Position numbers and translations under genes: made by a program
Assembly: GCA_001600815.1 (NCBI GenBank)
Contig: BCKZ01000003.1
Coordinates: forward strand, 1,289,474 to 1,353,473
DNA: 64,000 nt
Direction: 5' to 3'
Origin: Alloascoidea hylecoeti
Lineage: Eukaryota
Shown here: piece after piece, positions 1 through 64,000 of the stretch
Layout of the letters: every line of letters starts with the position of its first letter
Position numbering within the stretch: the stretch's first letter is position 1
The notes under the pieces: generated by a model
What the model saw: only the letters and a program-made list of their open reading frames with translations
Told to the model about the DNA's origin: nothing
Databases searched by the model: none

Positions 1-1978
1 AATGTACTCAATAATAGTGAATCAGTAATTTCATCGTTCATTTCTAATCCACCACTCTCAAGATCTCGCAAATATTGTTGAAATTTAATCACCATCAAAT
101 CTTAAACTGATGATCTCTCTTAACAAAATAGGTACTGACTTTTGGTAGTGAAATACCTTCTTCAAGTTCACATAACTTGTTAAAGCACCTTTTCTAACAT
201 CAATGTAGACCTGTAGATCGACCGCTGTTGATCCCAGCAAAATAGTCATCACATTGTCGTAGTTATTATCTGTTTATTATATATATCTGTTCTATCAAAA
301 CAAGTGGAAATGGCTAAACTATATAGTAATTACTAAATATCGATCCTTACTTCATAAACTAACCACAACAAACCTTAATATTCAACACAACAAATCTTAA
401 TCTCCAACATATGAAAATTCCCAAAAATTAGTTATAGATGGATATCTCTGAAGAGAACAAATCAATTATTTTTACGGTAATATATGAAAAGCTTGTTTAT
501 CGTACTTTTTAACAATGATCACAAACATAATTTCGATACAAAGTATTTTTGCGAGAGAAAATTAAGAGACGTTGCCCATAAATATAGTATCTGTTATATT
601 ATGATAGACAATTCAGCCGGGTTTATGATAGTATTATTGACATCATCTTAATATGGGCTTTGAGAGAAAAATAAAAGTTGGAGAGTTGCATAGAGATGGC
701 CATTATTGACTGTAATGATGTCAATAATGAATTCGCAGTTGATGATATTTTAGTAGTCAATTTTGAGAATACACAATACAAGTGAAGTACTATCTTCATT
801 AGGACATTTTTTCCAATAACAAACTTTTCTTAAAAAACAAATTCTCTGTGAATCATCAACTATCCTACTCGATGGTAATTCCGGTGTAAAAATTATTCTT
901 AGTGACTTATTCCGTGGTACTGAAAAATCGCTAAAAATACTAGCTGTAGCAAAAAGAGAAGAATTTAAATTTAAATTTTTATAATTAACGTCATTGTTCA
1001 CGTTTCTTTCAAAATCGGTAGTTGATGTTGGAATTATATCTTCCATTCTTGCGTATCCAAATTATTCACTTGATTTATTGATTATTGTATCCCTAAATAT
1101 ACCCACAAAAATGATTAGTTATAATCCTAGACATATTGTTTTTTAAAAAATCGTTTGAATTTTTCAATATTATGGCTTTGGGTTAGATATTGTGAATGAT
1201 GATTATAATAGGTATCCAAATTTACTGTTGAATTGTTATCAGATTCATCATGGTTATTGTTATCAATTTTATCATTATTAATCTTCTTATTATTATCCTT
1301 TTTCATTCTTATAATTAATAATAGCACATCCACTTTTTAATTAAGATGAACATGATATTTACTAGATTTTCATAGAAACGAAAGATTTTATAAATCAATT
1401 GCAAGATTTACGAATTATTAAACGTAGTATAAAACATCTATTTGAAATAGCACACACCAAAATTTAATGTCATAATTAACTGTAAACTCATGTATTTCTC
1501 CTCCATCAGAAAATCTTAATATTAATGACAATATTATTCACAACCCATAACTTTAACAAGCACATTTATTTTTATAATAACATTGATATTGAAATCAATC
1601 TGGCTAAAATGAAAAATTAAAAACACTATGCTAAAAGAAAGGGGCAATTGTTCAGATATCATCATTTGGAAGAAGTTAAGCATAAAATAATATTTATTTC
1701 GGTTCGTGATTTCGAATATCTTGGGAAAATCACTTCTTTATATAGATAAACTCGTATCTTTAATTAATATTGCCATTAAAAACGCCGGTAACACAGTGAT
1801 TTTGGTTTTTGGTTGTAGTATTTACAATTATCATTGGCCAATCATTACAAATTACATTTTTTACTTATAAGTTATAATGAAGATATTTAAAATATTTTTA
1901 GAGTTCAGTCTTTTAGTATGAAATTCCACAATCAAAATATAATATTCATAACAGTACTGGAGAATATAGATATTAATC

Positions 1979-2277
1979 TGCAAATCATGCATTTCTATCT
2001 TACCTGTCATCTTTATTTTCTACTTGAAAACTTTCTATTTCTACGTGACTTATCATGTGATTTTTCATCTATCTGTTTAATATTCTCTTATGAGAATCCT
2101 TCTCACCTTTCTTATGCTCTTATAGCACTTACTCCACTTTATTATTTTCGTATACTACTTACATAGCTAACTATATAAAGGACAAAATCTTCTTAAAGGA
2201 TTTTGGCTCCTTAACCTTTTTTCTTTAATACAATTAATATTAACTACTTTTACAAACTTACAATTTACAATTTTTCT
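1979..2277 (+). repeat. 5' LTR (~299 bp)
   Basis: Starts with TG directly after TAATC and contains TATATAAA near 2172. Its last 95 bp match 7042-7136. The left boundary is inferred from the TSD only. Confidence 0.75.
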
Positions 2278-2291
2278 GATTTCCAATCTTT
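2278..2291 (+). promoter_or_regulatory. primer-binding site, complementary to the anticodon arm of tRNA-Ser(IGA)
   Basis: GATTTCCAATCTTT begins exactly where LTR identity ends. Its reverse complement AAAGATTGGAAATC matches the yeast tRNA-Ser(AGA) arm as I recall it (AAAGATTAGAAATC), except at position 34. Confidence 0.65.
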
Positions 2292-2306
2292 TCAAACTAA
2301 CCGGTC

Positions 2307-3613
2307 ATGGTACAGTTTGAATTTGAAGAAGATTTCGATGTGTCTCATGACATATTCAAATCCACCCAAACGGCGTTTAAAAACGTCCATTTCTCAAGTT
2401 TGAGAAAGGATATTTTTTTCCTGTGTTGAAATCCTGGCTAGCCATTAAAATGAAAACTATCGTTGATCCTACCAAGTTTGACATAGCAAAATTCTTAAAG
2501 GCTGATAAAGTGAATCGTTATCCGGCTAATTTCTGTTTATTATTAGAATACTTAATTCGTCTTCGTTTTTCGGAGGATCTCCTCAAACGTTATCGTTCTC
2601 AGTTAAATGGTGTTGAATTATACCTTAAATTAAATACAAGCTACTCATCTCTTAGTGTCATCACTAGGACTAATCTTTTACAAGAGTTTTTCTCCGATGC
2701 TGCTTCCTCTGGTACTATGTTGAATAATTTTGAAAACAAAACTATTGTCATGGAATTCTATTTTTCTGGTATTAAACCCTTTTTACCTTATATTGCACTG
2801 TTCATGTTATCAAATGAACAAAAAGATAAAGTTTTGTCTAAGTTAAATTTTGTTAATAATAATACTGATGTTGAAAAATTTCAAAATAGTGACTATATGG
2901 ATATTTTAACTGAAATTACTGATTTGTCTGAACAAGGAATTGTTACTCTTAAACCTAAATTACCCACCACTGTTGTTGCTGATGAAGCTCACTACCACGA
3001 ACAAAAAGACTGGTCAAGATATCGTTGTTACAAATGTAAAAAATTCGGACACATTTGGTCTCGTTGCCCATTACTAAAAGGAAAAAAGTTTAAAAAACAT
3101 TGGGAGACTGTTCAATATATTGAATTACCTGCTGAAGCTGATATTTACTATTGCTCCAGAGATGTTGACGATAATGATGAACATGAGGTATCCTTGGCTG
3201 AAGAAGTGTTCTATGTATCCGATATTGAATTCATCATTGATTCAGGAGCTACCTGTCACGTTGTATCTAATCAATCTATTTTAAATAACATTCGTCCTTC
3301 CAATACTTCTATTAAAGGTGTTGATGGTCACTCGGTCTCTACTGTTGAAGGTGATTTACAACTTGGTAACTTGTGTTTGAATAATGTGAAGGTGATGCCT
3401 AATACTAATCGTAACATTATTTCTGGTGATATTCTGTCAAAACAAGGATTTAAAATTGAACTTGATAATGATAAGGTTTCCGTTTCTAAAGACAATAAAA
3501 CTTACTTAACTTGTCCCAAAAAGGGAAGACTTTGGTCTGTTACTGCTAATGATGCTAAAGAAGAAATTGCTCTTAATACTGAATCTGATATTATTGATCA
3601 ATTTCATTTTTGA
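2307..3613 (+). pseudogene. retrotransposon gag-protease (frameshift at T7 run 2413-2419; truncated by an inverted insertion)
   Basis: ATG at 2307; CCHC knuckle CYKCKKFGHIWSRC; copia protease motif FIIDSGATCH. Confidence 0.88.
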
Positions 3614-3806
3614 CAGTAAATACCCATCTAGAAGGGATAACTTGTTTTCCATGAGCATCACTTCGGTCAACGACTTCAACCACTTCGTTTGCGTAGAAAG
3701 CATTGAGTTCCATGTTCATTGCAGATAACCAATTGTCCTTCTCGGTAGAGTTCATAACATCCTTATAAGTAGTTGGAATCTGATATTTGCTTATTCTAAA
3801 AATATC

Positions 3807-5468
3807 ATGTCCAAGTCTGATGTCTCTAATACTGCTATTATTTTGTTAAGACGTTTTCAAAATCTCCTCTCGACTCATAATCGTAAGATTGTGTATCTTC
3901 GAGCTGACAATGAATACGATACTTTGGCTATTAAGGATTTTTGTGATATCAATGGAATTATTTTGCAGCTTACAGCTCCCCACTCGTCCTATCAAAACGG
4001 GTTTGCTGAAAATCAAAACAAACTATTGGAAGATAAGGTTAAAAAACTGCTTGATCAATCTAATGTTCAAAAAGAATACTGGACTTTTGCTTTACAACAT
4101 GCTACTTTCATTAATAACAGTGTTTGCCGACCTGGTGTTGAGAAAACTCCTTACGAACTTATCTCTGGTAAATCTATGTCTCGTAAATCATTTATTCCAT
4201 TTGGTTGTAAAATTATTGTTTACAATTATGAAGTTAGGCAAAAGATATTTAAGCAGAATATTCATGGTGTGTTTCTTGGTTATCAAGGTACTACCAAGAT
4301 TGTTAATGTTTTATGTTCTGATGGTAGAATTGTTAAAAGTTCTGCATTTAATGTTGACCCCAATATTTTTCCTTTGTTAGGTTCTTCTGGTTCTTCTGGT
4401 TATTCTGGTTCTTCTGGTTCTTCTGGTTCTCCTTCTATAATGAATTCTGTTCCCTTTACTCCACATCACACTTCTGAACTTACTCCTATCAATTTAGAAT
4501 CCCCCGATGACATCAACGTTCCTCTCAATACCTCTGACTCTACTCCGGTTCCCGTTGATTCCGATTCTCCTGAATTTATTCCTGAATCTAGCTCTGATGT
4601 TGAAATGGATGCTAGTGATGAAAGTCTTCGTGATACTTTGAGTTCTCCTATTTTGAGTAATGACATTTCTAGTTCTCCCTTGGTTAAAGTTACTTATGAT
4701 ACAAATATTGGTACNGATAATGATACTTCTGAAGTCGAAACATTCAATAAATCTGCTTCNACTGATATTGTCAACAATGACATTGCTACATCTCCTTTAC
4801 ACCATTATACTGCAAATTCTCCTATTATTGAGTCTCCTTCTGAAGACTTCAGTTCTTCTTGTTCATCACCCTCTCAATTGNTATTAGAATCTTCTCAACC
4901 AATTGAAAATTCACTAGTTAGAAAACATACAGTTTTATCTGACGATGACCTCTCCAGTCCACTTGATCCTTTGACTATTGTTAGTAACACAAGGTTTTCT
5001 AAAGCAAGAACTGCTATTCTTCCTGATGGCGCCAAAATTATAAAACGTTATCAAAAACCTGTCTCTGAAGCTAAATCTCCTTTGTTGTTGTTGACGTCTG
5101 GTGATAATCAAGAAATGTTTTCTGATCACGAAGAAGTTCAATTGTTAGTCAATAAAAGCAAATATCAGATTCCAACTACTTATAAGGATGTTATGAACTC
5201 TACCGAGAAGGACAATTGGTTATCTGCAATGAACATGGAACTCAATGCTTTCTACGCAAACGAAGTGGTTGAAGTCGTTGACCGAAGTGATGCTCATGGA
5301 AAACAAGTTATCCCTTCTAGATGGGTATTTACTGTCAAAAATGAAATTGATCACGACCGCTTTAAAGGAAGAATCGTTGCAAAAGGTTATAAACAAGAAC
5401 TCGGACAGGATTTTGTTGATATTTACGCACCCGTTTGTTCATATGAAACTTTAAGGTTTATTTATTGA
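3807..5468 (+). pseudogene. integrase core (N-terminus lost), Ser-rich linker and RT N-terminus
   Basis: Integrase motifs LRADNEY and TAPHSSYQNGFAE; RT-start motifs IPTTYKDVM..W..AM..EL, SRWVF, FKGRIVAKGY.Q. Confidence 0.9.
4380..4430 (+). repeat. 9-bp tandem repeat GGTTCTTCT (GSS)n
   Basis: About five units visible, encoding GSSGSSGYSGSSGSSGS. Confidence 0.9.
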
Positions 5469-5487
5469 CAAACACAAATTATGGAAG

Positions 5488-6648
5488 GTGAAAAAGGCTG
5501 TTTATGGTCTGCGACAAAGTCCCAACCTCTGGTTTGAAACCCTTGCTTCTAACCTTAAGCAAATGGGATTTAAACAAAGTAATCTTGAACCCTGTTTGTT
5601 TAGCAAAGTTGATAGTCTCATTCCAGTTTATGTGGATGATTCATTTATTGCTGCTCCTAACAGTCAAATATTGAATGATATCAAATCAAGAATCAAACAG
5701 AAGTTTCCTATTAAAGACCTTGGTTTCCCTAGCACCTTTTTAGGTATGTCAATTACCAGAACCTCTTCCGGTGGAATCAAACTATCTCTTAAGGATTTTC
5801 TTACTAAACTTGAAAGTGATTACCAAATTATTAAAGGTAAACAGTTGCTTACTCCTTTAATTAAAGGTTTCAATCCATATGAGTCCTCAAAACCCTTGGA
5901 AACTAAAGACATCAAAAAATACCAATCAATTGTTGGAGTTATCAATTTCATTTCAAATACCGCTAGACCTGATGTTTCTTTTGCTGCTTCACTTTTATCA
6001 CGGTTTCTTGTTAACCCAAATGTTATTCATCTTAAGACTGCTTATAGAGTACTCCAATTTCTTGTTCAAAGTAAGGAAAAGGGAATCTGTTATGAAAAGA
6101 ACTCATCATTTTTACCCTATAAAGACTTTAGGTACTTAGACACAACCAAGAACGTTTCTATTGTTGACTATCCTAAACTTGGCAAGTATACTATCACTGC
6201 TGTTTCTGATTCTGATCATGCTGCTGACGTCAACGACCGGATTTCTCAAACCGGTTATGCTATATACATCAATAACAATCTAGTTACTTGGTGTTCGCGT
6301 AAACAAAAGAGTGTCTCCATCTCAAGTACCGAAGCCGAATATATGTCCTTAAGCGAATGTTCCAGAACTGGTCTATATTTTAGGAATTTAATGGAAGAAC
6401 TCAACTTAGATGTGTCTTATATTGATTTAGTAAGTGATAACAGATCTGCATTAATTCTAGCCGCCCATAAGTATAATCATTCAAAAACTAAACATATAGC
6501 TATCCATTACCATTTCATTCGAAACTTAGTCAAAAATAAAGTAGCTAAGCTCAACTATATTAATACTTCTGAAAATGTTTCAGATATTTTAACCAAAACT
6601 CTTGATACAACTTCCTTTACCAAACTTTCTTCTAAGTTACTCAATTAA
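5488..6648 (+). pseudogene. RT C-terminal part and RNase H
   Basis: KKAVYGLRQSP, VYVDD, RPDVSFA, SDSDHA, SSTEAEY, KTKHIAIHYHFIR, DILTK. Confidence 0.92.
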
Positions 6649-6671
6649 ATATTCTTTTACTTTCGATTATA

Positions 6672-7041
6672 NNNNNNNNNNNNNNNNNNNNNNNNNNNNN
6701 NNNNNNNNNNNNNNNNNNNNNNNNNNNNNNNNNNNNNNNNNNNNNNNNNNNNNNNNNNNNNNNNNNNNNNNNNNNNNNNNNNNNNNNNNNNNNNNNNNNN
6801 NNNNNNNNNNNNNNNNNNNNNNNNNNNNNNNNNNNNNNNNNNNNNNNNNNNNNNNNNNNNNNNNNNNNNNNNNNNNNNNNNNNNNNNNNNNNNNNNNNNN
6901 NNNNNNNNNNNNNNNNNNNNNNNNNNNNNNNNNNNNNNNNNNNNNNNNNNNNNNNNNNNNNNNNNNNNNNNNNNNNNNNNNNNNNNNNNNNNNNNNNNNN
7001 NNNNNNNNNNNNNNNNNNNNNNNNNNNNNNNNNNNNNNNNN
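6672..7041. other. assembly gap (N run)
   Basis: 370 Ns. Confidence 1.
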
Positions 7042-7136
7042 CAAAATCTTCTTAAAGGATTTTGGCTCCTTAACCTTTTTTCTTTAATACAATTAATATT
7101 AACTACTTTTACAAACTTACAATTTACAATTTTTCT
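7042..7136 (+). repeat. visible 3' part of the 3' LTR
   Basis: Identical to 2183-2277 and followed by TAATC. The rest is hidden in the N-gap. Confidence 0.9.
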
Positions 7137-7587
7137 TAATCATACACAATTATCTGGAGATAACAAAGAGATGTGTGTTGGAAGCTTGGACTTAGTCAGG
7201 TTGATCAGACAAATCGTAGAAGAATGCTCACATCATAACAAGATTTTCAAACATATATAAAGAGAATTATTAGATTAATTGAAATTTAGTAATACTATTC
7301 TTAATATAAGTTTGTTGCTGTCCTGTATGTTTTAGAAGGCTTTTTTTATTCCGATGGTTATTCATGACAATAACAGGTTAAAATCATGGAATGACAATAT
7401 TTCATAAATATAATCAAGTTAAATTATATTATTATTAATACCATTTCTTAAGATTATAAATTATACATATATACGTATATTAGAGTTTTCTAGGAACTAT
7501 GGAGGATTGATATTATAAATTTATTTCATTTGAACCTTGATTATTAAGGAATGACAAATGATTATTCATTTCTTAATAGAATCATAA

Positions 7588-8300
7588 TTACCTTAATTTT
7601 TCAGTAAAATCATAAACAACAACATCACTATTCGGAGTTAAAGCAGTTAACCTTTTCGAATCGACACCAATTGAAGGATACAAATTATTTAAATTCTTTA
7701 AAAAATTTTAAATCATTTAAATTCCAAATCTTAATAGTATTTGTAGATTTTCGATTAACAGAAATGATTTTATTATCAGATATAAATAATGCCGAACCTA
7801 TTCTATTATCTGAAAATTCTTTTCTTTCACCTGTTTGTAAATCTAGAAATGTTGCTTCGTCTGAGCCACTAATAGATAGGTAATTATCATTTATTGTAAT
7901 GTAATCTGTAGGATAATCAAATCGATATTCTTGAATTATTTGACTAGTTTCAATATTAAAAGATGTTACAATTGAATATTTCGCACGGTATAGAAAACCA
8001 TTATTAATACAAATGTCACTAATGTAATTTTTTGGATCTTCTTTTATAAGATATTTAAAATTAAACTGTAATCGATGCTCTAAATTATTGAGATTTGATT
8101 TCCAAACCCTAATATCCGAGTTACCTTGGCATACAATATAATCATTGTATAAAGCGATACCATATGTAGAACTATAATTTCTCTGTGATGGAATTTCCAA
8201 ATAATCTATCAGTTTAAAATCTGGCAATTGCCAAATAATACAAGAACCACCCCATGAACCAGAAACCAAATATTTTTCATTAATATCCAAACAACCATTT
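7588..8300 (-). pseudogene. F-box/WD40 family pseudogene (5'-truncated, frameshift near 7685)
   Basis: DINEKYLVSGSWGGSCIIW...IKIWNLNDLK; the tail SIGVDSKRLTA..DVVVYDFTEKLR continues in another frame; no F-box. Confidence 0.88.
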
Positions 8301-8712
8301 GCTAGGCTAGGAAAGAAAGGGTTACCTAATTATGTCACGTGGTAGCGTAATTTTGTTAGAATAATTTCTGACACTATCGGTAGTTAAATTTTTTTAAAAA
8401 TCACTATTTACTATATCCTTTGGTATGAATATTCAGATAGAGGTTCTTTTGCTATCTTCCTTTTTAACAATTACTACAGAGCTTCTTTTCATCTGAATAT
8501 AAAACCCACAATCTTGATTACCTAATCAAGAGAAAATGTCAGAAACAATTATGAATAAAGCTGGTTCCATATTTTCAGCCGTGTGATGAATAAACATCGG
8601 CCATTCGATATAAAGTTCTTGACCCCTTTCTTTTCTTTCTTCGCACATTGTGACAATCACCACAAGAAACCATTTTAACAATTACAACTTGCGCCCACAC
8701 AAAAGATTTAAG

Positions 8713-9951
8713 ATGTCACTAGATTCTGTTTCCGATCTCCCTAATGAAATATCTCAAATAATCTTCTCAGATTTGTCAATTGCAACTTTACTTAATTGTA
8801 GAAAAGTTTCTAAATCATGGAAACAAATAACCGCAAACGATGGTATATGGAAATCAAAGTTTCAAGATCAAAAATATTGGAAATATTATAATGATGATTC
8901 AGAAACTGACTCGTGGTATGAATTATACAAAGAACGCTATCTTTTAGAATTAAATTGGAAAAATGGTAAATTTTCAACGCGTGAATTAAATTGTTATTCT
9001 ACCGTGACATGTTGTGTATTTTTTAAAAACTGGATTATTACTGGTTCAACGGAATTTACAATAAATATTTGGGATAATGAAACCTTTCAATGTTTAAGAA
9101 CACTAGGTAAATCAAGTTCCGAGATTTCAAGAGAAAATTTATCTGATAGTGAACTATTGGAATTAGCAAATGATATTGATAACATATTACCTTTCGGTGC
9201 AATTAATTGTATGGATATTAATGATGAATATTTGATTTCTGGTTCAATTGATTCTTCTTGTATAATTTGGAAATTACCAGATTTTAAGCCAATACAACGT
9301 CTGGTACCACCTGCGGAAGAACCTGGTTTACCTATAAATTATGTTAGATTATACAATGATTACATTGTAGGTTGTAATGATGAGTTCATTAGTGTTTGGA
9401 AATCAAGTCTTGATAATTTAGAAGATCAACCACCGTTGAATCTACAGCACAGTTTAGTAGTAAAAGGTCGCCTTAATGATGTTTGCATTCATAATGATAT
9501 TATATATTGTACTACAAAGTATGGATCTGTAATAAGATCTTGGTATATTGAAACTGGTCAAATGATCCAAGAATTTCGAAATAAAGAAGCAGCAAGCATT
9601 ACAGCAAATGATCAATACTTATTTGTTAGTGATTACAACAAAATAACAGTTTTGGATTTAGATACATATGAAACAACGAAAATTTTATGGGGTAAAGGAA
9701 CACTTTCATTATTTATAGTTAATGATAAAATCATTTCTGTTTATGATAGTTTTATTATTAGGATTTGGAATTTAAATGATTTAAAATTATTAAAAGAGTT
9801 TGAATATGTGCCATATGATTGGATTAGATTTAGCCCTATTTTTTCAATTAGTGCTGATTCGAAAAAGCTAGCTGCTTTTACTATGATAGGTGGTCTTGCT
9901 ATTTGTGATTTTACTAAAGAATTAAGGAGAAAATATTTAAAACATTTATAA
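8713..9951 (+). CDS. F-box/WD40 protein, copy A
   Basis: F-box LPNEISQIIFSDL..LLNCRKVSKSW, about 7 WD-like blades, C-terminus LRRKYLKHL. Confidence 0.9.
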   Translation: MSLDSVSDLPNEISQIIFSDLSIATLLNCRKVSKSWKQITANDGIWKSKFQDQKYWKYYNDDSETDSWYELYKERYLLELNWKNGKFSTRELNCYSTVTCCVFFKNWIITGSTEFTINIWDNETFQCLRTLGKSSSEISRENLSDSELLELANDIDNILPFGAINCMDINDEYLISGSIDSSCIIWKLPDFKPIQRLVPPAEEPGLPINYVRLYNDYIVGCNDEFISVWKSSLDNLEDQPPLNLQHSLVVKGRLNDVCIHNDIIYCTTKYGSVIRSWYIETGQMIQEFRNKEAASITANDQYLFVSDYNKITVLDLDTYETTKILWGKGTLSLFIVNDKIISVYDSFIIRIWNLNDLKLLKEFEYVPYDWIRFSPIFSISADSKKLAAFTMIGGLAICDFTKELRRKYLKHL

Positions 9952-11759
9952 TCTATTGAAAATTGGAAGTTGAAAATAAATATATCGTTGCCCAAAGAAA
10001 TTTCAATTAAATAGATTTAATATTATCAATCCTCTTCTCCAGAAGAATTAACATAAATCTAATAATATTAGGAAGCATTTTATCATATTAATATTAATGT
10101 AATTTAACTTGATTGTATTTATGAAATATTAACATTCCATGTTGATAACCCATTATAAACTATTATGATTTAAATTTATAAGTTGATCCTCCTGAGCATT
10201 TGGCACTTTTCTTTTACTATGCATATATAAGCCTATGAGGCCTTATGGCTGAAAAACCTACACCATTAATATTCATTCTACTCTGTAATATTGAAATGGC
10301 CACAGCGTTTTTTTGTATCTAGGAACCTTTGAAATTGATATCAATGTATTGGGTTCAAGTGCCGTTTGTTCCAAACATTTTACAATTTTAGACTACTTGC
10401 TCCTTCATGTTTCAAACCAAAGAACAGCGGTTATCGCTAATCAGGTATAAATAGTGAGTACCGACTCTGTTACTGATTATTCTCGATATTCTGCATATTT
10501 GACTTCATATTATATCCTGAGGATGTGCAAGATTACCCATGCCATCTACTTAACCAGGCATACGCACATGATAGTTTAGTTCTGCTTTTTTTTCTTTTTG
10601 ATTCCTATTCTGAAAAATATTTGTATTTTCACAGATGATTCTTACAAAGAAGAGCCTATTGAAAGAAATTGGTCTATCCAAAATATATATCAAATATATT
10701 ACAGATGTTGTAATTGGATGAACTTTTCTTCTTGGAACGAAATAACTAATTAGGTAGACGAAATCAGCGTTAACATAGCTGTTGGTATAATCATTGGGTT
10801 CAATGGGTTTGTATGGTGAATGTTTTCCAATTTATAGCTTTGAATTAAAATTTTAAATTTGATATATTAAAGAAAACTAATGAAACAAATGATACTTACA
10901 CGCAGACACAGATCAAGCTTTTTTTCAAACATCTACAAGCTACGCGTATACTGAATACTCTACAAAGCCCTAAACCAATTTAATATTCTGAAAATAGTCC
11001 ATAATGTTCTGAAAATACTGGAGACTATATTAGACTATATATATAAAATGGCCATTTAAATTTAGTATTTAGTGTTGACCTCAAGTATTTTTTTCTTATT
11101 ATTTCAATGGATTGTGGAGGGAAGAAAATATGGGATTTATATTAATCTGGGTATATTAATCTGGTATCTCTCTAATATAACCAATCCTCTATGTCCCTTA
11201 TATATATTTCTCAATTTACAAGTAGTCAAAGCAGAATCAGTGAAAGTAAGGAAAGTCATTATAATTGGAATATTAGAGTACACTCAGTACACTCAGCACA
11301 GTATATACTCTATGTGTAGTATATGTTAATTAACAAATATGAGAAATCAAGAAAATGTGAGTATTTACCAATATATTTACCTTTGAAAGTTATAAACTTT
11401 ACGGTTAGATTAAGGAGTAAAATGAATTAGGTTATTAATATTCTTGCTACAATGCTATTACAGCTTGAATTTAGTGTTCGATATCCATTCTTGAGTAGTT
11501 GACAGTTGCAAGAGGTCAGCAACTTTTTGGCGTAACTGTTTCAACATCGCCTTTACTAATTAATACATGTGATAATGGGGCAATAAAAATCCCAAGCCCT
11601 AGTTAAATTTTAAAAAAATGTTTTAAATATAGCTCATGGTGGTATTGCTGGTATATGACTTACACATACAGGGTGAAATCCAGTACGGGTACAGTACAAA
11701 AAGATTTTGTTGCCGTTCTCCGATATGAGAAAATCTTATCCCATTAATCACCAACAACT

Positions 11760-12130
11760 CTACTTAATTGTTTTGTGAAGAATTTCCAAATCATAAAAAC
11801 CAATAGTTGATCAATGATGATTCAGAAACTAATTCATGGTATGAATTATATAAAGAACGTTATCTTTTAGAATTAAATTGGAAAGAATGATAAATTTAAA
11901 CAGTATACTTGGATTATGGTTCATTCTTAAATCACGTACTGCAATTACGTTACAATTTTTTAAAAAAATGGGTTATAACTGGTTCAACAAATTGGTACAA
12001 AACGATTTCGGGGTAATGAAATCTATCAATGCTTGAGTAGTTGGTGAACCGAATCTTGATATTTTAGGACAGGTGTTCTAACTAAACCTGGAGAATATTG
12101 AGAAAAATATTTATCAACAAAGGGAATTTT
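11760..12130 (+). pseudogene. degenerate F-box/WD40 N-terminal fragment
   Basis: DDSETNSWYELYKERYLLELNWK and WVITGS-like remnants, with indels. Confidence 0.8.
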
Positions 12131-12309
12131 GGATTTTGGTTTATTGTAATGATAAATATTAGTTTCTGATTCATCTGATTGTTGGTATACACTTGGGGAA
12201 TTATTAAACCTTAAACCATTAGAATGTCTTGGTAACATCAACACAAGAAATCTATTTATTTACAAATAAATGGTGTCACTATACAAATTATTATATTGTT
12301 TGTTTTGGT

Positions 12310-12404
12310 TTATGCTGTGTAAATTTATCATGTTTCCAATTTAATTCTAAAAGATAACGTTCTTTATATAATTCATACCATGAATTAGTTTCTGAATCAT
12401 CATT
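12310..12404 (-). pseudogene. inverted F-box/WD40 linker fragment
   Basis: 12333-12404 is the exact reverse complement of 11813-11884. Confidence 0.9.
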
Positions 12405-12437
12405 AATAGTCTACTTATTCAATTGGTACCGATTTCT

Positions 12438-12522
12438 AGAAAAGGTCGACTGGCTTTTACTATGGATGGTGATGTTGTTATTTATGATTTTTGAAAAATA
12501 TTTAAAATATTTGAAACATTTT
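12438..12522 (+). pseudogene. F-box/WD40 C-terminal fragment
   Basis: gcttttactatggatggtgatgttgttatttatgatttt = AFTMDGDVVIYDF, then a KYLKH-like tail. Confidence 0.8.
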
Positions 12523-13060
12523 TTTTCTTAACATTATTATAATTTAACTTAAATTTTTTTCTAGTTGGAAGTTTTAATTTGAAAGTTTATGAAAGTTTAT
12601 GGAAGTTAAAAAGAATAAACTTGATTATATTTATCAAATAGATCTATAGTAACTTACAGAAGGGTTCTTAGGTGTTCTTTGTTAATTTAATGTTGAGAGC
12701 TTTGATGCCTAATCTTCAAATGTATTATAGGGAGGAGCTTTCACAACCCTCAGAATTTGTCCTTTTAGTAAGTTCTACATACTATTTTGTTGGATGAGGT
12801 TTACACTAGAAAAGTTGTTGATGTTTTTATTTAAGGTGATCCCCAATATTGTATGATACAAATATGCCTAAAATAGTTACAAGTTCTATGCCACTACATA
12901 AACTGGTAGATAATTATTTTTTTATCTAGATTTCTAGTAATTTTGTGCACATCTGCCTACTTGGTATTTTGGCAGAAATAAGGAGTGAAGTTCGTAACCA
13001 TATAACCTTATTTTCTTCCCATTTGCTATTGGAACAATAACCATTTTAACAATTCCAATT

Positions 13061-14290
13061 ATGTCCTTACACAACAATCTTGAGACTACAATCGGTTTTG
13101 TTTCCGATCTCCCTAATGAAATATCTCAAATAATCTTCTCAGATTTGCCACCAAAAACCTTACTTAATTGTAGAAGAGTTTCTAGATCATGGAAACTAAT
13201 AGCTGAGAATGATAATATATGGAAATCAAAGTTTCAAGATCAAAAATATTGGAAATATTATAATGATGATTCAGAAACTGATTCATGGTACGAGTTATAT
13301 AAAGAACGATATATTTTAGAAAAGAATTGGATAAATGATAGATTTATACAGCATAAGCTAAGCGGCCATTCTGATGAAACACATTGTGTTAAATTTTTTA
13401 AAAATTGGATTTTAACTGGTTCAGATGATTGTACAATAAGAATTTGGGATAACGAAACCTTTGAATGTTTAAGAGTTCTAGGTAGACCAAATCCCGAGAT
13501 TATAAGAGAAAATTTATCAGCAGTTGAAACAAATGAATTTCATATGAGTGAAGTTAGATGTATGGATATTAATGATAAATATTTGGTTTCTGGTACATCT
13601 GATGGTTGTTTAATTTGGAAAATGCCAGACCTTAAACCAATAAAACGTCTTGTAACATCAACACAAGATAGTTTTACATTTATAAATGGTGTTACTTTAT
13701 ACAATGATTATATTATATGCCATTGTTTTGAGTATATTGAGATTTGGAAATCAAGTCTTGATGTTTTAGAAAATCGATTAGAGTTTAATATACAACACCG
13801 TTTAAAAGGAGATGGTTTCATTAGTGATTTTTGCAATCATGGTATTATATATTGTAGAAAATTTAGAGGTATAGGATCCTGGAATATTGAAACTGGTCAA
13901 ATGATTCAAGAATTTCAATATAATCAAGCAGTATGCCTCACAGTAAGTGATCGATACTTATTTGTTAATCAATGTGACAAATTAATAGTTGATGATTTAC
14001 AAACAAATAAAACAATAAAAATTTTATCAAATGAAGGAGCAGTTTCATTATTTATAATTAATAATCAAATAATTTCTATTAATGATGAATCAACTATTAA
14101 GATTTGGAATTTAAATGATTTAAAATTATTTAAAGAATTTAAAAATTTAAAATATGAAGAATTAAATTTATGGCCTATTTGTTCAATTTGTTGTGATTCA
14201 AAAAAACTAGCTGCTTTCACTATCGATGGTGATGTTGTTATTTATGATTTTACTGAAAAATTAAGGAAAAAATATTTAAAATATTTATAG
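13061..14290 (+). CDS. F-box/WD40 protein, copy B
   Basis: Intact 409-aa ORF: F-box, GHSDETHCVKF..TGSDDCTIRIWD, tail LRKKYLKYL. Confidence 0.93.
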   Translation: MSLHNNLETTIGFVSDLPNEISQIIFSDLPPKTLLNCRRVSRSWKLIAENDNIWKSKFQDQKYWKYYNDDSETDSWYELYKERYILEKNWINDRFIQHKLSGHSDETHCVKFFKNWILTGSDDCTIRIWDNETFECLRVLGRPNPEIIRENLSAVETNEFHMSEVRCMDINDKYLVSGTSDGCLIWKMPDLKPIKRLVTSTQDSFTFINGVTLYNDYIICHCFEYIEIWKSSLDVLENRLEFNIQHRLKGDGFISDFCNHGIIYCRKFRGIGSWNIETGQMIQEFQYNQAVCLTVSDRYLFVNQCDKLIVDDLQTNKTIKILSNEGAVSLFIINNQIISINDESTIKIWNLNDLKLFKEFKNLKYEELNLWPICSICCDSKKLAAFTIDGDVVIYDFTEKLRKKYLKYL

Positions 14291-14393
14291 TTTATTGAAA
14301 ATTGAAAATAAGCATCGATATATCGTTGCTTTCACACTCTTTTAAATAATTTTAGATTATTTTCAAATATTAATAGTAGAATAATGAGGAACG

Positions 14394-14700
14394 GAAATGA
14401 TTTTATTATCAACGTCAATTAATTCAATTTATCCTTCATGTGGGCCTTCATCTGATAAAATATTTGTTTTATTTGTTTTGTAAATTCAGAACTGTTAGTT
14501 TGTCGTAGTCACTAACAAATAAGTGTTCATCATTTATTGGAATACACTTGATTATATCGAAATTCATAGATTTTTTAACCAGTTTCAATATTCCAAGCAA
14601 GTTTTCTACGGTGTAATATTAAAACCATTATGAATGCAAATACCAGGAACAAAATCTTTTAAACTGTGTTGTAAATTTAGCTGTAGTTGATGTTTCCAAA
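14394..14700 (-). pseudogene. degenerate inverted WD40 fragment
   Basis: The reverse complement contains WNIETG (accagtttcaatattcca), QTNK..ILSDEG and DNKIIS remnants. Confidence 0.7.
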
Positions 14701-14731
14701 CTATGGCCAATATAATCTTGGAAATACTATA

Positions 14732-14970
14732 ATGGTATGAATAAAGAATAAAGAACGTTATCTTTTAGGATTCAATCGGAAAAATAATAAATTTACACAG
14801 TATAAATTAAGTGACCATTCTAAAATCATTATGTAAAGAACGTTATCTTTACAATTAAATTAGAAAAATGATAGATTCACACAATACAAAGTTAAATCAT
14901 TCCGAATAAAACATGTATTGTAAATTTTTATTATTTTTCCAATTTAATTCTAAAAGATAACACTCTTTAC
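14732..14970. repeat. three copies (two sense, one antisense) of the KERYLL.LNWKN linker segment
   Basis: aaagaacgttatctttt at ~14750 and ~14835; ttccaatttaattctaaaagataa at ~14937. Confidence 0.8.
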
Positions 14971-15497
14971 AGAAGAATGGCCACTTCTTTAAGCTCATTA
15001 ACAACATGGAATTCATTTTTTTTTTATCAAATACAATTATCATTTCATATATCATATCTAACATTTATATTATGATTTTATCTGTTTCATACTATATACA
15101 AATTTTAATGTATCGAAATTAAACGAGAATGAAGGGAAGGGTTATTTGTAATAAAACCCAATCAGTAGACAAAATGACATTAACAAATATAAATATAAAA
15201 GAAAACACAATCTTAAAATATAAAATATAAATAAGGGAGGAAATAAAAAGATGATCAAATGATATAAAAAAACTAGGTTTAGAACAATTTCAATTTTATT
15301 CTTGATTGAATAATGGGCTAATAATCGGGATTAATAAAGATGAAAACCGAATCATAATAATTGGGAGGATATGATTAAAAGAAGACCAAAAAAGAGAGAA
15401 TAAAATTATTTAAATGTTCGATAAATTCCGATAGATATTAAAATGTCAGTTGAATCTTATGTTTTATCACTAATCGTGATGTGATGTGTTAAGAATT

Positions 15498-16160
15498 TTA
15501 TGGTGATACCGCCCGTTTGAATAGACACCATGAACCAGCAGCGAGTCCCATTAGACCACTAGCAATTCCCATTGGTTTCAATCCTTTAGAAGATTTGAAA
15601 ATAGCACCGGCTATCATTCCGGAACCAATGGAATTAATATCTTCATGCTTACCTCTTATATAACCAATCGTACTATTAATAAGATTATACGTAACAGCCA
15701 AAACACCAGCAGAATTACCTAAGAAAGGACCTCTTTTTGTAATTGCATTTAAAATTGTGTTAAGTTTGATTCTGCCTGGGGCATTTGGTGGAATATTTCT
15801 AATTCCTTCGGAAAGACCATATGCACCACCAACACCCAAACCTAATAGATAAACAGTACCAGTACCGTAACATAAGTCATCTGTCCAGCCTCTGCTTGGA
15901 AGAAGACCCTGTCCACCACTTAAATTAGTTAGGGCATCGTCTTCAATATCAAGGTACTCTAAAGTTTGGCCTAAACCGGCGAGTGGATGTAATTGTGTTG
16001 TGTCGAGAACATCTGGAGTTAAGAAAGATGAAACATCTTGGACTGAAGCTGGATCAAAACCCAAAGCATTTTCCGCAGCGGATCCCTCTGATAGAGACTC
16101 CGATTTGGTGGGATATGACTGTTCTTTACTTGATGATGATGATCCAAATAACCAAGACAT
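15498..16160 (-). CDS. TIM23: mitochondrial inner-membrane translocase subunit Tim23
   Basis: LPSRGWTDDLCYGTG, LNTILNAITKRGPFLGNSAGV. Confidence 0.97.
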   Translation of the reverse strand: MSWLFGSSSSSKEQSYPTKSESLSEGSAAENALGFDPASVQDVSSFLTPDVLDTTQLHPLAGLGQTLEYLDIEDDALTNLSGGQGLLPSRGWTDDLCYGTGTVYLLGLGVGGAYGLSEGIRNIPPNAPGRIKLNTILNAITKRGPFLGNSAGVLAVTYNLINSTIGYIRGKHEDINSIGSGMIAGAIFKSSKGLKPMGIASGLMGLAAGSWCLFKRAVSP

Positions 16161-16734
16161 TTTGAAGTAGATTTATATAATACCAAAAACCAGTGAAAAA
16201 TTTGACAGTGAAGTTGAATTGGTTACCTGTATACTCTAAAATGGAGAGAGTATTGGAAATAAATTTGTTTGTGGATGAAAGTTAATCGTGGAGATTCGAA
16301 CTTTTGGTGGTGTTCATCTATTTTTTTCTTCACTACCGGAGATTAGGTCAGTTTACTTCCGGAACCAATTTTACAAATGGTTACCAGACACATATCGATT
16401 ACATAATCCAAACCCGTGGAACATAATTGTATTTACTTAGAATAATTAGAACAATTGTCGGAACTTGGAAGCCCAGCTTCGCAAAGATATTAATTCCGTT
16501 GGAAACCCAACTAAAACATTTGACACGATATAAAATCTCAGGCTTAAAATAATGTGGAATGCAACTTTATTCAAATTGTCTTGTGATGTTGTTATTTGTT
16601 ATTTGTCATTTGTTGTTTGCGTAATCATTAATATCTAAAGAAAACATGCTATTATTTGAATACTGCTTAATTCTATTTAATTCTGTTAATTTTAAACTTC
16701 ACTACTTTGTTACTCTTTTTTTCATAAATAAGAC

Positions 16735-19700
16735 ATGTCGCGATCACAAATAGAAGAAACTCGATTGAATGAGAAGTTTAACTATGCAAGTCTACCTCCC
16801 CACTTCATCGGATTGAATAAAGTTGATGTTGCAGAGGCAGGTCCCGTCAAGGATTTTGTTCTATCACACGAAGGCCATACGGTTATCACTTCCGTAAGTT
16901 TAAATATATACACTTGAGACAGCTGGCACCGAGCTATACTTATAAGAAGTTAGCTGCTAATATTTCTTGTTTTCAATAGATTCTCATTGCGAACAATGGT
17001 ATCGCTGCTGTTAAAGAAATCAGATCTGTACGTAAATGGGCGTATGAGACATTCGGTGATGAGCACATAATATCATTCACCGTAATGGCTACTCCGGAAG
17101 ATCTGGAAGCAAACGCTGAATATATCAGAATGGCTGATCAATTTATTGAAGTCCCTGGTGGTACGAATAATAATAACTACGCCAATGTGGACCTCATTGT
17201 AGATGTTGCAGAAAGAACTAACGTTCATGCTGTTTGGGCTGGTTGGGGGCATGCTTCTGAAAATCCCGATTTACCTGAGAAATTAGCAATGTCTCCAAAG
17301 AAAATTGTATTTATTGGTCCTCCTGGTAATGCAATGAGATCTTTGGGTGATAAAATCTCTTCTACAATTGTTGCACAACATGCCAAAGTACCATGCATTC
17401 CTTGGTCTGGTACTGGAATTGATACAGTTCATGTGGATCCAAAGACAAATTTAGTATCCGTAGATGATAATATTTACAATCAGGCCTGTTGTAGCTCTCC
17501 AGAAGATGGTTTGGTTAAAGCGCGTAAAATTGGTTATCCTGTTATGATCAAAGCATCTGAAGGTGGTGGTGGTAAAGGTATTAGACAAGTTGAAAAAGAA
17601 GAAGATTTTATAAGATTGTATCACCAAGCTGTTGATGAAATTCCTGGTTCTCCAATATTTATAATGAAATTAGCTGGAGGAGCTAGACATTTAGAAGTTC
17701 AATTATTAGCTGATGAGTATGGTAATAATATTTCTTTGTTTGGTAGGGATTGTTCTGTTCAAAGACGCCATCAAAAAATAATCGAGGAAGCTCCAGTTAC
17801 AATTGCTAAAGAAGGTACATTTGCCAAAATGGAAGAAGCGGCTATTAGACTTGGTAAATTAGTCGGTTATGTTTCTGCTGGTACAGTTGAATATCTTTAT
17901 TCTCATGATGATGATAAATTCTATTTTTTGGAGCTTAATCCTCGTCTACAAGTTGAACATCCAACTACAGAGATGGTATCAGGTGTTAATTTACCAGCTG
18001 CTCAATTACAAATTGCAATGGGTATTCCTTTACATAGAATACAAGATATTAGGTTACTTTATGGTACAAGTATTCATACTTCAACAAGAATTGATTTTGG
18101 ATTTTCCTTGGAATCATCATCTAAAACTCAACGAAGACCTAAACCAAAAGGTCATATAACTGCTGTTAGAATTACTTCTGAAGATCCAAGAGATGGATTT
18201 AGACCTTCTTCGGGTATGATACATGACTTAAATTTTCGTTCTAGTTCTAATGTCTGGGGATATTTCTCTGTTGGAAATCAAGGTGGAATTCATTCTTTTT
18301 CTGATTCTCAATTTGGTCATATTTTTGCATATGGTGAAAATAGACAAGCCTCAAGGAAACATATGGTTGTTGCTTTAAAAGAATTATCAATTAGAGGTGA
18401 TTTTAGAACAACTGTCGAATATTTAATAAAATTATTAGAAACTGAAGATTTTGAAAAGAATAAAATTACTACTGGATGGTTAGATGAACTTATTTCAAAT
18501 AAATTAACTGCAGAAAGGCCAGATCCTACTGTAGCAATTATTTGTGGGGCAGTTACAAAAGCTGAAGCTGCTTATGAGGAACAGATTAAACAGTATACTA
18601 CTTCTTTAGAAAGGGGACAAGTAACTTCTCATGATGTGGTGAATACCTCTTTCCCTGTGGAATTTATTTATGAAGGGAAACGCTATGAATTTACTGTAAC
18701 TAAATCTTCTCCGGATTCGTATACTTTGTTCATAAATGGATCTAGAGCCGAGATTGGTGCTCGTTCATTAACAGACGGTGGATTATTAATATCAATTGGC
18801 GGTAAAAGTCATAGCGTTTTTACAAAGGAAGAAGTCGGTGCTACAAGATTATCAATTGATTCCAAAACATGTCTTTTAGAAGTTGAAAATGATCCAACAC
18901 TACTAAGATCCCCATCTCCTGGTAAGTTAGTTAGATATCTGGCTGAAAATGAAGATCATATCAAAGCTGGCCAAACATATGCTGAAGTTGAAATCATGAA
19001 AATGTCTATGCCGTTAATTTCTCAAGAAGATGGTACTATTCGTCTGATAAAACAACCTGGATCTATCATCACTGCTGGTGATATTTTGGCAATTATATCT
19101 TTAGACGATCCTTCAAAACTTCAATATGCTTTACCTTTTGAAGGAAACTTACCCGATCTTGGAAGTCCCAATAACATTGGTACTAAACCTGCTCAAAAAT
19201 TTATGCATTATTCAAATATTATTGAGAATACTTTAGCTGGTTTTGATAATCAAGTTTATATCAAAGATTCATTGGAAGAGCTTATTAAGGTTTTAAGGGA
19301 CCCACAATTACCATACAGCATATGGAAATTTCAAATTTCATCTCTTCATAGTAGAATACCTCAAAAATTAGATGATAATTTGAATGGTATAATTGAAAGA
19401 ACACAACAAAGGCATCATGATTTCCCATCTAGACAATTATTAAAAACAATTGAAAAATATCAAAAATTGGAAAATTCTTCAATTTTTAATGAAATTGTCT
19501 CGCCATTATTAAAAATATCAAAAGATTTTGAAAATGGAATTATTAGTCATGAATATTCAATTTTATCTAAGATATTAGATGAATATTATAATGTTGAAAT
19601 TATGTTTTGTGGATCTATGACTCGTGATGAAGATATTATTTTAAAATTAAGAGATGATAATAAAGATAATATTAATTGGGTCGTTAATACAGCAAGATCT

Positions 19701-22700
19701 CATAGTAGAGTTGGATCAAAGAATAATCTTATATTATCTATATTGGCTGATTATAAATTACCTGCCTCTGGTAATTCTGAACTTGCAGGTTATTTAAAAC
19801 CTTCCTTAAAGAAAGTCGTTGAGTTAGATTCAAGAAGAACTTCAAAAGTTGTACTTAAAGCTCGGGAAATTCTTATTCAATGCTCATTACCATCTTTAAA
19901 AGAAAGGTACGATCAATTGGAATATATATTAAAATCATCAGTATTAGAAATGAGTTATGGTGAAATGGGTTTGGATCATTGTACTCCAAATTATAGTGTT
20001 TTAAAAGATGTAATAGATTCAAAATATGTTGTGTTTGATGTTTTACCACAATTTTTTATACATAATGATCCTTGGGTTTCATTGGCGGCATTAGAACTTT
20101 ATATTCGCAGAGCTTACAGAGTTTATAAAATTAATGAAGTAAATTATAACCAAGAACCTGGATATCCTTCGATAGTTGACTTCAAGTTCACACTTCCATC
20201 TCGCGATCAAGACTTTCATGGTGTTGATCCGTCAACTTCGGCTAGTGCAAGTGATGAAAGCATGTCACGAGCTGCTTCAATATCTGATCTATCTTTAATA
20301 TCTTCTGGCATTAACAGATCGGGTGTTATTTGTCCGGCTGCTCAAATTGACGATGTTGACGAATCAATCTCAAGAGCCCTCGATATTTTTCCAAGGAATA
20401 CAGAAGATATGTTATCTACGATGAAGAAAAATGCATTACCTTCTAGGGGAAGTACAATGAATGGAGCTCGGGGTACACTAAGCAATGTATTAATTATCCC
20501 AATTTTAGGTGTTGAAGGTCGTGAAACAGAAGAATCACAATTGAGTTATTTCAATGAGATACTTGAGTTCTTTAAAAATGATTTAATTTCTTGTTCAGTT
20601 CGTCGGATTACTTTTGTATCGGGACTCAAACTGGGGGTGTATCCAAATTATTATACATTTAGAGGACCAGATTATGAAGAGTTTAAAGAGATTAGACATA
20701 TTGAACCATCCCTTGCATTTCAACTAGAATTGGGTAGGCTTTCAAATTTTAATATTAAACCTGTCTTCACTGAAAATAAAAACATTCATGTCTATGAAGC
20801 AGTTGGAAAAAATTCTCCAAATGATAAAAGATTTTTTACAAGAGGAATTATAAGACCTGGTAGGATTAGAGATGATATCAGTATTGCTGAATATCTTATT
20901 TCAGAGTGTCATAGATTGATGACTGGTATTTTAGATACATTGGAAATTCTTGGTACTGCAGACTCAGATTTGAATCATATTTTTATCAATTTCTCTTCTG
21001 ACTTTCATGTCACACCACTAGAAGTGGAAGCTGCTTTTGGTGGATTTTTAGAGAGATTTGGTAGACGTTTATGGCGACTTCGTGTAACAGCTGCTGAAGT
21101 GAGAATTAAATGCTCCGATCCAGAAAATGGTATTATATTCCCATTAAGGGCAATAATCAATAATGTATCTGGATATGTTGTTAAATTTGAAATGTATATC
21201 GAACAGAAAAATTCAAAAGGTGAATGGGTATTCAAGTCAATTGGAAAACCGGGAAGTATGCATTTAAGAAGCATCTCAACACCTTATCCTAATAAAGAAT
21301 CTTTACAGCCCAAGAGGTTTAAAGCGCATGTAATAGGAACTACTTATTGTTATGATTTCCCCGATTTATTCAGTCAGGCAATTGCTTCCGCATGGAAGGA
21401 ATATAAAGATGATGAAATTCCCGAAAACTTCTTTTCTTCGAAAGAATTAATATTGGAAGATGGAAATGAATTACTGGAAGTAACACGAGATGCTGGGGCT
21501 AATAATATTGGTATGATAGCTTGGAAGATGTCCGCTAAAACCCCGGAATATCCTCGCGGCAGAGACTTTATAGTAATAGCCAATGATATTACTTTTAAGA
21601 TTGGTTCATTTGGTCCACAGGAAGATACATTTTTTAACAAGGTTACTGAATTATGCAGGACGCTAGGACTTCCAAGGATTTATCTTGCTGCCAATTCAGG
21701 TGCTCGTTTAGGATTAGCAGATGAGTTGATTTCATTATTTTCAGTTTCTTGGAAAGATCCTCAGGATCAATCCATGGGATGTGATTATCTCTTTCTAACA
21801 CCAGAAAACAAAAGGCTCATTGAAAAAAAGACTAAAAGCAATGTAGTACAATGTGAACGAATTATTGAGAATGGTGAAGAAAGATATAAAATCAACTGCG
21901 TAATTGGTGCTGAAGAGGGTTTAGGAGTCGAATCCTTACGTGGCTCAGGGCTAATTGCGGGTGCTACTTCCAAGGCATATAAGGATATTTTCACTATCAC
22001 TTTGGTAACCTGTAGATCTGTGGGAATTGGAGCATATTTAGTTCGTTTAGGTCAAAGGGTAATTCAAGTTGAAGGACAGCCTATTATTCTGACTGGTGCT
22101 CCGGCCATTAACAAACTTTTAGGAAGGGAAGTTTATAGTTCCAATATACAGCTTGGTGGTACTCAAATTATGTACCGAAATGGTGTATCACATTTAGTCG
22201 TAAATGGCGATCTCAGTGGGATAGAGAAAATGATCAATTGGTTATCATATATCCCAGCTAAGAAGGGAATGCCAGTACCATTTTTAGAATCCAGCGATAC
22301 CTGGGATCGAGATGTTGAATATACGCCACCTAAAAATGAATCATTTGATGTCAGGTGGATGATAGCTGGTCGAGAAACTCCAGAAAGATTCGAACATGGT
22401 CTTTTTGATAAGGCTTCCTTTCAAGAGACTCTTGGAGGATGGGCAAAAACTGTTATAGTTGGCCGAGCACGTATTGGTGGAATTCCCTTAGGTGTTATTG
22501 GTGTTGAGACAAGAATGGTAGAGAATCTATATCCTGCTGATCCAGCCAATCCAGATTCTACTGAGATGCTGATACAAGAAGCTGGACAAGTGTGGTATCC
22601 AAATTCTGCTTTCAAGACTGCACAAGCTATAAATGACTTTAATCATGGTGAAGAACTTCCATTAATGATACTCGCAAATTGGAGAGGGTTTTCTGGTGGA

Positions 22701-23540
22701 CAGAGAGATATGTATAATGAAGTTTTGAAATATGGCTCCTTTATTGTTGATGCTTTGGTTGACTTTAAACAACCAATATTTATTTACATACCTCCTTTGG
22801 GGGAATTAAGAGGAGGTTCATGGGTAGTAGTAGATCCCACAATTAACTCCGATATGATGGAGATGTACGCAGATGAAGAATCGAGAGGAGGAATTCTTGA
22901 GCCTGAGGGAATTGTTGGTATAAAGTTCAAGAAAGAGAAGTTACTTCTTACAATGGAGAGACTCGATCCGGAATATGCTAAATTGAAATCAGAATCATTA
23001 AAAAGTGGGTTATCGCAGGAGGAGTTTATAGAAGCAAGTTCTAAGTTGAAGGAAAAAGAAGAAGCTTTATTACCGATATACACACAAATTAGTCTTCAAT
23101 TTGCGGATCTTCATGATCGTGTTGGTCGTATGGAGGCAAAAGGTGTAATTAGGAAGTCCTTAAAATGGCGCGAAAGCCGTCGGTTTTTCTTTTGGAGGAT
23201 TCGAAGAAGATTAAATGAAGAATATTTACTAAAGCGGATTGGTGATGAATTGCCTACTTCTTCCAGGTTGGAACGATTTGCTCGTTTTCGCTCCTTGATT
23301 TGCCTTGATAATGATTTAGAAATTGAGAATGATCGATCTATTGCTATGTGGATTGAAGATAATTACAAAAAGATTGATTCATTCATAGGAGAGCTACACC
23401 AAGAAAGTATAATAAATGGTATGGCTAGTCTTTTAAGATCCGATAAACAAGCGACTGTCAATGGAATCATCCAGACCATGTCTAGTTTAGGTCTTTCCGA
23501 AAAAGAGAGAAGCCAGATAATCAAATCCCTCGCCAAATAG
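16735..23540 (+). CDS. ACC1: acetyl-CoA carboxylase; exons 16735-16893 and 16980-23540
   Basis: Intron GTAAGT...TGCTAAT...TAG joins HTVITS to ILIANNGIAAVKEIRS in frame. Biotin-attachment motif EIMKM; Snf1-site-like MSRAASISDLS; BC, BCCP and CT domains. Confidence 0.99.
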
Positions 23541-23911
23541 CATGTACATGGCATGCATTACATGGTGTAGCTATGATAATATTATTTGTAATTAGGTTTT
23601 TCGTTTATATTTGCGTATATTTACGCGGCCTAATTATATGTTCTGCATATTTATAACCTTGCACGCAATTATCAATGATGTTAAATTGCGAGCATATAAT
23701 AATAATATAAAATTGAGTATTATTGGTACCTTATTAAGAATTTTCATAATTAAAAGATCTAGAGCGGTTGCAATTAACGCATCTCATTAGACCATATCCG
23801 AGAATATTATTTTTCACAAATTGAATCTATTTAACTAGCCAAGGCCCGCTCATCTTTTTTTTTGTAAGCTCGACCATTCCTTCATTTGTTCTTCCATTCC
23901 TTTGCTATATT

Positions 23912-25039
23912 ATGAAGTTCTCTCTCTTTTCTGCCGTCGTTCTTTCTGGCTTGTCTTGCGCCGTTCCTCTTCCTGTTCAGCATTTGCACAATGCTCATAA
24001 GAGAGCCGTTAATGTTGTTACTGTTCTAGATATCACCACCGTAACTTCCACTGCAGTGGTCGTTAATTACGTCCAGACAAAGGTCGTGTATGTAAATGGC
24101 GAGGGCTCTATTTTGTCTGCTGAGTTAAAATCTGCTACCTCGGCGAAACCAACTACACCAACTACACCAACTACAACCTCCACCACCAAACCCACTACTA
24201 CTTCCAAGGCTACTACTAGTACTCCAACTACTACTTCCAAGACTACTACTAGTACTCCAACTACTACTTCCAAGACTACTACTAGTACTCCAACTACTAG
24301 TACTCCAACTACTACATCAACGTCATCAACTAGTACTCCAACTACTACATCAACGTCATCAACTAGTACTCCAACTACTCCAACTACTTCATCAACTAGC
24401 GCTACTCCAACTAGTATTACTCCAACTACGATATCAGCTAGTACTACTCCAACTACTACATCAACTTCATCAACCAGTGCTACTCCAACTACTTCAGCAA
24501 CCAGTACTTCCTCCCAATATACTACTTCGGTAGTTTATGCTGAAGTCGTTGTTTCAACTTCTGCTGAGCCGGTGACCACTAGTTCTGAAGAGGCAGAGAC
24601 ATCCACAGTTACTAGTGCCAGTAACGTGGAAACAACTTCTTCTACCGAAAAAACGACAGATTCCGATGTTAGTAGCACTGAAACAACTTCTGCTGGTTCA
24701 TCTTCATCATCAAGCTACTTTTCCGCTTCAAAATCGGGAGAAGCCACTTACTACGCTGCTGGTCAGGGTTCATGTGGATACACCAATACCGACTCCGATT
24801 ATATTGTAGCCATTTCCAAGACTCTTTTTGACTCAGCGGGTGTTGCCAATCCAAACAACAATCCTTATTGTGGAAAATATCTCACGGTTTTCAGGGGCTA
24901 TTCAAGTGTCAAAGTTATGGTTGTTGATAGATGCACTGGATGTGACGAAAATGATTTAGATTTAAGTTCAAGTGCTTTCGATGAAATTGCTAGTGAAGAT
25001 GAAGGAAGAGTTGACGTTGTCTGGGCTTGGAATGAGTAA
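23912..25039 (+). CDS. secreted Ser/Thr-rich expansin-like (RlpA/DPBB) protein
   Basis: Signal peptide, KR site, long Thr/Ser repeat region, C-terminal GEATYY..GQGSCG...NPNNNPYCG...VVDRC.GC..DLDLS. Confidence 0.9.
   Translation: MKFSLFSAVVLSGLSCAVPLPVQHLHNAHKRAVNVVTVLDITTVTSTAVVVNYVQTKVVYVNGEGSILSAELKSATSAKPTTPTTPTTTSTTKPTTTSKATTSTPTTTSKTTTSTPTTTSKTTTSTPTTSTPTTTSTSSTSTPTTTSTSSTSTPTTPTTSSTSATPTSITPTTISASTTPTTTSTSSTSATPTTSATSTSSQYTTSVVYAEVVVSTSAEPVTTSSEEAETSTVTSASNVETTSSTEKTTDSDVSSTETTSAGSSSSSSYFSASKSGEATYYAAGQGSCGYTNTDSDYIVAISKTLFDSAGVANPNNNPYCGKYLTVFRGYSSVKVMVVDRCTGCDENDLDLSSSAFDEIASEDEGRVDVVWAWNE
24150..24495 (+). repeat. intragenic Thr/Ser/Pro tandem repeats
   Basis: Recurrent actactagtactccaactactac units (TTSTPTTTSK / TSSTSTPTTT). 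Confidence 0.9.
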
Positions 25040-28000
25040 TTATTGAATCTGTGATTCAATAATTCTCTTCACTTGTTACTATATATATTATGTCTCTCCA
25101 AAAATACCAAAAAGTTACATGGTTATGCCTATACATATGAGCTTGATGCTTATAGTGATTCATAAGGATAACTTATATGAATGTATGAAAATGCTTTATT
25201 TTCATTTTTGATTTCTTGAATGTTTTATTAAAAGATTTTCAGTCTTTTTATTTCAAATTCTCACTTTTTCAACTTGAAGGTCTTTCTTAGACTTGAACCC
25301 ATATTTATATTTTTATTTTTATCTTCTAATGTCTAGTTAAATGAATAGTTTCCCAAATTTCTGTAACTAATTTCATGATTAGTTGAAATGTTTTGAAAAA
25401 CTTTAAAACTTTAAAAAAATAAAACTATTAACGCTGTCTCTGTTTTTTTTCACCCTTGCATTTGATTGCAATTGTGTTCGTAAACATTGTGTATGTTCTC
25501 ATTTATGATTGTTTTTATTGTAACTGTAACCCTTTTTCATTGTCATATACGTTTATAAATTTAGATGTTTCAAGTTCTGATTAATGAATTACTCTCGTTG
25601 AGTCTGCATATTCTTGTATACTAGATTAAAGTTTATTTTACCTCTTCTTTTCGAAAAGTATTAATGTCGAATTATGTCTGCTGTAGTTTTTTGAAAACTC
25701 TACTCCAATTTATGTCATTCATAGTTCATTATTGATGATGTATGAGGTGATTTTATTATTAAGTCATTGCCCACTTAAGCAATGTGTCTAGATATTTTCT
25801 GTTATATGTTATGTAGATTAGTATTTTTGTTTCATGTTCGTTTATATAGATTTTAAGTCTCAAGCCTTTTCACTTGTCAAATATTTAGTTATAATTACAT
25901 ATTTATTATGGATAGTACGAATTTGGAACTTTTTAAACCTCAACAGTTACATGAATTTTAAATTTGTAAATTTTAACCGATCATTTCGGATTTCAACTAT
26001 TCTAGATCTATTTCGAATCAACTCCTCACCAGCTTATAATTCAGCCTGATTATATTAGTTTGCCCCTGGCCGTTGAACGTGCTCAATGCTCATATAAGAG
26101 TCATAACCCCTATATAGTTAATAATAATTATTATTATTTTAATAATAATATTTTGAGATGGCTGAAAATTGACATGAAATATTATACCGCAAATCCATTT
26201 AATTTCGCTCATTCCAATTACTAATTATCGGTCATCCAAAAAAATATTTTTCAGCTCGTTGCGTGCATTTGAATCTATTGTTAACTGTCATAGGCATAAT
26301 TAAATATTGAGTTCATTTTTGATTCTTTTATAGATAGGCTTAATTTATGGGGTTAGCTGACATTTTTTAAAACTTGGCATCCTGTATACACACTGTTGAT
26401 CATGGCCTTAAGCTTGAATAACTATATATATAATAGCTAGCTGTGATAAAGCCTCATACATATATATAATGTTCAAATATTTTCTTTTAACTGTTTTTGG
26501 TCGTATAAATTTATAATTATATATTAATATTAGTTAAACATGCAACTGTCCGAAAATCGTGATCGGAAATCATTGCGCGGATATCTGCAGCTGTTATTTA
26601 TTTTTATTTTAAATCTATGTATTTTTCCCATGCTACAGCTTAAACCTTTATGAACATAATAACTAGCTCGTCATACTCAATTAATATTGCAATCAATATA
26701 AGGCCAGCACTTCTTTCATGAAGTAATAGTATATAATTAAAATATCATGATGATTAGTTTTTAAAATTTATTCAGGTAAAGGCTATAGTTATTTATATGC
26801 ACCTCATGTGTACTGTACATATTAGTCTACAACAATAATATTAACCTAAAAATATTGTTACTTTTTAGCATTAATATTAATATTCATTACTTGCTTTAAT
26901 CTTTCCACTCGAACCTACACCAAAAAAGTTATTACTAAGATGTGTATTAACTTAATTTTATAAGTTTGACTTTACAAAAACAACTATAGAAAGATTGATC
27001 TAGAGACGCCTCACTGAAGCCAAAAATATATCTGCATTATAAGTTATAACTAGACAGAGAAGATTTGGACCTTTCTTTTTTTCTCTACAAAGTATTTTCC
27101 TGCTTCAATAAGATTTGTGTGAGCTATGACTGAATTGATTTGTAAGAGGTGATGTTATTTGAGTCTACTAATGTAATTAGAACAGTATATTTGGTTTAGT
27201 GGCAAAAGGTGTTTACTACCACACTAACATCATCAAAAGACTGAATTCACTAGATATTCTTTAAGCTTATAGATAAAGTACTTACCATCCTGTAATATTG
27301 GTACCCGCTCTTTTACTTTAATTTCAAAGTTGGAGAGTTCCTTCTTACCGTTTTTGATCGTTTATCTCGAGTGCGCAAAAAGTTTCCTTCTTACCATGAC
27401 ATCACCAATCGCTGAATTTTCACTGAAAATTTTTGCCTTGCCTCTCCTCTCATTTTTTGACTGTTTCATTTTGTTTTATAAGAATTCCAGATATTTAAGT
27501 AGGACAATTGAACGGTTTTTGGCTTGCTCATTGTGAACTCTAAATCTAAAATAAGTCTCCACATAGTCATTCCTGCCACCAAAAGATCAAGTTTCGATAG
27601 TATACCCTCGATTTATTTGTATTCGAAAATCCTCTTTTGAAGTATTCTTCGAGTTTAACAAAAGTTGTCAAGTGGTGGTATATCCAGTTACCATCATGCT
27701 CAAACGTCCAAATCCAAATCTTCTTGAGCCCCCGAGTTGACAGATAATGAATCTTTATGCTAAAATAACGATGATTATAACGAATTTAATCATTATGTAT
27801 TTCCTGGTCTCGGCTTTTCATTATAATTGTTCATCCTTGTATCATCGGCCAAAAGCATTTAAATATTTGTCAAATGCTGCCAAATACACCAAAATAATCA
27901 TTGATAATATAAAAATGGCAATTCACGAAAACAATTTAAAAAGTCGCCAAACATGTGCTCTATTAGTGATCTCAGTTATAATCAAAGAATCTACGAACTC

Positions 28001-28462
28001 TTACCATTCGACTATTGTGAGAAGAGCGTAAATCCAAGTATGTTAGCTGAACAATATAAGGAAGACGAAGTTAAACAAAAAGATAAAAACACTTGTTAAT
28101 AAGATGAATACTGATGGAAAAGATGAAAATGTATGCTTTGCAGTTTGTAATTGTAGTTATTCTGCTATGAGCTATAGTATCAATGAAGATTTTTTATTTA
28201 AACTTCATCCTTCAAGTTGATTTTAAAATAAAATTTTGAATATTTTTACTTCTCAATTATGTATCCAATTTGCACACCTTTTAACATATACTTTAAAGCT
28301 TCAATTTTCAACGAGCCTATGTTCTACTCTCAAGAGTGTGTTGACGGGTGGCGTGTGATGCAAGAGAAATCCAATCAAAGAGTTACCAGTATTGAAGAAC
28401 CTACTGATAACTAGTCTAAAGGAATCAAAGATTTTACGGTAAGAAGTTGAAATAGAAAACTC

Positions 28463-28510
28463 AACGAGGTAAACGAATAACGAGTTAAACAAATAACGAG
28501 GTAAACAAAT
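28463..28510. repeat. three tandem 16-bp units AACGAG(G/T)TAAAC(G/A)AAT
   Basis: Read directly from the sequence. Confidence 0.85.
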
Positions 28511-28996
28511 CACTTCTGTTACATCGGTCCAAACAACACCAAGTGGATAGAACGCCAACCATATTCCTATCTTCCACGTATTCATTATTAATCGTGTTTG
28601 ATATAATTCTTTAACTTCTGTGATATATATCATTCATTTCGCGCCTACTTGAAGCGAATTACTTTACCCAGGATTTAATAAAATAGTATGCAGATGTTGA
28701 AATTGTTTAATTGATATCTTTTTTATAATTATATACGTGAAGTCATTTAGTATTGGGGATAAACCATCGGGTGGAAGGAATGACTGAATCATTTTTACGC
28801 CCCAATATCTTACTGACGTAGCTAGTTTGAATAAAATTTTCAATATCATTATAAGAGTGATTAGTTATAAAAAATCAGCAAAATTAAGATAATAGCATTA
28901 GGAAACAAAAAATAAATCTAAAAACTCAGGAAACATTAAACAAATCATTATTAGAACATTTTGAATTAGAGAATAATGAAAACAATTAAATCAAGA

Positions 28997-29851
28997 TCAA
29001 AGAACAAACATAAGAATGAAAGAAGAAATACTCAACCATAAATCATGAAAAAAACGTGCTCTCAAGGTACTTGCACCTGAGCCTGTACTTTTTCCTTCCC
29101 AACTCCAACTGATTGTGATTCGTCCCAAGGATTCATCTGCTAACTTTTTAAAAGCACTAGGACTAAGATCGAGATCATGTTTTTCACAACCAACACAACG
29201 ATCAACCACAGTAACTGATACAGATTTTGAGCCGTAATACACCTTTATTTTTTGTTTGCAGAATGGATTATTATTGGGATTCCCTGTATCCTTTGTATCA
29301 AACAACTTTTTGGAAATAGCAACTATGTGGTCACTGTCACTATTTGTCATTCCACAGGCTCCTAGAGCAGGATTGTAATATGTGCCATCTCCTGTATATA
29401 ACGACCTTCCAGTTGAAGAAGCACTCGACTCATCTGATGAATATGCAGAGTCGGAATTTATAGTGCTTGAACTTGAAACTGATGTTGATAAACTGGAGCT
29501 GAAATTTGAAATAGATCTTGAAGTCTCATACGCCCTATTATACACACGATAGTTTAGATCTGGAGAATTCTTATTCTTGATCATAGAGGTCGGCTTTATT
29601 GAGATTTCAGGCTCGATGCTCGAAGTAATTATGCTATTACTGATAGCATTAATATTATTTGAAACTGAGCTAAAGTTGGGTATATCGCTTTCATTAGCGC
29701 TGATGTTGTTGATATAAAGTTCCTGTTCGGTTTCCTTGTAATTATAAGTGGGAATTAAATCTGCTTTACCTTGGGCCGTGATCGTAAATAAACACAGATA
29801 GAAGGATAGTGAATTTATCATCTCAATCCTGTACCTATATATTGATAGCAT
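28997..29851 (-). CDS. expansin-like (RlpA/DPBB) protein with hydrophobic C-terminal tail (possible GPI or TM anchor)
   Basis: TGDGTYY..LGACG...NPNNNPFC...VVDRCVGC..DLDLSPSAF; tail LWLSISSFILMFVL. The start may be Met11. Confidence 0.9.
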   Translation of the reverse strand: MLSIYRYRIEMINSLSFYLCLFTITAQGKADLIPTYNYKETEQELYINNISANESDIPNFSSVSNNINAISNSIITSSIEPEISIKPTSMIKNKNSPDLNYRVYNRAYETSRSISNFSSSLSTSVSSSSTINSDSAYSSDESSASSTGRSLYTGDGTYYNPALGACGMTNSDSDHIVAISKKLFDTKDTGNPNNNPFCKQKIKVYYGSKSVSVTVVDRCVGCEKHDLDLSPSAFKKLADESLGRITISWSWEGKSTGSGASTLRARFFHDLWLSISSFILMFVL

Positions 29852-30522
29852 CTAAAATTTTCTTTTCAAGTTCTTAAAAAATCAATTAAAAAAAATATTG
29901 CATTTAGAGTTTATGGTGAAGAATTTGCAATTGAAACATTATGGTTTTATAATTATACGTAATGGTCCATGGTGCATCGGAAAATTTTCCCAAAGTAGGA
30001 TGTGCATATCTGGCAATCTCCGCAACATTCTAAATTTCTAATAGACAAAGCTAACATAACGCTAATAGGTAAGTATAGGTTATATTCATACGAGAATCCA
30101 TAATTATATATATATTATATTTTTGTATTACTATATTCAAATTGATAATTAAATAACAAAATAAAAAAAAGCATTATATGGCAGTTGAAATAACTCAGAA
30201 ACTATATAATGCTTTAAGCCATAAGAAATTTTAATAAGAATAGTAGCATAAAAAGTATCAATTATATTCATTGTCGGATTAATAATCATTTCGAAAGTCT
30301 TATAACAAAATATAGCTATAATATTTTCATTTTCTTAAAAATAACGAGCATTTAACTTATAGCATCGTTACTAATTCTTAGATCTCCACACATAATTACA
30401 TCAAATATAATCTGCCCATAAAGTGGCCCCCATAAATTCCATATACCCAAGATAAATATAAATAATAAACATAAAAAGTTACAACATCAACATCAACAAA
30501 CAATAAGAAAGAAATTTCAAGT

Positions 30523-32364
30523 TTAGAGCATTTCAAAATCATCCTCCGAATCTGACAACGGATTCTCCCAGTCATCGCTGATTTCTGCTTCTTCTTCTCC
30601 TTCTTCCTTGAGAGATATCGTGTCATGATCAGCTAGTTCTTCCTTTTGTTTAATGTCATCTGTCTCTGTAGAATCAGGAAGCAAAATCTCTTCGTCTTTT
30701 GATTTTTCAACAGGGGAAATTTCTCTGACATCTGGGAGAGTTTGAACAGAAGCGGATGGAGACTCTTTTGGTAATTTAGGTAGAACAACCAAAGAAGCTG
30801 AAGATGATTTTTTGGAAAGTGATTCATCTGTATCTTTAATTTCTTCTTCGGTATCTTTTTCAATGACTAGTTCATCATCTTTGTCTTTAATTTTTTCTTT
30901 GATGTCCTTTTCAATTACTTCTACATCATCTTCATCTTTGATTTCTTCTTTGACAGCCTTTTCAATGACTTGTTCATCATCTTTATCTTCAATTTCTTCT
31001 TTGACGATCTGTTTAACGACCTGTTCATCAATAAATGTTTCTTTAACATTCTCAGCTTTAGGAATTCTAATGTTATCAATTATTACATGTCCATCCTCAG
31101 TGACTAATTGAATGTAAATTTTTTCTTTCATTTCATCACTAAATGAACCGGTAGTACAAGTAAGAATAGCAACAAATGATATTGTATCTTTTGGAGCAAC
31201 ATTAAACCAATTATCACTTGATTCAAGAGTACAATCAGTAAAAATTTCGGGAAGTTTTAAAAATAATTTTGGTGTCCAAGCAATATCTCCTGAATTTTCA
31301 AAAGTTAAAGACAAACAGAAAAATCCACCTGCCCATTCGGCTATATTCTTTGTTACTTTACCTGTCATTCTGGCTGTTTGGGCTTCGGTAGGTTCAGCAA
31401 CAACCCAATTTGGAAGTTGTTGAAAAGTAATCTGTGAGCTACCCACACTGCCTGCCCCATCAATAGAGCCACTTAATAAGGGTCTTTCCTCTTCCGTTCT
31501 CAAATGATTAGAAATACCTAAGGCGGGACGATCAGTACCCTCCTTGAGTAAATCTTTGTTCACACTCCGGTCTAAATTCAAGTTATTCAAATCACCAATA
31601 ATGTTGTTAAAAGATTCCAAAAGTAAGGGAGATGATGAACTATTAGTATTAAAGTTATGAACTCCGTTTATGGAATCAGATTCCATAGCTACAACTTTGT
31701 TTTCATAATAACTCTGTAGCTCCTTCATGTGAGATGCTACCATGGCCATCATCTTATCAGTAAGCTTATCCTCCAAATGTTTTTCAATCTCTGTAGATCT
31801 TTTATTAATAATAGCATCCATTTTTATTTCGAAACCAGGCGATTCAACTACATCATTCATTAAAGAAGGGCCACCCAATACCTTACCCAACTCCTTATGA
31901 ATATCATGACGAACTTGTTTTTTAATAATCTTTTGTAAACCATCCGGTAATTCAGAAAATTCTGGAAAGTTAAATTCTGGGGTTGAAGTGTTATTGTAGC
32001 TTTTGGTGGAGATGGAAAACCCTTTAGATTTAGCGGCGTCCTTATCTTTTTTAGTGATCTGAGCAATGAAAGATACATGACTTCTCACTTTTAAACTCCT
32101 TTCAAAACTTTTGAAGTCATCTTTAGACTGTAAAGCAATATATCTCATATGTCTATGGCTTTTTCTCCAAGTATCCAGTTTAAACTGTTTTGCATTAATC
32201 ATGTCATAAATTTTATTAGCAACGATATACTGGGTCAAAAACTGGGGTAATTGAAGTTCAGTAAGGCACCATGATGGAATCTCAACCTGAGAATCGATTT
32301 TCTTGTACCCATCTGGTGGATTTGTAAGGATAAATTTAATATGAACCGAAACCGAACCGTTCAT
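30523..32364 (-). CDS. NBR1/Atg19-like selective autophagy receptor
   Basis: PB1-like N-terminus (RKSH..YIAL.S.DDFKSF.RSLKV), coiled coil, FW-like LTFENSGDIAW, LPKLPKESP motif, acidic tail ending DDFEML (AIM F-x-x-L). Confidence 0.72.
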   Translation of the reverse strand: MNGSVSVHIKFILTNPPDGYKKIDSQVEIPSWCLTELQLPQFLTQYIVANKIYDMINAKQFKLDTWRKSHRHMRYIALQSKDDFKSFERSLKVRSHVSFIAQITKKDKDAAKSKGFSISTKSYNNTSTPEFNFPEFSELPDGLQKIIKKQVRHDIHKELGKVLGGPSLMNDVVESPGFEIKMDAIINKRSTEIEKHLEDKLTDKMMAMVASHMKELQSYYENKVVAMESDSINGVHNFNTNSSSSPLLLESFNNIIGDLNNLNLDRSVNKDLLKEGTDRPALGISNHLRTEEERPLLSGSIDGAGSVGSSQITFQQLPNWVVAEPTEAQTARMTGKVTKNIAEWAGGFFCLSLTFENSGDIAWTPKLFLKLPEIFTDCTLESSDNWFNVAPKDTISFVAILTCTTGSFSDEMKEKIYIQLVTEDGHVIIDNIRIPKAENVKETFIDEQVVKQIVKEEIEDKDDEQVIEKAVKEEIKDEDDVEVIEKDIKEKIKDKDDELVIEKDTEEEIKDTDESLSKKSSSASLVVLPKLPKESPSASVQTLPDVREISPVEKSKDEEILLPDSTETDDIKQKEELADHDTISLKEEGEEEAEISDDWENPLSDSEDDFEML

Positions 32365-32559
32365 CGTTTTTAGCTATTTTTAAAAAAGGGGAGATGGAAG
32401 AAGATGAAGAAAGAAGCAGTGGCGATAAATCTGCTATCACAAACAATCCTGGTGTATGGGTGTTTTGCTAATCTATTACCCGGATATTTGCGATGAACTG
32501 AAAATTTTGTTTTTTAAGATGGTTTTCATATTTATTATCACAACATAGATTGTTTTAAG

Positions 32560-33216
32560 ATGGCCAGAACAATCCTATCGAATGAACATGTGTCGGACTC
32601 AGACTCCTCAGATGAAGAGTTCCAGGCCCCAAAAGGGTCTAAACATACTCCTCTAAAGGGTATAAGGTCTATAGACACAAAGAAAAAACAAGTGTGGATA
32701 GTGAAACTTCCCCCAAATTTCAATACTCAAAATTTCAAGGAATTCCCAATCGAATTTGATGGGACACATCCAACTTTTGCATATAACAAAGGCTCTTTCA
32801 CTGCTATAGAGGATAATGAAATAGAAGATGTGGACTCTTTACAATCTCAATTCCCATTAATAGGTGATTCACCCTCTATAGAACCAAATCTTTCTAGATT
32901 TTATAATGTTGTAAAAAGAGAACAAATACCAGATATTCAAGAAAGTCTTATTCAACCAAAACCTAAAGTTAGAAAAATTGATGATCTCCGAATGAGATAT
33001 CAACCTACAGGATACAGTGCAGATGACTTTGAAGAAGCAAGAGCACCAAAGAGGGCTCGCAAAGTGAGGACTGAAAATAACAATGATATGGATATTGATA
33101 CACCTTTAAAAGAAAAGAAGGTTAAAAGTCATAAAAAGGATAAGAAAGATAAGAAGGACAAAAAAGTTAAAAAGGATAAAAAGGAAAAGAAACACAAAAA
33201 GCATCATGAAATATAG
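32560..33216 (+). CDS. RPA34: RNA polymerase I subunit A34.5
   Basis: VWIVKLP, LRMRYQPTGY, Lys-rich C-terminus. Confidence 0.88.
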   Translation: MARTILSNEHVSDSDSSDEEFQAPKGSKHTPLKGIRSIDTKKKQVWIVKLPPNFNTQNFKEFPIEFDGTHPTFAYNKGSFTAIEDNEIEDVDSLQSQFPLIGDSPSIEPNLSRFYNVVKREQIPDIQESLIQPKPKVRKIDDLRMRYQPTGYSADDFEEARAPKRARKVRTENNNDMDIDTPLKEKKVKSHKKDKKDKKDKKVKKDKKEKKHKKHHEI

Positions 33217-33348
33217 ATTGGAATTCTACAAAAGTTTGTACAGTATGAAGTTAAAAATATATTATTCATAATTTTCAACTAATTAAGTTATGTTACTAAG
33301 AAATAGAATAGTATTATTAATATCAATAAAATCAATAAGTTCTTCAAA

Positions 33349-34164
33349 TTATCGGCTACGATAATCTTTAAGAATCCCTCTCATGTGTACATTGGTGATT
33401 TTACCTCTTCTCGGTTTCTTTTGTTTTCTCTCATTAGCTTTTTTAGGGGCCTTCTTAATCGTAGCAGGATCCACACTGGTTGGTTTCAAACCGACATCTT
33501 CCAAACATTTTGGTAATTCTGGTGGAGGTGGTAATTTTATCTTATTCCAGTTTTCTACAAACTCTTCCTCAATTTGACCTAAAGGCACATCCCTATTTGC
33601 CCAGACTAGACGTGGAGAGTTCTCCTTCTTTGTTCTTAGTACTATTATATCATTTGATTTTTCTAATCGTTCTATAGCATCTAAACAGCCGTTCCACCCA
33701 TCTTTCAGTTCTTTTACACTGACACCTTTGGCAGTTTGTTGAGATCTCAGAAATGAGAGCAGATCTTCATCGCTTCTAATCGAATATAAAGATAAGTACT
33801 CTAAGGTGTCATTTTCAGCATTATATCTAATCCGATCAACACCTTTTAATAATGGCAATAAATCCCCAATCGGATAATTAAAATTTGCTTGTAATTCATC
33901 CACTCTGACGGGTCTATCATGCTCCTTGATAAAAGAAACAGCATGAAACATCTGCGTTGAAAGATGCTCTCCTCCCGACTCTTGTTGTATGATTTTCCTA
34001 CGTTTTTGTAGCTCATCGTTTGCAGGATTTATCGGTGATGGTGCTGGTCTCTTTATGGGCTGTGGAGGAGGGAGTGGCCGTGATACAGTACGCCTCTGCT
34101 CAGCAGGAGCTGTCTTGATTTTTTTCTTCAGAGCCTGTAGCTGGGCATCCAGGATCGAAGACAT
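33349..34164 (-). CDS. TFA2: TFIIE beta subunit
   Basis: GVSVKELKDGWNGC, VLRTKKENSPRLVW, GLKPTSVDP, RRGKITNVHMRGILKDY. Confidence 0.96.
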   Translation of the reverse strand: MSSILDAQLQALKKKIKTAPAEQRRTVSRPLPPPQPIKRPAPSPINPANDELQKRRKIIQQESGGEHLSTQMFHAVSFIKEHDRPVRVDELQANFNYPIGDLLPLLKGVDRIRYNAENDTLEYLSLYSIRSDEDLLSFLRSQQTAKGVSVKELKDGWNGCLDAIERLEKSNDIIVLRTKKENSPRLVWANRDVPLGQIEEEFVENWNKIKLPPPPELPKCLEDVGLKPTSVDPATIKKAPKKANERKQKKPRRGKITNVHMRGILKDYRSR

Positions 34165-34296
34165 GACTGGTACTGATAATTAACAATGGCAAACAGCATC
34201 TCTTTTTTGAATGTTGTTGTAGATGAACGGGTGTTGAATTTCACTGCACATAAAAAGCTAAAACCTCCCCGAAACTTCGTCTAGCATATATTCATC

Positions 34297-37034
34297 ATGT
34301 CTTCATCATCGTCGTTAGAACATCTGGATACGTCCTCAAGGGAGATATTGAGAGCCTCACTGGTCAACTCTATCAGATCCAATGTCTTGCAATTGAAGGT
34401 TTCTAAGTCACATCTTAAGAAACTCGAAGAAATGATTGAAACAAAGAAGGATGAAGTATACAATCAGATAAATGATTACGGTAGACTCATGGGACTTCTA
34501 GAACCTGAATCCAAATTGGAAGATTTTCACTTCAATAGCTTCACGAAAGCTTCTTGGAATTTGATTAATTCCATAGAAATGAAAGACAATCCTATTGGAC
34601 TTGAAGATATCTTTCTAAAACGATTTCAATATAAGGGAGTAGTAAGTGTCAAAGAACCGGTAAGAGAGAAAGCTAGGTTATCCTTATCTCTAAATGGTGA
34701 TATAGAAAATAAAGAAAGTAATGATACACTTAATGGGAATTTGAATACACAAAGGCTTCATGCTAAAATAACAAGCTTGATTCCTTCTTTAAAAGAAATT
34801 CCAAATTCCAAATTTGCTGATAAATCAACGGATGAAAACTCCGTGAGTGCAGATATAGAGGGGGAAAAGTCTTCAGTGGAAAATCAACTAGTAGTTTATA
34901 GGAATGAAAATTTGGCTACTGAGATTGATAACCCAAGTGATACAGAGTTAATAGAACCTCCAACCCCCCACTTAGATATTTCTTCTATAAGTAAGGCATC
35001 AGAAGATTTTTTAGCTTCTCTAAAACCATCATTAAATAGAAAAATCCCTACTTCACCAAAAAATAGTGATGATAAATCTACCACCCTGAGTTTAACCCAA
35101 TCGAAGAATGAAGAATATAAAATCAAGGAGAGTCCCTTGCAGAGACGAGTTAATAACATACGTCCAGTCGGCCCTTCATTCAATTATCAGGAGCTTGACT
35201 ATATTCATCCACATTCAGATAATAATCTTTTCTACAAGTATTCAAAAGAGATGCGAGCCCAGGAATCTCGATTTGTAGAAACTATTTGCAGGTTGGGTGA
35301 TAGATCCAAATCAATGCCTGATTTTTTTTTAAGATTTGCAAGCTTTCATATCAACTTAAGAAAAAATGCGAAACAAGTCAATGAACGGGTTTCACAGGTG
35401 AACAAAAATGAGTACCCACATTTAGTTTCAATGGTTGATCTGTTTAATAATGAATTGATAAATTCACTAATGAAAGTTGATGAATTAGAAGGTGTAAAGC
35501 TTATGAATAATATATTTAATAAATCACACACGAAGAAGTGTACCACGCTTCCAGGTTTAGTAAAAATTGTTCGTGAAGTGCAATCTGACATGGGAATACC
35601 AAAAACTCCATTTAAACATTATCCAGCACATTATAAATTTACAATTAAGGATATGAAAAATACCAGAACGTTAAATAATGACTCAACAAGATATCCTTTA
35701 AAACGGAAATACGACGGAGATTTTGATCGTTTTGAAAACCCAGCTAAAAGAGGAAATGATTACTCAATAATGGGAAAAGATGTAGAAAATTCTAATGGCC
35801 ACAGAACTCAATCGGAGTCTTATGATAAGTATGCAAGGAACCGAGAGGATTCTTCTAAAAACCATTCGAACAGAAATGATCACAGCTATCAAGATTCCTA
35901 TAATCGTGCCCCCTCAAATCAATATCCATTGAAGGATAACATTGTAAGAGGCACCTATGACCTAAGGGGATCAACAAGTGCGAGATTCCAACCTAAAAAA
36001 GAAATTAGAGATGATATCGGTAATTTTCGAAAACCACCAGAATATCCCACATCAAACCGAATTGAGCGGTCATACACCGGCAATGTTAATGTTAAGCAAG
36101 AAGAAGATGAAAGCGCAATAGGAGGAAACGTTGAATCAGATATTTCTAATCCCTCCTCCACCTTGTGGAATACAGTAAATAATCCAACTATACCTCAATC
36201 CGGCTTGAATGGGATACCCTCAAACTATGTTGCCCCGTCTAATAAACTCATAGAGATGGCTTCAGCAAATAACCCTCCTCGTCCAGAGAGCCAGCTCTCT
36301 GATAAACAAACCAGCTACTTTTCAAATAACTCCAAATCTGATCCACCAAGAATGTTAAATCCTTTGTCATTACCAAACGAGTGTGTGAAGAGATTCAAAA
36401 ATAGTAAAATACCTTTAACTGAAAGTTTTAGAATGTACTTTAATTCTCTTACATTGAAAGATGGTGACATGTTTCAAACAAAAAGTGAAGCAAACTTTTT
36501 AATATTTATTACCCTTACTATTAAAGGTATTGATTTCAAATTGAAAAATGGATTTTATGCAGGATCAGAATTTGGGGCTTATCATTGTGAAAATTGTGGG
36601 AAATTGTTGATACAGGTTATAAAGGTTTGTAATTCTTTTTTCATAAATAGATTCTTTGGAGAAAGAAAACTACTAACTAACATTTTATTATTATATAACA
36701 GTATGAACAATCAGATCATTGGGTAGCAAAATTCTTTGATCCCGATACCTGTCATATTGATCGAAATGATCTAAAAGTTACAGGCAAAATTTCAGCTTAT
36801 CAGCAAATGTATAAGCTTGTTAGGCCATTTACAAAAGATATAAAAAATGCCATAATCAATATATTACAAGCTCTATTTTATAACCGGATTTATATCAAAG
36901 ATGCTCAAAAAACTGCCATACTTAAAGAGGGTCATATTATTTCTTATGATAAGCCTTCTTTACCTGATGAACAACATCATTTTGCTTTGTATCAAACAAT
37001 TTCAAAGATTGAAATATTAGCTGAAAAACAATAG
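34297..37034 (+). CDS. uncharacterised protein with N-terminal coiled coil and C-terminal MuDR/FAR1-like Zn domain (paralog 1); exons 34297-36624 and 36702-37034
   Basis: Intron GTTTGT...TACTAAC...CAG joins two ORFs in frame. The C-terminus aligns with the gene at 40623. Confidence 0.8.
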
Positions 37035-37857
37035 CTGTACATATGTATTATAGTATCTTTATATATAAAGATAAATTAATGAAATTTTCAGAAGGTTTGA
37101 TCCAATGGAATTACCGGAATTAATTGGAAATTAAACGCTGTACCACAAATTATAAGAAATCGGTAACTAATATTAATGATGAATAATAAAATAAAAAAGT
37201 AGCTTTTTATATATATTTGCTATATGATTAATCCGAGGTTTTAAAGTACCTTTATATATCACTATTAAACTTTATCATGTATAAAATATTATACGAATCT
37301 CAGTACTCTTATATATATAAACAAGTTATCATTAACAAGGAACTAAGTTTTAAGAATGTGTTTGTAAAAAGCCTACATGTATGGTACAGTAACATACAAC
37401 AGAATGCTAGTAATATGCTTTTCAGACTAGTTAACTAAAACTCAATGATATAGTATTTTAGTTATTTCCTTATGAAGCTCTATAACTCTTCATGTTATAA
37501 TTTTAAGTTGAAATTGAAAAACTAGAAGGATTATTTAGTTGAAAAGTCTTTGGTGAATTAATGTTTGATTCTGACATTTAAATATATATCAGAGGTAAAT
37601 GATATTGAAAGTGTATTTAATAGGTTTTTCTAAATATTACTAAACATAAAGTTGATTACTCAAAAATAGTTTGCTGTGATAATAAGGGAAGAGGACATTA
37701 TACATGAGCATCTTAATAGTGTTACATTATGATAATGAAGTTGAGAATTAATGGTCTGTTAAAGTTGAGAATCATAATTTAAGATAGTTATTAATTGCTT
37801 TGAGTTCAATGTCTCTAAAGAGTCAAGGAAGAAATTAATTAAAATCTTTCAAGATTA

Positions 37858-39181
37858 ATATAAGTGTTTTAAATATTTACTCCTTAAATTTGTGGTAAAA
37901 TCATAATTAACAAGACCACCGTCTATAGTCAAAATAGACAATCTTTTTGAATCAGCAAAAGCTTTCAAAAAGGACTTAATATATCTTTAAATTTATAAAC
38001 CATTAGTGGTTCTAGATCATTCAAATTCCAAATCTTAGTAGTATAATCAAAATTAACAGAAAAGATCATATCGTTAACTACAAATAATGAAACTGTTCCT
38101 TCATTAGAACTTTTTTTATTCTAGTTGTTTGTAAATCCAGAACTGTTATTCTGTTGGTTTTAAGAACAAATAAGTATTGATCATTTAGTGTAATGGAATT
38201 TAGAAGATTATACTGAAATTCTTGATCATTTTACCTGTTTCAATATTCCAGGTTTTTACATTGTAATACCCTGTATTAGAAGGAATTCCATTACGAGTAG
38301 AAACACTTTTGATGCAACCTCTTCTTTTAAATCGTGTTGTAAATTAAACTGCAGTTGATCTTCAGAATCAAAACTTGATTTCCAAATAGCAATATTCATA
38401 AGAAGATATAATGTAGTCATTGTATAAGATGACAACCATTACAGATAATTTATTACCAATTGGCCTTGGTATTATCAAACGAGTTGTTGGTTTAAAATCT
38501 GATAATTTAATACAAGAACCATCAAAAGAAGAGAACCAAATATTTATCATTAATATCCAAACAATTAACTTCACCCATATATGAAATTCGGTATTTATAT
38601 CCTTTGTCAATTCCAATATCTCCGCATTTGACAAGTCCTTTTTTGAATTTGGTTCATCTAATACTTTTAAACATTCAAGATTTCATTATCCCAAATTTTT
38701 ATTGTACTATCTATTAAGCTAGTTAAAATCAGGTTTTAAAACATTTAACAGAATATGTATTGGGGAATTTACGGTTTAATTTATGTAGTGTGAAATCATC
38801 CAATTTAATTCTAAAAGAAATTGTTAAAGTTCAAAGTGCCTGTTCTCCCAGTTGCGCCAAAAAGCCAATCGACTCTTTAGTGAACTGTTCTAAGAGTGTA
38901 ATATATATCCAACAGAAATCGTTCCTTATATAATTCAAACCACGAATCAGTTTCGACATCAACATTATAGTAGTTCCAATATTTTTTCATCTTCAAGCTT
39001 TGATCCCTATAATCTTTAACTATTTTATTCCATGATTTAGAAACTCTTCTATAATGAGTAAAGTTGTTGGTGTCAAATTTGAGAAGATATTTTCAGATAG
39101 ATGAAAACAAAATTGATCTTGAAGATTCTTAAGTGTGTTAAAATGATCGATTATAGTCTGTAAATTCTTGTGTGAAGGCAT
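37858..39181 (-). pseudogene. near full-length degenerate F-box/WD40 pseudogene with an internal insertion (~38820-38915)
   Basis: ATG at 39181, F-box remnants, ETDSWFELYKER, MINIWFSSFDGSC, WNIETG, tail NLRSKYLKHL; many indels. Confidence 0.85.
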
Positions 39182-40622
39182 ATTTCAACTGTTAAAATGG
39201 TTGTTACTACGGGGTTCCAATAAATATTAAATGGGGTTTTTAATCACAAATAAGGAGAAAAGAAAAGGGTTATTTTTGTTTTGGAGTGATTAATTTAGAC
39301 TTCTAGATCTAGATATATATGCAGATGCATACTAGGAGGCTACCATATATGGCTCTGCACATATACATAATTACTATATATGAATCTACATTTATGCAGA
39401 AAAACCTTATAAGGTTAATGGACATAAAAACTGAAGATGAATTTCGTCGCAATCATCACAATTATTCTTTTCATATCTCTTGATCTGATCCAGATCTAGA
39501 TGGATGCACATTTGGCTCACAAATGATTGGGAGTCGGGGTTGTAAGTCATAGTTTCATCACATTATACTCTTGTCACCATACTCTTCCTATCCATTTGCA
39601 ATTGGAATGGGATATTTACATATTTTTTTGATACCTTGTTCAGACTGTCGACTATGTTGAGCTACGAAGTTAAGTTAATATCCGATAATACATAATCTGT
39701 AGCAATTGTTCCCCGGATCTGAATTCTTATATGACCCTCTTTTAATGTTCCCCTCCTCCATAAACTTTCTTTCTACCAGTGCCCTTCTCATCACTTTTAT
39801 TTCGCCATCTGCTTTTATTTACCGAATAATTGCAATACCATCTTTTGAAAACATAGCATCTTTCATTAGCGATAGTTTTCCACTAGACCGTCACTTCATA
39901 TACTTCTTTGATAAACTCTAAATTGATCTTTCTTTGAAACTTCTTCGTAACAGCCGAATATCGAGTGTTTCCTCTTGGACTTTTTTATAAAGCCCTTGTC
40001 TCTCCCTGCGATCTCGCAAAAATACGTTAGCTTTACGCTATTTTGTTTGGTCTCTACAGTGCAGTGGGTTTGTAATTGATCCAGACGGACGCGTCCCGAT
40101 TCTTTGGCTTCAACACAAAATCAGTATCAGTATAGGGGTGACCTGATCCGACTAAATAGACGAGATATTTTTAGTTCAGAGTCATCTACTAGCATTGGTT
40201 AAAAATGATTAAGATTTCGATGCATAAGATATGATCAAGTAAGAAATTTACGAGTTCTGAGTAAATCAAGGTCTGACCATCGATCCGTGGTCCTCAAAAT
40301 AAGGCTATAAATGGAAGGAAAAAAAAGTGAATTCATTCATAAAATCTCATGTAATATTGATTCAGATTATTGAAACTCTACTCTGATTGGCCAATTAATC
40401 CCGCAATTGTGGCGTATAAATTAATAGAAAACTATTTAAACAGTGAATAGTCCCCTTATTTTTATACAATGTCAGTAGAGTTGGCAATCTTTAAAAGTTT
40501 CTTTCCCTCACTTTTTTTAAATCTTAATGCTATCACAATATTTTTCATCAAAATCAATAAATTTTTACGATATTACTTAAAAGAAACTCTTTTAAATTTT
40601 TTTTCTGTTATAAAATAAAATA

Positions 40623-43560
40623 ATGTCGTATCAACAATATCAACAATCATCTAGTGAGCTTTTAAAGTCAGAAATGTTAAATTCGTTAAAAAATAGCCGT
40701 AATGAAATAATAAATGTTAAGAAAAATTTAGAAAATCTTCAGAAATTATTTGAAATTAAAGTAACTGAATATAATAAGAATTTAAAAGAATTTCATGAAT
40801 TGTTTGGTTCTACTCGAAACTTGGGAAATAATTTAAACACTACTGGTTTTAATCAGCAACAACAAAGAGACGATGGTGGTTGGAATCACACAATTCGTCC
40901 GTCAACTTCCAGTGCACCTATATTACCAACTCAAAACAATCCTTCTCATTATCAACAAATCCCCCCTTCAACCACTTCGTCGATCGATTCTAATTTAAGA
41001 CCCCAATATATATCAAATGTAAATAACGGTAGTTTGCAATCTTCTAGTGGAATTCAAAATCGAGATATGACTCCTACTTATATTCAACAATTAAGGGATG
41101 TTGCCAATTCACATCATCGAAATAGTTCTTCTAGCACATATAGCCAAATTATTGGGAATCAGATATCAACAAATAATATCCAATCCTCTAATGGAACTGC
41201 ACAAACTCAAGGTATGGTTCCTAATTATATTCAGCAACCAATAGATGTTGCTAATCTACATCATCGAAATAGTTCTACTAGCACAATGTCTAGCCAAATT
41301 AGAGGAAGTCAGTTTCCAACAAATAATGTACAATCATCTGGACAAACCACTCATATAAATGAAGTAGAACAAAGAATATTTGCTCTTGCTAGGATGGATA
41401 TTTTAGCATCGATTCAAAAAAAGGTTCAAAATTATGTTAATCAATCTCCAATTCTTGAAAATAACGCTATGAATATTGCTTCATTTAAACAGCCTGAGAA
41501 TAATTCTGTACCTTACAACAATAATACTCCAATTCTCACTTCTACTTTATCGACACCAGCAACTTCTATAAATATGGATAGAGGTGATAATGACAAAAAT
41601 AATGAAACAGATATCGATAATGATTTTACCCCTTTAAACGATGTGGTAGAAATTTCAGATGGCGAAGAAAATATCAAAAGTAGGAGATCTCGTTCAAGGG
41701 AATTGGGAGTTGACAGCGTTGAAGATCAACCGGCTGAGAAAAGACAAAAAATCTCAAATGATGTTATAATTAGTGAACGTGTAACACTGAATGATAATCA
41801 TATTGATTCAAATTCAGGTAATGTAAGGGGTACTGAAAATTCTAGTAATAATGAAGTTTCACCTACATCATGCGTGAAAGAAGCCGAATCAACTCTAGTT
41901 TCTGGTCCTGAGGAAGATGAAGTCGTTCATCAGAATTTGAATCAAGAAGAAGATTGTGACGCAGGTTGTATGAATATGATGGAAAATATTGGTTTGAGGT
42001 CTGTTGATTCACGTGAATCAGTTATTGAGGATAAAAAACTGTCTAATTCCACATCTTTGGAAAAAGAAAAGAGTATAGTTCATTCATCACTGCAAGATGA
42101 ATTAAAAAAGTTTTTACATCAGAAGACTACTTTCCTTTCGGATTATCGTCTTAAGGAGTTCAATCGGTTTCAAGATTGGTTATCTCAGGAGAAGAAAAGT
42201 TTTGATAAAACTGTTGTATCTGGAGATAATCAAGATGATGAGAGGGTGGAAGATTTAATGGAGTCCGGGTCACGTTCGTTTATGAGGGAAAAGTTGAGTG
42301 AAAGTGAACCCAAACAACTCTCAACATCAACTTCCCGAAGTTCTGTGGCACCTTCGTGTGTTGAGGGGGCTGAGGATGAGATAAAGGCGGGACACGAAGG
42401 TAATCATCGTAGTACTAGGCATAGTAGTACCAGTATTACCGCGGATAGTAGTTTAGGTGGATCACCGGTTGTGTGTATAAGCTTTACTTCTCCACCTTCT
42501 CCTAAAGATTTGCTAGCAAAAGATGTTTCTAAGCACTGTAGATTGAAGGAAACACCTACAGGTGTAGGTGAGAAGGTAAGCAGTGGGATGTATAAGGAGA
42601 CGGTGAACGAAACAGAAAAAACTGAAATTGGCTCGCCGTCTCCCCATATATCGACCAATGATGTTGTGCCTTCTTCTAGAAACGTAAATCATTCTTTGGA
42701 AGCCGAAAGTCTTGAAGCTAGCGGTGGAGAAGGTAACCCATCAGCAGAAGGTAACCCATCAGAAGTAGGTGCTGTAAATTTAACTTCAGCTAAATCTGGA
42801 GTCATCTCTCGTTCTCAAGTGATCTCTCGTTCTCAAGTGAATCGGGAACAGCAAAGCAATAGTTTGAAATCTACAATAGTTATCGAGCCACCTAAGTTGC
42901 CAAGCAGTGTGCTCAATAAGATAAAAAGTGCGAGAATACCACTGGTTTTAATCTTCAGGCAATATTTTGATTCTATTATTCCAGAAAAAGAAGACTGTTT
43001 TAAGACAAAAAGTGAGGTCAATTTTCACATGTTCATCTTCTTCATTAACAATGGTATTGATTTCAGACTCTCCACCAAGAAGCACGATTATGTTTATGAG
43101 ACTCTTGGGTATCATTGTCGGAAATGTTCAGTGATGTTGTCCATCGTGGAAGAGGTAAGTTAATCTTTTGCTAATTAAGTATATTCAGTCTAAAACTCTA
43201 ACTTTATTGAAAAAGGATATAAAATCCAGGAAATGGATTGTCAAATACATGAATGAACATCATTCGAATTGTCACATTAATCGAGATGATATCATTGCTA
43301 AGGGAAAGCTTAATGCTTTTCAACAACTATACAAATTTGTTAAGCCTTTTGCCAATGGATGTGTTGCAGGCATCGTCTTAAAAATTCTACAAGATCTCTT
43401 ATATAAACGAGTTTATTTGAAAGAATCTAACCAGGTCGGTGTATATGATAAGAAAGGGATACTACAAATAGTAAAGGTTTGGAATCCACAAATTATTCAA
43501 CAACAATATTTTTCTCTTTACATCTTAGTACATAAATTAGAGAAACTTGATACAGATTAA
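40623..43560 (+). CDS. uncharacterised protein, paralog 2 (coiled coil, low-complexity middle, MuDR/FAR1-like Zn domain); exons 40623-43154 and 43216-43560
   Basis: Intron GTAAGT...CTCTAAC...AAG at the same position and phase as in paralog 1; shared F.TKSE.NF..GIDF.L..YHC..C...W..K...CHI.R motif. Confidence 0.8.
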
Positions 43561-43978
43561 ACTGAGAGAAGAAACTTTCAGAGTTATAATTATGTATATT
43601 AGCATTAATGAATTTTATGAGTAGCATTTTATGTATTTTACAATATTGATATATGAAATAAATAAATAATGAATTGCATATATATAGAATAGTGTATGAT
43701 GACAGCAATTGTCTAAATAAACTAAAGTAGATATGAGGTGTTTAATATCTTTCTTCCTCAACCTCTAACGATAAATTCTGTGTGTGAACTTATTAATTAG
43801 ATATGTTACTGATCATATCTAATATCTTGCAATTGCTGTATGGGCCAGCAATTCGTTTTAACCTAATGATAATGACCTCCATTAACTAAATTTGGGCCAA
43901 GGTAGTTTCTATAATTGATGTAGGGTTGTATGCTCCACCACTATAGCCAAATTTACATTATAGAGATCTAAACTAAAA

Positions 43979-46447
43979 ATGGATCGATTTCAAGATGTTA
44001 CTATTGGGTTGTTACAACAAATCCAGAATCCCGACTCAGATATAGATGTTAAGAAGGATTTTTCCAAAAGGACTAACATTAAAGAGCATTGGAGTATAAA
44101 TAAAAGTGTCAGTGCTCAACTCAGATCTGCCATCAATACTAATATTGCAAGCGACGAGACACCACTTTTGAGAATTATACCCAGGCATGATTTTTACATT
44201 GATACCGACACGGAACATCTGTTGTTTCCCTTGGATGATATGCCTTCTTTTATTGTTAATGAGTATCCGGGTGCTATCACGTTTGAATCATTCAACACTA
44301 AATTTGAGAAACAGGATGCGATGTGTATCCAAAACATTAAGAAGACGACTCATGAAACATTCAAGCTTACAACGGAAGCAAAACGATATCTCTTGGAATC
44401 ACTCGATGATAAAATAGAACAACTTTCAAACATTAAGATGGATAAAATTCCTATAAAAGTAGTGATTAATATGATACTTTTTCAAATGACTATCTCAATC
44501 ACTAACATACTTTTGATTATTTAAATATACAGAGCACTTACTATTTCGATGAATCATCGTTATTCCCAGTTTCAGATGATGAAATGAGTATATCTAAATT
44601 GGATCATTTATCGCCTATTCAAATTAGCAGCGCCGATTCCTCAAAACTCTTCTCAGATTCAATAAACCATGATAATGATATTAACATTGATACATCTTTT
44701 ACAATAAATGATGTCAAATTACCCATAACTCCCCAGAAAAAGAACTTTTTATACTTCGACACCCCAACCCTTCCTGAATCCGACAAGAAAATAATCAATT
44801 TCGAACCAACATTTTCAGAAATATCTCCATCAGCAATACTTGGTCTATCTGAATCATTCAAGAATATTGAAAATAATCTTTTAAAATTAGTTGAGGAAGA
44901 AATCCTTGAAGAAGAAATGGATAATGGTGGATTATATAAAGTCCGGGTTCCAGTTATTGATAATAAATTTGATGATGATAATGAAGCTGTTAATTTTGTT
45001 GATTTATACTTAAATTCCTTGGATTATATCCCCTCTCCAAGATCACTTGAATTGAGTTGGATTCCATTTAGAGAAGAGAAAATACCAGAGGAGTCACTTC
45101 AGTTGGTTGGCATGATTGATGAGGTAGTTGCTGATATTATAGAAAAAGAGATACCCCTTCAACCTCTTAAATGCTTAAGATGCAAGTATGGTGATACTTT
45201 AGATGAATTAGAGCTAACATTGACACAAATTGGCAATGATACAAGTAGTCTAGTAGATATTACAGTTGACTTAACTTTTGATGATCCTGAGGTAATAACA
45301 ATTGAAGATGAAGATGAAGATGATAATGAACAAACAGTCACGAATCCAAGCCTTAAACGGCAACAATCGAGCTATGACTTGGAACTTGAAGCTCTAGCAA
45401 AACACAAAACCAAGAAGTTAGCTAGCTCATCAATTGAAACACTAGACAGTTCAAACTCTAGGCTTAACTCATTATTAAGTATGCTTGAATTTTCATCTAA
45501 TACAATAGGTCTCTCAAACTTCGAAGAAGAAAAAGAAAAAGAAACTAAAGACCAATCAGAATCTTTAATTCAGTGTACAGAATTTCTGGATGAAATAACA
45601 CACAATTTTGATGAAACTAAAAATAATGATTATCATTATGAAGGGGAATTATTAAGTGATAGAATGATTGTTACAAACACGACATATCTTCATAATTATA
45701 GAAGTTTAATTACCTCTCTTGAAAATAATTTAAAAATTAGAATTTGTGATTTAGAATTAGGTATTGATGAAGCAGATTTTTATTTATCTGAAAAAGTTGG
45801 AGCAGTAATTTTAACATTATCAGCTATACGACAAATATCATTAACAGGAGAATATATTTCTCTTGAAAGAATTGAAAAAATATCAAATAAAACATTTGGA
45901 GTAATTGTGATAATTTTAATAGATTCAAAAGAATTAGATTCAAATCAAGAAAGAGAAAGATTAAAAAAATTTATAAATTTGCTTGAAGGAATAAATACAA
46001 TTGAATATCGCATAATTGAAAGTATTAAAAAAGATTATATTGAATCTATGGTTGAACTATGTAGGGAGTTTTGTTTTATAAATGATGATGATTTGATATC
46101 TATTCTTGCGAAAGATACGGAGGTATGTGCTTCTTTGATTATATCAACAATTCTTCTAATTACTATGAAAATTAACAATATAAATAATAGGAAGAGTTGT
46201 ATCTCAATCAATTGGGTTTAAACAGGATAGCTTCAAAATTTGTTTTAACACAAATAGGAATCGAAGATTTCATGCAGATAGAAGATGAAGTTAGAATACA
46301 CTGCTTTAATGATGTGATAAGTTTGGATAATTTGGTGAGTTTCATAATATTACAGATCTAGATATTTAACAAGTGATGATTAACGTATATATTTAGTTCA
46401 TGATTAACGAACAGATTCAAAATCTCAGAGGAACTAATAATGTTTGA
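43979..46447 (+). CDS. Zip2/SHOC1-like meiotic XPF-domain protein; exons ~43979-44458, 44533-46122, 46191-46334, 46397-46447
   Basis: Three in-frame phase-0 introns (the first donor is 44459 or 44462). XPF/ERCC4-like ADFYLSEKVGAVILTL, followed by HhH-like EELYLNQLGLNRIASKFVL. Confidence 0.6.
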
Positions 46448-46737
46448 AATTTCATGATTAACCTTGAATACTATTTAAACATTAACAGCAATCCCCAAGG
46501 GTTATAATTATATAGGCTTATAAACCATCTCTCCAAAGTATCCATGAATTAATTTATATTATCCTCTTCACGCGAATCATTTCTCTTATATGGCTGATAT
46601 TGACGCATATTAATATTGTAATTGCGAGCAACATGTAATATTAATTGACTAAGTTATGGAGAGTTGATATTATTAAATACATTTCAATTAATTAATGATG
46701 GTTTTAAACAATAAAGTTTATTTTCAATTTTCAATAG

Positions 46738-46960
46738 ATTACTGGTAGTAAAATCATAAATAACAACATTACCATTCGTAAATAAAATAGCTAGCCTTTT
46801 TGAATTAACACAAATTGATGAAGGGCATTGTGTAAAAATATACAAGGCTTAAAATCATATTCAAAATTCTTAAATTGTTTAAATAATTTTTGATTAGTTA
46901 AATTTTAAATCTTAATACTACAATCAAAATTAATAGAAATGATTACAATTATCAATATTT
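46738..46960 (-). pseudogene. F-box/WD40 C-terminal fragment
   Basis: The reverse complement encodes IISINFDCSIKI...SICVNSKRLA..GNVVIYDFT and is followed by the family 3' motif taatctattgaaaattgaaaataaa. Confidence 0.8.
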
Positions 46961-47004
46961 ACTTATAACTAATTTACGAACTAAAGCAATCATATTGTCA
47001 ACTA

Positions 47005-47800
47005 TAGTTAATGCAACTGGTATGGTAGAAGACTTAGTTGGAGAGAATTGACCCCATTCCGCCCAGATAAACGCGTCCGAGTTCACCATCAAACGCGCCA
47101 TTAACGCAGAGGGTTTTCATCGACGTTCAGCCTACAAACGACCTTTTGTTTCCAAGAGAAACATTGTCGTTAGATATTCATATGCCAAGGGGCACGCTAC
47201 CAAAAATATAGACTATTAGCGGAAACATTTATATGGAGACGAAACGTCCTTTAACACATCCATCAGAGGAAAAACTTAGGTCACAAGACGAGCAGCAGAA
47301 AAATTCAATCAGGACTGCGTTGAACTTAATTTTGCAAGTGGACGTAGTTCGGTGATGATATGGGGAGGTATTGGGTTTAATTATAAAAGTCCATTGGTGA
47401 TTTTCAAGAAGGAGAAGGGAAAGGGTATAGATCATCAAATGTATCTGAAACAGGTATTAGAACCAGTGGTAGGATCTTGTTTTAATACGATATTCAAAGT
47501 ATCAGAAGGTGCCGAGTATGTTGAAGATGGGATAAAGTTGTTGTGTGAAGCTAAACGAATGTTGAATATTCCAATTCATAATCGTCCGGCTTCATCCCCG
47601 GACTTCAATCCGATAGGAGATATTTGGAAAATACTCAAGCAGCGCATCAAGGCTCGATTAGTATTCCCGAATACATTAGAAAAGATGGAAGCCGTTTTAT
47701 TTGAAGAATGGAAGAATAACATATGAAGAAATCAATAAATATACCTGCTCGAATTTCAACTACTTGAAAGAAAAGGGCTACAGATTATTGAAGCTTAAGA
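47005..47800 (+). mobile_element. Tc1/mariner DDE transposase relic (several stops, no TIRs seen)
   Basis: TIKRAINAEGF.RR.A.KRPF, GDETSF, SVMIWGGIG, RPASSPDFNPIGDIW (catalytic E replaced by G). Confidence 0.88.
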
Positions 47801-48073
47801 ATAATAACGTAACTTGATTATTAAATACTACATATATGAATGTATCTGAAAAGTTTTATTTCAATTTGATTTTAGGTAGTTTAGTTAATAAATATGTAAT
47901 GTGAAAAATGAAAGGAATTCTCATTTGGGCGTAAGGAAACAAGAGTGCCATTTCTTTTGCAGGGTACTGGTACAGTAGATTTCCCAAAAAAGTATAACCC
48001 CTTCCTTTCTTCCCAGTTTGTTGTTATCGGAAACAACCATAATATTACTGGCAGGCTTTTAAACAATAACAAT

Positions 48074-49345
48074 ATGTCCTTACAGAAAAATATCGATCTT
48101 GTTTCTGATCTCCCTGATGAAATATTTGAGCTAATCTTCTCGGATTTGCCACTAACAGCTTTGCTCATTTGTAGAAGAGTTTCTAAATCATGGAAAAAAA
48201 TAGCTGAAAATGATAGTATATGGAGACCAAAATTTCAAGATCAAATATCTTGGAGATACTACAATTATGATTCAGACACTGATTCGTGGTATGAATTATA
48301 TAAAGAACGTTATCTTTTAGACTTAAATTGGAAGCATGATAGATTTACACAGCATAAATTAAGTGGTCATTCTGCATTTACATTCTGTGTTAAATTTTTT
48401 AAAAACTGGATTATAACAGGTTCAGTTGATTGTACAATAAGAATTTGGGATAATGAAACCTATCAGTGTTTAAAAGTTTTGGGTGAACAAAGTCCTAAGT
48501 TTTTAAGACAATTTGATGTACCAAACTTTGATATTTTAAGAGAAAAGCTATCAACAAAGGAAATATTGGAATTAGCAAAAGATACTGATATCAAATTTCA
48601 TTTGGATATTGTTAGATGTATGGATATTAATGATAAATACTTGGTTTCTGGTTCATCTGATGGGTCTTGCATATTTTGGAAATTATCAGATTTCAAACCA
48701 ATGAATCGTCTGATAATACCACCACAAAGTGGTCACAATTCAGTTATAAATAGTCTCGCCTTATACAATGATTATATTGTATGTTGTGATGATAAATATA
48801 TTACGGTTTGGAAATCAAGTGTCGATGATTTAGAACATCAACTACAGTTTAGTTCAAGATACCGTTTAAAACTAGAAGGTTACAGTAATAATATTTGCAT
48901 TCATAATGATATTATATATTTAAGAGAATTTAAAGGTATAAGATCCTGGAATATTGAAACTGGTCAAATCATTCAAGAAATTCGAAATAATGTAATGTGT
49001 ATTGCAGCAAGTGATCAATATTTATTTATTGGTGAATACAACACAATAACAGTTTTAGATTTACAAACTAATAAAAGAAAAATTATTTCATCAAATGGAG
49101 GACCAATTGAATTATATACAGTTGATGATAAAATTTCTGTTAATGAATCTACTATTAATATTTGGAATTTAAATGATCTAAAATTATTTAAAGAATTTAA
49201 AATTTTAAACCATGAAAAATATTTGCGTCCTGCTTTTTCAATTTGTGCTGATTCAAAAAGGTTAGCTGCTTTTACTATGAACGGTACTTATATTATTTAT
49301 GATTTTACTGAAAAATTGAGGAAAAAATATTTAAAACATTTATAA
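48074..49345 (+). CDS. F-box/WD40 protein, copy C
   Basis: ATG 48074 MSLQKNIDLVSDLPDEIF; longest insertion between WD1 and WD2; tail LRKKYLKHL. Confidence 0.92.
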   Translation: MSLQKNIDLVSDLPDEIFELIFSDLPLTALLICRRVSKSWKKIAENDSIWRPKFQDQISWRYYNYDSDTDSWYELYKERYLLDLNWKHDRFTQHKLSGHSAFTFCVKFFKNWIITGSVDCTIRIWDNETYQCLKVLGEQSPKFLRQFDVPNFDILREKLSTKEILELAKDTDIKFHLDIVRCMDINDKYLVSGSSDGSCIFWKLSDFKPMNRLIIPPQSGHNSVINSLALYNDYIVCCDDKYITVWKSSVDDLEHQLQFSSRYRLKLEGYSNNICIHNDIIYLREFKGIRSWNIETGQIIQEIRNNVMCIAASDQYLFIGEYNTITVLDLQTNKRKIISSNGGPIELYTVDDKISVNESTINIWNLNDLKLFKEFKILNHEKYLRPAFSICADSKRLAAFTMNGTYIIYDFTEKLRKKYLKHL

Positions 49346-49761
49346 TCTACTGAAAATTGAAAATAAACATTGTTGCCTAAAGAAATTTCATAATATTAAC
49401 CCCCATTAGTTAGAAAGTAACTTGAAATATTTTATCCTAATACATGTATTATGAATGTAATTTATCCTGATTGTATTTATCGAATACTGCCATTCCACGA
49501 TCATGATCAAAACTTATTATAACCTATGACTTTATTAATTATATTGCAACTTCTGAAATAAAGATACATGTAATATGTATAGTAGATATCGATACTTATT
49601 TTTTACCAGCATCTGCATATTTTAATCACGTTTACTGAGTTATGATAACGTTGATATAGAGAGTAAAGTTTGTTGCTCCATTCTTTTCTTATCATTTTTT
49701 ATTGGAAAAAGCCAGAATATTACTGAAAGCAACTTAAACATCCCATTTCAACAATTCCAAT

Positions 49762-50297
49762 ATGTCCTTACAAAGAAATCTTTAGACGACAACCAATTAT
49801 GTTTCCGATCTTCCTTATGAATTATTTAACATAATCTTCTCAGATTTGCCAATAATAACCTTACTCACTTGCAGAAGAGTTTCTAGATCATGAAAACAAA
49901 TATTTGAAAATGATGTTATATGGAGATCGAAATATCAAGACCAAATATCTTGGAGATACAATAATGAAGCTTCATAACTTAATTCATGGTATGAATTGTA
50001 TAAAGAGCGTTATATTTTAGAATCAAATTAGAAAAATGGTAAATTCACACGACATAAATTAAGTGGACATTCTGACAAAACATATTGTGTTAAATTTTTT
50101 AAAAACTGGATCATAACTGGTTCAGTTGATTTTACAATTAGAATTTGGGATAATGAAAACTTTGAATGTTTAAGAGTATTAGGAGAATCAGATTCTGAGA
50201 TTTTACGACAATTACCACTTCCTCATATTAGAAGACGAGAATTCTCAACAATGGATATGTCGCGATTAATAAAAGATATTAATATCAAATTTCATTA
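49762..50297 (+). pseudogene. F-box/WD40 pseudogene, 3'-truncated, with two Trp-to-stop codons
   Basis: MSLQRNL..VSDLPYE; TGA at 49891 and TAG near 50028 where paralogs have TGG; homology ends at IKFH. Confidence 0.9.
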
Positions 50298-50799
50298 GTT
50301 ATTATATTACTAACTAACTTATAAATGTTGCTTTTTTCGATTTCGCCTTTTACAGTTCTGCTATCTATTTCTTATTTTTCGAAAGGCAGGGAGTTATTTC
50401 ATAACAGTTGAAATATATGATTTGTTCATAACAAGGTGACATTGGAGTCATAATATAGGTACTTGGTATATATTTTTGGTGGCTCAATTACTTTAAGAGA
50501 AACCTGTAATATTAAGAAAATGTAAGTGTTTATAGACTCTATATTCATGCGGCTGCATTTAATAAACCTTTATAAACCTCCCATTGAAAGTCCGGTAACG
50601 CCGCATGAAGCTTTTTCATTGGTGAGAAAGACTTTTGTAGTCCATTGAGGCTGTGTATTTTTCATTGAAGTTGTTTGTTCATTAGGTAAAAATGTTATAC
50701 TGAAATTTATATATAAAAACAAAACAATCCCTCATTTTTAGTTGTTCAATATCTGTCTAAATCCACCAATAATACATAATTTAAACGATCATTATTACA

Positions 50800-51858
50800 A
50801 TGCCAGACAACAATATTGAAATTGTTATTAGAGCAGCACATAAATGGTCTTTATATAAGTATACACCAAATTTAGGTGCAAACATATTTTTCACTATTAC
50901 GTTTTTCATTTTGTTATTTCTTCAGATTTTAAGACAAATCTTCACCTATAGAAAATACTCAAAACATGTCAATAAAATTTCTGAGCTGGGCCAGCCATTG
51001 GAAACATGGTCACAAAATTCAAATTCACATGAAAATCCAATTGCTTATAGTCCAAATCAATCAAATAAATCTTTAGTTGATCCAAGAAATAATGAAAATC
51101 AAATTAATCCAAAACAATCGAAAAAAGATTTTAAAAGATACGTTTATTGTTTTATTCCTTTCCTTATTGGAAATCTTTGTGAAGCTCTTGGATACATTGG
51201 GAGAATTGGGTCACATTATGAAAAAAGCTCTCTAAATTATTTTCTTATGCAAGCCGTTCTTTTACTAATTGGTCCCGCATTCATGGCTGCAACAATTTAT
51301 ATGTTATTTGGAAGATTGGTCGTTCTATTAAATAGTGAAAAATATTGTCCCATTAGGACTAAATTTCTAACTCCATTCTTTGTCAGTGGTGATGTTTTAA
51401 GTTTATTGGTTCAATCTGGTGGTGCTGGTATGTCTGGAAGTAAGGATTCTCACAAACTCAAAACTAGTTTATGGATTGTTGTGGGCGGTCTTGCAATTCA
51501 AGTTCTTTTCTTCACTTTATTCATTTTTATAGAAATTAGATTCGTTTACATGATGTATAAAGAACCTACCCCTACATCGATTGAGATGAGACATTCTCCA
51601 AGTAGAAGAGAAAATTGGAAATCAATAAATCTTTTATTAATTGGTGTTTCCCTTTTAATTTTGATAAGATCAATTTTTAGAGTCGTTGAATATGCTGCGG
51701 GATCAAATAATGCAACTTGGAAAACTGAAACTTATCTATTTGTACTGGATAGTACTCCAATAACAATATCATCCATTTTGTTTATTGTATTTTGCCCACT
51801 TAATGCCATCCTTTCTTTATACCTTAATCAACAGAATATAAAGAAATTTCCTAATTGA
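50800..51858 (+). CDS. RTA1/RSB1-family lipid-translocating exporter (multi-pass membrane protein)
   Basis: YKYTPNL, CEALGYIGR, LLLIGPAFMAATIY, FVSGDVLSLLVQSGGAG, IRSIFRVVEY. Confidence 0.92.
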   Translation: MPDNNIEIVIRAAHKWSLYKYTPNLGANIFFTITFFILLFLQILRQIFTYRKYSKHVNKISELGQPLETWSQNSNSHENPIAYSPNQSNKSLVDPRNNENQINPKQSKKDFKRYVYCFIPFLIGNLCEALGYIGRIGSHYEKSSLNYFLMQAVLLLIGPAFMAATIYMLFGRLVVLLNSEKYCPIRTKFLTPFFVSGDVLSLLVQSGGAGMSGSKDSHKLKTSLWIVVGGLAIQVLFFTLFIFIEIRFVYMMYKEPTPTSIEMRHSPSRRENWKSINLLLIGVSLLILIRSIFRVVEYAAGSNNATWKTETYLFVLDSTPITISSILFIVFCPLNAILSLYLNQQNIKKFPN

Positions 51859-52770
51859 AAATATATAATCATGATCAACAGTCGATGGTATCTTCTTATT
51901 ATGCTCATAGTGTTAACTTTATTAGCCGTACATATTTTTATACATGCATAATTATAATAAAAATATATGAGAAAATGCGATACGTGGACCCTAAAAGGGT
52001 GAAATCCTAAGCTTTCTAGGGTGAAAATGATCATTCATATACATATCATGTGATGGGAATTATCCGTTTGAGATGTAAGTTAAAAGATAACATTTTTTCA
52101 TCCATATTCGTGATAATTTGCAAATTAATTAGTGATGATTTGTGCATTTAATTGGTTTATTTATTAAATATAGTTTATTTTATTTGAGAGTCATTTGGTG
52201 ATGTTTACAGAAAATTATTAGTATACGTAATAATATACCTAAATTTAACTATATGAATCTTGAAGATAGGTTCAAGAATAAATTAGAGGCAATAAAGAAA
52301 AGCTACCACTGAATTAATTCTCTTAGAAACATGGGTAGGAACTACTAGGAAATAGCGAATTAATAGGTTTCCATCTGGAGAAATGACCAAAAACGAAGCA
52401 CCGAACTATTCGCTTAAAAAGAGATGTAATAATTGAAAAGTAAACCCACTGTGAAAACGAAGAACATATAGTTACTACACAAAGTAGTACACCTCTGTTC
52501 AGTGTTTATATAGATGTCTACTTGAAAGACTAAATGTATATCAAGCAAGCTAATTGAAAGCTAAAAGCAAAATAGTCTATCACCCTAGTATCCTATCTTT
52601 CATTTTCAATATGGTGAATTCATAGTGGAAAGATTATATTTCCAACTGATCAACAATCCGCAGTGGAGATGAAATTCTTACAATTATGTATGCAGGCCCA
52701 TTTAAAAAGAATGGTTGATATTATAAATCAAAACTTCTTCAAGAAACAATGTCTATTTTCAATTAATAGA

Positions 52771-54015
52771 TTATAAATGTTTTAAATATTTTTTCCTTAA
52801 ATTTTCAGTGAAATCAAATACAACAACATCACCATCCATAGTAAAAGCTATCCTTTTCGAATCAGCGCCAATTACACGAGGAGTAATTTCTAACGATTCT
52901 TGACCTATACTTTCAAATTCTTTGAATAATTGTAGGTCATTTAAGTTCCAAATCCTAATAGTAGTATCAAGATTAATAGAAATGATTCTATTATTAACTA
53001 TAAATAATGCAGCTGCTCCTTCATCTGATAAAATATATATTTCATTTGTTTGTAAATCCATAAGTAATACCGTATTGTAATTACCAACAAGTAAGAAATA
53101 ATCAGTTGCTGCAATGCAATCTAGAATATTAAATTGAAACTCTCGGATTATCTGACCAGTTTCAATATTCCACGTTCTGATATTGAAATTCCCAGCACCA
53201 TATAGAATACCATTTTTGATACAAAAACTTCTAACGGAATCTTCTGGGTCTAAACGGTATTCCAAATTAAACTGTAGTCGGTCTGTTAAATCATCAAAAC
53301 TTGATTTCCAAACACTAATATTGTTATCATTACATACAATATAATCATTGTATAAGGCAACAGCTTTTATATATGAATAACTTTCTTCGTGCGTTGATGT
53401 TATCAGACGTTTAACTTGTTTAAAATCTGGTAATTTCCAAATTATACAAGAACCATCATATGAACCAGAAACCAAATATTTATCATTAATATCAATAGAA
53501 CTAACCTCACCCAAATGAAATTTTGGATCAGTAATTAATTCCAATTTATCCGCTGATGATGAAACTTTTCTTAAAACCTCAGGATCTGGTTTACCTATAA
53601 CTTTTAAACATTTAAAAGTATCGCTATCCCAAATTCTTACTGAACAATCTTCTGATCCAGTTATGATCCAGTTTTTAAAAAATTTAACACAGTGTGTTCT
53701 GCCAGAATGACCTTCTAATATATGCTGTGAAAATTTACCATTTTTCCAATTTGATTCTAGAAGAAGATTTTCTTTATACAATTCATACCATGAATCGGTT
53801 TTTGAATCATCATTATAGTACTTCCAATATTTTTGTTCTTGAAACTTTGATTTCCATATACCATCATTTTCGACTATTTCCTTCCATGACTTAGAAACTC
53901 TTCTGCAAATGAGTAGAGCTATTATTGGTAAATCTGAGAAGATTGTTTCAGATATTTCATTTGGGAGATCGGAAACAAGATCGATTGTCATCTCAGTGTT
54001 TCTGTGTAAGGTCAT
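52771..54015 (-). CDS. F-box/WD40 protein, copy D
   Basis: ATG 54015 MTLHRNTEMTIDLVSDLPNEI; intact to LRKKYLKHL. Confidence 0.92.
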   Translation of the reverse strand: MTLHRNTEMTIDLVSDLPNEISETIFSDLPIIALLICRRVSKSWKEIVENDGIWKSKFQEQKYWKYYNDDSKTDSWYELYKENLLLESNWKNGKFSQHILEGHSGRTHCVKFFKNWIITGSEDCSVRIWDSDTFKCLKVIGKPDPEVLRKVSSSADKLELITDPKFHLGEVSSIDINDKYLVSGSYDGSCIIWKLPDFKQVKRLITSTHEESYSYIKAVALYNDYIVCNDNNISVWKSSFDDLTDRLQFNLEYRLDPEDSVRSFCIKNGILYGAGNFNIRTWNIETGQIIREFQFNILDCIAATDYFLLVGNYNTVLLMDLQTNEIYILSDEGAAALFIVNNRIISINLDTTIRIWNLNDLQLFKEFESIGQESLEITPRVIGADSKRIAFTMDGDVVVFDFTENLRKKYLKHL

Positions 54016-54480
54016 ATTGTAATTGTTAAAATGGTTAAAATGGTTAAAATGGTTCTCAATAAATATTCTGGCTTTTCCAATAACAAACAAGAAAGAGAAA
54101 AGGGTTATGCACTTTACTCCCTGTTTGGGGATCTCCAATGAACGCGATGAATCTACTTGTTTGTGGGTAGGACTACCAAATTTTCCTAGTAAAGCTAAAT
54201 GATTATCTGGGATATCACTGATTAATTTCCAAAAACAACGCTAATTAACTGCCAAACCTATCGCTAATCATTTTCGAAAATAGCGCTACCTCTATTATAT
54301 ATTAATAGGTGGAAAGTAAGACTCACCAAAAGGAATTAATTGTTCATAAAAAGTTATAAAGCATATACGTGTATAATTGTATAATATTGTAATTATGTAC
54401 TTATAATCTGAGCGCTCTAAAATCACAACATTGCACTTGCAATGAAGAATGAACTAGCCTTAAATAAGCCATCAGGAACC

Positions 54481-54501
54481 TTTTTTTTTTTTTTTTTTTT
54501 T
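54481..54501. repeat. poly(T)21 tract
   Basis: Read directly from the sequence. Confidence 0.95.
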
Positions 54502-54937
54502 GATCAATTAATACCATATCGTAAATATACTTAACGAGCAAACCTCTTGCTCCATAGAATTTTAAACATCTTAGAGTGCAATGAAAAGCTTTAAAAAAAA
54601 GTTATGAAATGTCTTCAGATATTATGATGATGATAATGCTTTACGTATTATAAGTAATAAAGTTTCAATAAATTTCGTCTGAACATCTACATGTATGAGA
54701 ATCTTACTATTTCACTGATATGGCTGTAAAAAAGTATTAAGAACTGGATCCCTCACCGATGTGCCAACTGCAAATACCCCTTCCAATCCAACTTACGTAT
54801 ACCCCTTATTGCTTTAGTATTAATACATGTACAACAAAATGTTTTTTAATATTATATGCATTAATAAAGGATTAATATTACCAATTGACATTCATTTAAG
54901 AAACCAAGTTTATTTTCAATTTTCAATTTTCAATAGA

Positions 54938-56188
54938 TTATAAATGTTTTAAATATTTTTTCCTTAAATTTTTAGAAAAATCAAAAACAACAACATCACC
55001 ACCTATAGTGAAAGCAGCTAACCTTTTAGAATCAGCACCAATTACACAAGGACTAACATCCAATGTTCCTCGTATTAAATTTTTAAATTTTTTAAATGAT
55101 TGTAGATCATTTATGTTCCAAATCTTAATATTACAGCTAAGATTAACAGAAATGATTTTATTATCAACTACAAATAATTGGCATCTGTCTTCATCGAATA
55201 AAAGCTTTGTTTCTTTCGTTTTTAAGTCCATAGCTGATACTTTGTTGCAATCACCAACAAACAAGTATTGATCATTTACAGAAATGCTATCTAGCATATG
55301 AAATCGAAACTCTTGGGTTATTTGACCAGTTTCAATATTCCAGGTTGTTACCTTGAAATTCCCAGCACTATATATAATACCATTTTTGATACAAAAACTT
55401 CTAACGGAATCTTCTGGGTCTAAACGGTATTCCAAATTAAACTGTAGTCGGTCTGTTAAATCATCAAAACTTGATTTCCAAACACTAATATTGTTATCAT
55501 TACATACAATATAATCATTGTATAAAGCAACAGCTTTTATATATGAATAACTTTCGTGCGTTGATGTTATCAGACGTTTAACTTGTTTAAAATCTGGTAA
55601 TTTCCAAATTATACAAGAACCATCATATGAACCAGAAACCAAATATTTATCATTAATATCAATAGAACTAACCTCACCCAAATGAAATTTTGTATCATTA
55701 TTTTTTATTAATTCCAATGTATCCCATGCTGACAAAACTTTTTTAACACTCTCATGGTTTGGTTTTCCTATTACTTTTAAACATTGAAAAGTATCACTAT
55801 CCCAAATTCTTACTGAACAATCTTCTGATCCAGTTATGATCCAGTTTTTAAAAAATTTAACACAGTGTGTTCTGCCAGAATGACCTTCTAATATATGCTG
55901 TGAAAATTTACCATTTTTCCAATTTGATTCTAGAAGAAGATTTTCTTTATACAATTCATACCATGAATCGGTTTCTGAATCATCATTATAGTACTTCCAA
56001 TATTTTTGTTCTTGAAACTTTGATTTCCATATACCATCATTTTCGACTATTTCCTTCCATGATTTAGAAACTCTTCTACAAATGAGTAAAGATTCTGGTG
56101 GCAAATTTAAGAAGACTATTTGAGATATTTCAGAAGGAATACTGGAAACAAAATCGATTGCTGTCTGAAGACTTTGGTGTAAGGACAT
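54938..56188 (-). CDS. F-box/WD40 protein, copy E
   Basis: Intact 416-aa ORF. Confidence 0.93.
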   Translation of the reverse strand: MSLHQSLQTAIDFVSSIPSEISQIVFLNLPPESLLICRRVSKSWKEIVENDGIWKSKFQEQKYWKYYNDDSETDSWYELYKENLLLESNWKNGKFSQHILEGHSGRTHCVKFFKNWIITGSEDCSVRIWDSDTFQCLKVIGKPNHESVKKVLSAWDTLELIKNNDTKFHLGEVSSIDINDKYLVSGSYDGSCIIWKLPDFKQVKRLITSTHESYSYIKAVALYNDYIVCNDNNISVWKSSFDDLTDRLQFNLEYRLDPEDSVRSFCIKNGIIYSAGNFKVTTWNIETGQITQEFRFHMLDSISVNDQYLFVGDCNKVSAMDLKTKETKLLFDEDRCQLFVVDNKIISVNLSCNIKIWNINDLQSFKKFKNLIRGTLDVSPCVIGADSKRLAAFTIGGDVVVFDFSKNLRKKYLKHL

Positions 56189-56921
56189 ATTTCAATTGTC
56201 TAAATGGTTTAAATGATCTATATGGTTGTATTATTGCCCTTTCCAATAACAATAATATGGGAAGAGAATAAATGAAATCTAGTGAATCTTTATTATTCTA
56301 CATATTTTAATTAACTGCGTTATAATATAGAGTGAATGTAGGTTCCTTCATTTTTGTAGGTTGATCATACACTAATTAAGTCCAAGTTTTTATTCCACGT
56401 GGTGAAATAAGTCAGAACAAGTAGTGAAATATTTGTTAGATAAATTATGTAATTATCTAAAATTATATGCCCAAATATCTTCCTTAAAATTTACGAAATA
56501 TACTACTTACAAGGAATCACTAAAAGGATGTTACTGCATTGAAACTATATTCAATCGTACGTGTAAATATTTATGACTAATTCGAATATAATTGAGCCAA
56601 ATAACTAAATATGTTGTCACCTGGGTAAAACATATTTCAATACCTTAAGTAGAAAGAGTCCATTTATTAAAAAGTCTAGAAGCGCCCATGAGAACCAATA
56701 ACTATAACAATCTCACTATATCACCTATTATGGGTGAACAATAGTATCAACAGCTAGATCACTCAGCAATATGTCAAATATGTTTCTATTCTAACCCCTT
56801 ACATTAATATTAATACTATTAAATGTTTTTTAATTATTACGCATGTCACAGTTCTCTAGTAATGAGGGTTTGATACTATTAATTGAAATTTCTTTAACAA
56901 ACGATATCGATGCTTATTAAA

Positions 56922-58163
56922 TTATAAATATTTTAAATATTTTTTCCTTAAATTTTCACTAAAATCATAAACAACAACATCACCATCCATAGTAAAAGCA
57001 GCTAGCTTTTTTGAATCAATACCAATTGAATTAGTAGACAATAAATCTAAATTTTCATTATCTAAAATTTTAAATTTTTTAAATAATTTTAGATCGTTTA
57101 AATTCCAAATTTTAAAACTACTACATTCATGATTAATAGAAACTATCTTATTATCAGATATAGATAATTTAACTAGTCCTTCTTCTTCTTCTTGATCTGG
57201 TAAAATTTTTATTTCATTTGTTTTTAAATCTCGAAATGTGAGCACCTCATTCTCAGAGACAAATAAATATTGAGCATTTAATCCATGACATGCAATTTCA
57301 TCATATTTGAATACTTGGATTTTTTGACCAGTTTCAATATTCCAGGATGTTATTAAAGCTTCAGATTCTCTAGAATATATAATATCATTATGAATGCAAA
57401 TTAACCTAATCCAACTTCCATTTTTCAAAATATGTTGTAAATTAAACTGCTGGTGTTGTTCTAAATCATCAAGACTTAATTTCCAAACCATAATACTATA
57501 ATCAACACAACATACAATATAATCATTGTATAAAGCGAGACCACATATAGGTGGTGGACTGTAATCTCTTTCTATTGGAATTATGAGACGTTGTATTGGA
57601 TTAAAATCAGGTAACTTCCAAATTATACAAGAATAATCATATGAACAAGAAACTAGATATTCATCATTAATGTCAATAAGCCAAACGACGCCGAAATGAG
57701 TTTTAATATCCACGTCTTTTACTAATTCTGAAATTTCTATCGCCGTGAATATCCGAAAATCTGGATTACCTAAAACTCTTAAACCTTGATAACTTTCACA
57801 GTCCCAAATTATAATTGTACAATCTGAACCAGTTATAATCCAATTTTTAAAAAATTTAACACACCATGTACAGTAAGCACGGGAACATAAGTGATATCGT
57901 GTGAATCTATCATTTTTCCAATTTAAGTCTAAAAGATACCGTTCTTTATATAATTCATACCATGAATCAGTTTCTGAATCATCATTATTGTATTTCCAAT
58001 ATTTTTGATCACAAAATTTTGATCTCCATAAATGATCATTATCAGCAATATCTTTCCATGAATTAGATACTCTTCTACATTCAAGTAAAGTTGTTGGTGA
58101 CAAATTCAAGAAGATTATTTCAGATATTTCATTTGGGAGTTTGGAAACATGATCGATCGTCAT
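56922..58163 (-). CDS. F-box/WD40 protein, copy F
   Basis: ATG 58163 MTIDHVSKLPNEI; intact to LRKKYLKYL. Confidence 0.92.
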   Translation of the reverse strand: MTIDHVSKLPNEISEIIFLNLSPTTLLECRRVSNSWKDIADNDHLWRSKFCDQKYWKYNNDDSETDSWYELYKERYLLDLNWKNDRFTRYHLCSRAYCTWCVKFFKNWIITGSDCTIIIWDCESYQGLRVLGNPDFRIFTAIEISELVKDVDIKTHFGVVWLIDINDEYLVSCSYDYSCIIWKLPDFNPIQRLIIPIERDYSPPPICGLALYNDYIVCCVDYSIMVWKLSLDDLEQHQQFNLQHILKNGSWIRLICIHNDIIYSRESEALITSWNIETGQKIQVFKYDEIACHGLNAQYLFVSENEVLTFRDLKTNEIKILPDQEEEEGLVKLSISDNKIVSINHECSSFKIWNLNDLKLFKKFKILDNENLDLLSTNSIGIDSKKLAAFTMDGDVVVYDFSENLRKKYLKYL

Positions 58164-58999
58164 CTTAAGATTTTTGTCCGAGGATAGCAATTGATTGTTA
58201 TAATTAGTATAATTATGGGTTGCTAAATCCCGAGTGTTTCGGTAGAAGGTTCCGGGAAAGAAGCACATCTTATATTTTTTAAGCTGATAAGCTTTAAAAT
58301 AAAAAAGTGATTAAATTTATATTTATGTTAGCTATACCAATTTCTCTATGTTTCAGGAGTGTCAATATAATCAATTACAATACCATAGATTAATGGGCTG
58401 GAATGACAATATTTGATGAAAACAATCAGGCTAAATAACATTAATTAATATAAATATATATGTTTCTTAATATATATTATTTTGATTTTCGTATATCTTA
58501 ATTATAACCTCTAGTATATTAAGGGCTATTCAACGTATTCAAAATTTAAATTTGGATTAATTTCTTCTCTATTATTTTTTCTTTTTAATGTTAGATAATC
58601 TTAAAAGTAAAGTTAAAAATGACAGAGTGGATAATAATAACTTAAATAAAGACCCTATGAATAGTACCATAACATCCCTTGAAACAAGAAAGAAATACAG
58701 GTATTACCATGCCCAGCATGCAAATGTTCAAAAAAATCAAAATTCATTTATGATATTACACCAAAGTAATGTTAATTCTGCACCATCAGATAAAGACAAG
58801 GAGAAAGGTAATGATATGGTATGGATAACTCTTTTGAATTTAGTTTTTCTAAAGAGGTTTAGCAGGGTCGAGATACAAACGAATTAAAATTGATAAAGAT
58901 CACTCTGAATCAGATTCCTATGATTAACGTTCATATATTCAAATTTGTTATTATCAAATATGATAAATAAGTATAAATTAAATATTTTATAATAAAATA

Positions 59000-59860
59000 T
59001 TAATATTGATTATTTACTGCGATGCTATCTAGATTACGAAATTTAAACTTTTGGATTATTTGACCAGTTTCAATATTCCAGGTTATTACATTGACATACC
59101 CAGCAGTATATAAAATTCCATTTTTGATACAAATGCATCTAACGAATTTTCCTATGTCTAAACCGTATTCCAAATTAAACTGTAGTCGGTGTTCTGAATT
59201 ATCAAGACTTGATTTCCAAACCCTAACATAGTTATTAATAAATACAATATAATCATCGTATAAAACGACATCTCTTATGATATAATTTTGTTCTAATGGT
59301 ATTATCAGACGTTTAACTTGTTTAAAATCTGGTAATTTCCAAATTATACAAGAATCATCAAATGAACCAGAGACCAAATATTTTTCATTAATATCAATAC
59401 AACTTACTTTATGAAAATGATGTTTTATATCCTCATTTTTTATTAATTTATATTCAGCATGACGTCTTCTTGAAATCCCAGGATCTAGTTCACCTAATAC
59501 TCTTAAACATTGATAAGTATCATTATCCCAAATTCTTATTGTACAATCTGCTGAACCAGTTATAATCCAATTTTTAAAAAATTTAACACAACATGTTCTT
59601 TCAGAATGACCAATTAATTGATGCTGTGAAAATTTACCATTTTTCCAATTTGATTCTAAAAGATACCGTTCTTTATATAATTGATACCACATTATTGTAT
59701 TTCCAATATTTTTGTTCTTGAAACTTTGGTTTCCAGATACTATCATTTTCAGCTATTTGTTTCCATGATTTAGAAACTTTTCTACAATCAAGTAAAGTTG
59801 TTACAGGTAAATCTGAGAAGATTATTTGAGATATTTTATAAGGGAGATCAGAAACATCTT
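59000..59860 (-). pseudogene. F-box/WD40 pseudogene (frameshifting deletion of DDSETDS; C-terminal blades lost)
   Basis: F-box VSDLPYKISQ is in a different frame from WYQLYKERY...; homology stops at VNNQY. Confidence 0.88.
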
Positions 59861-60237
59861 AAGGTTTTTATGGTTTAAAATGGTTGTTGTTTTACCCCTA
59901 CTTAGTGGTTGCCAATATTGTACTTGACGTGATCAGTTACCCCACCACTCTTGCTAACATTATAAATTTTAGTATCTTCGTATCTACTATTCACCACATT
60001 ATAATTATAGATATATTACTTATATCATGTCTTATTGTACTATCCATCATAATTATACATCATATATTGTAATATTTAATGCTCATGCTCACCAGAAATA
60101 TTTATATATGGCTAGTTATAACGTTATGAGTGGCCTAATTATGAATCATATAATTCCTTAAAATATTGATAACTGAAGCGAAACAAACTTAAAATAATGT
60201 TAACAAAATAAAAACGTTATGAATTGAAATCAGAAGC

Positions 60238-60238
60238 A

Positions 60239-60286
<48 letters not shown>
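60238..60286. repeat. (TAA)n microsatellite
   Basis: Read directly from the sequence. Confidence 0.9.
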
Positions 60287-60287
<1 letters not shown>

Positions 60288-60339
60288 TATAAAAAATCAA
60301 AACAATCAATAACTTAAGATATTATGATATGAAATATAG

Positions 60340-61716
60340 TTATAGTAAATATGTTATACCTGGTAATGCAATACTAAAAATACAACCAAGGTTTTTTTCT
60401 TTTGCCTTTTGATCTAAAATATGTAATATTCTTTGTCTTGGTTCTTTCCCAGTTTCAGTATCTTCTTTAACATGATTTATAATAATATTTAAACCAGATA
60501 ATGCTGCAGTTGTCTCAGGTTTTCTTTTAGTTAATCTTAAATTTAAATATGAATAAAAAGATCTTCTTGAACTACTAAAATCCGAATCAGAAGATGATGA
60601 AGATATATTTTTTGATTTATTATTATGATTTTTATTTTTTAAATTTTTTAAAACTTTTTCATTTAAATTTTCTAATTCATCAATTAAATAACATGGAGAT
60701 AAATGACCAAATAATTTATCAATATCAGGTTCATCAAAATATGAACATTCAATAATTATAGCAGATAATTTATTATTAATTATTAAATTTGATGCTTTTT
60801 CCCATATTAAATCATTTAAATTTGATGATGAAATTGAATCAGGTTCAACATCACCAAATATTAATATATAATTTTTAGAAATTTCATCTCTTATAAAATA
60901 AGCAGTTGATTCATATTTATGTTGAAAAATTGTTGATGATGAAGATGTATCATTAATATTAATTATTTGATCATTTTCAGGATATTTTCCATGAGATATT
61001 GGATAAGCACAAGCAAATAAATTCTCAGCAACTTTTTCATAATTTTCATAATTTTGATTATTTGATTTTAAAATATTTAAAGATAAAAATCCAGTTGATC
61101 CAGGACCAATATTAGTTAAATTTGGCCATATTATTCCATTAAAAATATGTTTTTGAATTGCGGAGATTGTTGATTCAAAACCAAATATTCGTTTTTTGGA
61201 TTGTTTTGTTAAATCAGCTGTCCCTATAACCAAGCCAGCAATATGATCGAGATGTGGATGGGTTAAACAAAATGAGGCGATGTATTCAGATAATATAAAT
61301 GAAGAATTTGAAATTATTGAATTATAGGGTAAATAGGATATTGGAAATGGAGAGTTTGTAACAGTACAGCGAATATAATGAGAAAGTGGACGAGAATCTG
61401 AATAAAATCGTAATATTTTTGGGGTTGATATTGTATTCCAAAGAGATGGGGGGTTAGAGTTGGAAGATCCCAAACAATTAATATTAGAAGCCGTTGTTGA
61501 AAGGCGATGATGCCGACGAAACCTGTTTTGAGCCTGGATTTGAGATTCGAGGATGGAAGCAATATTCGAAAGTAGGGAACCACCGTCCACACTCACTATA
61601 CAGTTAGGACACCAAGAAGTCTGATAGGATTTCAGCAGATACGAGGAAGTGGCACCGTCGAAGGGTCCTCCACTTGACCCCAGGACAGTGAACTGGAAGG
61701 AGTGGCCAGAGGGCAT
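60340..61716 (-). CDS. PDE1: class II (low-affinity) cAMP phosphodiesterase
   Basis: FTVLGSSGGP, THPHLDHIAGL, HIFNGIIWPNL, FGDVEPD, IIECSY, LFGHLSP. ATG 61716 preferred. Confidence 0.93.
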   Translation of the reverse strand: MPSGHSFQFTVLGSSGGPFDGATSSYLLKSYQTSWCPNCIVSVDGGSLLSNIASILESQIQAQNRFRRHHRLSTTASNINCLGSSNSNPPSLWNTISTPKILRFYSDSRPLSHYIRCTVTNSPFPISYLPYNSIISNSSFILSEYIASFCLTHPHLDHIAGLVIGTADLTKQSKKRIFGFESTISAIQKHIFNGIIWPNLTNIGPGSTGFLSLNILKSNNQNYENYEKVAENLFACAYPISHGKYPENDQIININDTSSSSTIFQHKYESTAYFIRDEISKNYILIFGDVEPDSISSSNLNDLIWEKASNLIINNKLSAIIIECSYFDEPDIDKLFGHLSPCYLIDELENLNEKVLKNLKNKNHNNKSKNISSSSSDSDFSSSRRSFYSYLNLRLTKRKPETTAALSGLNIIINHVKEDTETGKEPRQRILHILDQKAKEKNLGCIFSIALPGITYLL

Positions 61717-62519
61717 GGTATAAGTATGTAAATAACAAAAGCACAAACCGGGGGTGGTCTCAGAAGAGCTGCCAGGGATCTCGATGACTCGATGGTATGG
61801 CAGTTAATTGCAACTGCTGGGCGATGTCGGGTGCTGGTGATTCAGGAAAACAGACGTGAAATTTATGCACGGTGTTTGATATTTCCACGTAAAAGGATCT
61901 TCTATTATCGCGACCTTCCAGACAATCGACAATCACACGATTATCCTTATCACTCCCATCCACGGTTTTAGGTGTAGAAGTGTAGTTGCTCGGGGGGGCG
62001 GAGGCCACGCGGAGGCCACGCGGGGCCTGTCTACGGAGACATATACCACTGAAATGCTGGAAGTGTTCCAGAAGGCTTCCACCATCTTCCTTTTTGGGAC
62101 GAGCTCACAGCTGATCATGAAATTATCTCAAAAAATAGAAATTGGGCAGTCGTCAGCTGTTTTTCAACAACTATTTGACAAAAGGTGCAACTTTTTTTAG
62201 GCGTAACTGCTACAACATGGTCTTTAAAATCCATTAATATTTACAGGGTATGTGCTAAATATACACGAAATACATTGAATACCTCTCTATGAATTAATAA
62301 ACAAAAAGCTGTGAAACGAGAAACAGATGGCTACTAGGAAATAGAGCTGAAAGTGATAATTGTGTTCTTCAGCATAAAATTGGAACAGGAAGATTTTGAA
62401 AGTTGTGTTCTACGAAACTTTTCTCACGTCTAGTCAAACAGCAAATAGGGTTTATGTTATTCTTTGGTTTCTATTGGGTTATCCCCCATACCGGGTGGAA
62501 GCACTTAAAACTTCCGGAT

Positions 62520-62700
62520 ACTTTGGTATATGAATTATAAATATTTAGTTTCTGGCGCAACCGATTCTTCTTGTATAGTTAAGAAATCACCAGATTTCGA
62601 ACCAATAGATTGCTTGACACTACCAACGCAAATAATTACAAATTCTTCAACAATAATGGGTGTCGTCTTATACAAAGATTACACTGTACACTACACTAAA
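62520..62700 (+). pseudogene. degenerate WD40 fragment of the same family
   Basis: aaatatttagtttctggcgcaaccgattcttcttgtatagtt = KYLVSGATDSSCIV, then PDFEPI and LYKDY remnants. Confidence 0.75.
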
Positions 62701-64000
62701 GAAACTTGAATTATATCAATCTGAAATATTTTTATTTTTATTTTCATCGGCATCACATTTTTATTAACTAACTACTATAGGTAATCACAATTTAAAACAA
62801 ATTTAAACGGAGGGGTGAAGATTAAACTTCCATATGGATTCTACTTTCGTATCACTTTGCATAAAAATCGAAAGAATACAGAGTACTCTTCGATTCCCTC
62901 TTAAAATATAATGTTCCTTAAATTCTAGTTGTTCCACTGGTCTATGTTAATTCCGTCTTATGTTTAGTATTGGCATTACTCCCCTTAACTTCATTAAAGG
63001 CTGAAACTCTACCGGGCATGGAGTATTTTTTTGGTTCAAAGACCTGGCCTGACTTTGGTCCAGAATCTATAAGATCATTTTAATTGTCACAACACACTAT
63101 AGATATATAGGTTAGTTTCGTTATTCGTGGTTATAACAGAACAATATTGTAGCATCGTAGTATGATAACTCATCCGCGATCTACGCCGTATGCGGCCGTG
63201 GTACGTAAGCGGTTAAAAGATAATTTATTTCAATATTGTCGGAAGGTTTTTCAAAGCTCAATTGCTAAGCTGATTCAAATTTTATATGAAATGTTACACA
63301 AATATTAATGTAGACGGAAAAATCAGGTAGGCTGAGTAAATACAGCGTGTTTCTGGGAGGTTTCAGCGGTATCTTTAATTTCTTTATTGCTATTATTTTT
63401 TTTAATGAACCTACCTTCAAAATTCACTCTTCTTTTTGACTAAAATAAAATCTAAGACTTAACAACAAAAAAAGGAGTATGCGCCTTTAAATATATTGGG
63501 TTGCTTCGTCCCCAGCTAAAAATAAATACTCTATAGCTTAAGACTTCAGGCTTGTGTATCTATATTTCCTTATATGAAATACCTAGTATACGAGCTGTCA
63601 ATTAAATGAAGTTTAATACATATTCTTATTATTATGATTTTAAAAATTTCAAGATGCATAATAAATAATAAATATTCATAATTTAAGTAAGTAAAGCTGT
63701 CAGCATCATCAGATTAAGTATGTATGTGTTTACAAGCCTATTGAAAAAGGAAACACCAACCCCATTATTTTTTTTGAAGCCTACATAGAAATTGATGGGT
63801 CAGGGAGTCAGGGGGGAAGTCAGGGTCTGAAACTTAATAAGCTATGCATAATATGCAGTGCAATAGCTGGCCAATGGGCCATATTATTCTGAGATGAATA
63901 TGGAGGTTGATAGACCACGAATAAAAATTATGTCACTATTTTTACCATTACTAATTAATCTCTGTAAACATCACCAAGTAATTTTAAATTAATATTAATA

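Follow-up and report, generated by a model that had tools for sequence, protein, structure and literature searches.

Half-molecules of tRNA have been described as primers of reverse transcription for the copia element (Kikuchi 1986) and for Ty5. According to their description, the Bianca copia elements of plants have primer sites complementary to half-molecules of tRNA-Ile (1/2tRNA-Ile) that are edited post-transcriptionally by conversion of A34 to inosine (Neumann et al. 2019, PMC6317226). In the survey of Kojima (2024, PMC10886601), Copia and Helenus elements of fungi are reported to use the anticodon loops of five tRNAs, namely tRNA-Tyr, Ile(AAT), Asp, Asn and initiator Met (iMet), while an internal region of tRNA-Lys is reported for the FunCo1 elements and internal regions of tRNA-Arg(UCU) and iMet for the gamma/Tca2-type families of Candida albicans. 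Such a diversity of internal tRNA primers in fungal copia elements indicates that primer switching within copia is common. Serine tRNA is mentioned in the same survey only as a 3′-end primer, in bivalve Helenus elements (PMC10886601).

In the window (the whole stretch of DNA analysed here, 64 kb in length, from an AT-rich yeast), the domain content of the ORFs and the repeat comparison reveal a copia-type LTR retrotransposon at ~1979-7136, ~5.16 kb long (Table 1). Between its repeats there are three ORFs in three frames, containing Pol_BBD, an SH3-like integrase domain and RVT_2, the last of these Pfam domains being detected in two of the ORFs (E 1.3e-11 and 1.4e-25). The domains follow the order gag-PR-IN-RT-RH, with the integrase core and the SH3-like domain ahead of RVT_2 in the ORF at 3807-5468. 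Therefore, the presence of RVT_2, Pol_BBD and the SH3-like integrase domain, together with the PR-IN-RT-RH order, assigns the element to the copia type, as had been proposed from the sequence alone in an earlier note on this DNA. The linker between integrase and RT contains a low-complexity stretch, GSSGSSGYSGSSGSSGS, at 4380-4430.

The limits of the element were derived from a direct repeat, 2183-2277 and 7042-7136, in which 95 of 95 nucleotides are identical; these 95 nt are the comparable part of both LTRs, the remainder of the 3′ LTR lying under the N run at 6672-7041. The identity breaks off exactly at 2277/7136, the two copies being followed by G and T, respectively. The flanking TAATC pair is a plausible target-site duplication, held with moderate confidence, and would give an LTR of 299 bp; over the 371 nt examined, chance would produce TAATC alone 1.1 times, but TAATC with a subsequent TG 0.04 times. 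TG...CA termini are a usual, not strictly defining, trait of Ty1/copia. Here, both LTR copies terminate in ...TTTTTCT (2270-2277 and 7129-7136) instead of the usual CA, with a putative TG start, and a terminal inverted repeat is absent from the LTR. The 5′ LTR also contains a TATATAAA motif at 2172-2179. Elsewhere in the window, we found two tandem paralogous F-box/WD40 genes (8713-9951 and 13061-14290; 72-82% DNA identity over repeat blocks) with a partial third copy between them (11723-11988), and an acetyl-CoA carboxylase gene at 17085-23540.

Table 1. Coordinates of the copia-type element and its parts, numbered from the first base of the window.
Feature	Position	Strand	Remarks
Candidate left target-site duplication, TAATC	1974-1978		Identical to 7137-7141; followed by TG
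5′ LTR, ~299 bp	1979-2277	+	Start deduced from the duplication, end firm; begins TG, ends CT
Putative primer binding site, GATTTCCAATCTTT	2278-2291	+	Complementary to tRNA-Ser(AGA) nt 27-40; nt 34 is faced by C
gag with CCHC zinc knuckle, and protease (DSGAT)	2307-3613	+	ATG at 2307; long ORF 2450-3613; Pol_BBD
Inverted fragment of the element's own pol	3603-3788	-	tblastn; corresponds to residues 993-1053 of relative P0121
Integrase core and SH3-like domain, low-complexity linker, start of RT	3738-5468	+	Profile and tblastn map
Rest of RT (YVDD present) and RNase H	5488-6648	+	Profile and tblastn map
Run of 370 N	6672-7041		Hides 3′ untranslated end, polypurine tract and most of the 3′ LTR (~two thirds)
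Visible end of 3′ LTR	7042-7136	+	Identical to 2183-2277
Candidate right target-site duplication, TAATC	7137-7141		Identical to 1974-1978

The 14-mer GATTTCCAATCTTT (2278-2291) follows the 5′ LTR directly, without an intervening base. The trinucleotide TGG, expected in a site for the CCA end of a tRNA, was not found in 2278-2307, and the first one (2308-2310) overlaps the gag start codon, whose ATG at 2307 is only 16 nt downstream of the 14-mer. Therefore, the stretch ahead of the gag ATG lacks a site to which the 3′ end of a tRNA could anneal. In contrast, the 14-mer is complementary at 13 of 14 positions to nt 27-40 of the tRNA-Ser(AGA) gene, the sole difference being a C for a T opposite nt 34, and the pairing becomes 14/14 if inosine at this position (I34) pairs with C. 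The complementarity ends on both flanks: the last LTR bases mismatch nt 41-43, and 2292 is a T where G26 needs a C. In the published sources, the Saccharomyces cerevisiae tRNA-Ser(AGA) is given with AAAGATTAGAAATC at nt 27-40 (bioRxiv 10.1101/422972), and the anticodon-loop probe for the S. cerevisiae cy-tRNA-Ser-AGA contains GATTTCTAATCTTT (PMC7200024, Table 2). These comparisons bear out the earlier note in its description of the site, which it had placed at the first base after the LTR (the LTR identity indeed ends at 2277/7136) and without a TGG-type primer site. The yeast anticodon arm that it gave is the one printed in both sources, and the single C-for-T difference falls opposite A34 when matched against the printed nt 27-40.

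The distribution of this anticodon arm was surveyed by scanning metagenomes with a pattern formed by the 17-nt arm and the GGTTCGA T-loop motif. This retrieved 77 loci, 75 of which are called tRNA-Ser(AGA) by ARAGORN, and at least five gene bodies, differing in their acceptor, D and variable arms, have the anticodon arm in common; as the arm is fixed by the scan pattern, these counts show that it is widespread, not that it is universal. Across the 136 kb of these 77 loci, copies of the 14-mer are confined to the tRNA genes, and neither a relative of the element proteins nor any similarity to the window was found. Among the assembled genome contigs searched, a 24-nt tRNA-Ser probe had no match.

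The host gene itself was approached through three sequencing runs of organism A from two studies (X1, X2 and X3), which contain 0.86-0.89 of the sampled words of window positions 1-4714. Contigs of these runs and of X4, a wood-decay metagenome run, were compared with L004:975-1056, at 80% likeness and with a reporting threshold of 1%. X1, X2 and X3 each have one contig of 81-82 nt covering nt 8-82 of the tRNA-Ser(AGA) gene, with four other letters and one gap in relation to L004. All of the listed differences map to the variable arm (1022 C>A, and a base omitted at 1026), and the three unlisted ones must sit near the contig ends, where they fit the gene body type of the Ga0160505 loci. No difference is listed in the anticodon arm (1001-1017), and position 1008, corresponding to nt 34, is A in X1-X3. 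A differing host arm had been named in the earlier note as one of the results that would overturn the reading; the arm in the host-run contigs is identical, with A34. The same tRNA-Ser contig is carried by X4. The word depth of the tRNA contig is several-fold above that of long contigs in the same runs, which fits a multi-copy gene, depth being distinct from copy number. With regard to habitat, the window yeast or a near-identical strain occurs in decaying wood, because X4 contains 0.84 of the sampled words of window 1-4714.

Considering together the sequence of the 14-mer, its location next to the LTR, its agreement with the tRNA gene of the host and the copia-type content of the element, we infer that 2278-2291 is probably the minus-strand primer site for the 5′ half of the host tRNA-Ser(IGA), with an I34:C pair. 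Under this proposal, the cytoplasmic tRNA-Ser(AGA) would be cleaved to give a 5′ fragment ending at about nt 40, which would anneal to the site through nt 27-40, a segment comprising the anticodon loop in full, the stem strand 5′ to it and two bases of the strand on its 3′ side. The inosine at position 34 of the mature tRNA would pair with the C of the primer site to complete a 14/14 duplex, and the reverse transcriptase would then extend the tRNA fragment into U5. Given what is generally known of yeast tRNA modification, m2,2G26 may be the reason why the site reaches its 3′ limit at nt 27. The tRNA-Ser(AGA) also carries i6A37; if present on the primer, this modification would fall inside the duplex and weaken the pairing. 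A cy-tRNA-Ser-AGA probe is listed for the assay of i6A37 modification (PMC7200024).

The essential Tad2:Tad3 enzyme is reported to deaminate A34 to I34 in every eukaryotic tRNA that has A34 (PMC10275265). As nt 34 of the host gene is an A, it is the edited form of this base that the C of the primer site fits. The reason for this C could be either selection for pairing with I34 or copying of the edited primer into the element, and we think that the former is the more likely and the latter the less likely. Indeed, mutations of the primer tRNA are described as not passing into the progeny primer site of Ty1 and Ty3 (PMC5371799), which makes the copying of an edited primer doubtful. The inosine footprint put forward in the earlier note therefore stands insofar as the site fits the edited base of a host tRNA with A34, whereas its idea that the edited base was recorded in the DNA by copying is doubtful in the light of Ty1/Ty3 (PMC5371799).

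The 14-mer could also match the tRNA by chance, priming being ensured by another tRNA or by a Tf1-like self-priming from the element's own 5′ end. With only 14 nt, the sequence is short, besides being AT-rich; it was seen in one copy, and a better-fitting tRNA is conceivable, the host match covering tRNA-Ser only; moreover, self-priming or hairpin sites have precedents in fungal elements, as described for Tf1 and for the conserved hairpin site of GalEa. Nevertheless, we consider this explanation improbable, as the match starts at precisely the base expected for a primer site, the single mismatch coincides with the one edited base, and the 14-mer is the only one of its kind in the 64 kb. In both strands of the window, the 14-mer with at most one mismatch occurs once, against 0.17 occurrences expected from shuffles. 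Similarly, when all window 14-mers, on both strands, were compared with all 69 registers of the reverse complement of the tRNA-Ser(AGA) gene L006, the one at 2278 was the only one within one mismatch. No tRNA or other RNA family was detected in the window using ARAGORN, with and without introns, and Rfam. As for self-priming, no complement of at least 8 nt to 2278-2300 was found in the LTR, where the best candidate, a 7-mer at 2024, is outside the core of the 14-mer; a Tf1-like mechanism is thus unlikely. A possible second contact between the element and the tRNA, TAACCG at 2298-2303 against nt 16-21 of the D-loop, was rejected, as 688 of 2000 shuffles gave an equal result.

A second alternative accepts a genuine tRNA-Ser half-primer site and regards the C as the product of a random T-to-C change during the decay of this copy, with T retained in active ones. 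This copy is plainly damaged elsewhere. It is defective and cannot move by itself, because the N-terminus of the integrase and part of the RT are missing. An inverted piece of pol (~186 bp, 3603-3788, minus strand) replaces the N-terminal, zinc-finger region of the integrase, and residues 478-548 of the full-length relative P0121 have no counterpart in the window element according to the tblastn map. At the frame break at 5462/5488, ~36-50 RT residues are absent: positions 66-117 of the RVT_2 profile are missing and residues 1171-1205 of P0122 are unmatched. In gag, the N-terminus read from the ATG at 2307, MVQFEFEEDFDV..., agrees with those of four full-length relatives, P0121, P0122, P0124 and P0128, but a shift of frame occurs at some point from 2381 to 2427, close to runs of A (2380-2383) and of seven T (2413-2419). 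This shift is a mutation or a homopolymer sequencing error, not programmed frameshifting, since the relatives have a single uninterrupted ORF. In addition, there are three single N within pol (4715, 4760 and 4881), which together with the 370-N run suggest a draft assembly with an unresolved repeat; because of these N runs, some of the defects of the element may be assembly errors. With a single copy seen, and that copy broken, a working primer site is not guaranteed.

Apart from this damage, a chance mutation would be compatible with the pairing properties of inosine, which is described as also pairing with U, so that a T-bearing site could work (PMC6317226). However, the visible LTRs are identical at 95 of 95 positions, and few point changes are thus expected in 14 nt. 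One change would moreover have to strike one specific site out of 14 and to give the best inosine-pairing base, and the Bianca sites are likewise described as fitting the edited base (PMC6317226). We consider a random origin of the C even less probable than a fortuitous match of the whole 14-mer. Finally, a host Ser tRNA gene in which the anticodon is encoded as GGA, or an isodecoder with G34, would match the site perfectly without editing, and such a gene is conceivable insofar as the host match rests on assembled contigs, which can lose rare variants and through which a single-copy variant could escape, instead of on the full tRNA set, but it is very improbable, as no G at nt 34 was reported at the 1% threshold in the assembled contigs of the three host runs or of the wood-decay run. 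To our knowledge, eukaryotes decode the UCN box with A34/I34 tRNAs, as a rule without G34 genes for UCN.

In view of these alternatives, we retain the half-molecule of tRNA-Ser(IGA) as the probable primer. The RT/RNase H ORF has a 96% identical match (P0001) on a 1.9-kb NCBI contig, presumably another copy of the same element, and full-length single-ORF relatives (P0121-P0129; 44-54% identity) were recovered from run and metagenome assemblies; P0001 and P0121-P0129 are known from proteins alone. The nearest named protein is Tkp5 of Vanderwaltozyma polyspora, with 36% identity over RT/RNase H, little more than the 31-33% of the plant copia matches. No relative was found among viral contigs, using either the RT protein or an alignment of six relatives. 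Pieces of yeast copia elements of the same clade were also found in an assembly of Pseudomonas laurentiana (G001; contigs C185, C219 and C166, L078-L082, 506-588 bp), where they have 44-47% identity to the relatives. The contigs of 544 and 506 bp came from an alignment search of genome contigs, and that of 588 bp from a search within this genome; these contigs presumably represent contaminating yeast DNA. The gag N-terminus was not found in the P. laurentiana assembly, and a one-mismatch match to the 14-mer in it is taken as a chance occurrence, as it is located on a large contig and the reversed-pattern control gave two matches.

A joint reading of these relationships and of the primer site would be that an undescribed clade of budding-yeast copia elements, to which the window element would belong together with the relatives at 44-54% RT identity, switched as a whole from iMet to a tRNA-Ser(IGA) half-primer, and that the C is renewed in each cycle by copying of the edited primer. 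We regard this combination as improbable. If true, it would imply primer inheritance in a copia-type element, unlike in Ty1/Ty3, and tRNA editing would be recorded in the genome by the primer site.

Among the known systems, Ty5 and the Ty5-like elements (Tkp5, Tca5 and the elements of W. anomalus and Sa. ludwigii) are likewise copia-type elements of budding yeasts. Ty5 uses the initiator Met tRNA, a feature called diagnostic of the family in one paper, whereas the window element fits Ser(AGA); indeed, its 14-mer does not contain ATG, the complement of the anticodon CAT, so that the element lacks this diagnostic trait of the Ty5 family. The gamma/Tca2-type elements of C. albicans and the Copia elements of rusts and Pezizomycotina are described with internal or anticodon tRNA sites, as here, but with other tRNAs. 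Drosophila copia, the element for which priming by a 5′ tRNA half was first described, differs in its iMet tRNA and its insect host. The Drosophila copia site is 14 nt long, abuts the LTR and corresponds to about nt 27-40, in the same register as in the window element. A further likeness concerns Bianca, whose primer site is described as fitting a half-tRNA edited from A34 to I, just as the window site has a C in relation to the host A34; the two differ in the tRNA (Ile in Bianca, Ser here) and in the host (plants and yeast, respectively), the comparison being with the published description of Bianca.

Neither a Ser half-primer nor the sequence of the 14-mer was found in the open-access literature searched. 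The novelty claimed in the earlier note is thus upheld insofar as no described Ser half-primer was found, and overstated in view of the inosine-edited precedent described for Bianca (PMC6317226). In this literature, what looks new is limited to the use of a Ser tRNA and to the yeast host, and as the mechanism is already established, the gain is incremental. Active copies in a culturable yeast, if any, would open to genetics the production of tRNA halves, the role of I34 and i6A37 in annealing and the inheritance of the primer. In comparison with the systems described so far, this locus would add a serine tRNA to the tRNAs whose 5′ halves can be used by copia-type elements, and it would be the second case, and the first in yeast, of a primer site that fits the inosine-edited tRNA rather than its gene.

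Follow-up and report, generated by a model that had tools for sequence, protein, structure and literature searches.

In the well-studied budding yeasts, F-box/WD40 proteins number only a handful, all of them conserved regulators. Larger and faster-evolving F-box families have been described in other organisms, and the closest analogue of the locus considered here is the mouse Fbxw12 cluster on chromosome 9 (Fbxw12 and Fbxw14-28), which is described as a lineage-specific, tandem-duplicated group of about 12 paralogs of unknown function, with many candidate positively selected residues in the WD40 substrate-binding channel (PMC3984280). F-box expansions in nematodes and plants are likewise described in terms of positive selection, clustering and a suggested function in countering foreign proteins (PMC8120010; Thomas, 2006, Genome Res, as cited in PMC12680543). 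The Caenorhabditis KSS and KSL genes are presented as encoding fast-evolving, clustered and largely species-specific F-box proteins that bring a target to SCF (PMC12680543). For the HNWD/NWD proteins of Podospora (HET-E, HET-D and HET-R), diversifying selection has been reported at d-a loop and b-c turn positions of the top face, the d-a loops and b-c turns being given in the same source as the top interaction face of the WD40 propeller (PMC1805685).

The window, by which we mean the whole stretch of DNA analysed (64,000 nucleotides), would belong to a budding yeast without a close named relative, and the array within it would be part of a larger family. Copies were inventoried from a listing of open reading frames under the standard code together with tblastn searches of the copies against the window. 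Six intact, intronless F-box plus WD40 genes were found on both strands, encoding 409-423 aa at aligned starts:

Copy A, 8713-9951, forward strand: 412 aa, F-box plus seven-bladed WD40 (open reading frame; Pfam F-box-like, E 4e-12).
Copy B, 13061-14290, forward strand: 409 aa (open reading frame, Pfam), a 99.8% match to database protein P0004.
Copy C, 48074-49345, forward strand: 423 aa, with a longer WD1-WD2 insertion (open reading frame, Pfam); database protein P0001 is identical.
Copy D, 52771-54015, reverse strand: 414 aa (open reading frame, Pfam), used for the AlphaFold model.
Copy E, 54938-56188, reverse strand: 416 aa (open reading frame, Pfam), tandem neighbour of copy D and mosaic with it.
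Copy F, 56922-58268, reverse strand: 448 aa from the first ATG, or 413 aa from the Met at 58163 that is aligned with the other starts.

Copy A starts at a Met ~8 codons downstream because the ancestral start region is mutated. Dead copies or fragments were located by tblastn in eight further regions:

7591-8290, reverse strand: truncated pseudogene retaining the C-terminal 60%, with one frameshift (99.5% match to database open reading frame P0281).
11813-12491, both strands: fragment cluster with seven in-frame stops.
14375-14821, both strands: fragment cluster with two stops.
37861-39181, reverse strand: old full-length pseudogene with at least 17 stops and several frameshifts, at 30-40% aa identity over long matched stretches.
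46747-46931, reverse strand: C-terminal fragment with one stop.
49762-50295, forward strand: N-terminal pseudogene piece of 176 aa with four stops.
59003-59855, reverse strand: pseudogene covering residues 14-308, with one frameshift and without the C-terminus.
62530-62688, forward strand: short fragment covering residues 185-236.

The six intact genes of ~410 aa in the original prediction were recovered by the reading-frame listing, tblastn and Pfam alike, and its count of at least nine pseudogenes or fragments also stands, the eight regions becoming at least ten when the pieces on both strands are counted separately. The array was further said to lie on both strands, interleaved with housekeeping genes, and its neighbours are indeed ACC1, a Tim17-family gene, TFA2, RPA34, RTA1 and a PDE gene. 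In ACC1, five of seven CTG codons align with Leu in two or more of four reference proteins (three of them in all four), and each F-box gene contains 0-1 CTG; with CTG mostly at Leu columns and so scarce in the F-box genes, non-standard CUG decoding was set aside as irrelevant here. A tRNA scan of the window returned no hits.

All six copies exceed the Pfam cut-offs for the F-box families PF12937 (F-box-like; 40.7-52.2 bits, cut-off 24.3) and PF00646 (38.2-40.4 bits, cut-off 20.5), and four exceed that of the WD40 repeat family PF00400 (cut-off 27), copies A and F falling below it at 24.9 and 21.6 bits. No more than two WD40 stretches per protein pass Pfam, and the blades are therefore strongly different from one another. 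In a PDB sequence search the F-box, linker and WD1 are colinear with FBXW7, beta-TrCP and Cdc4. The AlphaFold model of copy D (pLDDT 77.9, pTM 0.77, most blades at pLDDT 85-95) is composed of F-box helices at residues 19-61, a linker helix at 76-92 and seven four-stranded blades, and its best Foldseek matches are FBXW11-SKP1 and beta-TrCP-Skp1 (E 2e-26, TM 0.64-0.68), followed by Fbw7 and Cdc4. The FBXW-type identity first assigned to these genes is thus upheld by Pfam, the PDB search, the model and Foldseek, and on this evidence the copies would be F-box/WD40 SCF substrate receptors, with Skp1 binding and ligase activity predicted for them.

Descent from a beta-TrCP/Pof11/FWD-1-like gene, as was also suggested, is plausible and weakly supported. 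The propeller has seven blades in beta-TrCP and eight in Cdc4 and Fbw7. The family shares with beta-TrCP/FBXW11 (6wnx, 1p22, 6m90) the layout of F-box, linker helix and propeller as well as the seven blades, and finds its best structural match there, while two distant relatives in the outgroup are annotated by JGI as 'F-box and WD-40 domain protein 1/11'. It differs in having ~14 residues before the F-box, a sequence identity of 16-19% and no D domain (PF12125), which is absent from the six copies (Pfam, E<=0.01) and is not among the best 25 of 30 Pfam families for the database protein P0014. Also against the proposed descent, a PDB phmmer search with copy D places FBXW7 (1e-35) ahead of FBXW11/beta-TrCP (1e-22 to 1e-20) and Cdc4 (2e-19), and P0014 gives a similar ranking, with repeat matches inflating the scores in both searches.

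Pairwise identity among the copies is 54-63% at the aa level (78% between D and E) and 71-79% at the nt level (88% between D and E), far above chance. A protein database search returned 19 relatives at 47-59% identity, the next relatives reaching only 28-37%; among those listed, 18 of the 19 relatives and 13 of 14 short family open reading frames do not map to the window. At least 18 full-length paralogs and at least 13 fragment types therefore lie outside it, none of them sharing more than 61% identity with a window locus, for a family total of at least 24 full-length genes, a count that beyond the window rests on database proteins probably, though not provably, of the same species (P0004 and P0281 are one residue off window loci, and P0155 and the window ACC1 agree at all 700 compared residues). 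When 1.84 billion representatives are searched with a profile, family members score 534-640 bits and the next full-length colinear protein at most 251 bits, and by such sequence comparisons the family is lineage-restricted. A full-text literature search found no report of such a fast-evolving F-box/WD40 family in yeast.

Copies D and E are 98-99% identical at alignment nt 101-350 and 501-850 and only 71-78% identical at the ends, and the pseudogene at 59003-59855 is nearest copy A in its 5' part and copies D and E in its 3' part. The repertoire most likely turns over by duplication, decay to pseudogenes and segment exchange between neighbours, and the birth-and-death evolution originally proposed is supported by the dead copies and fragments in the window. 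Homology between copies stops ~100 nt past the open reading frames, and the duplicated unit is therefore one gene. This bears on a selfish or incompatibility role, in which some copies would be the antidote or the killer of a toxin-antidote or hybrid-incompatibility system. Such a role has precedents, as described, in the Caenorhabditis KSS F-box antidotes (PMC12680543) and the F-box gene neib-1 (PMC11573670), and the evolutionary signature here is like that of the fast-evolving Caenorhabditis F-box genes. However, the one-gene unit leaves a two-gene toxin-antidote module unsupported, and no linked partner gene was seen, the D-E and E-F gaps being 922 and 733 nt; we regard this role as very improbable.

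Variability is concentrated in one part of the protein. Entropy reaches 2.24 bits in the d-a and 2.16 bits in the b-c loops of the top face, compared with 0.69 and 0.93 bits in the bottom loops (top versus bottom, p about 2e-15, with the top face assigned from the strand topology of the predicted model rather than from coordinates); the F-box stands at 0.94 bits, the linker at 0.69 and the tail at 0.64. Clustering of variable sites on the propeller top face had been anticipated, as had nearly fixed F-box/linker and inner-strand motifs and a WD1-WD2 insertion and pre-strand residues that differ in sequence and length; all of these are recovered, the motifs being nearly invariant across a 24-sequence alignment, unlike the insertion and the pre-strand residues. 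As variability peaks in the top-face loops, a top-face pocket common to all paralogs, like the phosphodegron-binding one of beta-TrCP, seems unlikely.

Neutral decay of the intact copies is ruled out, as the open frame was kept in 0 of 3000 neutral simulation replicates for each of the six genes. Whole-gene maximum-likelihood (ML) dN/dS is 0.31-0.60. Site models, in our own implementation on six sequences only and with posteriors taken at maximum-likelihood estimates rather than by Bayes empirical Bayes, favour M2a over M1a (LRT 35.5), with w2=8.7 on 3.4% of 387 codons; in twelve data sets simulated under M1a the LRT did not exceed 1.93. Of the eight sites with P>0.8, seven fall within d-a loops, a class of 64 codons out of the 387 (Fisher p 1.8e-5). 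The dN/dS>1 signal that the original prediction called for is thus present in the site models and located in the top-face loops.

The main alternative bearing on this signal is that birth and death are neutral and the loops merely relaxed, in which case all copies would perform one generic function through the F-box, bottom face and tail without selection for new specificities. The many pseudogenes fit such a scheme, and the top loops as a class evolve at a near-neutral rate (NG86 dN/dS median 1.6; ML estimates unstable, median 0.6), with top-loop dN over whole-gene ML dS at about 0.75-1.6, near dN/dS = 1, and lack of constraint could therefore explain much of the variability. Pairwise ML dN/dS on top-loop codons alone was unstable (0.13 to 7.8) and was left out of the evidence. 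Segment exchange between paralogs can inflate site-model tests, loop misalignment can likewise yield false signals, and several of the selected sites, namely 371-378, are near indels. M2a nevertheless beats M1a without copy E (LRT 38.8), under a strict gap mask (35.4) and in both halves of the gene (12.4 and 30.3, each half fitted on its own tree, with breakpoints within a half remaining); moreover, the hypervariable sites 105 and 106 lie in an indel-free segment flanked by conserved residues, and one shared function would not obviously require at least 24 maintained copies. We therefore consider relaxed loops unlikely as the full account, and some top-face sites appear to be under diversifying selection, perhaps driven by conflict.

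Diversification might also serve endogenous sub-functionalisation, each paralog degrading a different host protein (metabolic or cell-cycle) out of regulatory need and not conflict. Motifs common to the copies in the upstream ~100 nt suggest co-regulation, and to our knowledge all well-studied FBXW proteins (Cdc4, Met30, beta-TrCP and Fbw7) target host regulators, which counts in favour of this alternative. Receptors of host regulators, however, normally conserve the top face, which is here the least conserved part, and high pseudogene turnover is unusual in core regulators. In the family tree, P0014 alone combines a short branch (0.16) with canonical GH/WD blades, the other 23 members being star-like with long tips. 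Such a division of labour among host proteins accordingly seems quite unlikely.

The reading we favour, and hold to be probably correct, is a lineage-specific, diversifying SCF substrate-receptor family that counts at least 24 full-length genes in a budding yeast. Its conserved F-box, which would dock on Skp1 and through it on the Cdc53/cullin-Rbx1-E2 core, is followed by a linker helix, likewise conserved and rigid, and at the C-terminal end by a seven-bladed WD40 propeller. The C-terminal tail and, in the propeller, the inner strands and bottom face are the constant parts, and the top-face loops, mainly the d-a loops and including the 30-residue WD1-WD2 insertion, the paralog-specific ones, such that each paralog may present a different binding surface and recruit a different target for ubiquitylation. 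Duplication, pseudogene decay and segment exchange between neighbours would renew the repertoire, with diversifying selection acting on some top-face sites. More tentatively, the receptor family may form a degradation repertoire resembling innate immunity, with the long, variable d-a loops serving as complementarity-determining loops. These would owe their diversity to duplication, gene conversion and positive selection, and would bind proteins of foreign or selfish origin (such as retrotransposon Gag/Pol, mycovirus capsids or killer toxins) and deliver them to the proteasome. With at least 24 members, a docking scaffold kept under purifying selection and presumed binding loops under diversifying selection, the family would be the first such case that we found in a yeast. 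If the organism can be grown and transformed, a small, intronless, haploid-genome system might make substrate trapping and knock-outs much easier, and this bears on the question of which proteins are recognised by the large, fast-evolving F-box families in worms, plants and mice.

Fast-changing, probably target-binding loops on a fixed remainder have precedents in worms, plants and mice, and we found no report of this pattern for yeasts. The Podospora HNWD/NWD proteins, as described, also constitute a fungal WD40 repertoire with diversifying selection on the top face, but they are NACHT-type NLRs with near-identical, concertedly evolving WD repeats and cell-death signalling, whereas the yeast proteins have an F-box at the N-terminus and dissimilar blades within one protein; a Pfam scan of the six copies found no NACHT or HET family, and the absence of a NACHT domain excludes an NLR/HET-type receptor. 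The Caenorhabditis KSS and KSL proteins share, in their published description, fast evolution, clustering and largely species-specific occurrence, and differ in their solenoid substrate domain and toxin-gene linkage, the yeast family having WD40 repeats and no linked partner seen. The nematode and plant expansions likewise combine, as described, a conserved F-box with a fast-evolving substrate domain, clustering and many pseudogenes, and the yeast family is itself lineage-specific and multi-copy, with pseudogenes, a conserved F-box and a variable substrate domain containing dN/dS>1 sites; those expansions, however, comprise hundreds of members in multicellular hosts, with FTH/FBA2, FBA, Kelch or LRR as variable domains rather than WD40. 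A protein-atlas feature search places the FBXW12, FBXW9 and FBXW8 clusters among the look-alikes. The mouse Fbxw12 genes, in the account available, contain introns and form one tandem array, while the yeast genes, which we treat as analogues, are intronless, belong to a unicellular host, number at least 24 and lie on both strands among housekeeping genes and at further loci; the two families have in common the F-box plus WD40 architecture, lineage specificity and candidate selection in the WD40 domain.

Six paralogous open reading frames of 409-423 aa were recovered in the window by ORF listing under the standard code, and all of them exceed the curated Pfam cut-off for the F-box. The WD40 repeats exceed theirs in four of the six, copies A and F falling slightly under.

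Intact F-box/WD40 copies in the window
8713-9951, plus strand: copy A, ORF under the standard code
13061-14290, plus strand: copy B, ORF under the standard code
48074-49345, plus strand: copy C, ORF under the standard code
52771-54015, minus strand: copy D, ORF under the standard code
54938-56188, minus strand: copy E, ORF under the standard code
56922-58268, minus strand: copy F, 448 aa from its first ATG, with a Met at 58163 that aligns with the starts of the other copies

Searches with these copies (tblastn) located eight more regions that are dead copies or fragments, recognized by stops, frameshifts or truncation. At one extreme is an old, full-length wreck with at least 17 stops (37861-39181), at the other a copy with a single frameshift (59003-59855). 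The copy counts, coordinates and list of nearly fixed motifs in the original prediction were borne out by the ORFs, by tblastn and by an alignment of 24 family sequences.

The structure of copy D was modelled with AlphaFold2 and the family alignment (pLDDT 77.9, pTM 0.77). In the model, residues 19-61 fold into three to four F-box helices and residues 76-92 into a linker helix; seven blades of four strands each follow, the propeller being closed by an N-terminal strand, and a 30-residue insertion that carries two short helices separates blade 1 from blade 2. Its best Foldseek matches in the PDB are the FBXW11-SKP1 and beta-TrCP-Skp1 complexes (E 2e-26, TM 0.64-0.68), followed by Fbw7 and Cdc4; sequence searches of the PDB return the same four proteins with FBXW7 on top. 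Membership of the FBXW (F-box plus WD40) class is secure. The descent from a beta-TrCP-like gene that had been proposed alongside it is no more than plausible: FBXW7 comes first by sequence, and the beta-TrCP D domain is absent in Pfam scans of the window copies and of P0014, a database relative from outside the window.

Every residue of copy D was placed in a structural class from the strands of the model, with the register confirmed by blade-1 landmarks (GH preceding strand a, D within the b-c turn, WD closing strand c), and column entropy was calculated over the 24-sequence alignment. In WD40 propellers the top interaction face is formed by the d-a loops and b-c turns (PMC1805685). In the modelled classes these are the variable positions, with mean column entropies of 2.24 bits for d-a loops and 2.16 for b-c turns against 0.69 for a-b loops and 0.93 for c-d loops on the bottom face (Mann-Whitney p ~2e-15 for top versus bottom loops, unchanged without the long insertion). 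Mean values elsewhere are 0.96-1.56 bits for strands, 0.94 for the F-box, 0.69 for the linker and 0.64 for the C-terminal tail, and the motifs described earlier as fixed correspond to the inner strands and their bottom-face turns. The concentration of variable sites on the propeller top face, which the original prediction had set as a test, is thus supported on the predicted fold.

Synonymous divergence between copies is unsaturated (maximum likelihood [ML] dS 0.20-1.07), and whole-gene dN/dS is high (ML 0.31-0.60; NG86 0.62-1.03). In neutral simulations with substitutions at the observed branch lengths and indels ignored (3000 replicates per gene), copies acquired a mean of 8.5-13.8 stops and none of the 3000 replicates stayed open for any of the six genes, which shows that the frames of the intact copies are maintained. 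By region, NG86 medians of dN/dS are 1.6 for top loops, 0.73 for strands, 0.49 for bottom loops and tail, and 0.34 for the F-box and linker. The ML estimates are 0.49 for strands, 0.12 for bottom loops and tail, and 0.29 for the F-box and linker; those for top loops are unstable, and the ratio is about 1 when their dN is divided by whole-gene ML dS.

Codon site models of our own implementation (Goldman-Yang type, F3x4) were fitted to 387 gap-free codons of the six genes, the M0 model giving w = 0.47. Compared with M1a (lnL -4880.83), model M2a (lnL -4863.07) assigns 3.4% of codons to w = 8.7 and gives a likelihood-ratio statistic of 35.5 (p 2e-8), a figure to be read in light of the six sequences, the in-house code, posteriors taken at point estimates and the exchange of segments among paralogs. 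The statistic is 38.8 without copy E, 12.4 and 30.3 for the first and second halves each on its own tree, and 35.4 when codons within three positions of a gap are dropped (278 left). It did not exceed 1.93 in 12 data sets simulated from the M1a fit. Seven of the eight codons with a posterior above 0.8 fall in the modelled d-a loops, a class of 64 codons among the 387 (Fisher p 1.8e-5). Residues 105 and 106 immediately precede strand a of blade 1, and the stretch around them is free of indels and bounded by conserved residues. The expected signal of dN/dS above 1 thus appears to fall in the predicted top-face loops.

Copies D and E are tandem neighbours separated by 922 nt. Their identity is 98-99% across alignment nt 101-350 and 501-850 but falls to 71-83% at the 5' end, within the WD1-WD2 insertion and over the last 350 nt. 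The diverged segments are as divergent as those of unrelated paralogs, making both genes mosaics. This pattern suggests gene conversion that spares or replaces variable segments. The pseudogene at 59003-59855 likewise resembles A most in its first third and D/E in the rest, and together these mosaics indicate that gene conversion or unequal exchange reshuffles the copies.

With copy C as query, 5.8 billion proteins yielded 19 relatives at 47-59% identity, all from short contigs, the next best match standing at 28%. One of them, P0004, is copy B with one substitution, and the other 18 share at most 61% identity with any window locus. A profile search of all 1.84 billion cluster representatives found two full-length family representatives at 534-640 bits, with the next full-length colinear protein at no more than 251 bits; it also lists 14 short ORFs, judged on inspection to be pieces of the family, and one of these maps to the window. 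By these sequence counts, the family comprises at least 24 predicted full-length members and many fragments, and appears restricted to this species or very near kin. All members probably come from one genome, because three database proteins match the window, two at a one-residue difference and ACC1 identically over the 700 residues compared.

P0014 retains canonical GH/WD signatures in more blades than other members. In the tree its branch is short (0.16) and its sister group is a star-like radiation holding the other 23 sequences, in which D and E form the only pair among window copies (quick search, SH-aLRT 99). P0014 could be the conserved founder gene. It has 517 aa, but one of its internal Mets lines up with the starts of the other family members, so the extra length may reflect an in-frame ATG further upstream. 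Its closest named relative is a Peziza protein at 37% identity, and no named budding-yeast protein is among the 120 proteins listed.

Homology between copies covers the ORF and ~100 nt on either side, so that the unit of duplication is one gene, its short promoter and its 3' end. Upstream motifs are common to the copies, including a block immediately 5' of the ATG (e.g., 12950-13060, copy B). At the 3' side (e.g., 14261-14330, copy B) the last 27 coding nt are almost invariant: all six copies agree at 26 of the final 30 columns, counting the stop, and at half of the 14 nt that follow. Because synonymous divergence elsewhere is 0.2-1.0, the copies may share a regulatory element here, or the block may be a conversion tract.

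The stretch is AT-rich (G+C 27-37% per 2-kb window, assembly gap excluded), and the genes between copies encode a Tim17-family protein, ACC1, two DPBB-domain secreted proteins, RPA34, TFA2, an RTA1-like protein and a class-II cAMP phosphodiesterase. The ACC1 is 76-79% identical to that of every major budding-yeast group listed, favouring none, which places the organism among Saccharomycotina yeasts with no named species close to it. At five of its seven CTG codons, two or more of four reference proteins have Leu, so the standard code is adequate. Its ORF (17085-23540) starts at a Met near residue 97 of the S. cerevisiae protein, and the first ~95 residues must therefore sit in an upstream exon or another frame. 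The Tim17-family gene (15498-16160) adjoins ACC1, mirroring the ACC1-TIM23 neighbourhood of S. cerevisiae. The DPBB genes (23912-25039 and 28997-29851) are divergent paralogs (36% identity) on opposite strands, Ser/Thr-rich and secreted, with a C-terminal DPBB_1 (RlpA-like) domain. Two large ORFs without a Pfam family (34297-36726 and 40623-43163) flank the oldest F-box/WD40 pseudogene; they share a ~90-aa C-terminal segment with a Cys-containing motif (39% identity, E 3e-16) and weakly similar N-termini, and represent a second, older local duplication.

At the left end of the window lies a Ty1/copia-like element (2183-7136) with Gag/protease, integrase and RT ORFs (2450-6648), identical 95-nt repeats (2183-2277 and 7042-7136), and single N bases; a 370-N assembly gap (6672-7041) comes after the ORFs. 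Its 198-nt perfect inverted repeat (3595-3792/5156-5353) may be an assembly artefact. A 123-aa ORF ~350 nt upstream of copy C (47355-47726) is a putative DDE_3 (Tc1/mariner-type) transposase remnant, judged from a weak match under the Pfam cut-off. Across 48074-58000, 86-91% of sampled words are present in four DNA runs of three studies, one a wood-decay metagenome.

The best-supported reading of the array is a lineage-specific, diversifying repertoire of predicted SCF substrate receptors, in which a constant Skp1-docking module and scaffold would present a variable top face, while the repertoire turns over as genes are born, die and swap segments. The proteins bound may be foreign, may come from selfish elements or may be the host's own. 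The observation stands confirmed, with a strong evolutionary signature. The original prediction of a possible recognition or defence repertoire holds in part, entropy, site models and turnover upholding diversifying predicted SCF receptors, with beta-TrCP descent no more than plausible. Searches of open-access papers and bioRxiv turned up no description of a budding yeast with an F-box/WD40 expansion; a yeast is an unexpected host, and may ease testing what fast-evolving F-box families recognize. F-box antidotes of toxin-antidote elements offer a further precedent (PMC12680543), although a linked partner gene is not visible near the copies. The WD40 repertoires of Podospora NLRs are the closest concept among fungi (PMC1805685), nematode and plant F-box expansions are closest in concept (PMC8120010), and in both architecture and pattern of evolution the nearest analogue described is the mouse Fbxw12 cluster (PMC3984280).

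Follow-up and report, generated by a model that had tools for sequence, protein, structure and literature searches.

Interlocus gene conversion tracts in yeast average about 50 to several hundred bp, and the minimal identical segment for conversion in yeast is about 200 bp, according to the available portion of PMC3924818. The same portion states that conversion rates in mouse and hamster cells drop sharply near 80% identity. Patchy or discontinuous tracts and template switching make up about 15-33% of yeast mitotic events in the available sections of PMC5531827, which ascribe patchy tracts to mixed conversion and restoration repair or to template switching. Interlocus conversion with islands of divergence is described for GOT1p1/GOT1p2 of Tigriopus in the accessible part of PMC3728101, and the gene pair reported here likewise has near-identical internal tracts with old divergence around them.

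Plant and nematode F-box expansions consist of many fast-evolving receptors in tandem arrays with pseudogenes, and the family of this gene pair has the same features. In most plant and nematode F-box families, the domain next to the F-box is a substrate-binding domain of another type. Lineage-specific F-box expansion has reportedly been studied in wild isolates of C. elegans. None of the 35 titles listed, of 502 full-text matches, deals with a lineage-specific F-box expansion in a budding yeast. The F-box/WD40 family described here has at least 24 members and is lineage-restricted, in a Saccharomycotina yeast (Alloascoidea hylecoeti). Several members lie in the window, that is, the whole stretch of 64,000 nucleotides that was analysed (contig BCKZ01000003.1), and all coordinates are those of the window. 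An earlier note, made from the sequence alone, had described patchwork identity between the tandem copies D and E and had proposed segmental gene conversion that spares a variable loop. The array includes the following members.

52771..54015, minus strand: gene D, intact F-box/WD40 ORF of 414 aa, ATG at 54015
54938..56188, minus strand: gene E, 416 aa, also an intact F-box/WD40 ORF, in head-to-tail order with D
56922..58163, minus strand: gene F, the third intact gene of this head-to-tail array, 70-71% identical to D and E in DNA
58988..59855, minus strand: pseudogene psG, 5' frameshifted and 3' truncated, closest relative of D and E (DNA identity about 80%), with four subfamily motifs in common

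The D protein scores 43.3 bits for the F-box-like family (PF12937; cut-off 24.3) and 47.7 bits for WD40 (cut-off 27). E scores 40.7 bits for PF12937 (cut-off 24.3), and PF00646 is matched by both (40 bits for D and 38.2 bits for E; cut-off 20.5). The program-made ORF of D begins at TTG 54138. Only F-box and WD40/propeller families were found in Pfam, and no NTPase (STAND/NACHT) domain is present in either protein. Highly similar internal repeats are absent (one direct repeat pair per gene, 32 nt, 72% identity). The AF2 model of the F-box/WD40 receptor (pLDDT 77.8, pTM 0.77) shows helices at residues 11-56 and 76-92, followed by 28 strands that make up seven blades. The top Foldseek matches are beta-TrCP, FBXW11, Fbw7, and Cdc4 (6m93_A, 6wnx, 2ovr_B, 3v7d_D, 1nex_B), the best of them with E-values of 4e-28 to 2e-21 and TM scores of 0.60-0.70 at a sequence identity of only 16-20%. 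D and E are predicted from the model to be intact seven-bladed F-box/WD40 receptors resembling beta-TrCP, Fbw7, and Cdc4. No RNA run is among the 10 sequencing runs listed for the D/E stretch.

Family comparisons were made with 27 sequences, representing 25 distinct members, from a possibly much larger family. The dN/dS between family members is about 0.8-1. A homologue search with D gave 20 close family proteins; neither D nor E was among them, and no orthologue was obtained. In a scan of metagenome contigs with the family alignment no close relatives were detected; three loci at 26-35% identity came out of 56 pattern matches. The top face of a WD40 propeller, which binds the ligand, is made up of d-a and b-c loops. 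Over 24 family members the entropy is 2.24 bits for d-a loops and 2.16 bits for b-c loops, compared with 0.69 bits for a-b and 0.93 bits for c-d loops.

DNA comparison of D and E divides the middle of the genes into two near-identical tracts and a divergent island between them.

53624..53916, minus strand: tract 1 in D, equivalent to E 55797-56089, 98.6% identity over 293 bp with 4 SNPs
55797..56089, minus strand: tract 1 in E, counterpart of D 53624-53916
53206..53525, minus strand: tract 2 in D, equivalent to E 55376-55692, 99.7% identity
55376..55692, minus strand: tract 2 in E, counterpart of D 53206-53525
53526..53623, minus strand: divergent island in D, aligned to E 55693-55796
55693..55796, minus strand: divergent island in E, counterpart of D 53526-53623

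Both tracts had been seen in the earlier note and were reproduced, except that its lower bound for tract 1 (about 53600) was some 24 bp too generous. Three of the four SNPs in tract 1 fall within the first 27 bp, and the remaining 266-bp core has a single SNP. Over its 317 aligned bp, tract 2 has one SNP, and a 3-bp indel lies at D 53386-53388. Tract 1 codes for the latter half of the F-box, together with the linker helix and strands a-c of blade 1; tract 2 codes for blades 2 and 3 and for the beginning of blade 4. The island (98 bp in D, 104 bp in E) codes for strand 1d and a helical insert of 30 residues in the 1d-2a loop on the top face. It is 79.6% identical, with 20 SNPs in 98 aligned bp and a 6-bp indel, which bears out the description of this loop as very different; both loop peptides are as originally given. 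The first 99 bp of the CDS are 69.7% identical (30 differences), so the F-box start differs as well, and the final 432 bp are 78.9% identical (91 differences). This divergent 3' part comprises blade 4 strands b-d together with blades 5-7, in rough agreement with the last three blades first named.

Fisher tests on the D/E differences separate the tracts from the island (P=3e-14) and from the flanks (P=4e-37), and island and flanks are equally diverged (P=0.69). Synonymous divergence along D and E is not uniform: tract 1 has a pS of 0.075 and tract 2 a pS of 0.016, compared with 0.28 in the island and 0.25 over all non-tract codons. The low pS shows the tracts to be young and not merely constrained. 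A GENECONV-type permutation test (our own implementation, not GENECONV itself; 15 gene pairs) found a longest concordant run of 72 of 557 polymorphic sites in D/E. No run of this length occurred in 10,000 site permutations, either pairwise or across all 15 pairs. The second-best pair is A/B with a run of 19 sites. Its short tract (66 bp exact) has a pairwise P of 0.002 and a global P of 0.55, and was rejected as not significant. Upstream of D and E, 78 bp can be aligned at 69% identity, and alignable bases downstream are 77% identical; beyond the alignable bases no similarity is found between the intergenic DNA of the two genes. In the island, D and E are mutually closest among the 27 family proteins (66%, compared with at most 59% for the others). 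Given this relationship and the flank-like divergence, the island would be old D/E sequence that was retained and not a recent import. Hypermutation of the island after a continuous tract was rejected, as its pS of 0.28 equals that of the flanks.

The divergence between D and E was also expressed relative to that of D/E from other members. The tracts have ratios of 0.07 and 0.03; three further zones come out at 0.52, 0.62, and 0.70, and two more at 1.02 and 1.32. The label "patchwork" is apt, since relative divergence forms at least three classes along the gene. Three of the zones outside the tracts are as follows.

53100..53205, minus strand: graded zone 3' of tract 2, equivalent to E about 55270-55375, D-E divergence 0.18, ratio 0.52
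53917..54015, minus strand: first 33 codons of D (F-box start), ratio 1.32
52900..53099, minus strand: blades 5-6 of D, ratio 1.02

The first of these zones is a candidate older conversion layer. Older exchanges probably lie behind the intermediate divergence at 53100-53205 and at the 3' end, and perhaps behind the island itself. In blades 5-6, D and E are not sisters, because the ratio is 1.02. By sequence comparison, the first 99 bp and blades 5-6 of D and E appear to be as different as those of any two family members.

The mosaic was checked in sequencing reads. Reads were compared with the D copy only (52500-54500), which kept both tract copies out of one stretch, and de Bruijn contigs were built independently of the assembly from four runs (X1-X4) of three studies. 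The contig breaks coincide with the tract edges in all four runs, and contig ends lie 30 bases inside the edges. In X1, the D-specific contigs have depths of 56.2 (52787-53235), 51.3 (53496-53653), and 54 (53837-54471), close to the unique flank at 59.4; the tract contigs have depths of 93.4 and 105.2. Tract 1 is represented by a contig at 53662-53751 with 2x depth and tract 2 by a contig at 53206-53429 with about 1.6-1.9x depth, and the island of D lies in the D-specific, single-copy contig 53496-53653. An E-type contig at 53153-53235, with exactly the seven D/E differences and a depth of 57.9, meets tract 2 at the junction point of D. The other three runs give the same pieces, except that the island is absent from the pieces listed for X4 (bin depth 8.25). 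At 53199 and 53205, each D/E SNP allele makes up about half of the depth, and so does the allele of the 3-bp indel. The tracts are present in two copies genome-wide. As the reads cover only the D copy, a third-party donor is possible for the island of E, a point against the explanation preferred below.

The mosaic is present in the DNA of the organism and is not a polishing artefact, although the unique pieces on either side of the tracts (293 and 320 bp) are not linked by the contigs, which give no phase there. A collapse of paralogs or consensus homogenisation during assembly could have made identical tracts. The window does contain a scaffold gap of 370 Ns, with three isolated Ns at other places. 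D and E are also missing from the protein collection, although another assembly, fragmented and from the same strain or one very close to it, is included there. Such an origin is highly improbable: a single tract sequence at about double depth is joined at both edges by two single-depth alternatives in all four runs, the SNP and indel alleles each stand at about half depth, and no further variant of at least 90% likeness over the tract cores was found in the read contigs.

We consider it likely that D and E are tandem paralogs of long standing in a rapidly evolving F-box/WD40 substrate-receptor family, and that one or two very recent non-reciprocal events copied about 710 bp of the gene middle and left the 98/104-bp stretch unconverted. 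About 710 bp of the middle of one gene would have been copied onto the other by interlocus gene conversion. The unconverted stretch is the most diverged part of the gene middle and carries the larger (6-bp) indel. In the simplest case there would have been two separate short tracts, each halting at the diverged island, or a single tract of heteroduplex or repair synthesis in which mismatch repair was patchy or the template switched over the island. Selection would not be required to leave the island unconverted. The non-reciprocal exchange proposed earlier for D and E is supported by the pS values and the permutation result, and the mosaic is a clear but ordinary case of interlocus gene conversion between duplicated genes. 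At a background identity of about 78-85%, conversion is expected to be strongly suppressed, which speaks against this explanation. A single unequal crossover was rejected, because the tracts are internal and diverged sequence lies on both sides (over the 78 aligned bp upstream at 69% identity, for example).

Another origin of the mosaic would be a recent duplication of the whole gene, after which one copy had its N-terminus, island and 3' blades replaced by segments of other members, so that the identical tracts are remnants of the duplication and not converted segments. The first 99 bp are in keeping with this: D shares 81-83% identity there with A, B, C, and F but 69.7% with E, the closest relative of E is B (80.8%), and D and E are mutually nearest in 0 of 1000 bootstraps (37 of 1000 for blades 5-6). 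Yet the intergenic DNA, at 69% upstream and 77% downstream over alignable bases, is diverged like that of old paralogs. All D-specific segments are single-copy in the reads (depth 51-56, flank 54-59), so no identical donor of them exists, and none of the 27 family proteins is close to the divergent segments (best 72% for the N-terminus and 65% for blades 4-5). At least three imports would be needed, compared with one or two tracts under conversion, and we regard the duplication as improbable. If the tracts were under extreme purifying selection as DNA or RNA, for example through an embedded functional element, identity could be preserved without exchange, and tract 1 does have the lowest protein variability family-wide (0.94 bits). 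This can hardly be the explanation: tract 2 is average (1.33 bits), the tract codons of D/E have a pS of 0.19-0.45 to paralogs B and C, and over the tract stretches D and E are just 70-86% identical to all other family members in the window (76-83% for A, B, C, and F, 83-86% for psG).

The one rival with an appreciable, though still minor, chance of being right is that conversion between D and E is recurrent and that the island persists under selection. Convertants in which the 1d-2a insert was overwritten would be lost because the insert, as proposed, sets substrate specificity. The island does sit in a d-a loop, one of the most variable loop classes among the 24 members compared, and the length and sequence of the insert differ across the family. 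The graded 3' boundary and the zones of intermediate divergence suggest repeated conversion. A one-off event is a priori unlikely because the two copies are so diverged; with conversion inefficient at about 80% identity (available portion of PMC3924818), continuous or long-running homogenisation of the gene middle is favoured, and selection then accounts more readily for a 100-bp island that survives between active tracts. A divergent island that withstands conversion is described as a mark of selection in the accessible part of PMC3728101. Against this, the island has a dN/dS of 0.58 (13.5 non-synonymous and 5.5 synonymous changes), and amino-acid changes are not in excess. Residues 206-217 and 256-262 are also top-face loops and among the most variable of the family (2.4 bits), yet they lie inside tract 2 and were homogenised. 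The relative divergence of the island, 0.70 (CI 0.45-0.96), is lower than that of the N-terminus (1.32) and blades 5-6 (1.02), and an earlier event may have converted the island too. With this dN/dS and two other hypervariable loops overwritten, selection need not be invoked. The earlier wording that conversion spares the variable loop holds as a description of the newest tract or tracts, but selection as the cause finds no support. The island is the most diverged and indel-bearing part of the gene middle, where a heteroduplex would be least stable.

A wider scheme, which we consider doubtful, would have conversion keep the Skp1-binding scaffold and the first blades uniform and selection keep the 1d-2a insert and blades 4-7 distinct as substrate choosers. 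D and E would then be one instance in a very large receptor repertoire, with tens of copies or perhaps about a hundred, and the family would be a system of recognition that adapts fast against, for example, selfish elements, viruses, or toxins, comparable to the nematode and plant F-box expansions and undescribed so far in Saccharomycotina.

Two further proposals of the earlier note were not supported or were overstated. Ectopic exchange was thought to shuffle blades; what the recent events made uniform is the latter half of the F-box, together with the linker and blades 1-3, and no new blade combinations arise. Pseudogenes were suggested as donor cassettes. The motifs GKFSQH, PDFKQVKRLI, LQFNLEY, and CIKNGI are indeed confined to D, E, and psG among the 27 family sequences, but psG is 80-90% identical to D and E throughout, without a near-identical tract. 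One 53-bp exact match between psG and D/E (20 concordant sites) has a nominal P of about 0.003, uncorrected for multiple pairs. This match overlaps in part a stretch conserved family-wide. The pseudogene was rejected as a donor in the recent events. Gene F and D/E have no near-identical tract in common.

The D/E mosaic offers a textbook-quality example of conversion and suggests that the process is still active between copies that are about 78% identical overall. Trees and dN/dS values for this family would be misleading unless calculated segment by segment. A tandem F-box/WD40 family with pseudogenes in a budding yeast is of more interest than the mosaic alone. Should the family prove to have the size at which the read depth hints, it would be a yeast counterpart of the adaptive F-box expansions of plants and nematodes, in a tractable kind of organism.

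In comparison with interlocus conversion as presented in the available portions of PMC3728101 and PMC3924818, D and E likewise show a drop in pS and a persistent diverged island. The D/E tracts (293 and 320 bp) are inside the yeast interlocus range of about 50 to several hundred bp given in the latter, and the background identity of about 78% differs from the usual case in being below the level that is usually permissive. The patchy mitotic tracts of S. cerevisiae (Yin, Dominska, Yim and Petes 2017; PMC5531827, available sections) likewise have converted markers around an unconverted stretch. Those events are allelic, kilobase-scale and directly observed in the laboratory, whereas D and E are paralogs that present an evolutionary end product, and one event is for this reason indistinguishable from two.

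The HNWD/NWD genes of Podospora anserina (het-d, het-e, het-r) are likewise a fungal multigene family of WD40 recognition proteins with recombination within and between members, and the recognition surface is diversified in both families, as far as the available part of PMC2873952 describes them. HNWD proteins are STAND NTPases with WD repeats in concerted evolution according to the same part, whereas D and E have an F-box and no NTPase domain. The exchange in HNWD genes takes place between repeat units, and that between D and E involves whole-gene paralogs in register. In the order of F-box, linker helix, and WD40 propeller, D and E match the FBXW-class SCF receptors (beta-TrCP/FBXW11, Fbw7, and yeast Cdc4). 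The FBXW regulators are single-copy and conserved, whereas the D/E family is multi-copy, tandem and lineage-restricted, with pseudogenes, and D and E differ from the FBXW class in the 30-residue helical insert of the 1d-2a loop.

A tblastn search of the window with D as query collected six intact F-box/WD40 genes, four larger pseudogenes and three short family fragments. D, E and F lie head to tail with the pseudogene psG, as one array on the minus strand. The genes and larger pseudogenes are:

8713-9951, plus strand, gene A, intact
13061-14290, plus strand, gene B, intact
48074-49345, plus strand, gene C, intact
52771-54015, minus strand, gene D, intact
54938-56188, minus strand, gene E, intact
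56922-58163, minus strand, gene F, intact
7591-8329, larger pseudogene
37861-39202, larger pseudogene
49681-50295, larger pseudogene
58988-59855, larger pseudogene psG

Global alignment of D and E gave a mosaic in which two near-identical tracts flank a diverged island:

Segments of the D/E alignment, in coding order
First 99 bp of the coding sequence: 30/99 differences, 69.7% identity
Tract 1, D 53624-53916 = E 55797-56089: 4/293 differences, 98.6% identity
Island, D 53526-53623 = E 55693-55796: 20/98 differences and a 6-bp indel, 79.6% identity
Tract 2, D 53206-53525 = E 55376-55692: 1/317 differences and a 3-bp indel, 99.7% identity
Remaining 3' coding sequence: 91/432 differences, 78.9% identity

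D/E similarity is not detectable past ~70 bp upstream or ~60 bp downstream of the coding sequence. The tract coordinates, loop peptides and motifs of the earlier note proved correct on realignment, except that the lower end of tract 1 had been set ~24 bp too far. The DNA identity of the tracts to every other copy in the window is only 70-86% and that of the island 62-75%, the island being the most diverged middle-of-gene part in every comparison. The first 33 codons of E (56090-56188, the F-box start) are unusually diverged from all copies, with dN/dS of 1.4-1.6 versus D, B and C; D against B and C gives 0.5-0.9 there.

Both proteins score above the Pfam thresholds for F-box and WD40. D was modelled with AlphaFold2 from a 24-sequence family alignment (pLDDT 77.8, pTM 0.77), giving F-box helices at 11-56, a linker helix at 76-92 and 28 strands assigned to seven blades. 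The top Foldseek ranks were beta-TrCP/FBXW11, Fbw7 and Cdc4 (E-values 4e-28 to 2e-21). On this model, tract 1 codes for the later half of the F-box plus the linker and blade 1 strands a-c, and the island for strand 1d plus most of a 30-residue insert between strands 1d and 2a, with two short helices (145-153 and 157-161, pLDDT 53-73). Tract 2 codes for blades 2 and 3 and runs into the first part of blade 4, the remainder of which is encoded, with blades 5-7, by the diverged 3' part.

The tracts differ from the island (Fisher test, P=3e-14) and from the flanks (P=4e-37), and the island shows no difference from the flanks (P=0.69). All statistics came from purpose-written scripts rather than published programs. 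In a GENECONV-type permutation test of the kind proposed in the earlier note (six intact genes, 1158 ungapped columns, 557 polymorphic), the D/E run of 72 concordant polymorphic sites was reached in 0 of 10,000 permutations, both for the pair and as the best of 15 pairs. The second-longest run, 19 sites in A/B, had a pairwise P of 0.002 and a global P of 0.55. It corresponds to a 66-bp exact match (A 8844-8909, B 13216-13281; IWKSKFQDQKYWKYYNDDSETD region), which could reflect either conservation or an old, short conversion tract.

Synonymous divergence between D and E, on which the earlier note had let conversion stand or fall, is not uniform. Nei-Gojobori pS is 0.016 in tract 2 and 0.075 in tract 1, whose four synonymous changes include three at the 5' edge; the island has 0.28, and all codons outside the tracts together have 0.25. 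The same tract codons show pS of 0.19-0.45 to paralogs B and C. Together with the 70-86% identity to other copies, the low tract pS indicates that tract identity is due to recent common descent; constraint on the DNA itself is hardly credible as its source. It was concluded that a recent non-reciprocal exchange between D and E is very probable.

An assembly artefact would offer another origin of the tracts. The stretch is present in four DNA runs of three studies: X1 and X2 (one sample, which may be the source of the assembly), X3 (a wood-decay metagenome) and X4 (same organism label, another study). Logan contigs were placed on the D copy, which is the copy covered by the depth check.

Contig depth in run X1
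Unique downstream flank: 59.4, zero differences from the window
52787-53235, D-specific 3' piece: 56.2, zero differences
53496-53653, D-specific island piece (island plus 30 bases each side): 51.3, zero differences
53837-54471, D-specific 5' piece: 54, zero differences
53206-53429, piece inside tract 2: 93.4
53662-53751, piece inside tract 1: 105.2

A second X1 contig (53153-53235, depth 57.9) carries exactly the seven E-type letters and, at the same base, joins tract 2. At 53199, at 53205 and at the 3-bp deletion, the E allele accounts for about half of the local depth. Pieces and ratios are alike in X2, X3 and X4, except that the island piece is absent from the pieces listed for X4 (bin depth 8.25). 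These depths and breaks indicate one tract sequence that is present twice, not three times, in two contexts. The contigs thus argue against the tracts being assembly chimeras, linkage across the tracts aside, and an artefact is very unlikely. Contigs give no linkage among N-terminus, island and 3' end, and the segment-wise D/E comparisons are independent of phase. A recent duplication of D and E followed by imports from other copies is improbable: the intergenic DNA of the pair is diverged, every D-specific piece stands at single-copy depth and no close donor was found among 27 sequences.

If D and E exchanged sequence, the island might have escaped through two short tracts, a template switch, or a single tract in which repair was partly conversion and partly restoration. 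In the available text of PMC5531827, template switching and tracts that are patchy or discontinuous are frequent in yeast (~20% of conversion tracts; one third of heteroduplexes in an mlh1 strain).

The top, ligand-binding face of the canonical WD40 fold is built by the d-a and b-c loops. In the alignment of 24 members, these two loop classes have the highest column entropy (d-a 2.24 bits, b-c 2.16); strands have 1.21, and the other loops less still (c-d 0.93, a-b 0.69) (strand labels are our own assignment, checked only against the 'W' ending strand c). Most of the variation in the family therefore falls where a substrate would be bound; the island is among these loops. That selection caused its escape is possible, if doubtful. 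The island dN/dS is 0.58, and two equally variable d-a loops (206-217 and 256-262, 2.4 bits) fall within tract 2 and no longer differ between D and E except at one codon. Moreover, the most diverged middle part of the gene, with its 6-bp indel, is where strand exchange would be most easily stopped or rejected. On the other side, conversion is described in part of PMC3924818 as inefficient between sequences ~80% identical, with ~200 bp of identity as the least that works efficiently in yeast, which favours continual homogenisation of the middle of the gene; a small island between active tracts is then harder to keep without selection. We argue from the sequence comparison that selection would not be required to explain the sparing of the island.

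D-E divergence was also expressed as a ratio to the average distance of D and E to genes A, B, C and F (1000 bootstrap replicates, sites treated as independent):

Divergence ratio, 95% CI and replicates with D and E mutually nearest
Tract 1: 0.07, 0.02-0.15, 1000/1000
Tract 2: 0.03, 0.00-0.06, 1000/1000
53100-53205: 0.52, 0.33-0.73, 985/1000
3' end, 52774-52899: 0.62, 0.39-0.86, 846/1000
Island: 0.70, 0.45-0.96, 371/1000
Blades 5-6, 52900-53099: 1.02, 0.84-1.19, 37/1000
First 99 bp: 1.32, 1.02-1.60, 0/1000

The ratios fall into three classes. They rise gradually over ~200 bp on the 3' side of tract 2, and the 5' edge of tract 1 is sharp. We interpret the classes as exchange layers of different ages; ratios of 1 or more might also arise where divergence ran faster or where paralogs from beyond the window took part in exchange.

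The suggestion that pseudogenes serve as donor cassettes was not borne out. psG, with a 5' frameshift and homology to D/E that stops near residue 309 of 414 in D, is the closest copy to the pair (~80% DNA identity over 873-885 bp), and four subfamily motifs are common to D, E and psG alone (3 of 27 sequences). In 50-bp windows its identity to D is 50-96%, mostly 80-90%, with no near-identical tract; the peak (48/50) sits in a family-wide conserved stretch. The longest exact match, 53 bp with a run of 20 concordant sites (uncorrected P 0.003-0.004), is at most the remnant of a short exchange long ago, in either direction. Other pseudogene/gene pairs tested were not outstanding (C/psC2 P=0.047, A/psA0 P=0.74, F/psG P=0.064).

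Family members share a conserved block directly before the start codon, with a consensus of roughly AACCATTTTAACAATTACAAT then ATG (54016-54090, 56189-56260, 8640-8712, 13000-13060 and 48000-48073). It may be a shared promoter or 5'UTR element, and it accounts for the mechanically called ORFs in A, C, D and F reaching past the real ATG on the upstream side. A AACCATTTT unit occurs three times in the D block, and B-E carry a pyrimidine-rich TTCTTCCCA...TTGTTATTGGAAA block ~40-70 bp upstream. In A-E a conserved 3' block, TAATCTATTGAAAATTGAAAAT...AAAGAAATTTCA, starts at the stop codon (52700-52773, 54870-54940, 9949-10010, 14288-14350 and 49343-49400) and could be a family 3'UTR or terminator element. 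A Ty1/copia-type retroelement (2423-6648), with Pol beta-barrel and RVT_2 spread over three broken ORFs, runs up to a scaffold gap of 370 Ns (6672-7041), adjoined by pseudogene 7591-8329 and gene A. A DDE_3 (Tc1/mariner-like) transposase ORF fragment (47352-47726) lies just upstream of gene C. Two genes with C-terminal DPBB_1 (expansin/lytic-transglycolase-like double-psi barrel) are found at 23912-25039 and 28997-29851, on opposite strands ~4 kb apart.

The window is AT-rich (~30% GC). Among named relatives of its acetyl-CoA carboxylase (17085-23537), the best are from Saccharomycotina (Nadsonia 72%; Blastobotrys, Sugiyamaella and Wickerhamomyces ~70%), in agreement with a budding-yeast genome. 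There is another public assembly, a fragmented one, from this strain or one very close to it. ACC1 there is 100% identical, B has one residue changed, and neither D nor E is among the proteins of 227-725 residues, which would be expected of a short-read assembly interrupted at the tracts that the two genes share.

A protein-collection search found 20 further close family members (46-59% identity), one being B with a single change and one C itself; below them identity drops to 29% or less over comparable lengths. Counting the window genes, there are at least 24 distinct intact members, with dN/dS outside the tracts of 0.8-1.0 between members. About 300 contigs per run match a 2-kb D stretch at 90% or more, and summed contig depth over the most conserved stretches (52768-52834 and 53438-53504) is 80-150x single-copy depth in four runs, a sum that is not a copy number. 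This hints that the family greatly exceeds the 24 members seen at the protein level.

This family context is the part of the finding most worth following. Among the 35 titles listed from 147 and 355 full-text matches, none dealt with a budding-yeast F-box/WD40 expansion, a limited search by which absence is not proven. Unlike the fungal HNWD WD-repeat genes, as far as the available text of PMC2873952 describes them, D and E have neither an NTPase domain nor similar internal repeats. Parts of PMC3728101 and PMC3924818 describe interlocus gene conversion that leaves an island of divergence between other duplicated genes, and the D/E mosaic fits that pattern.
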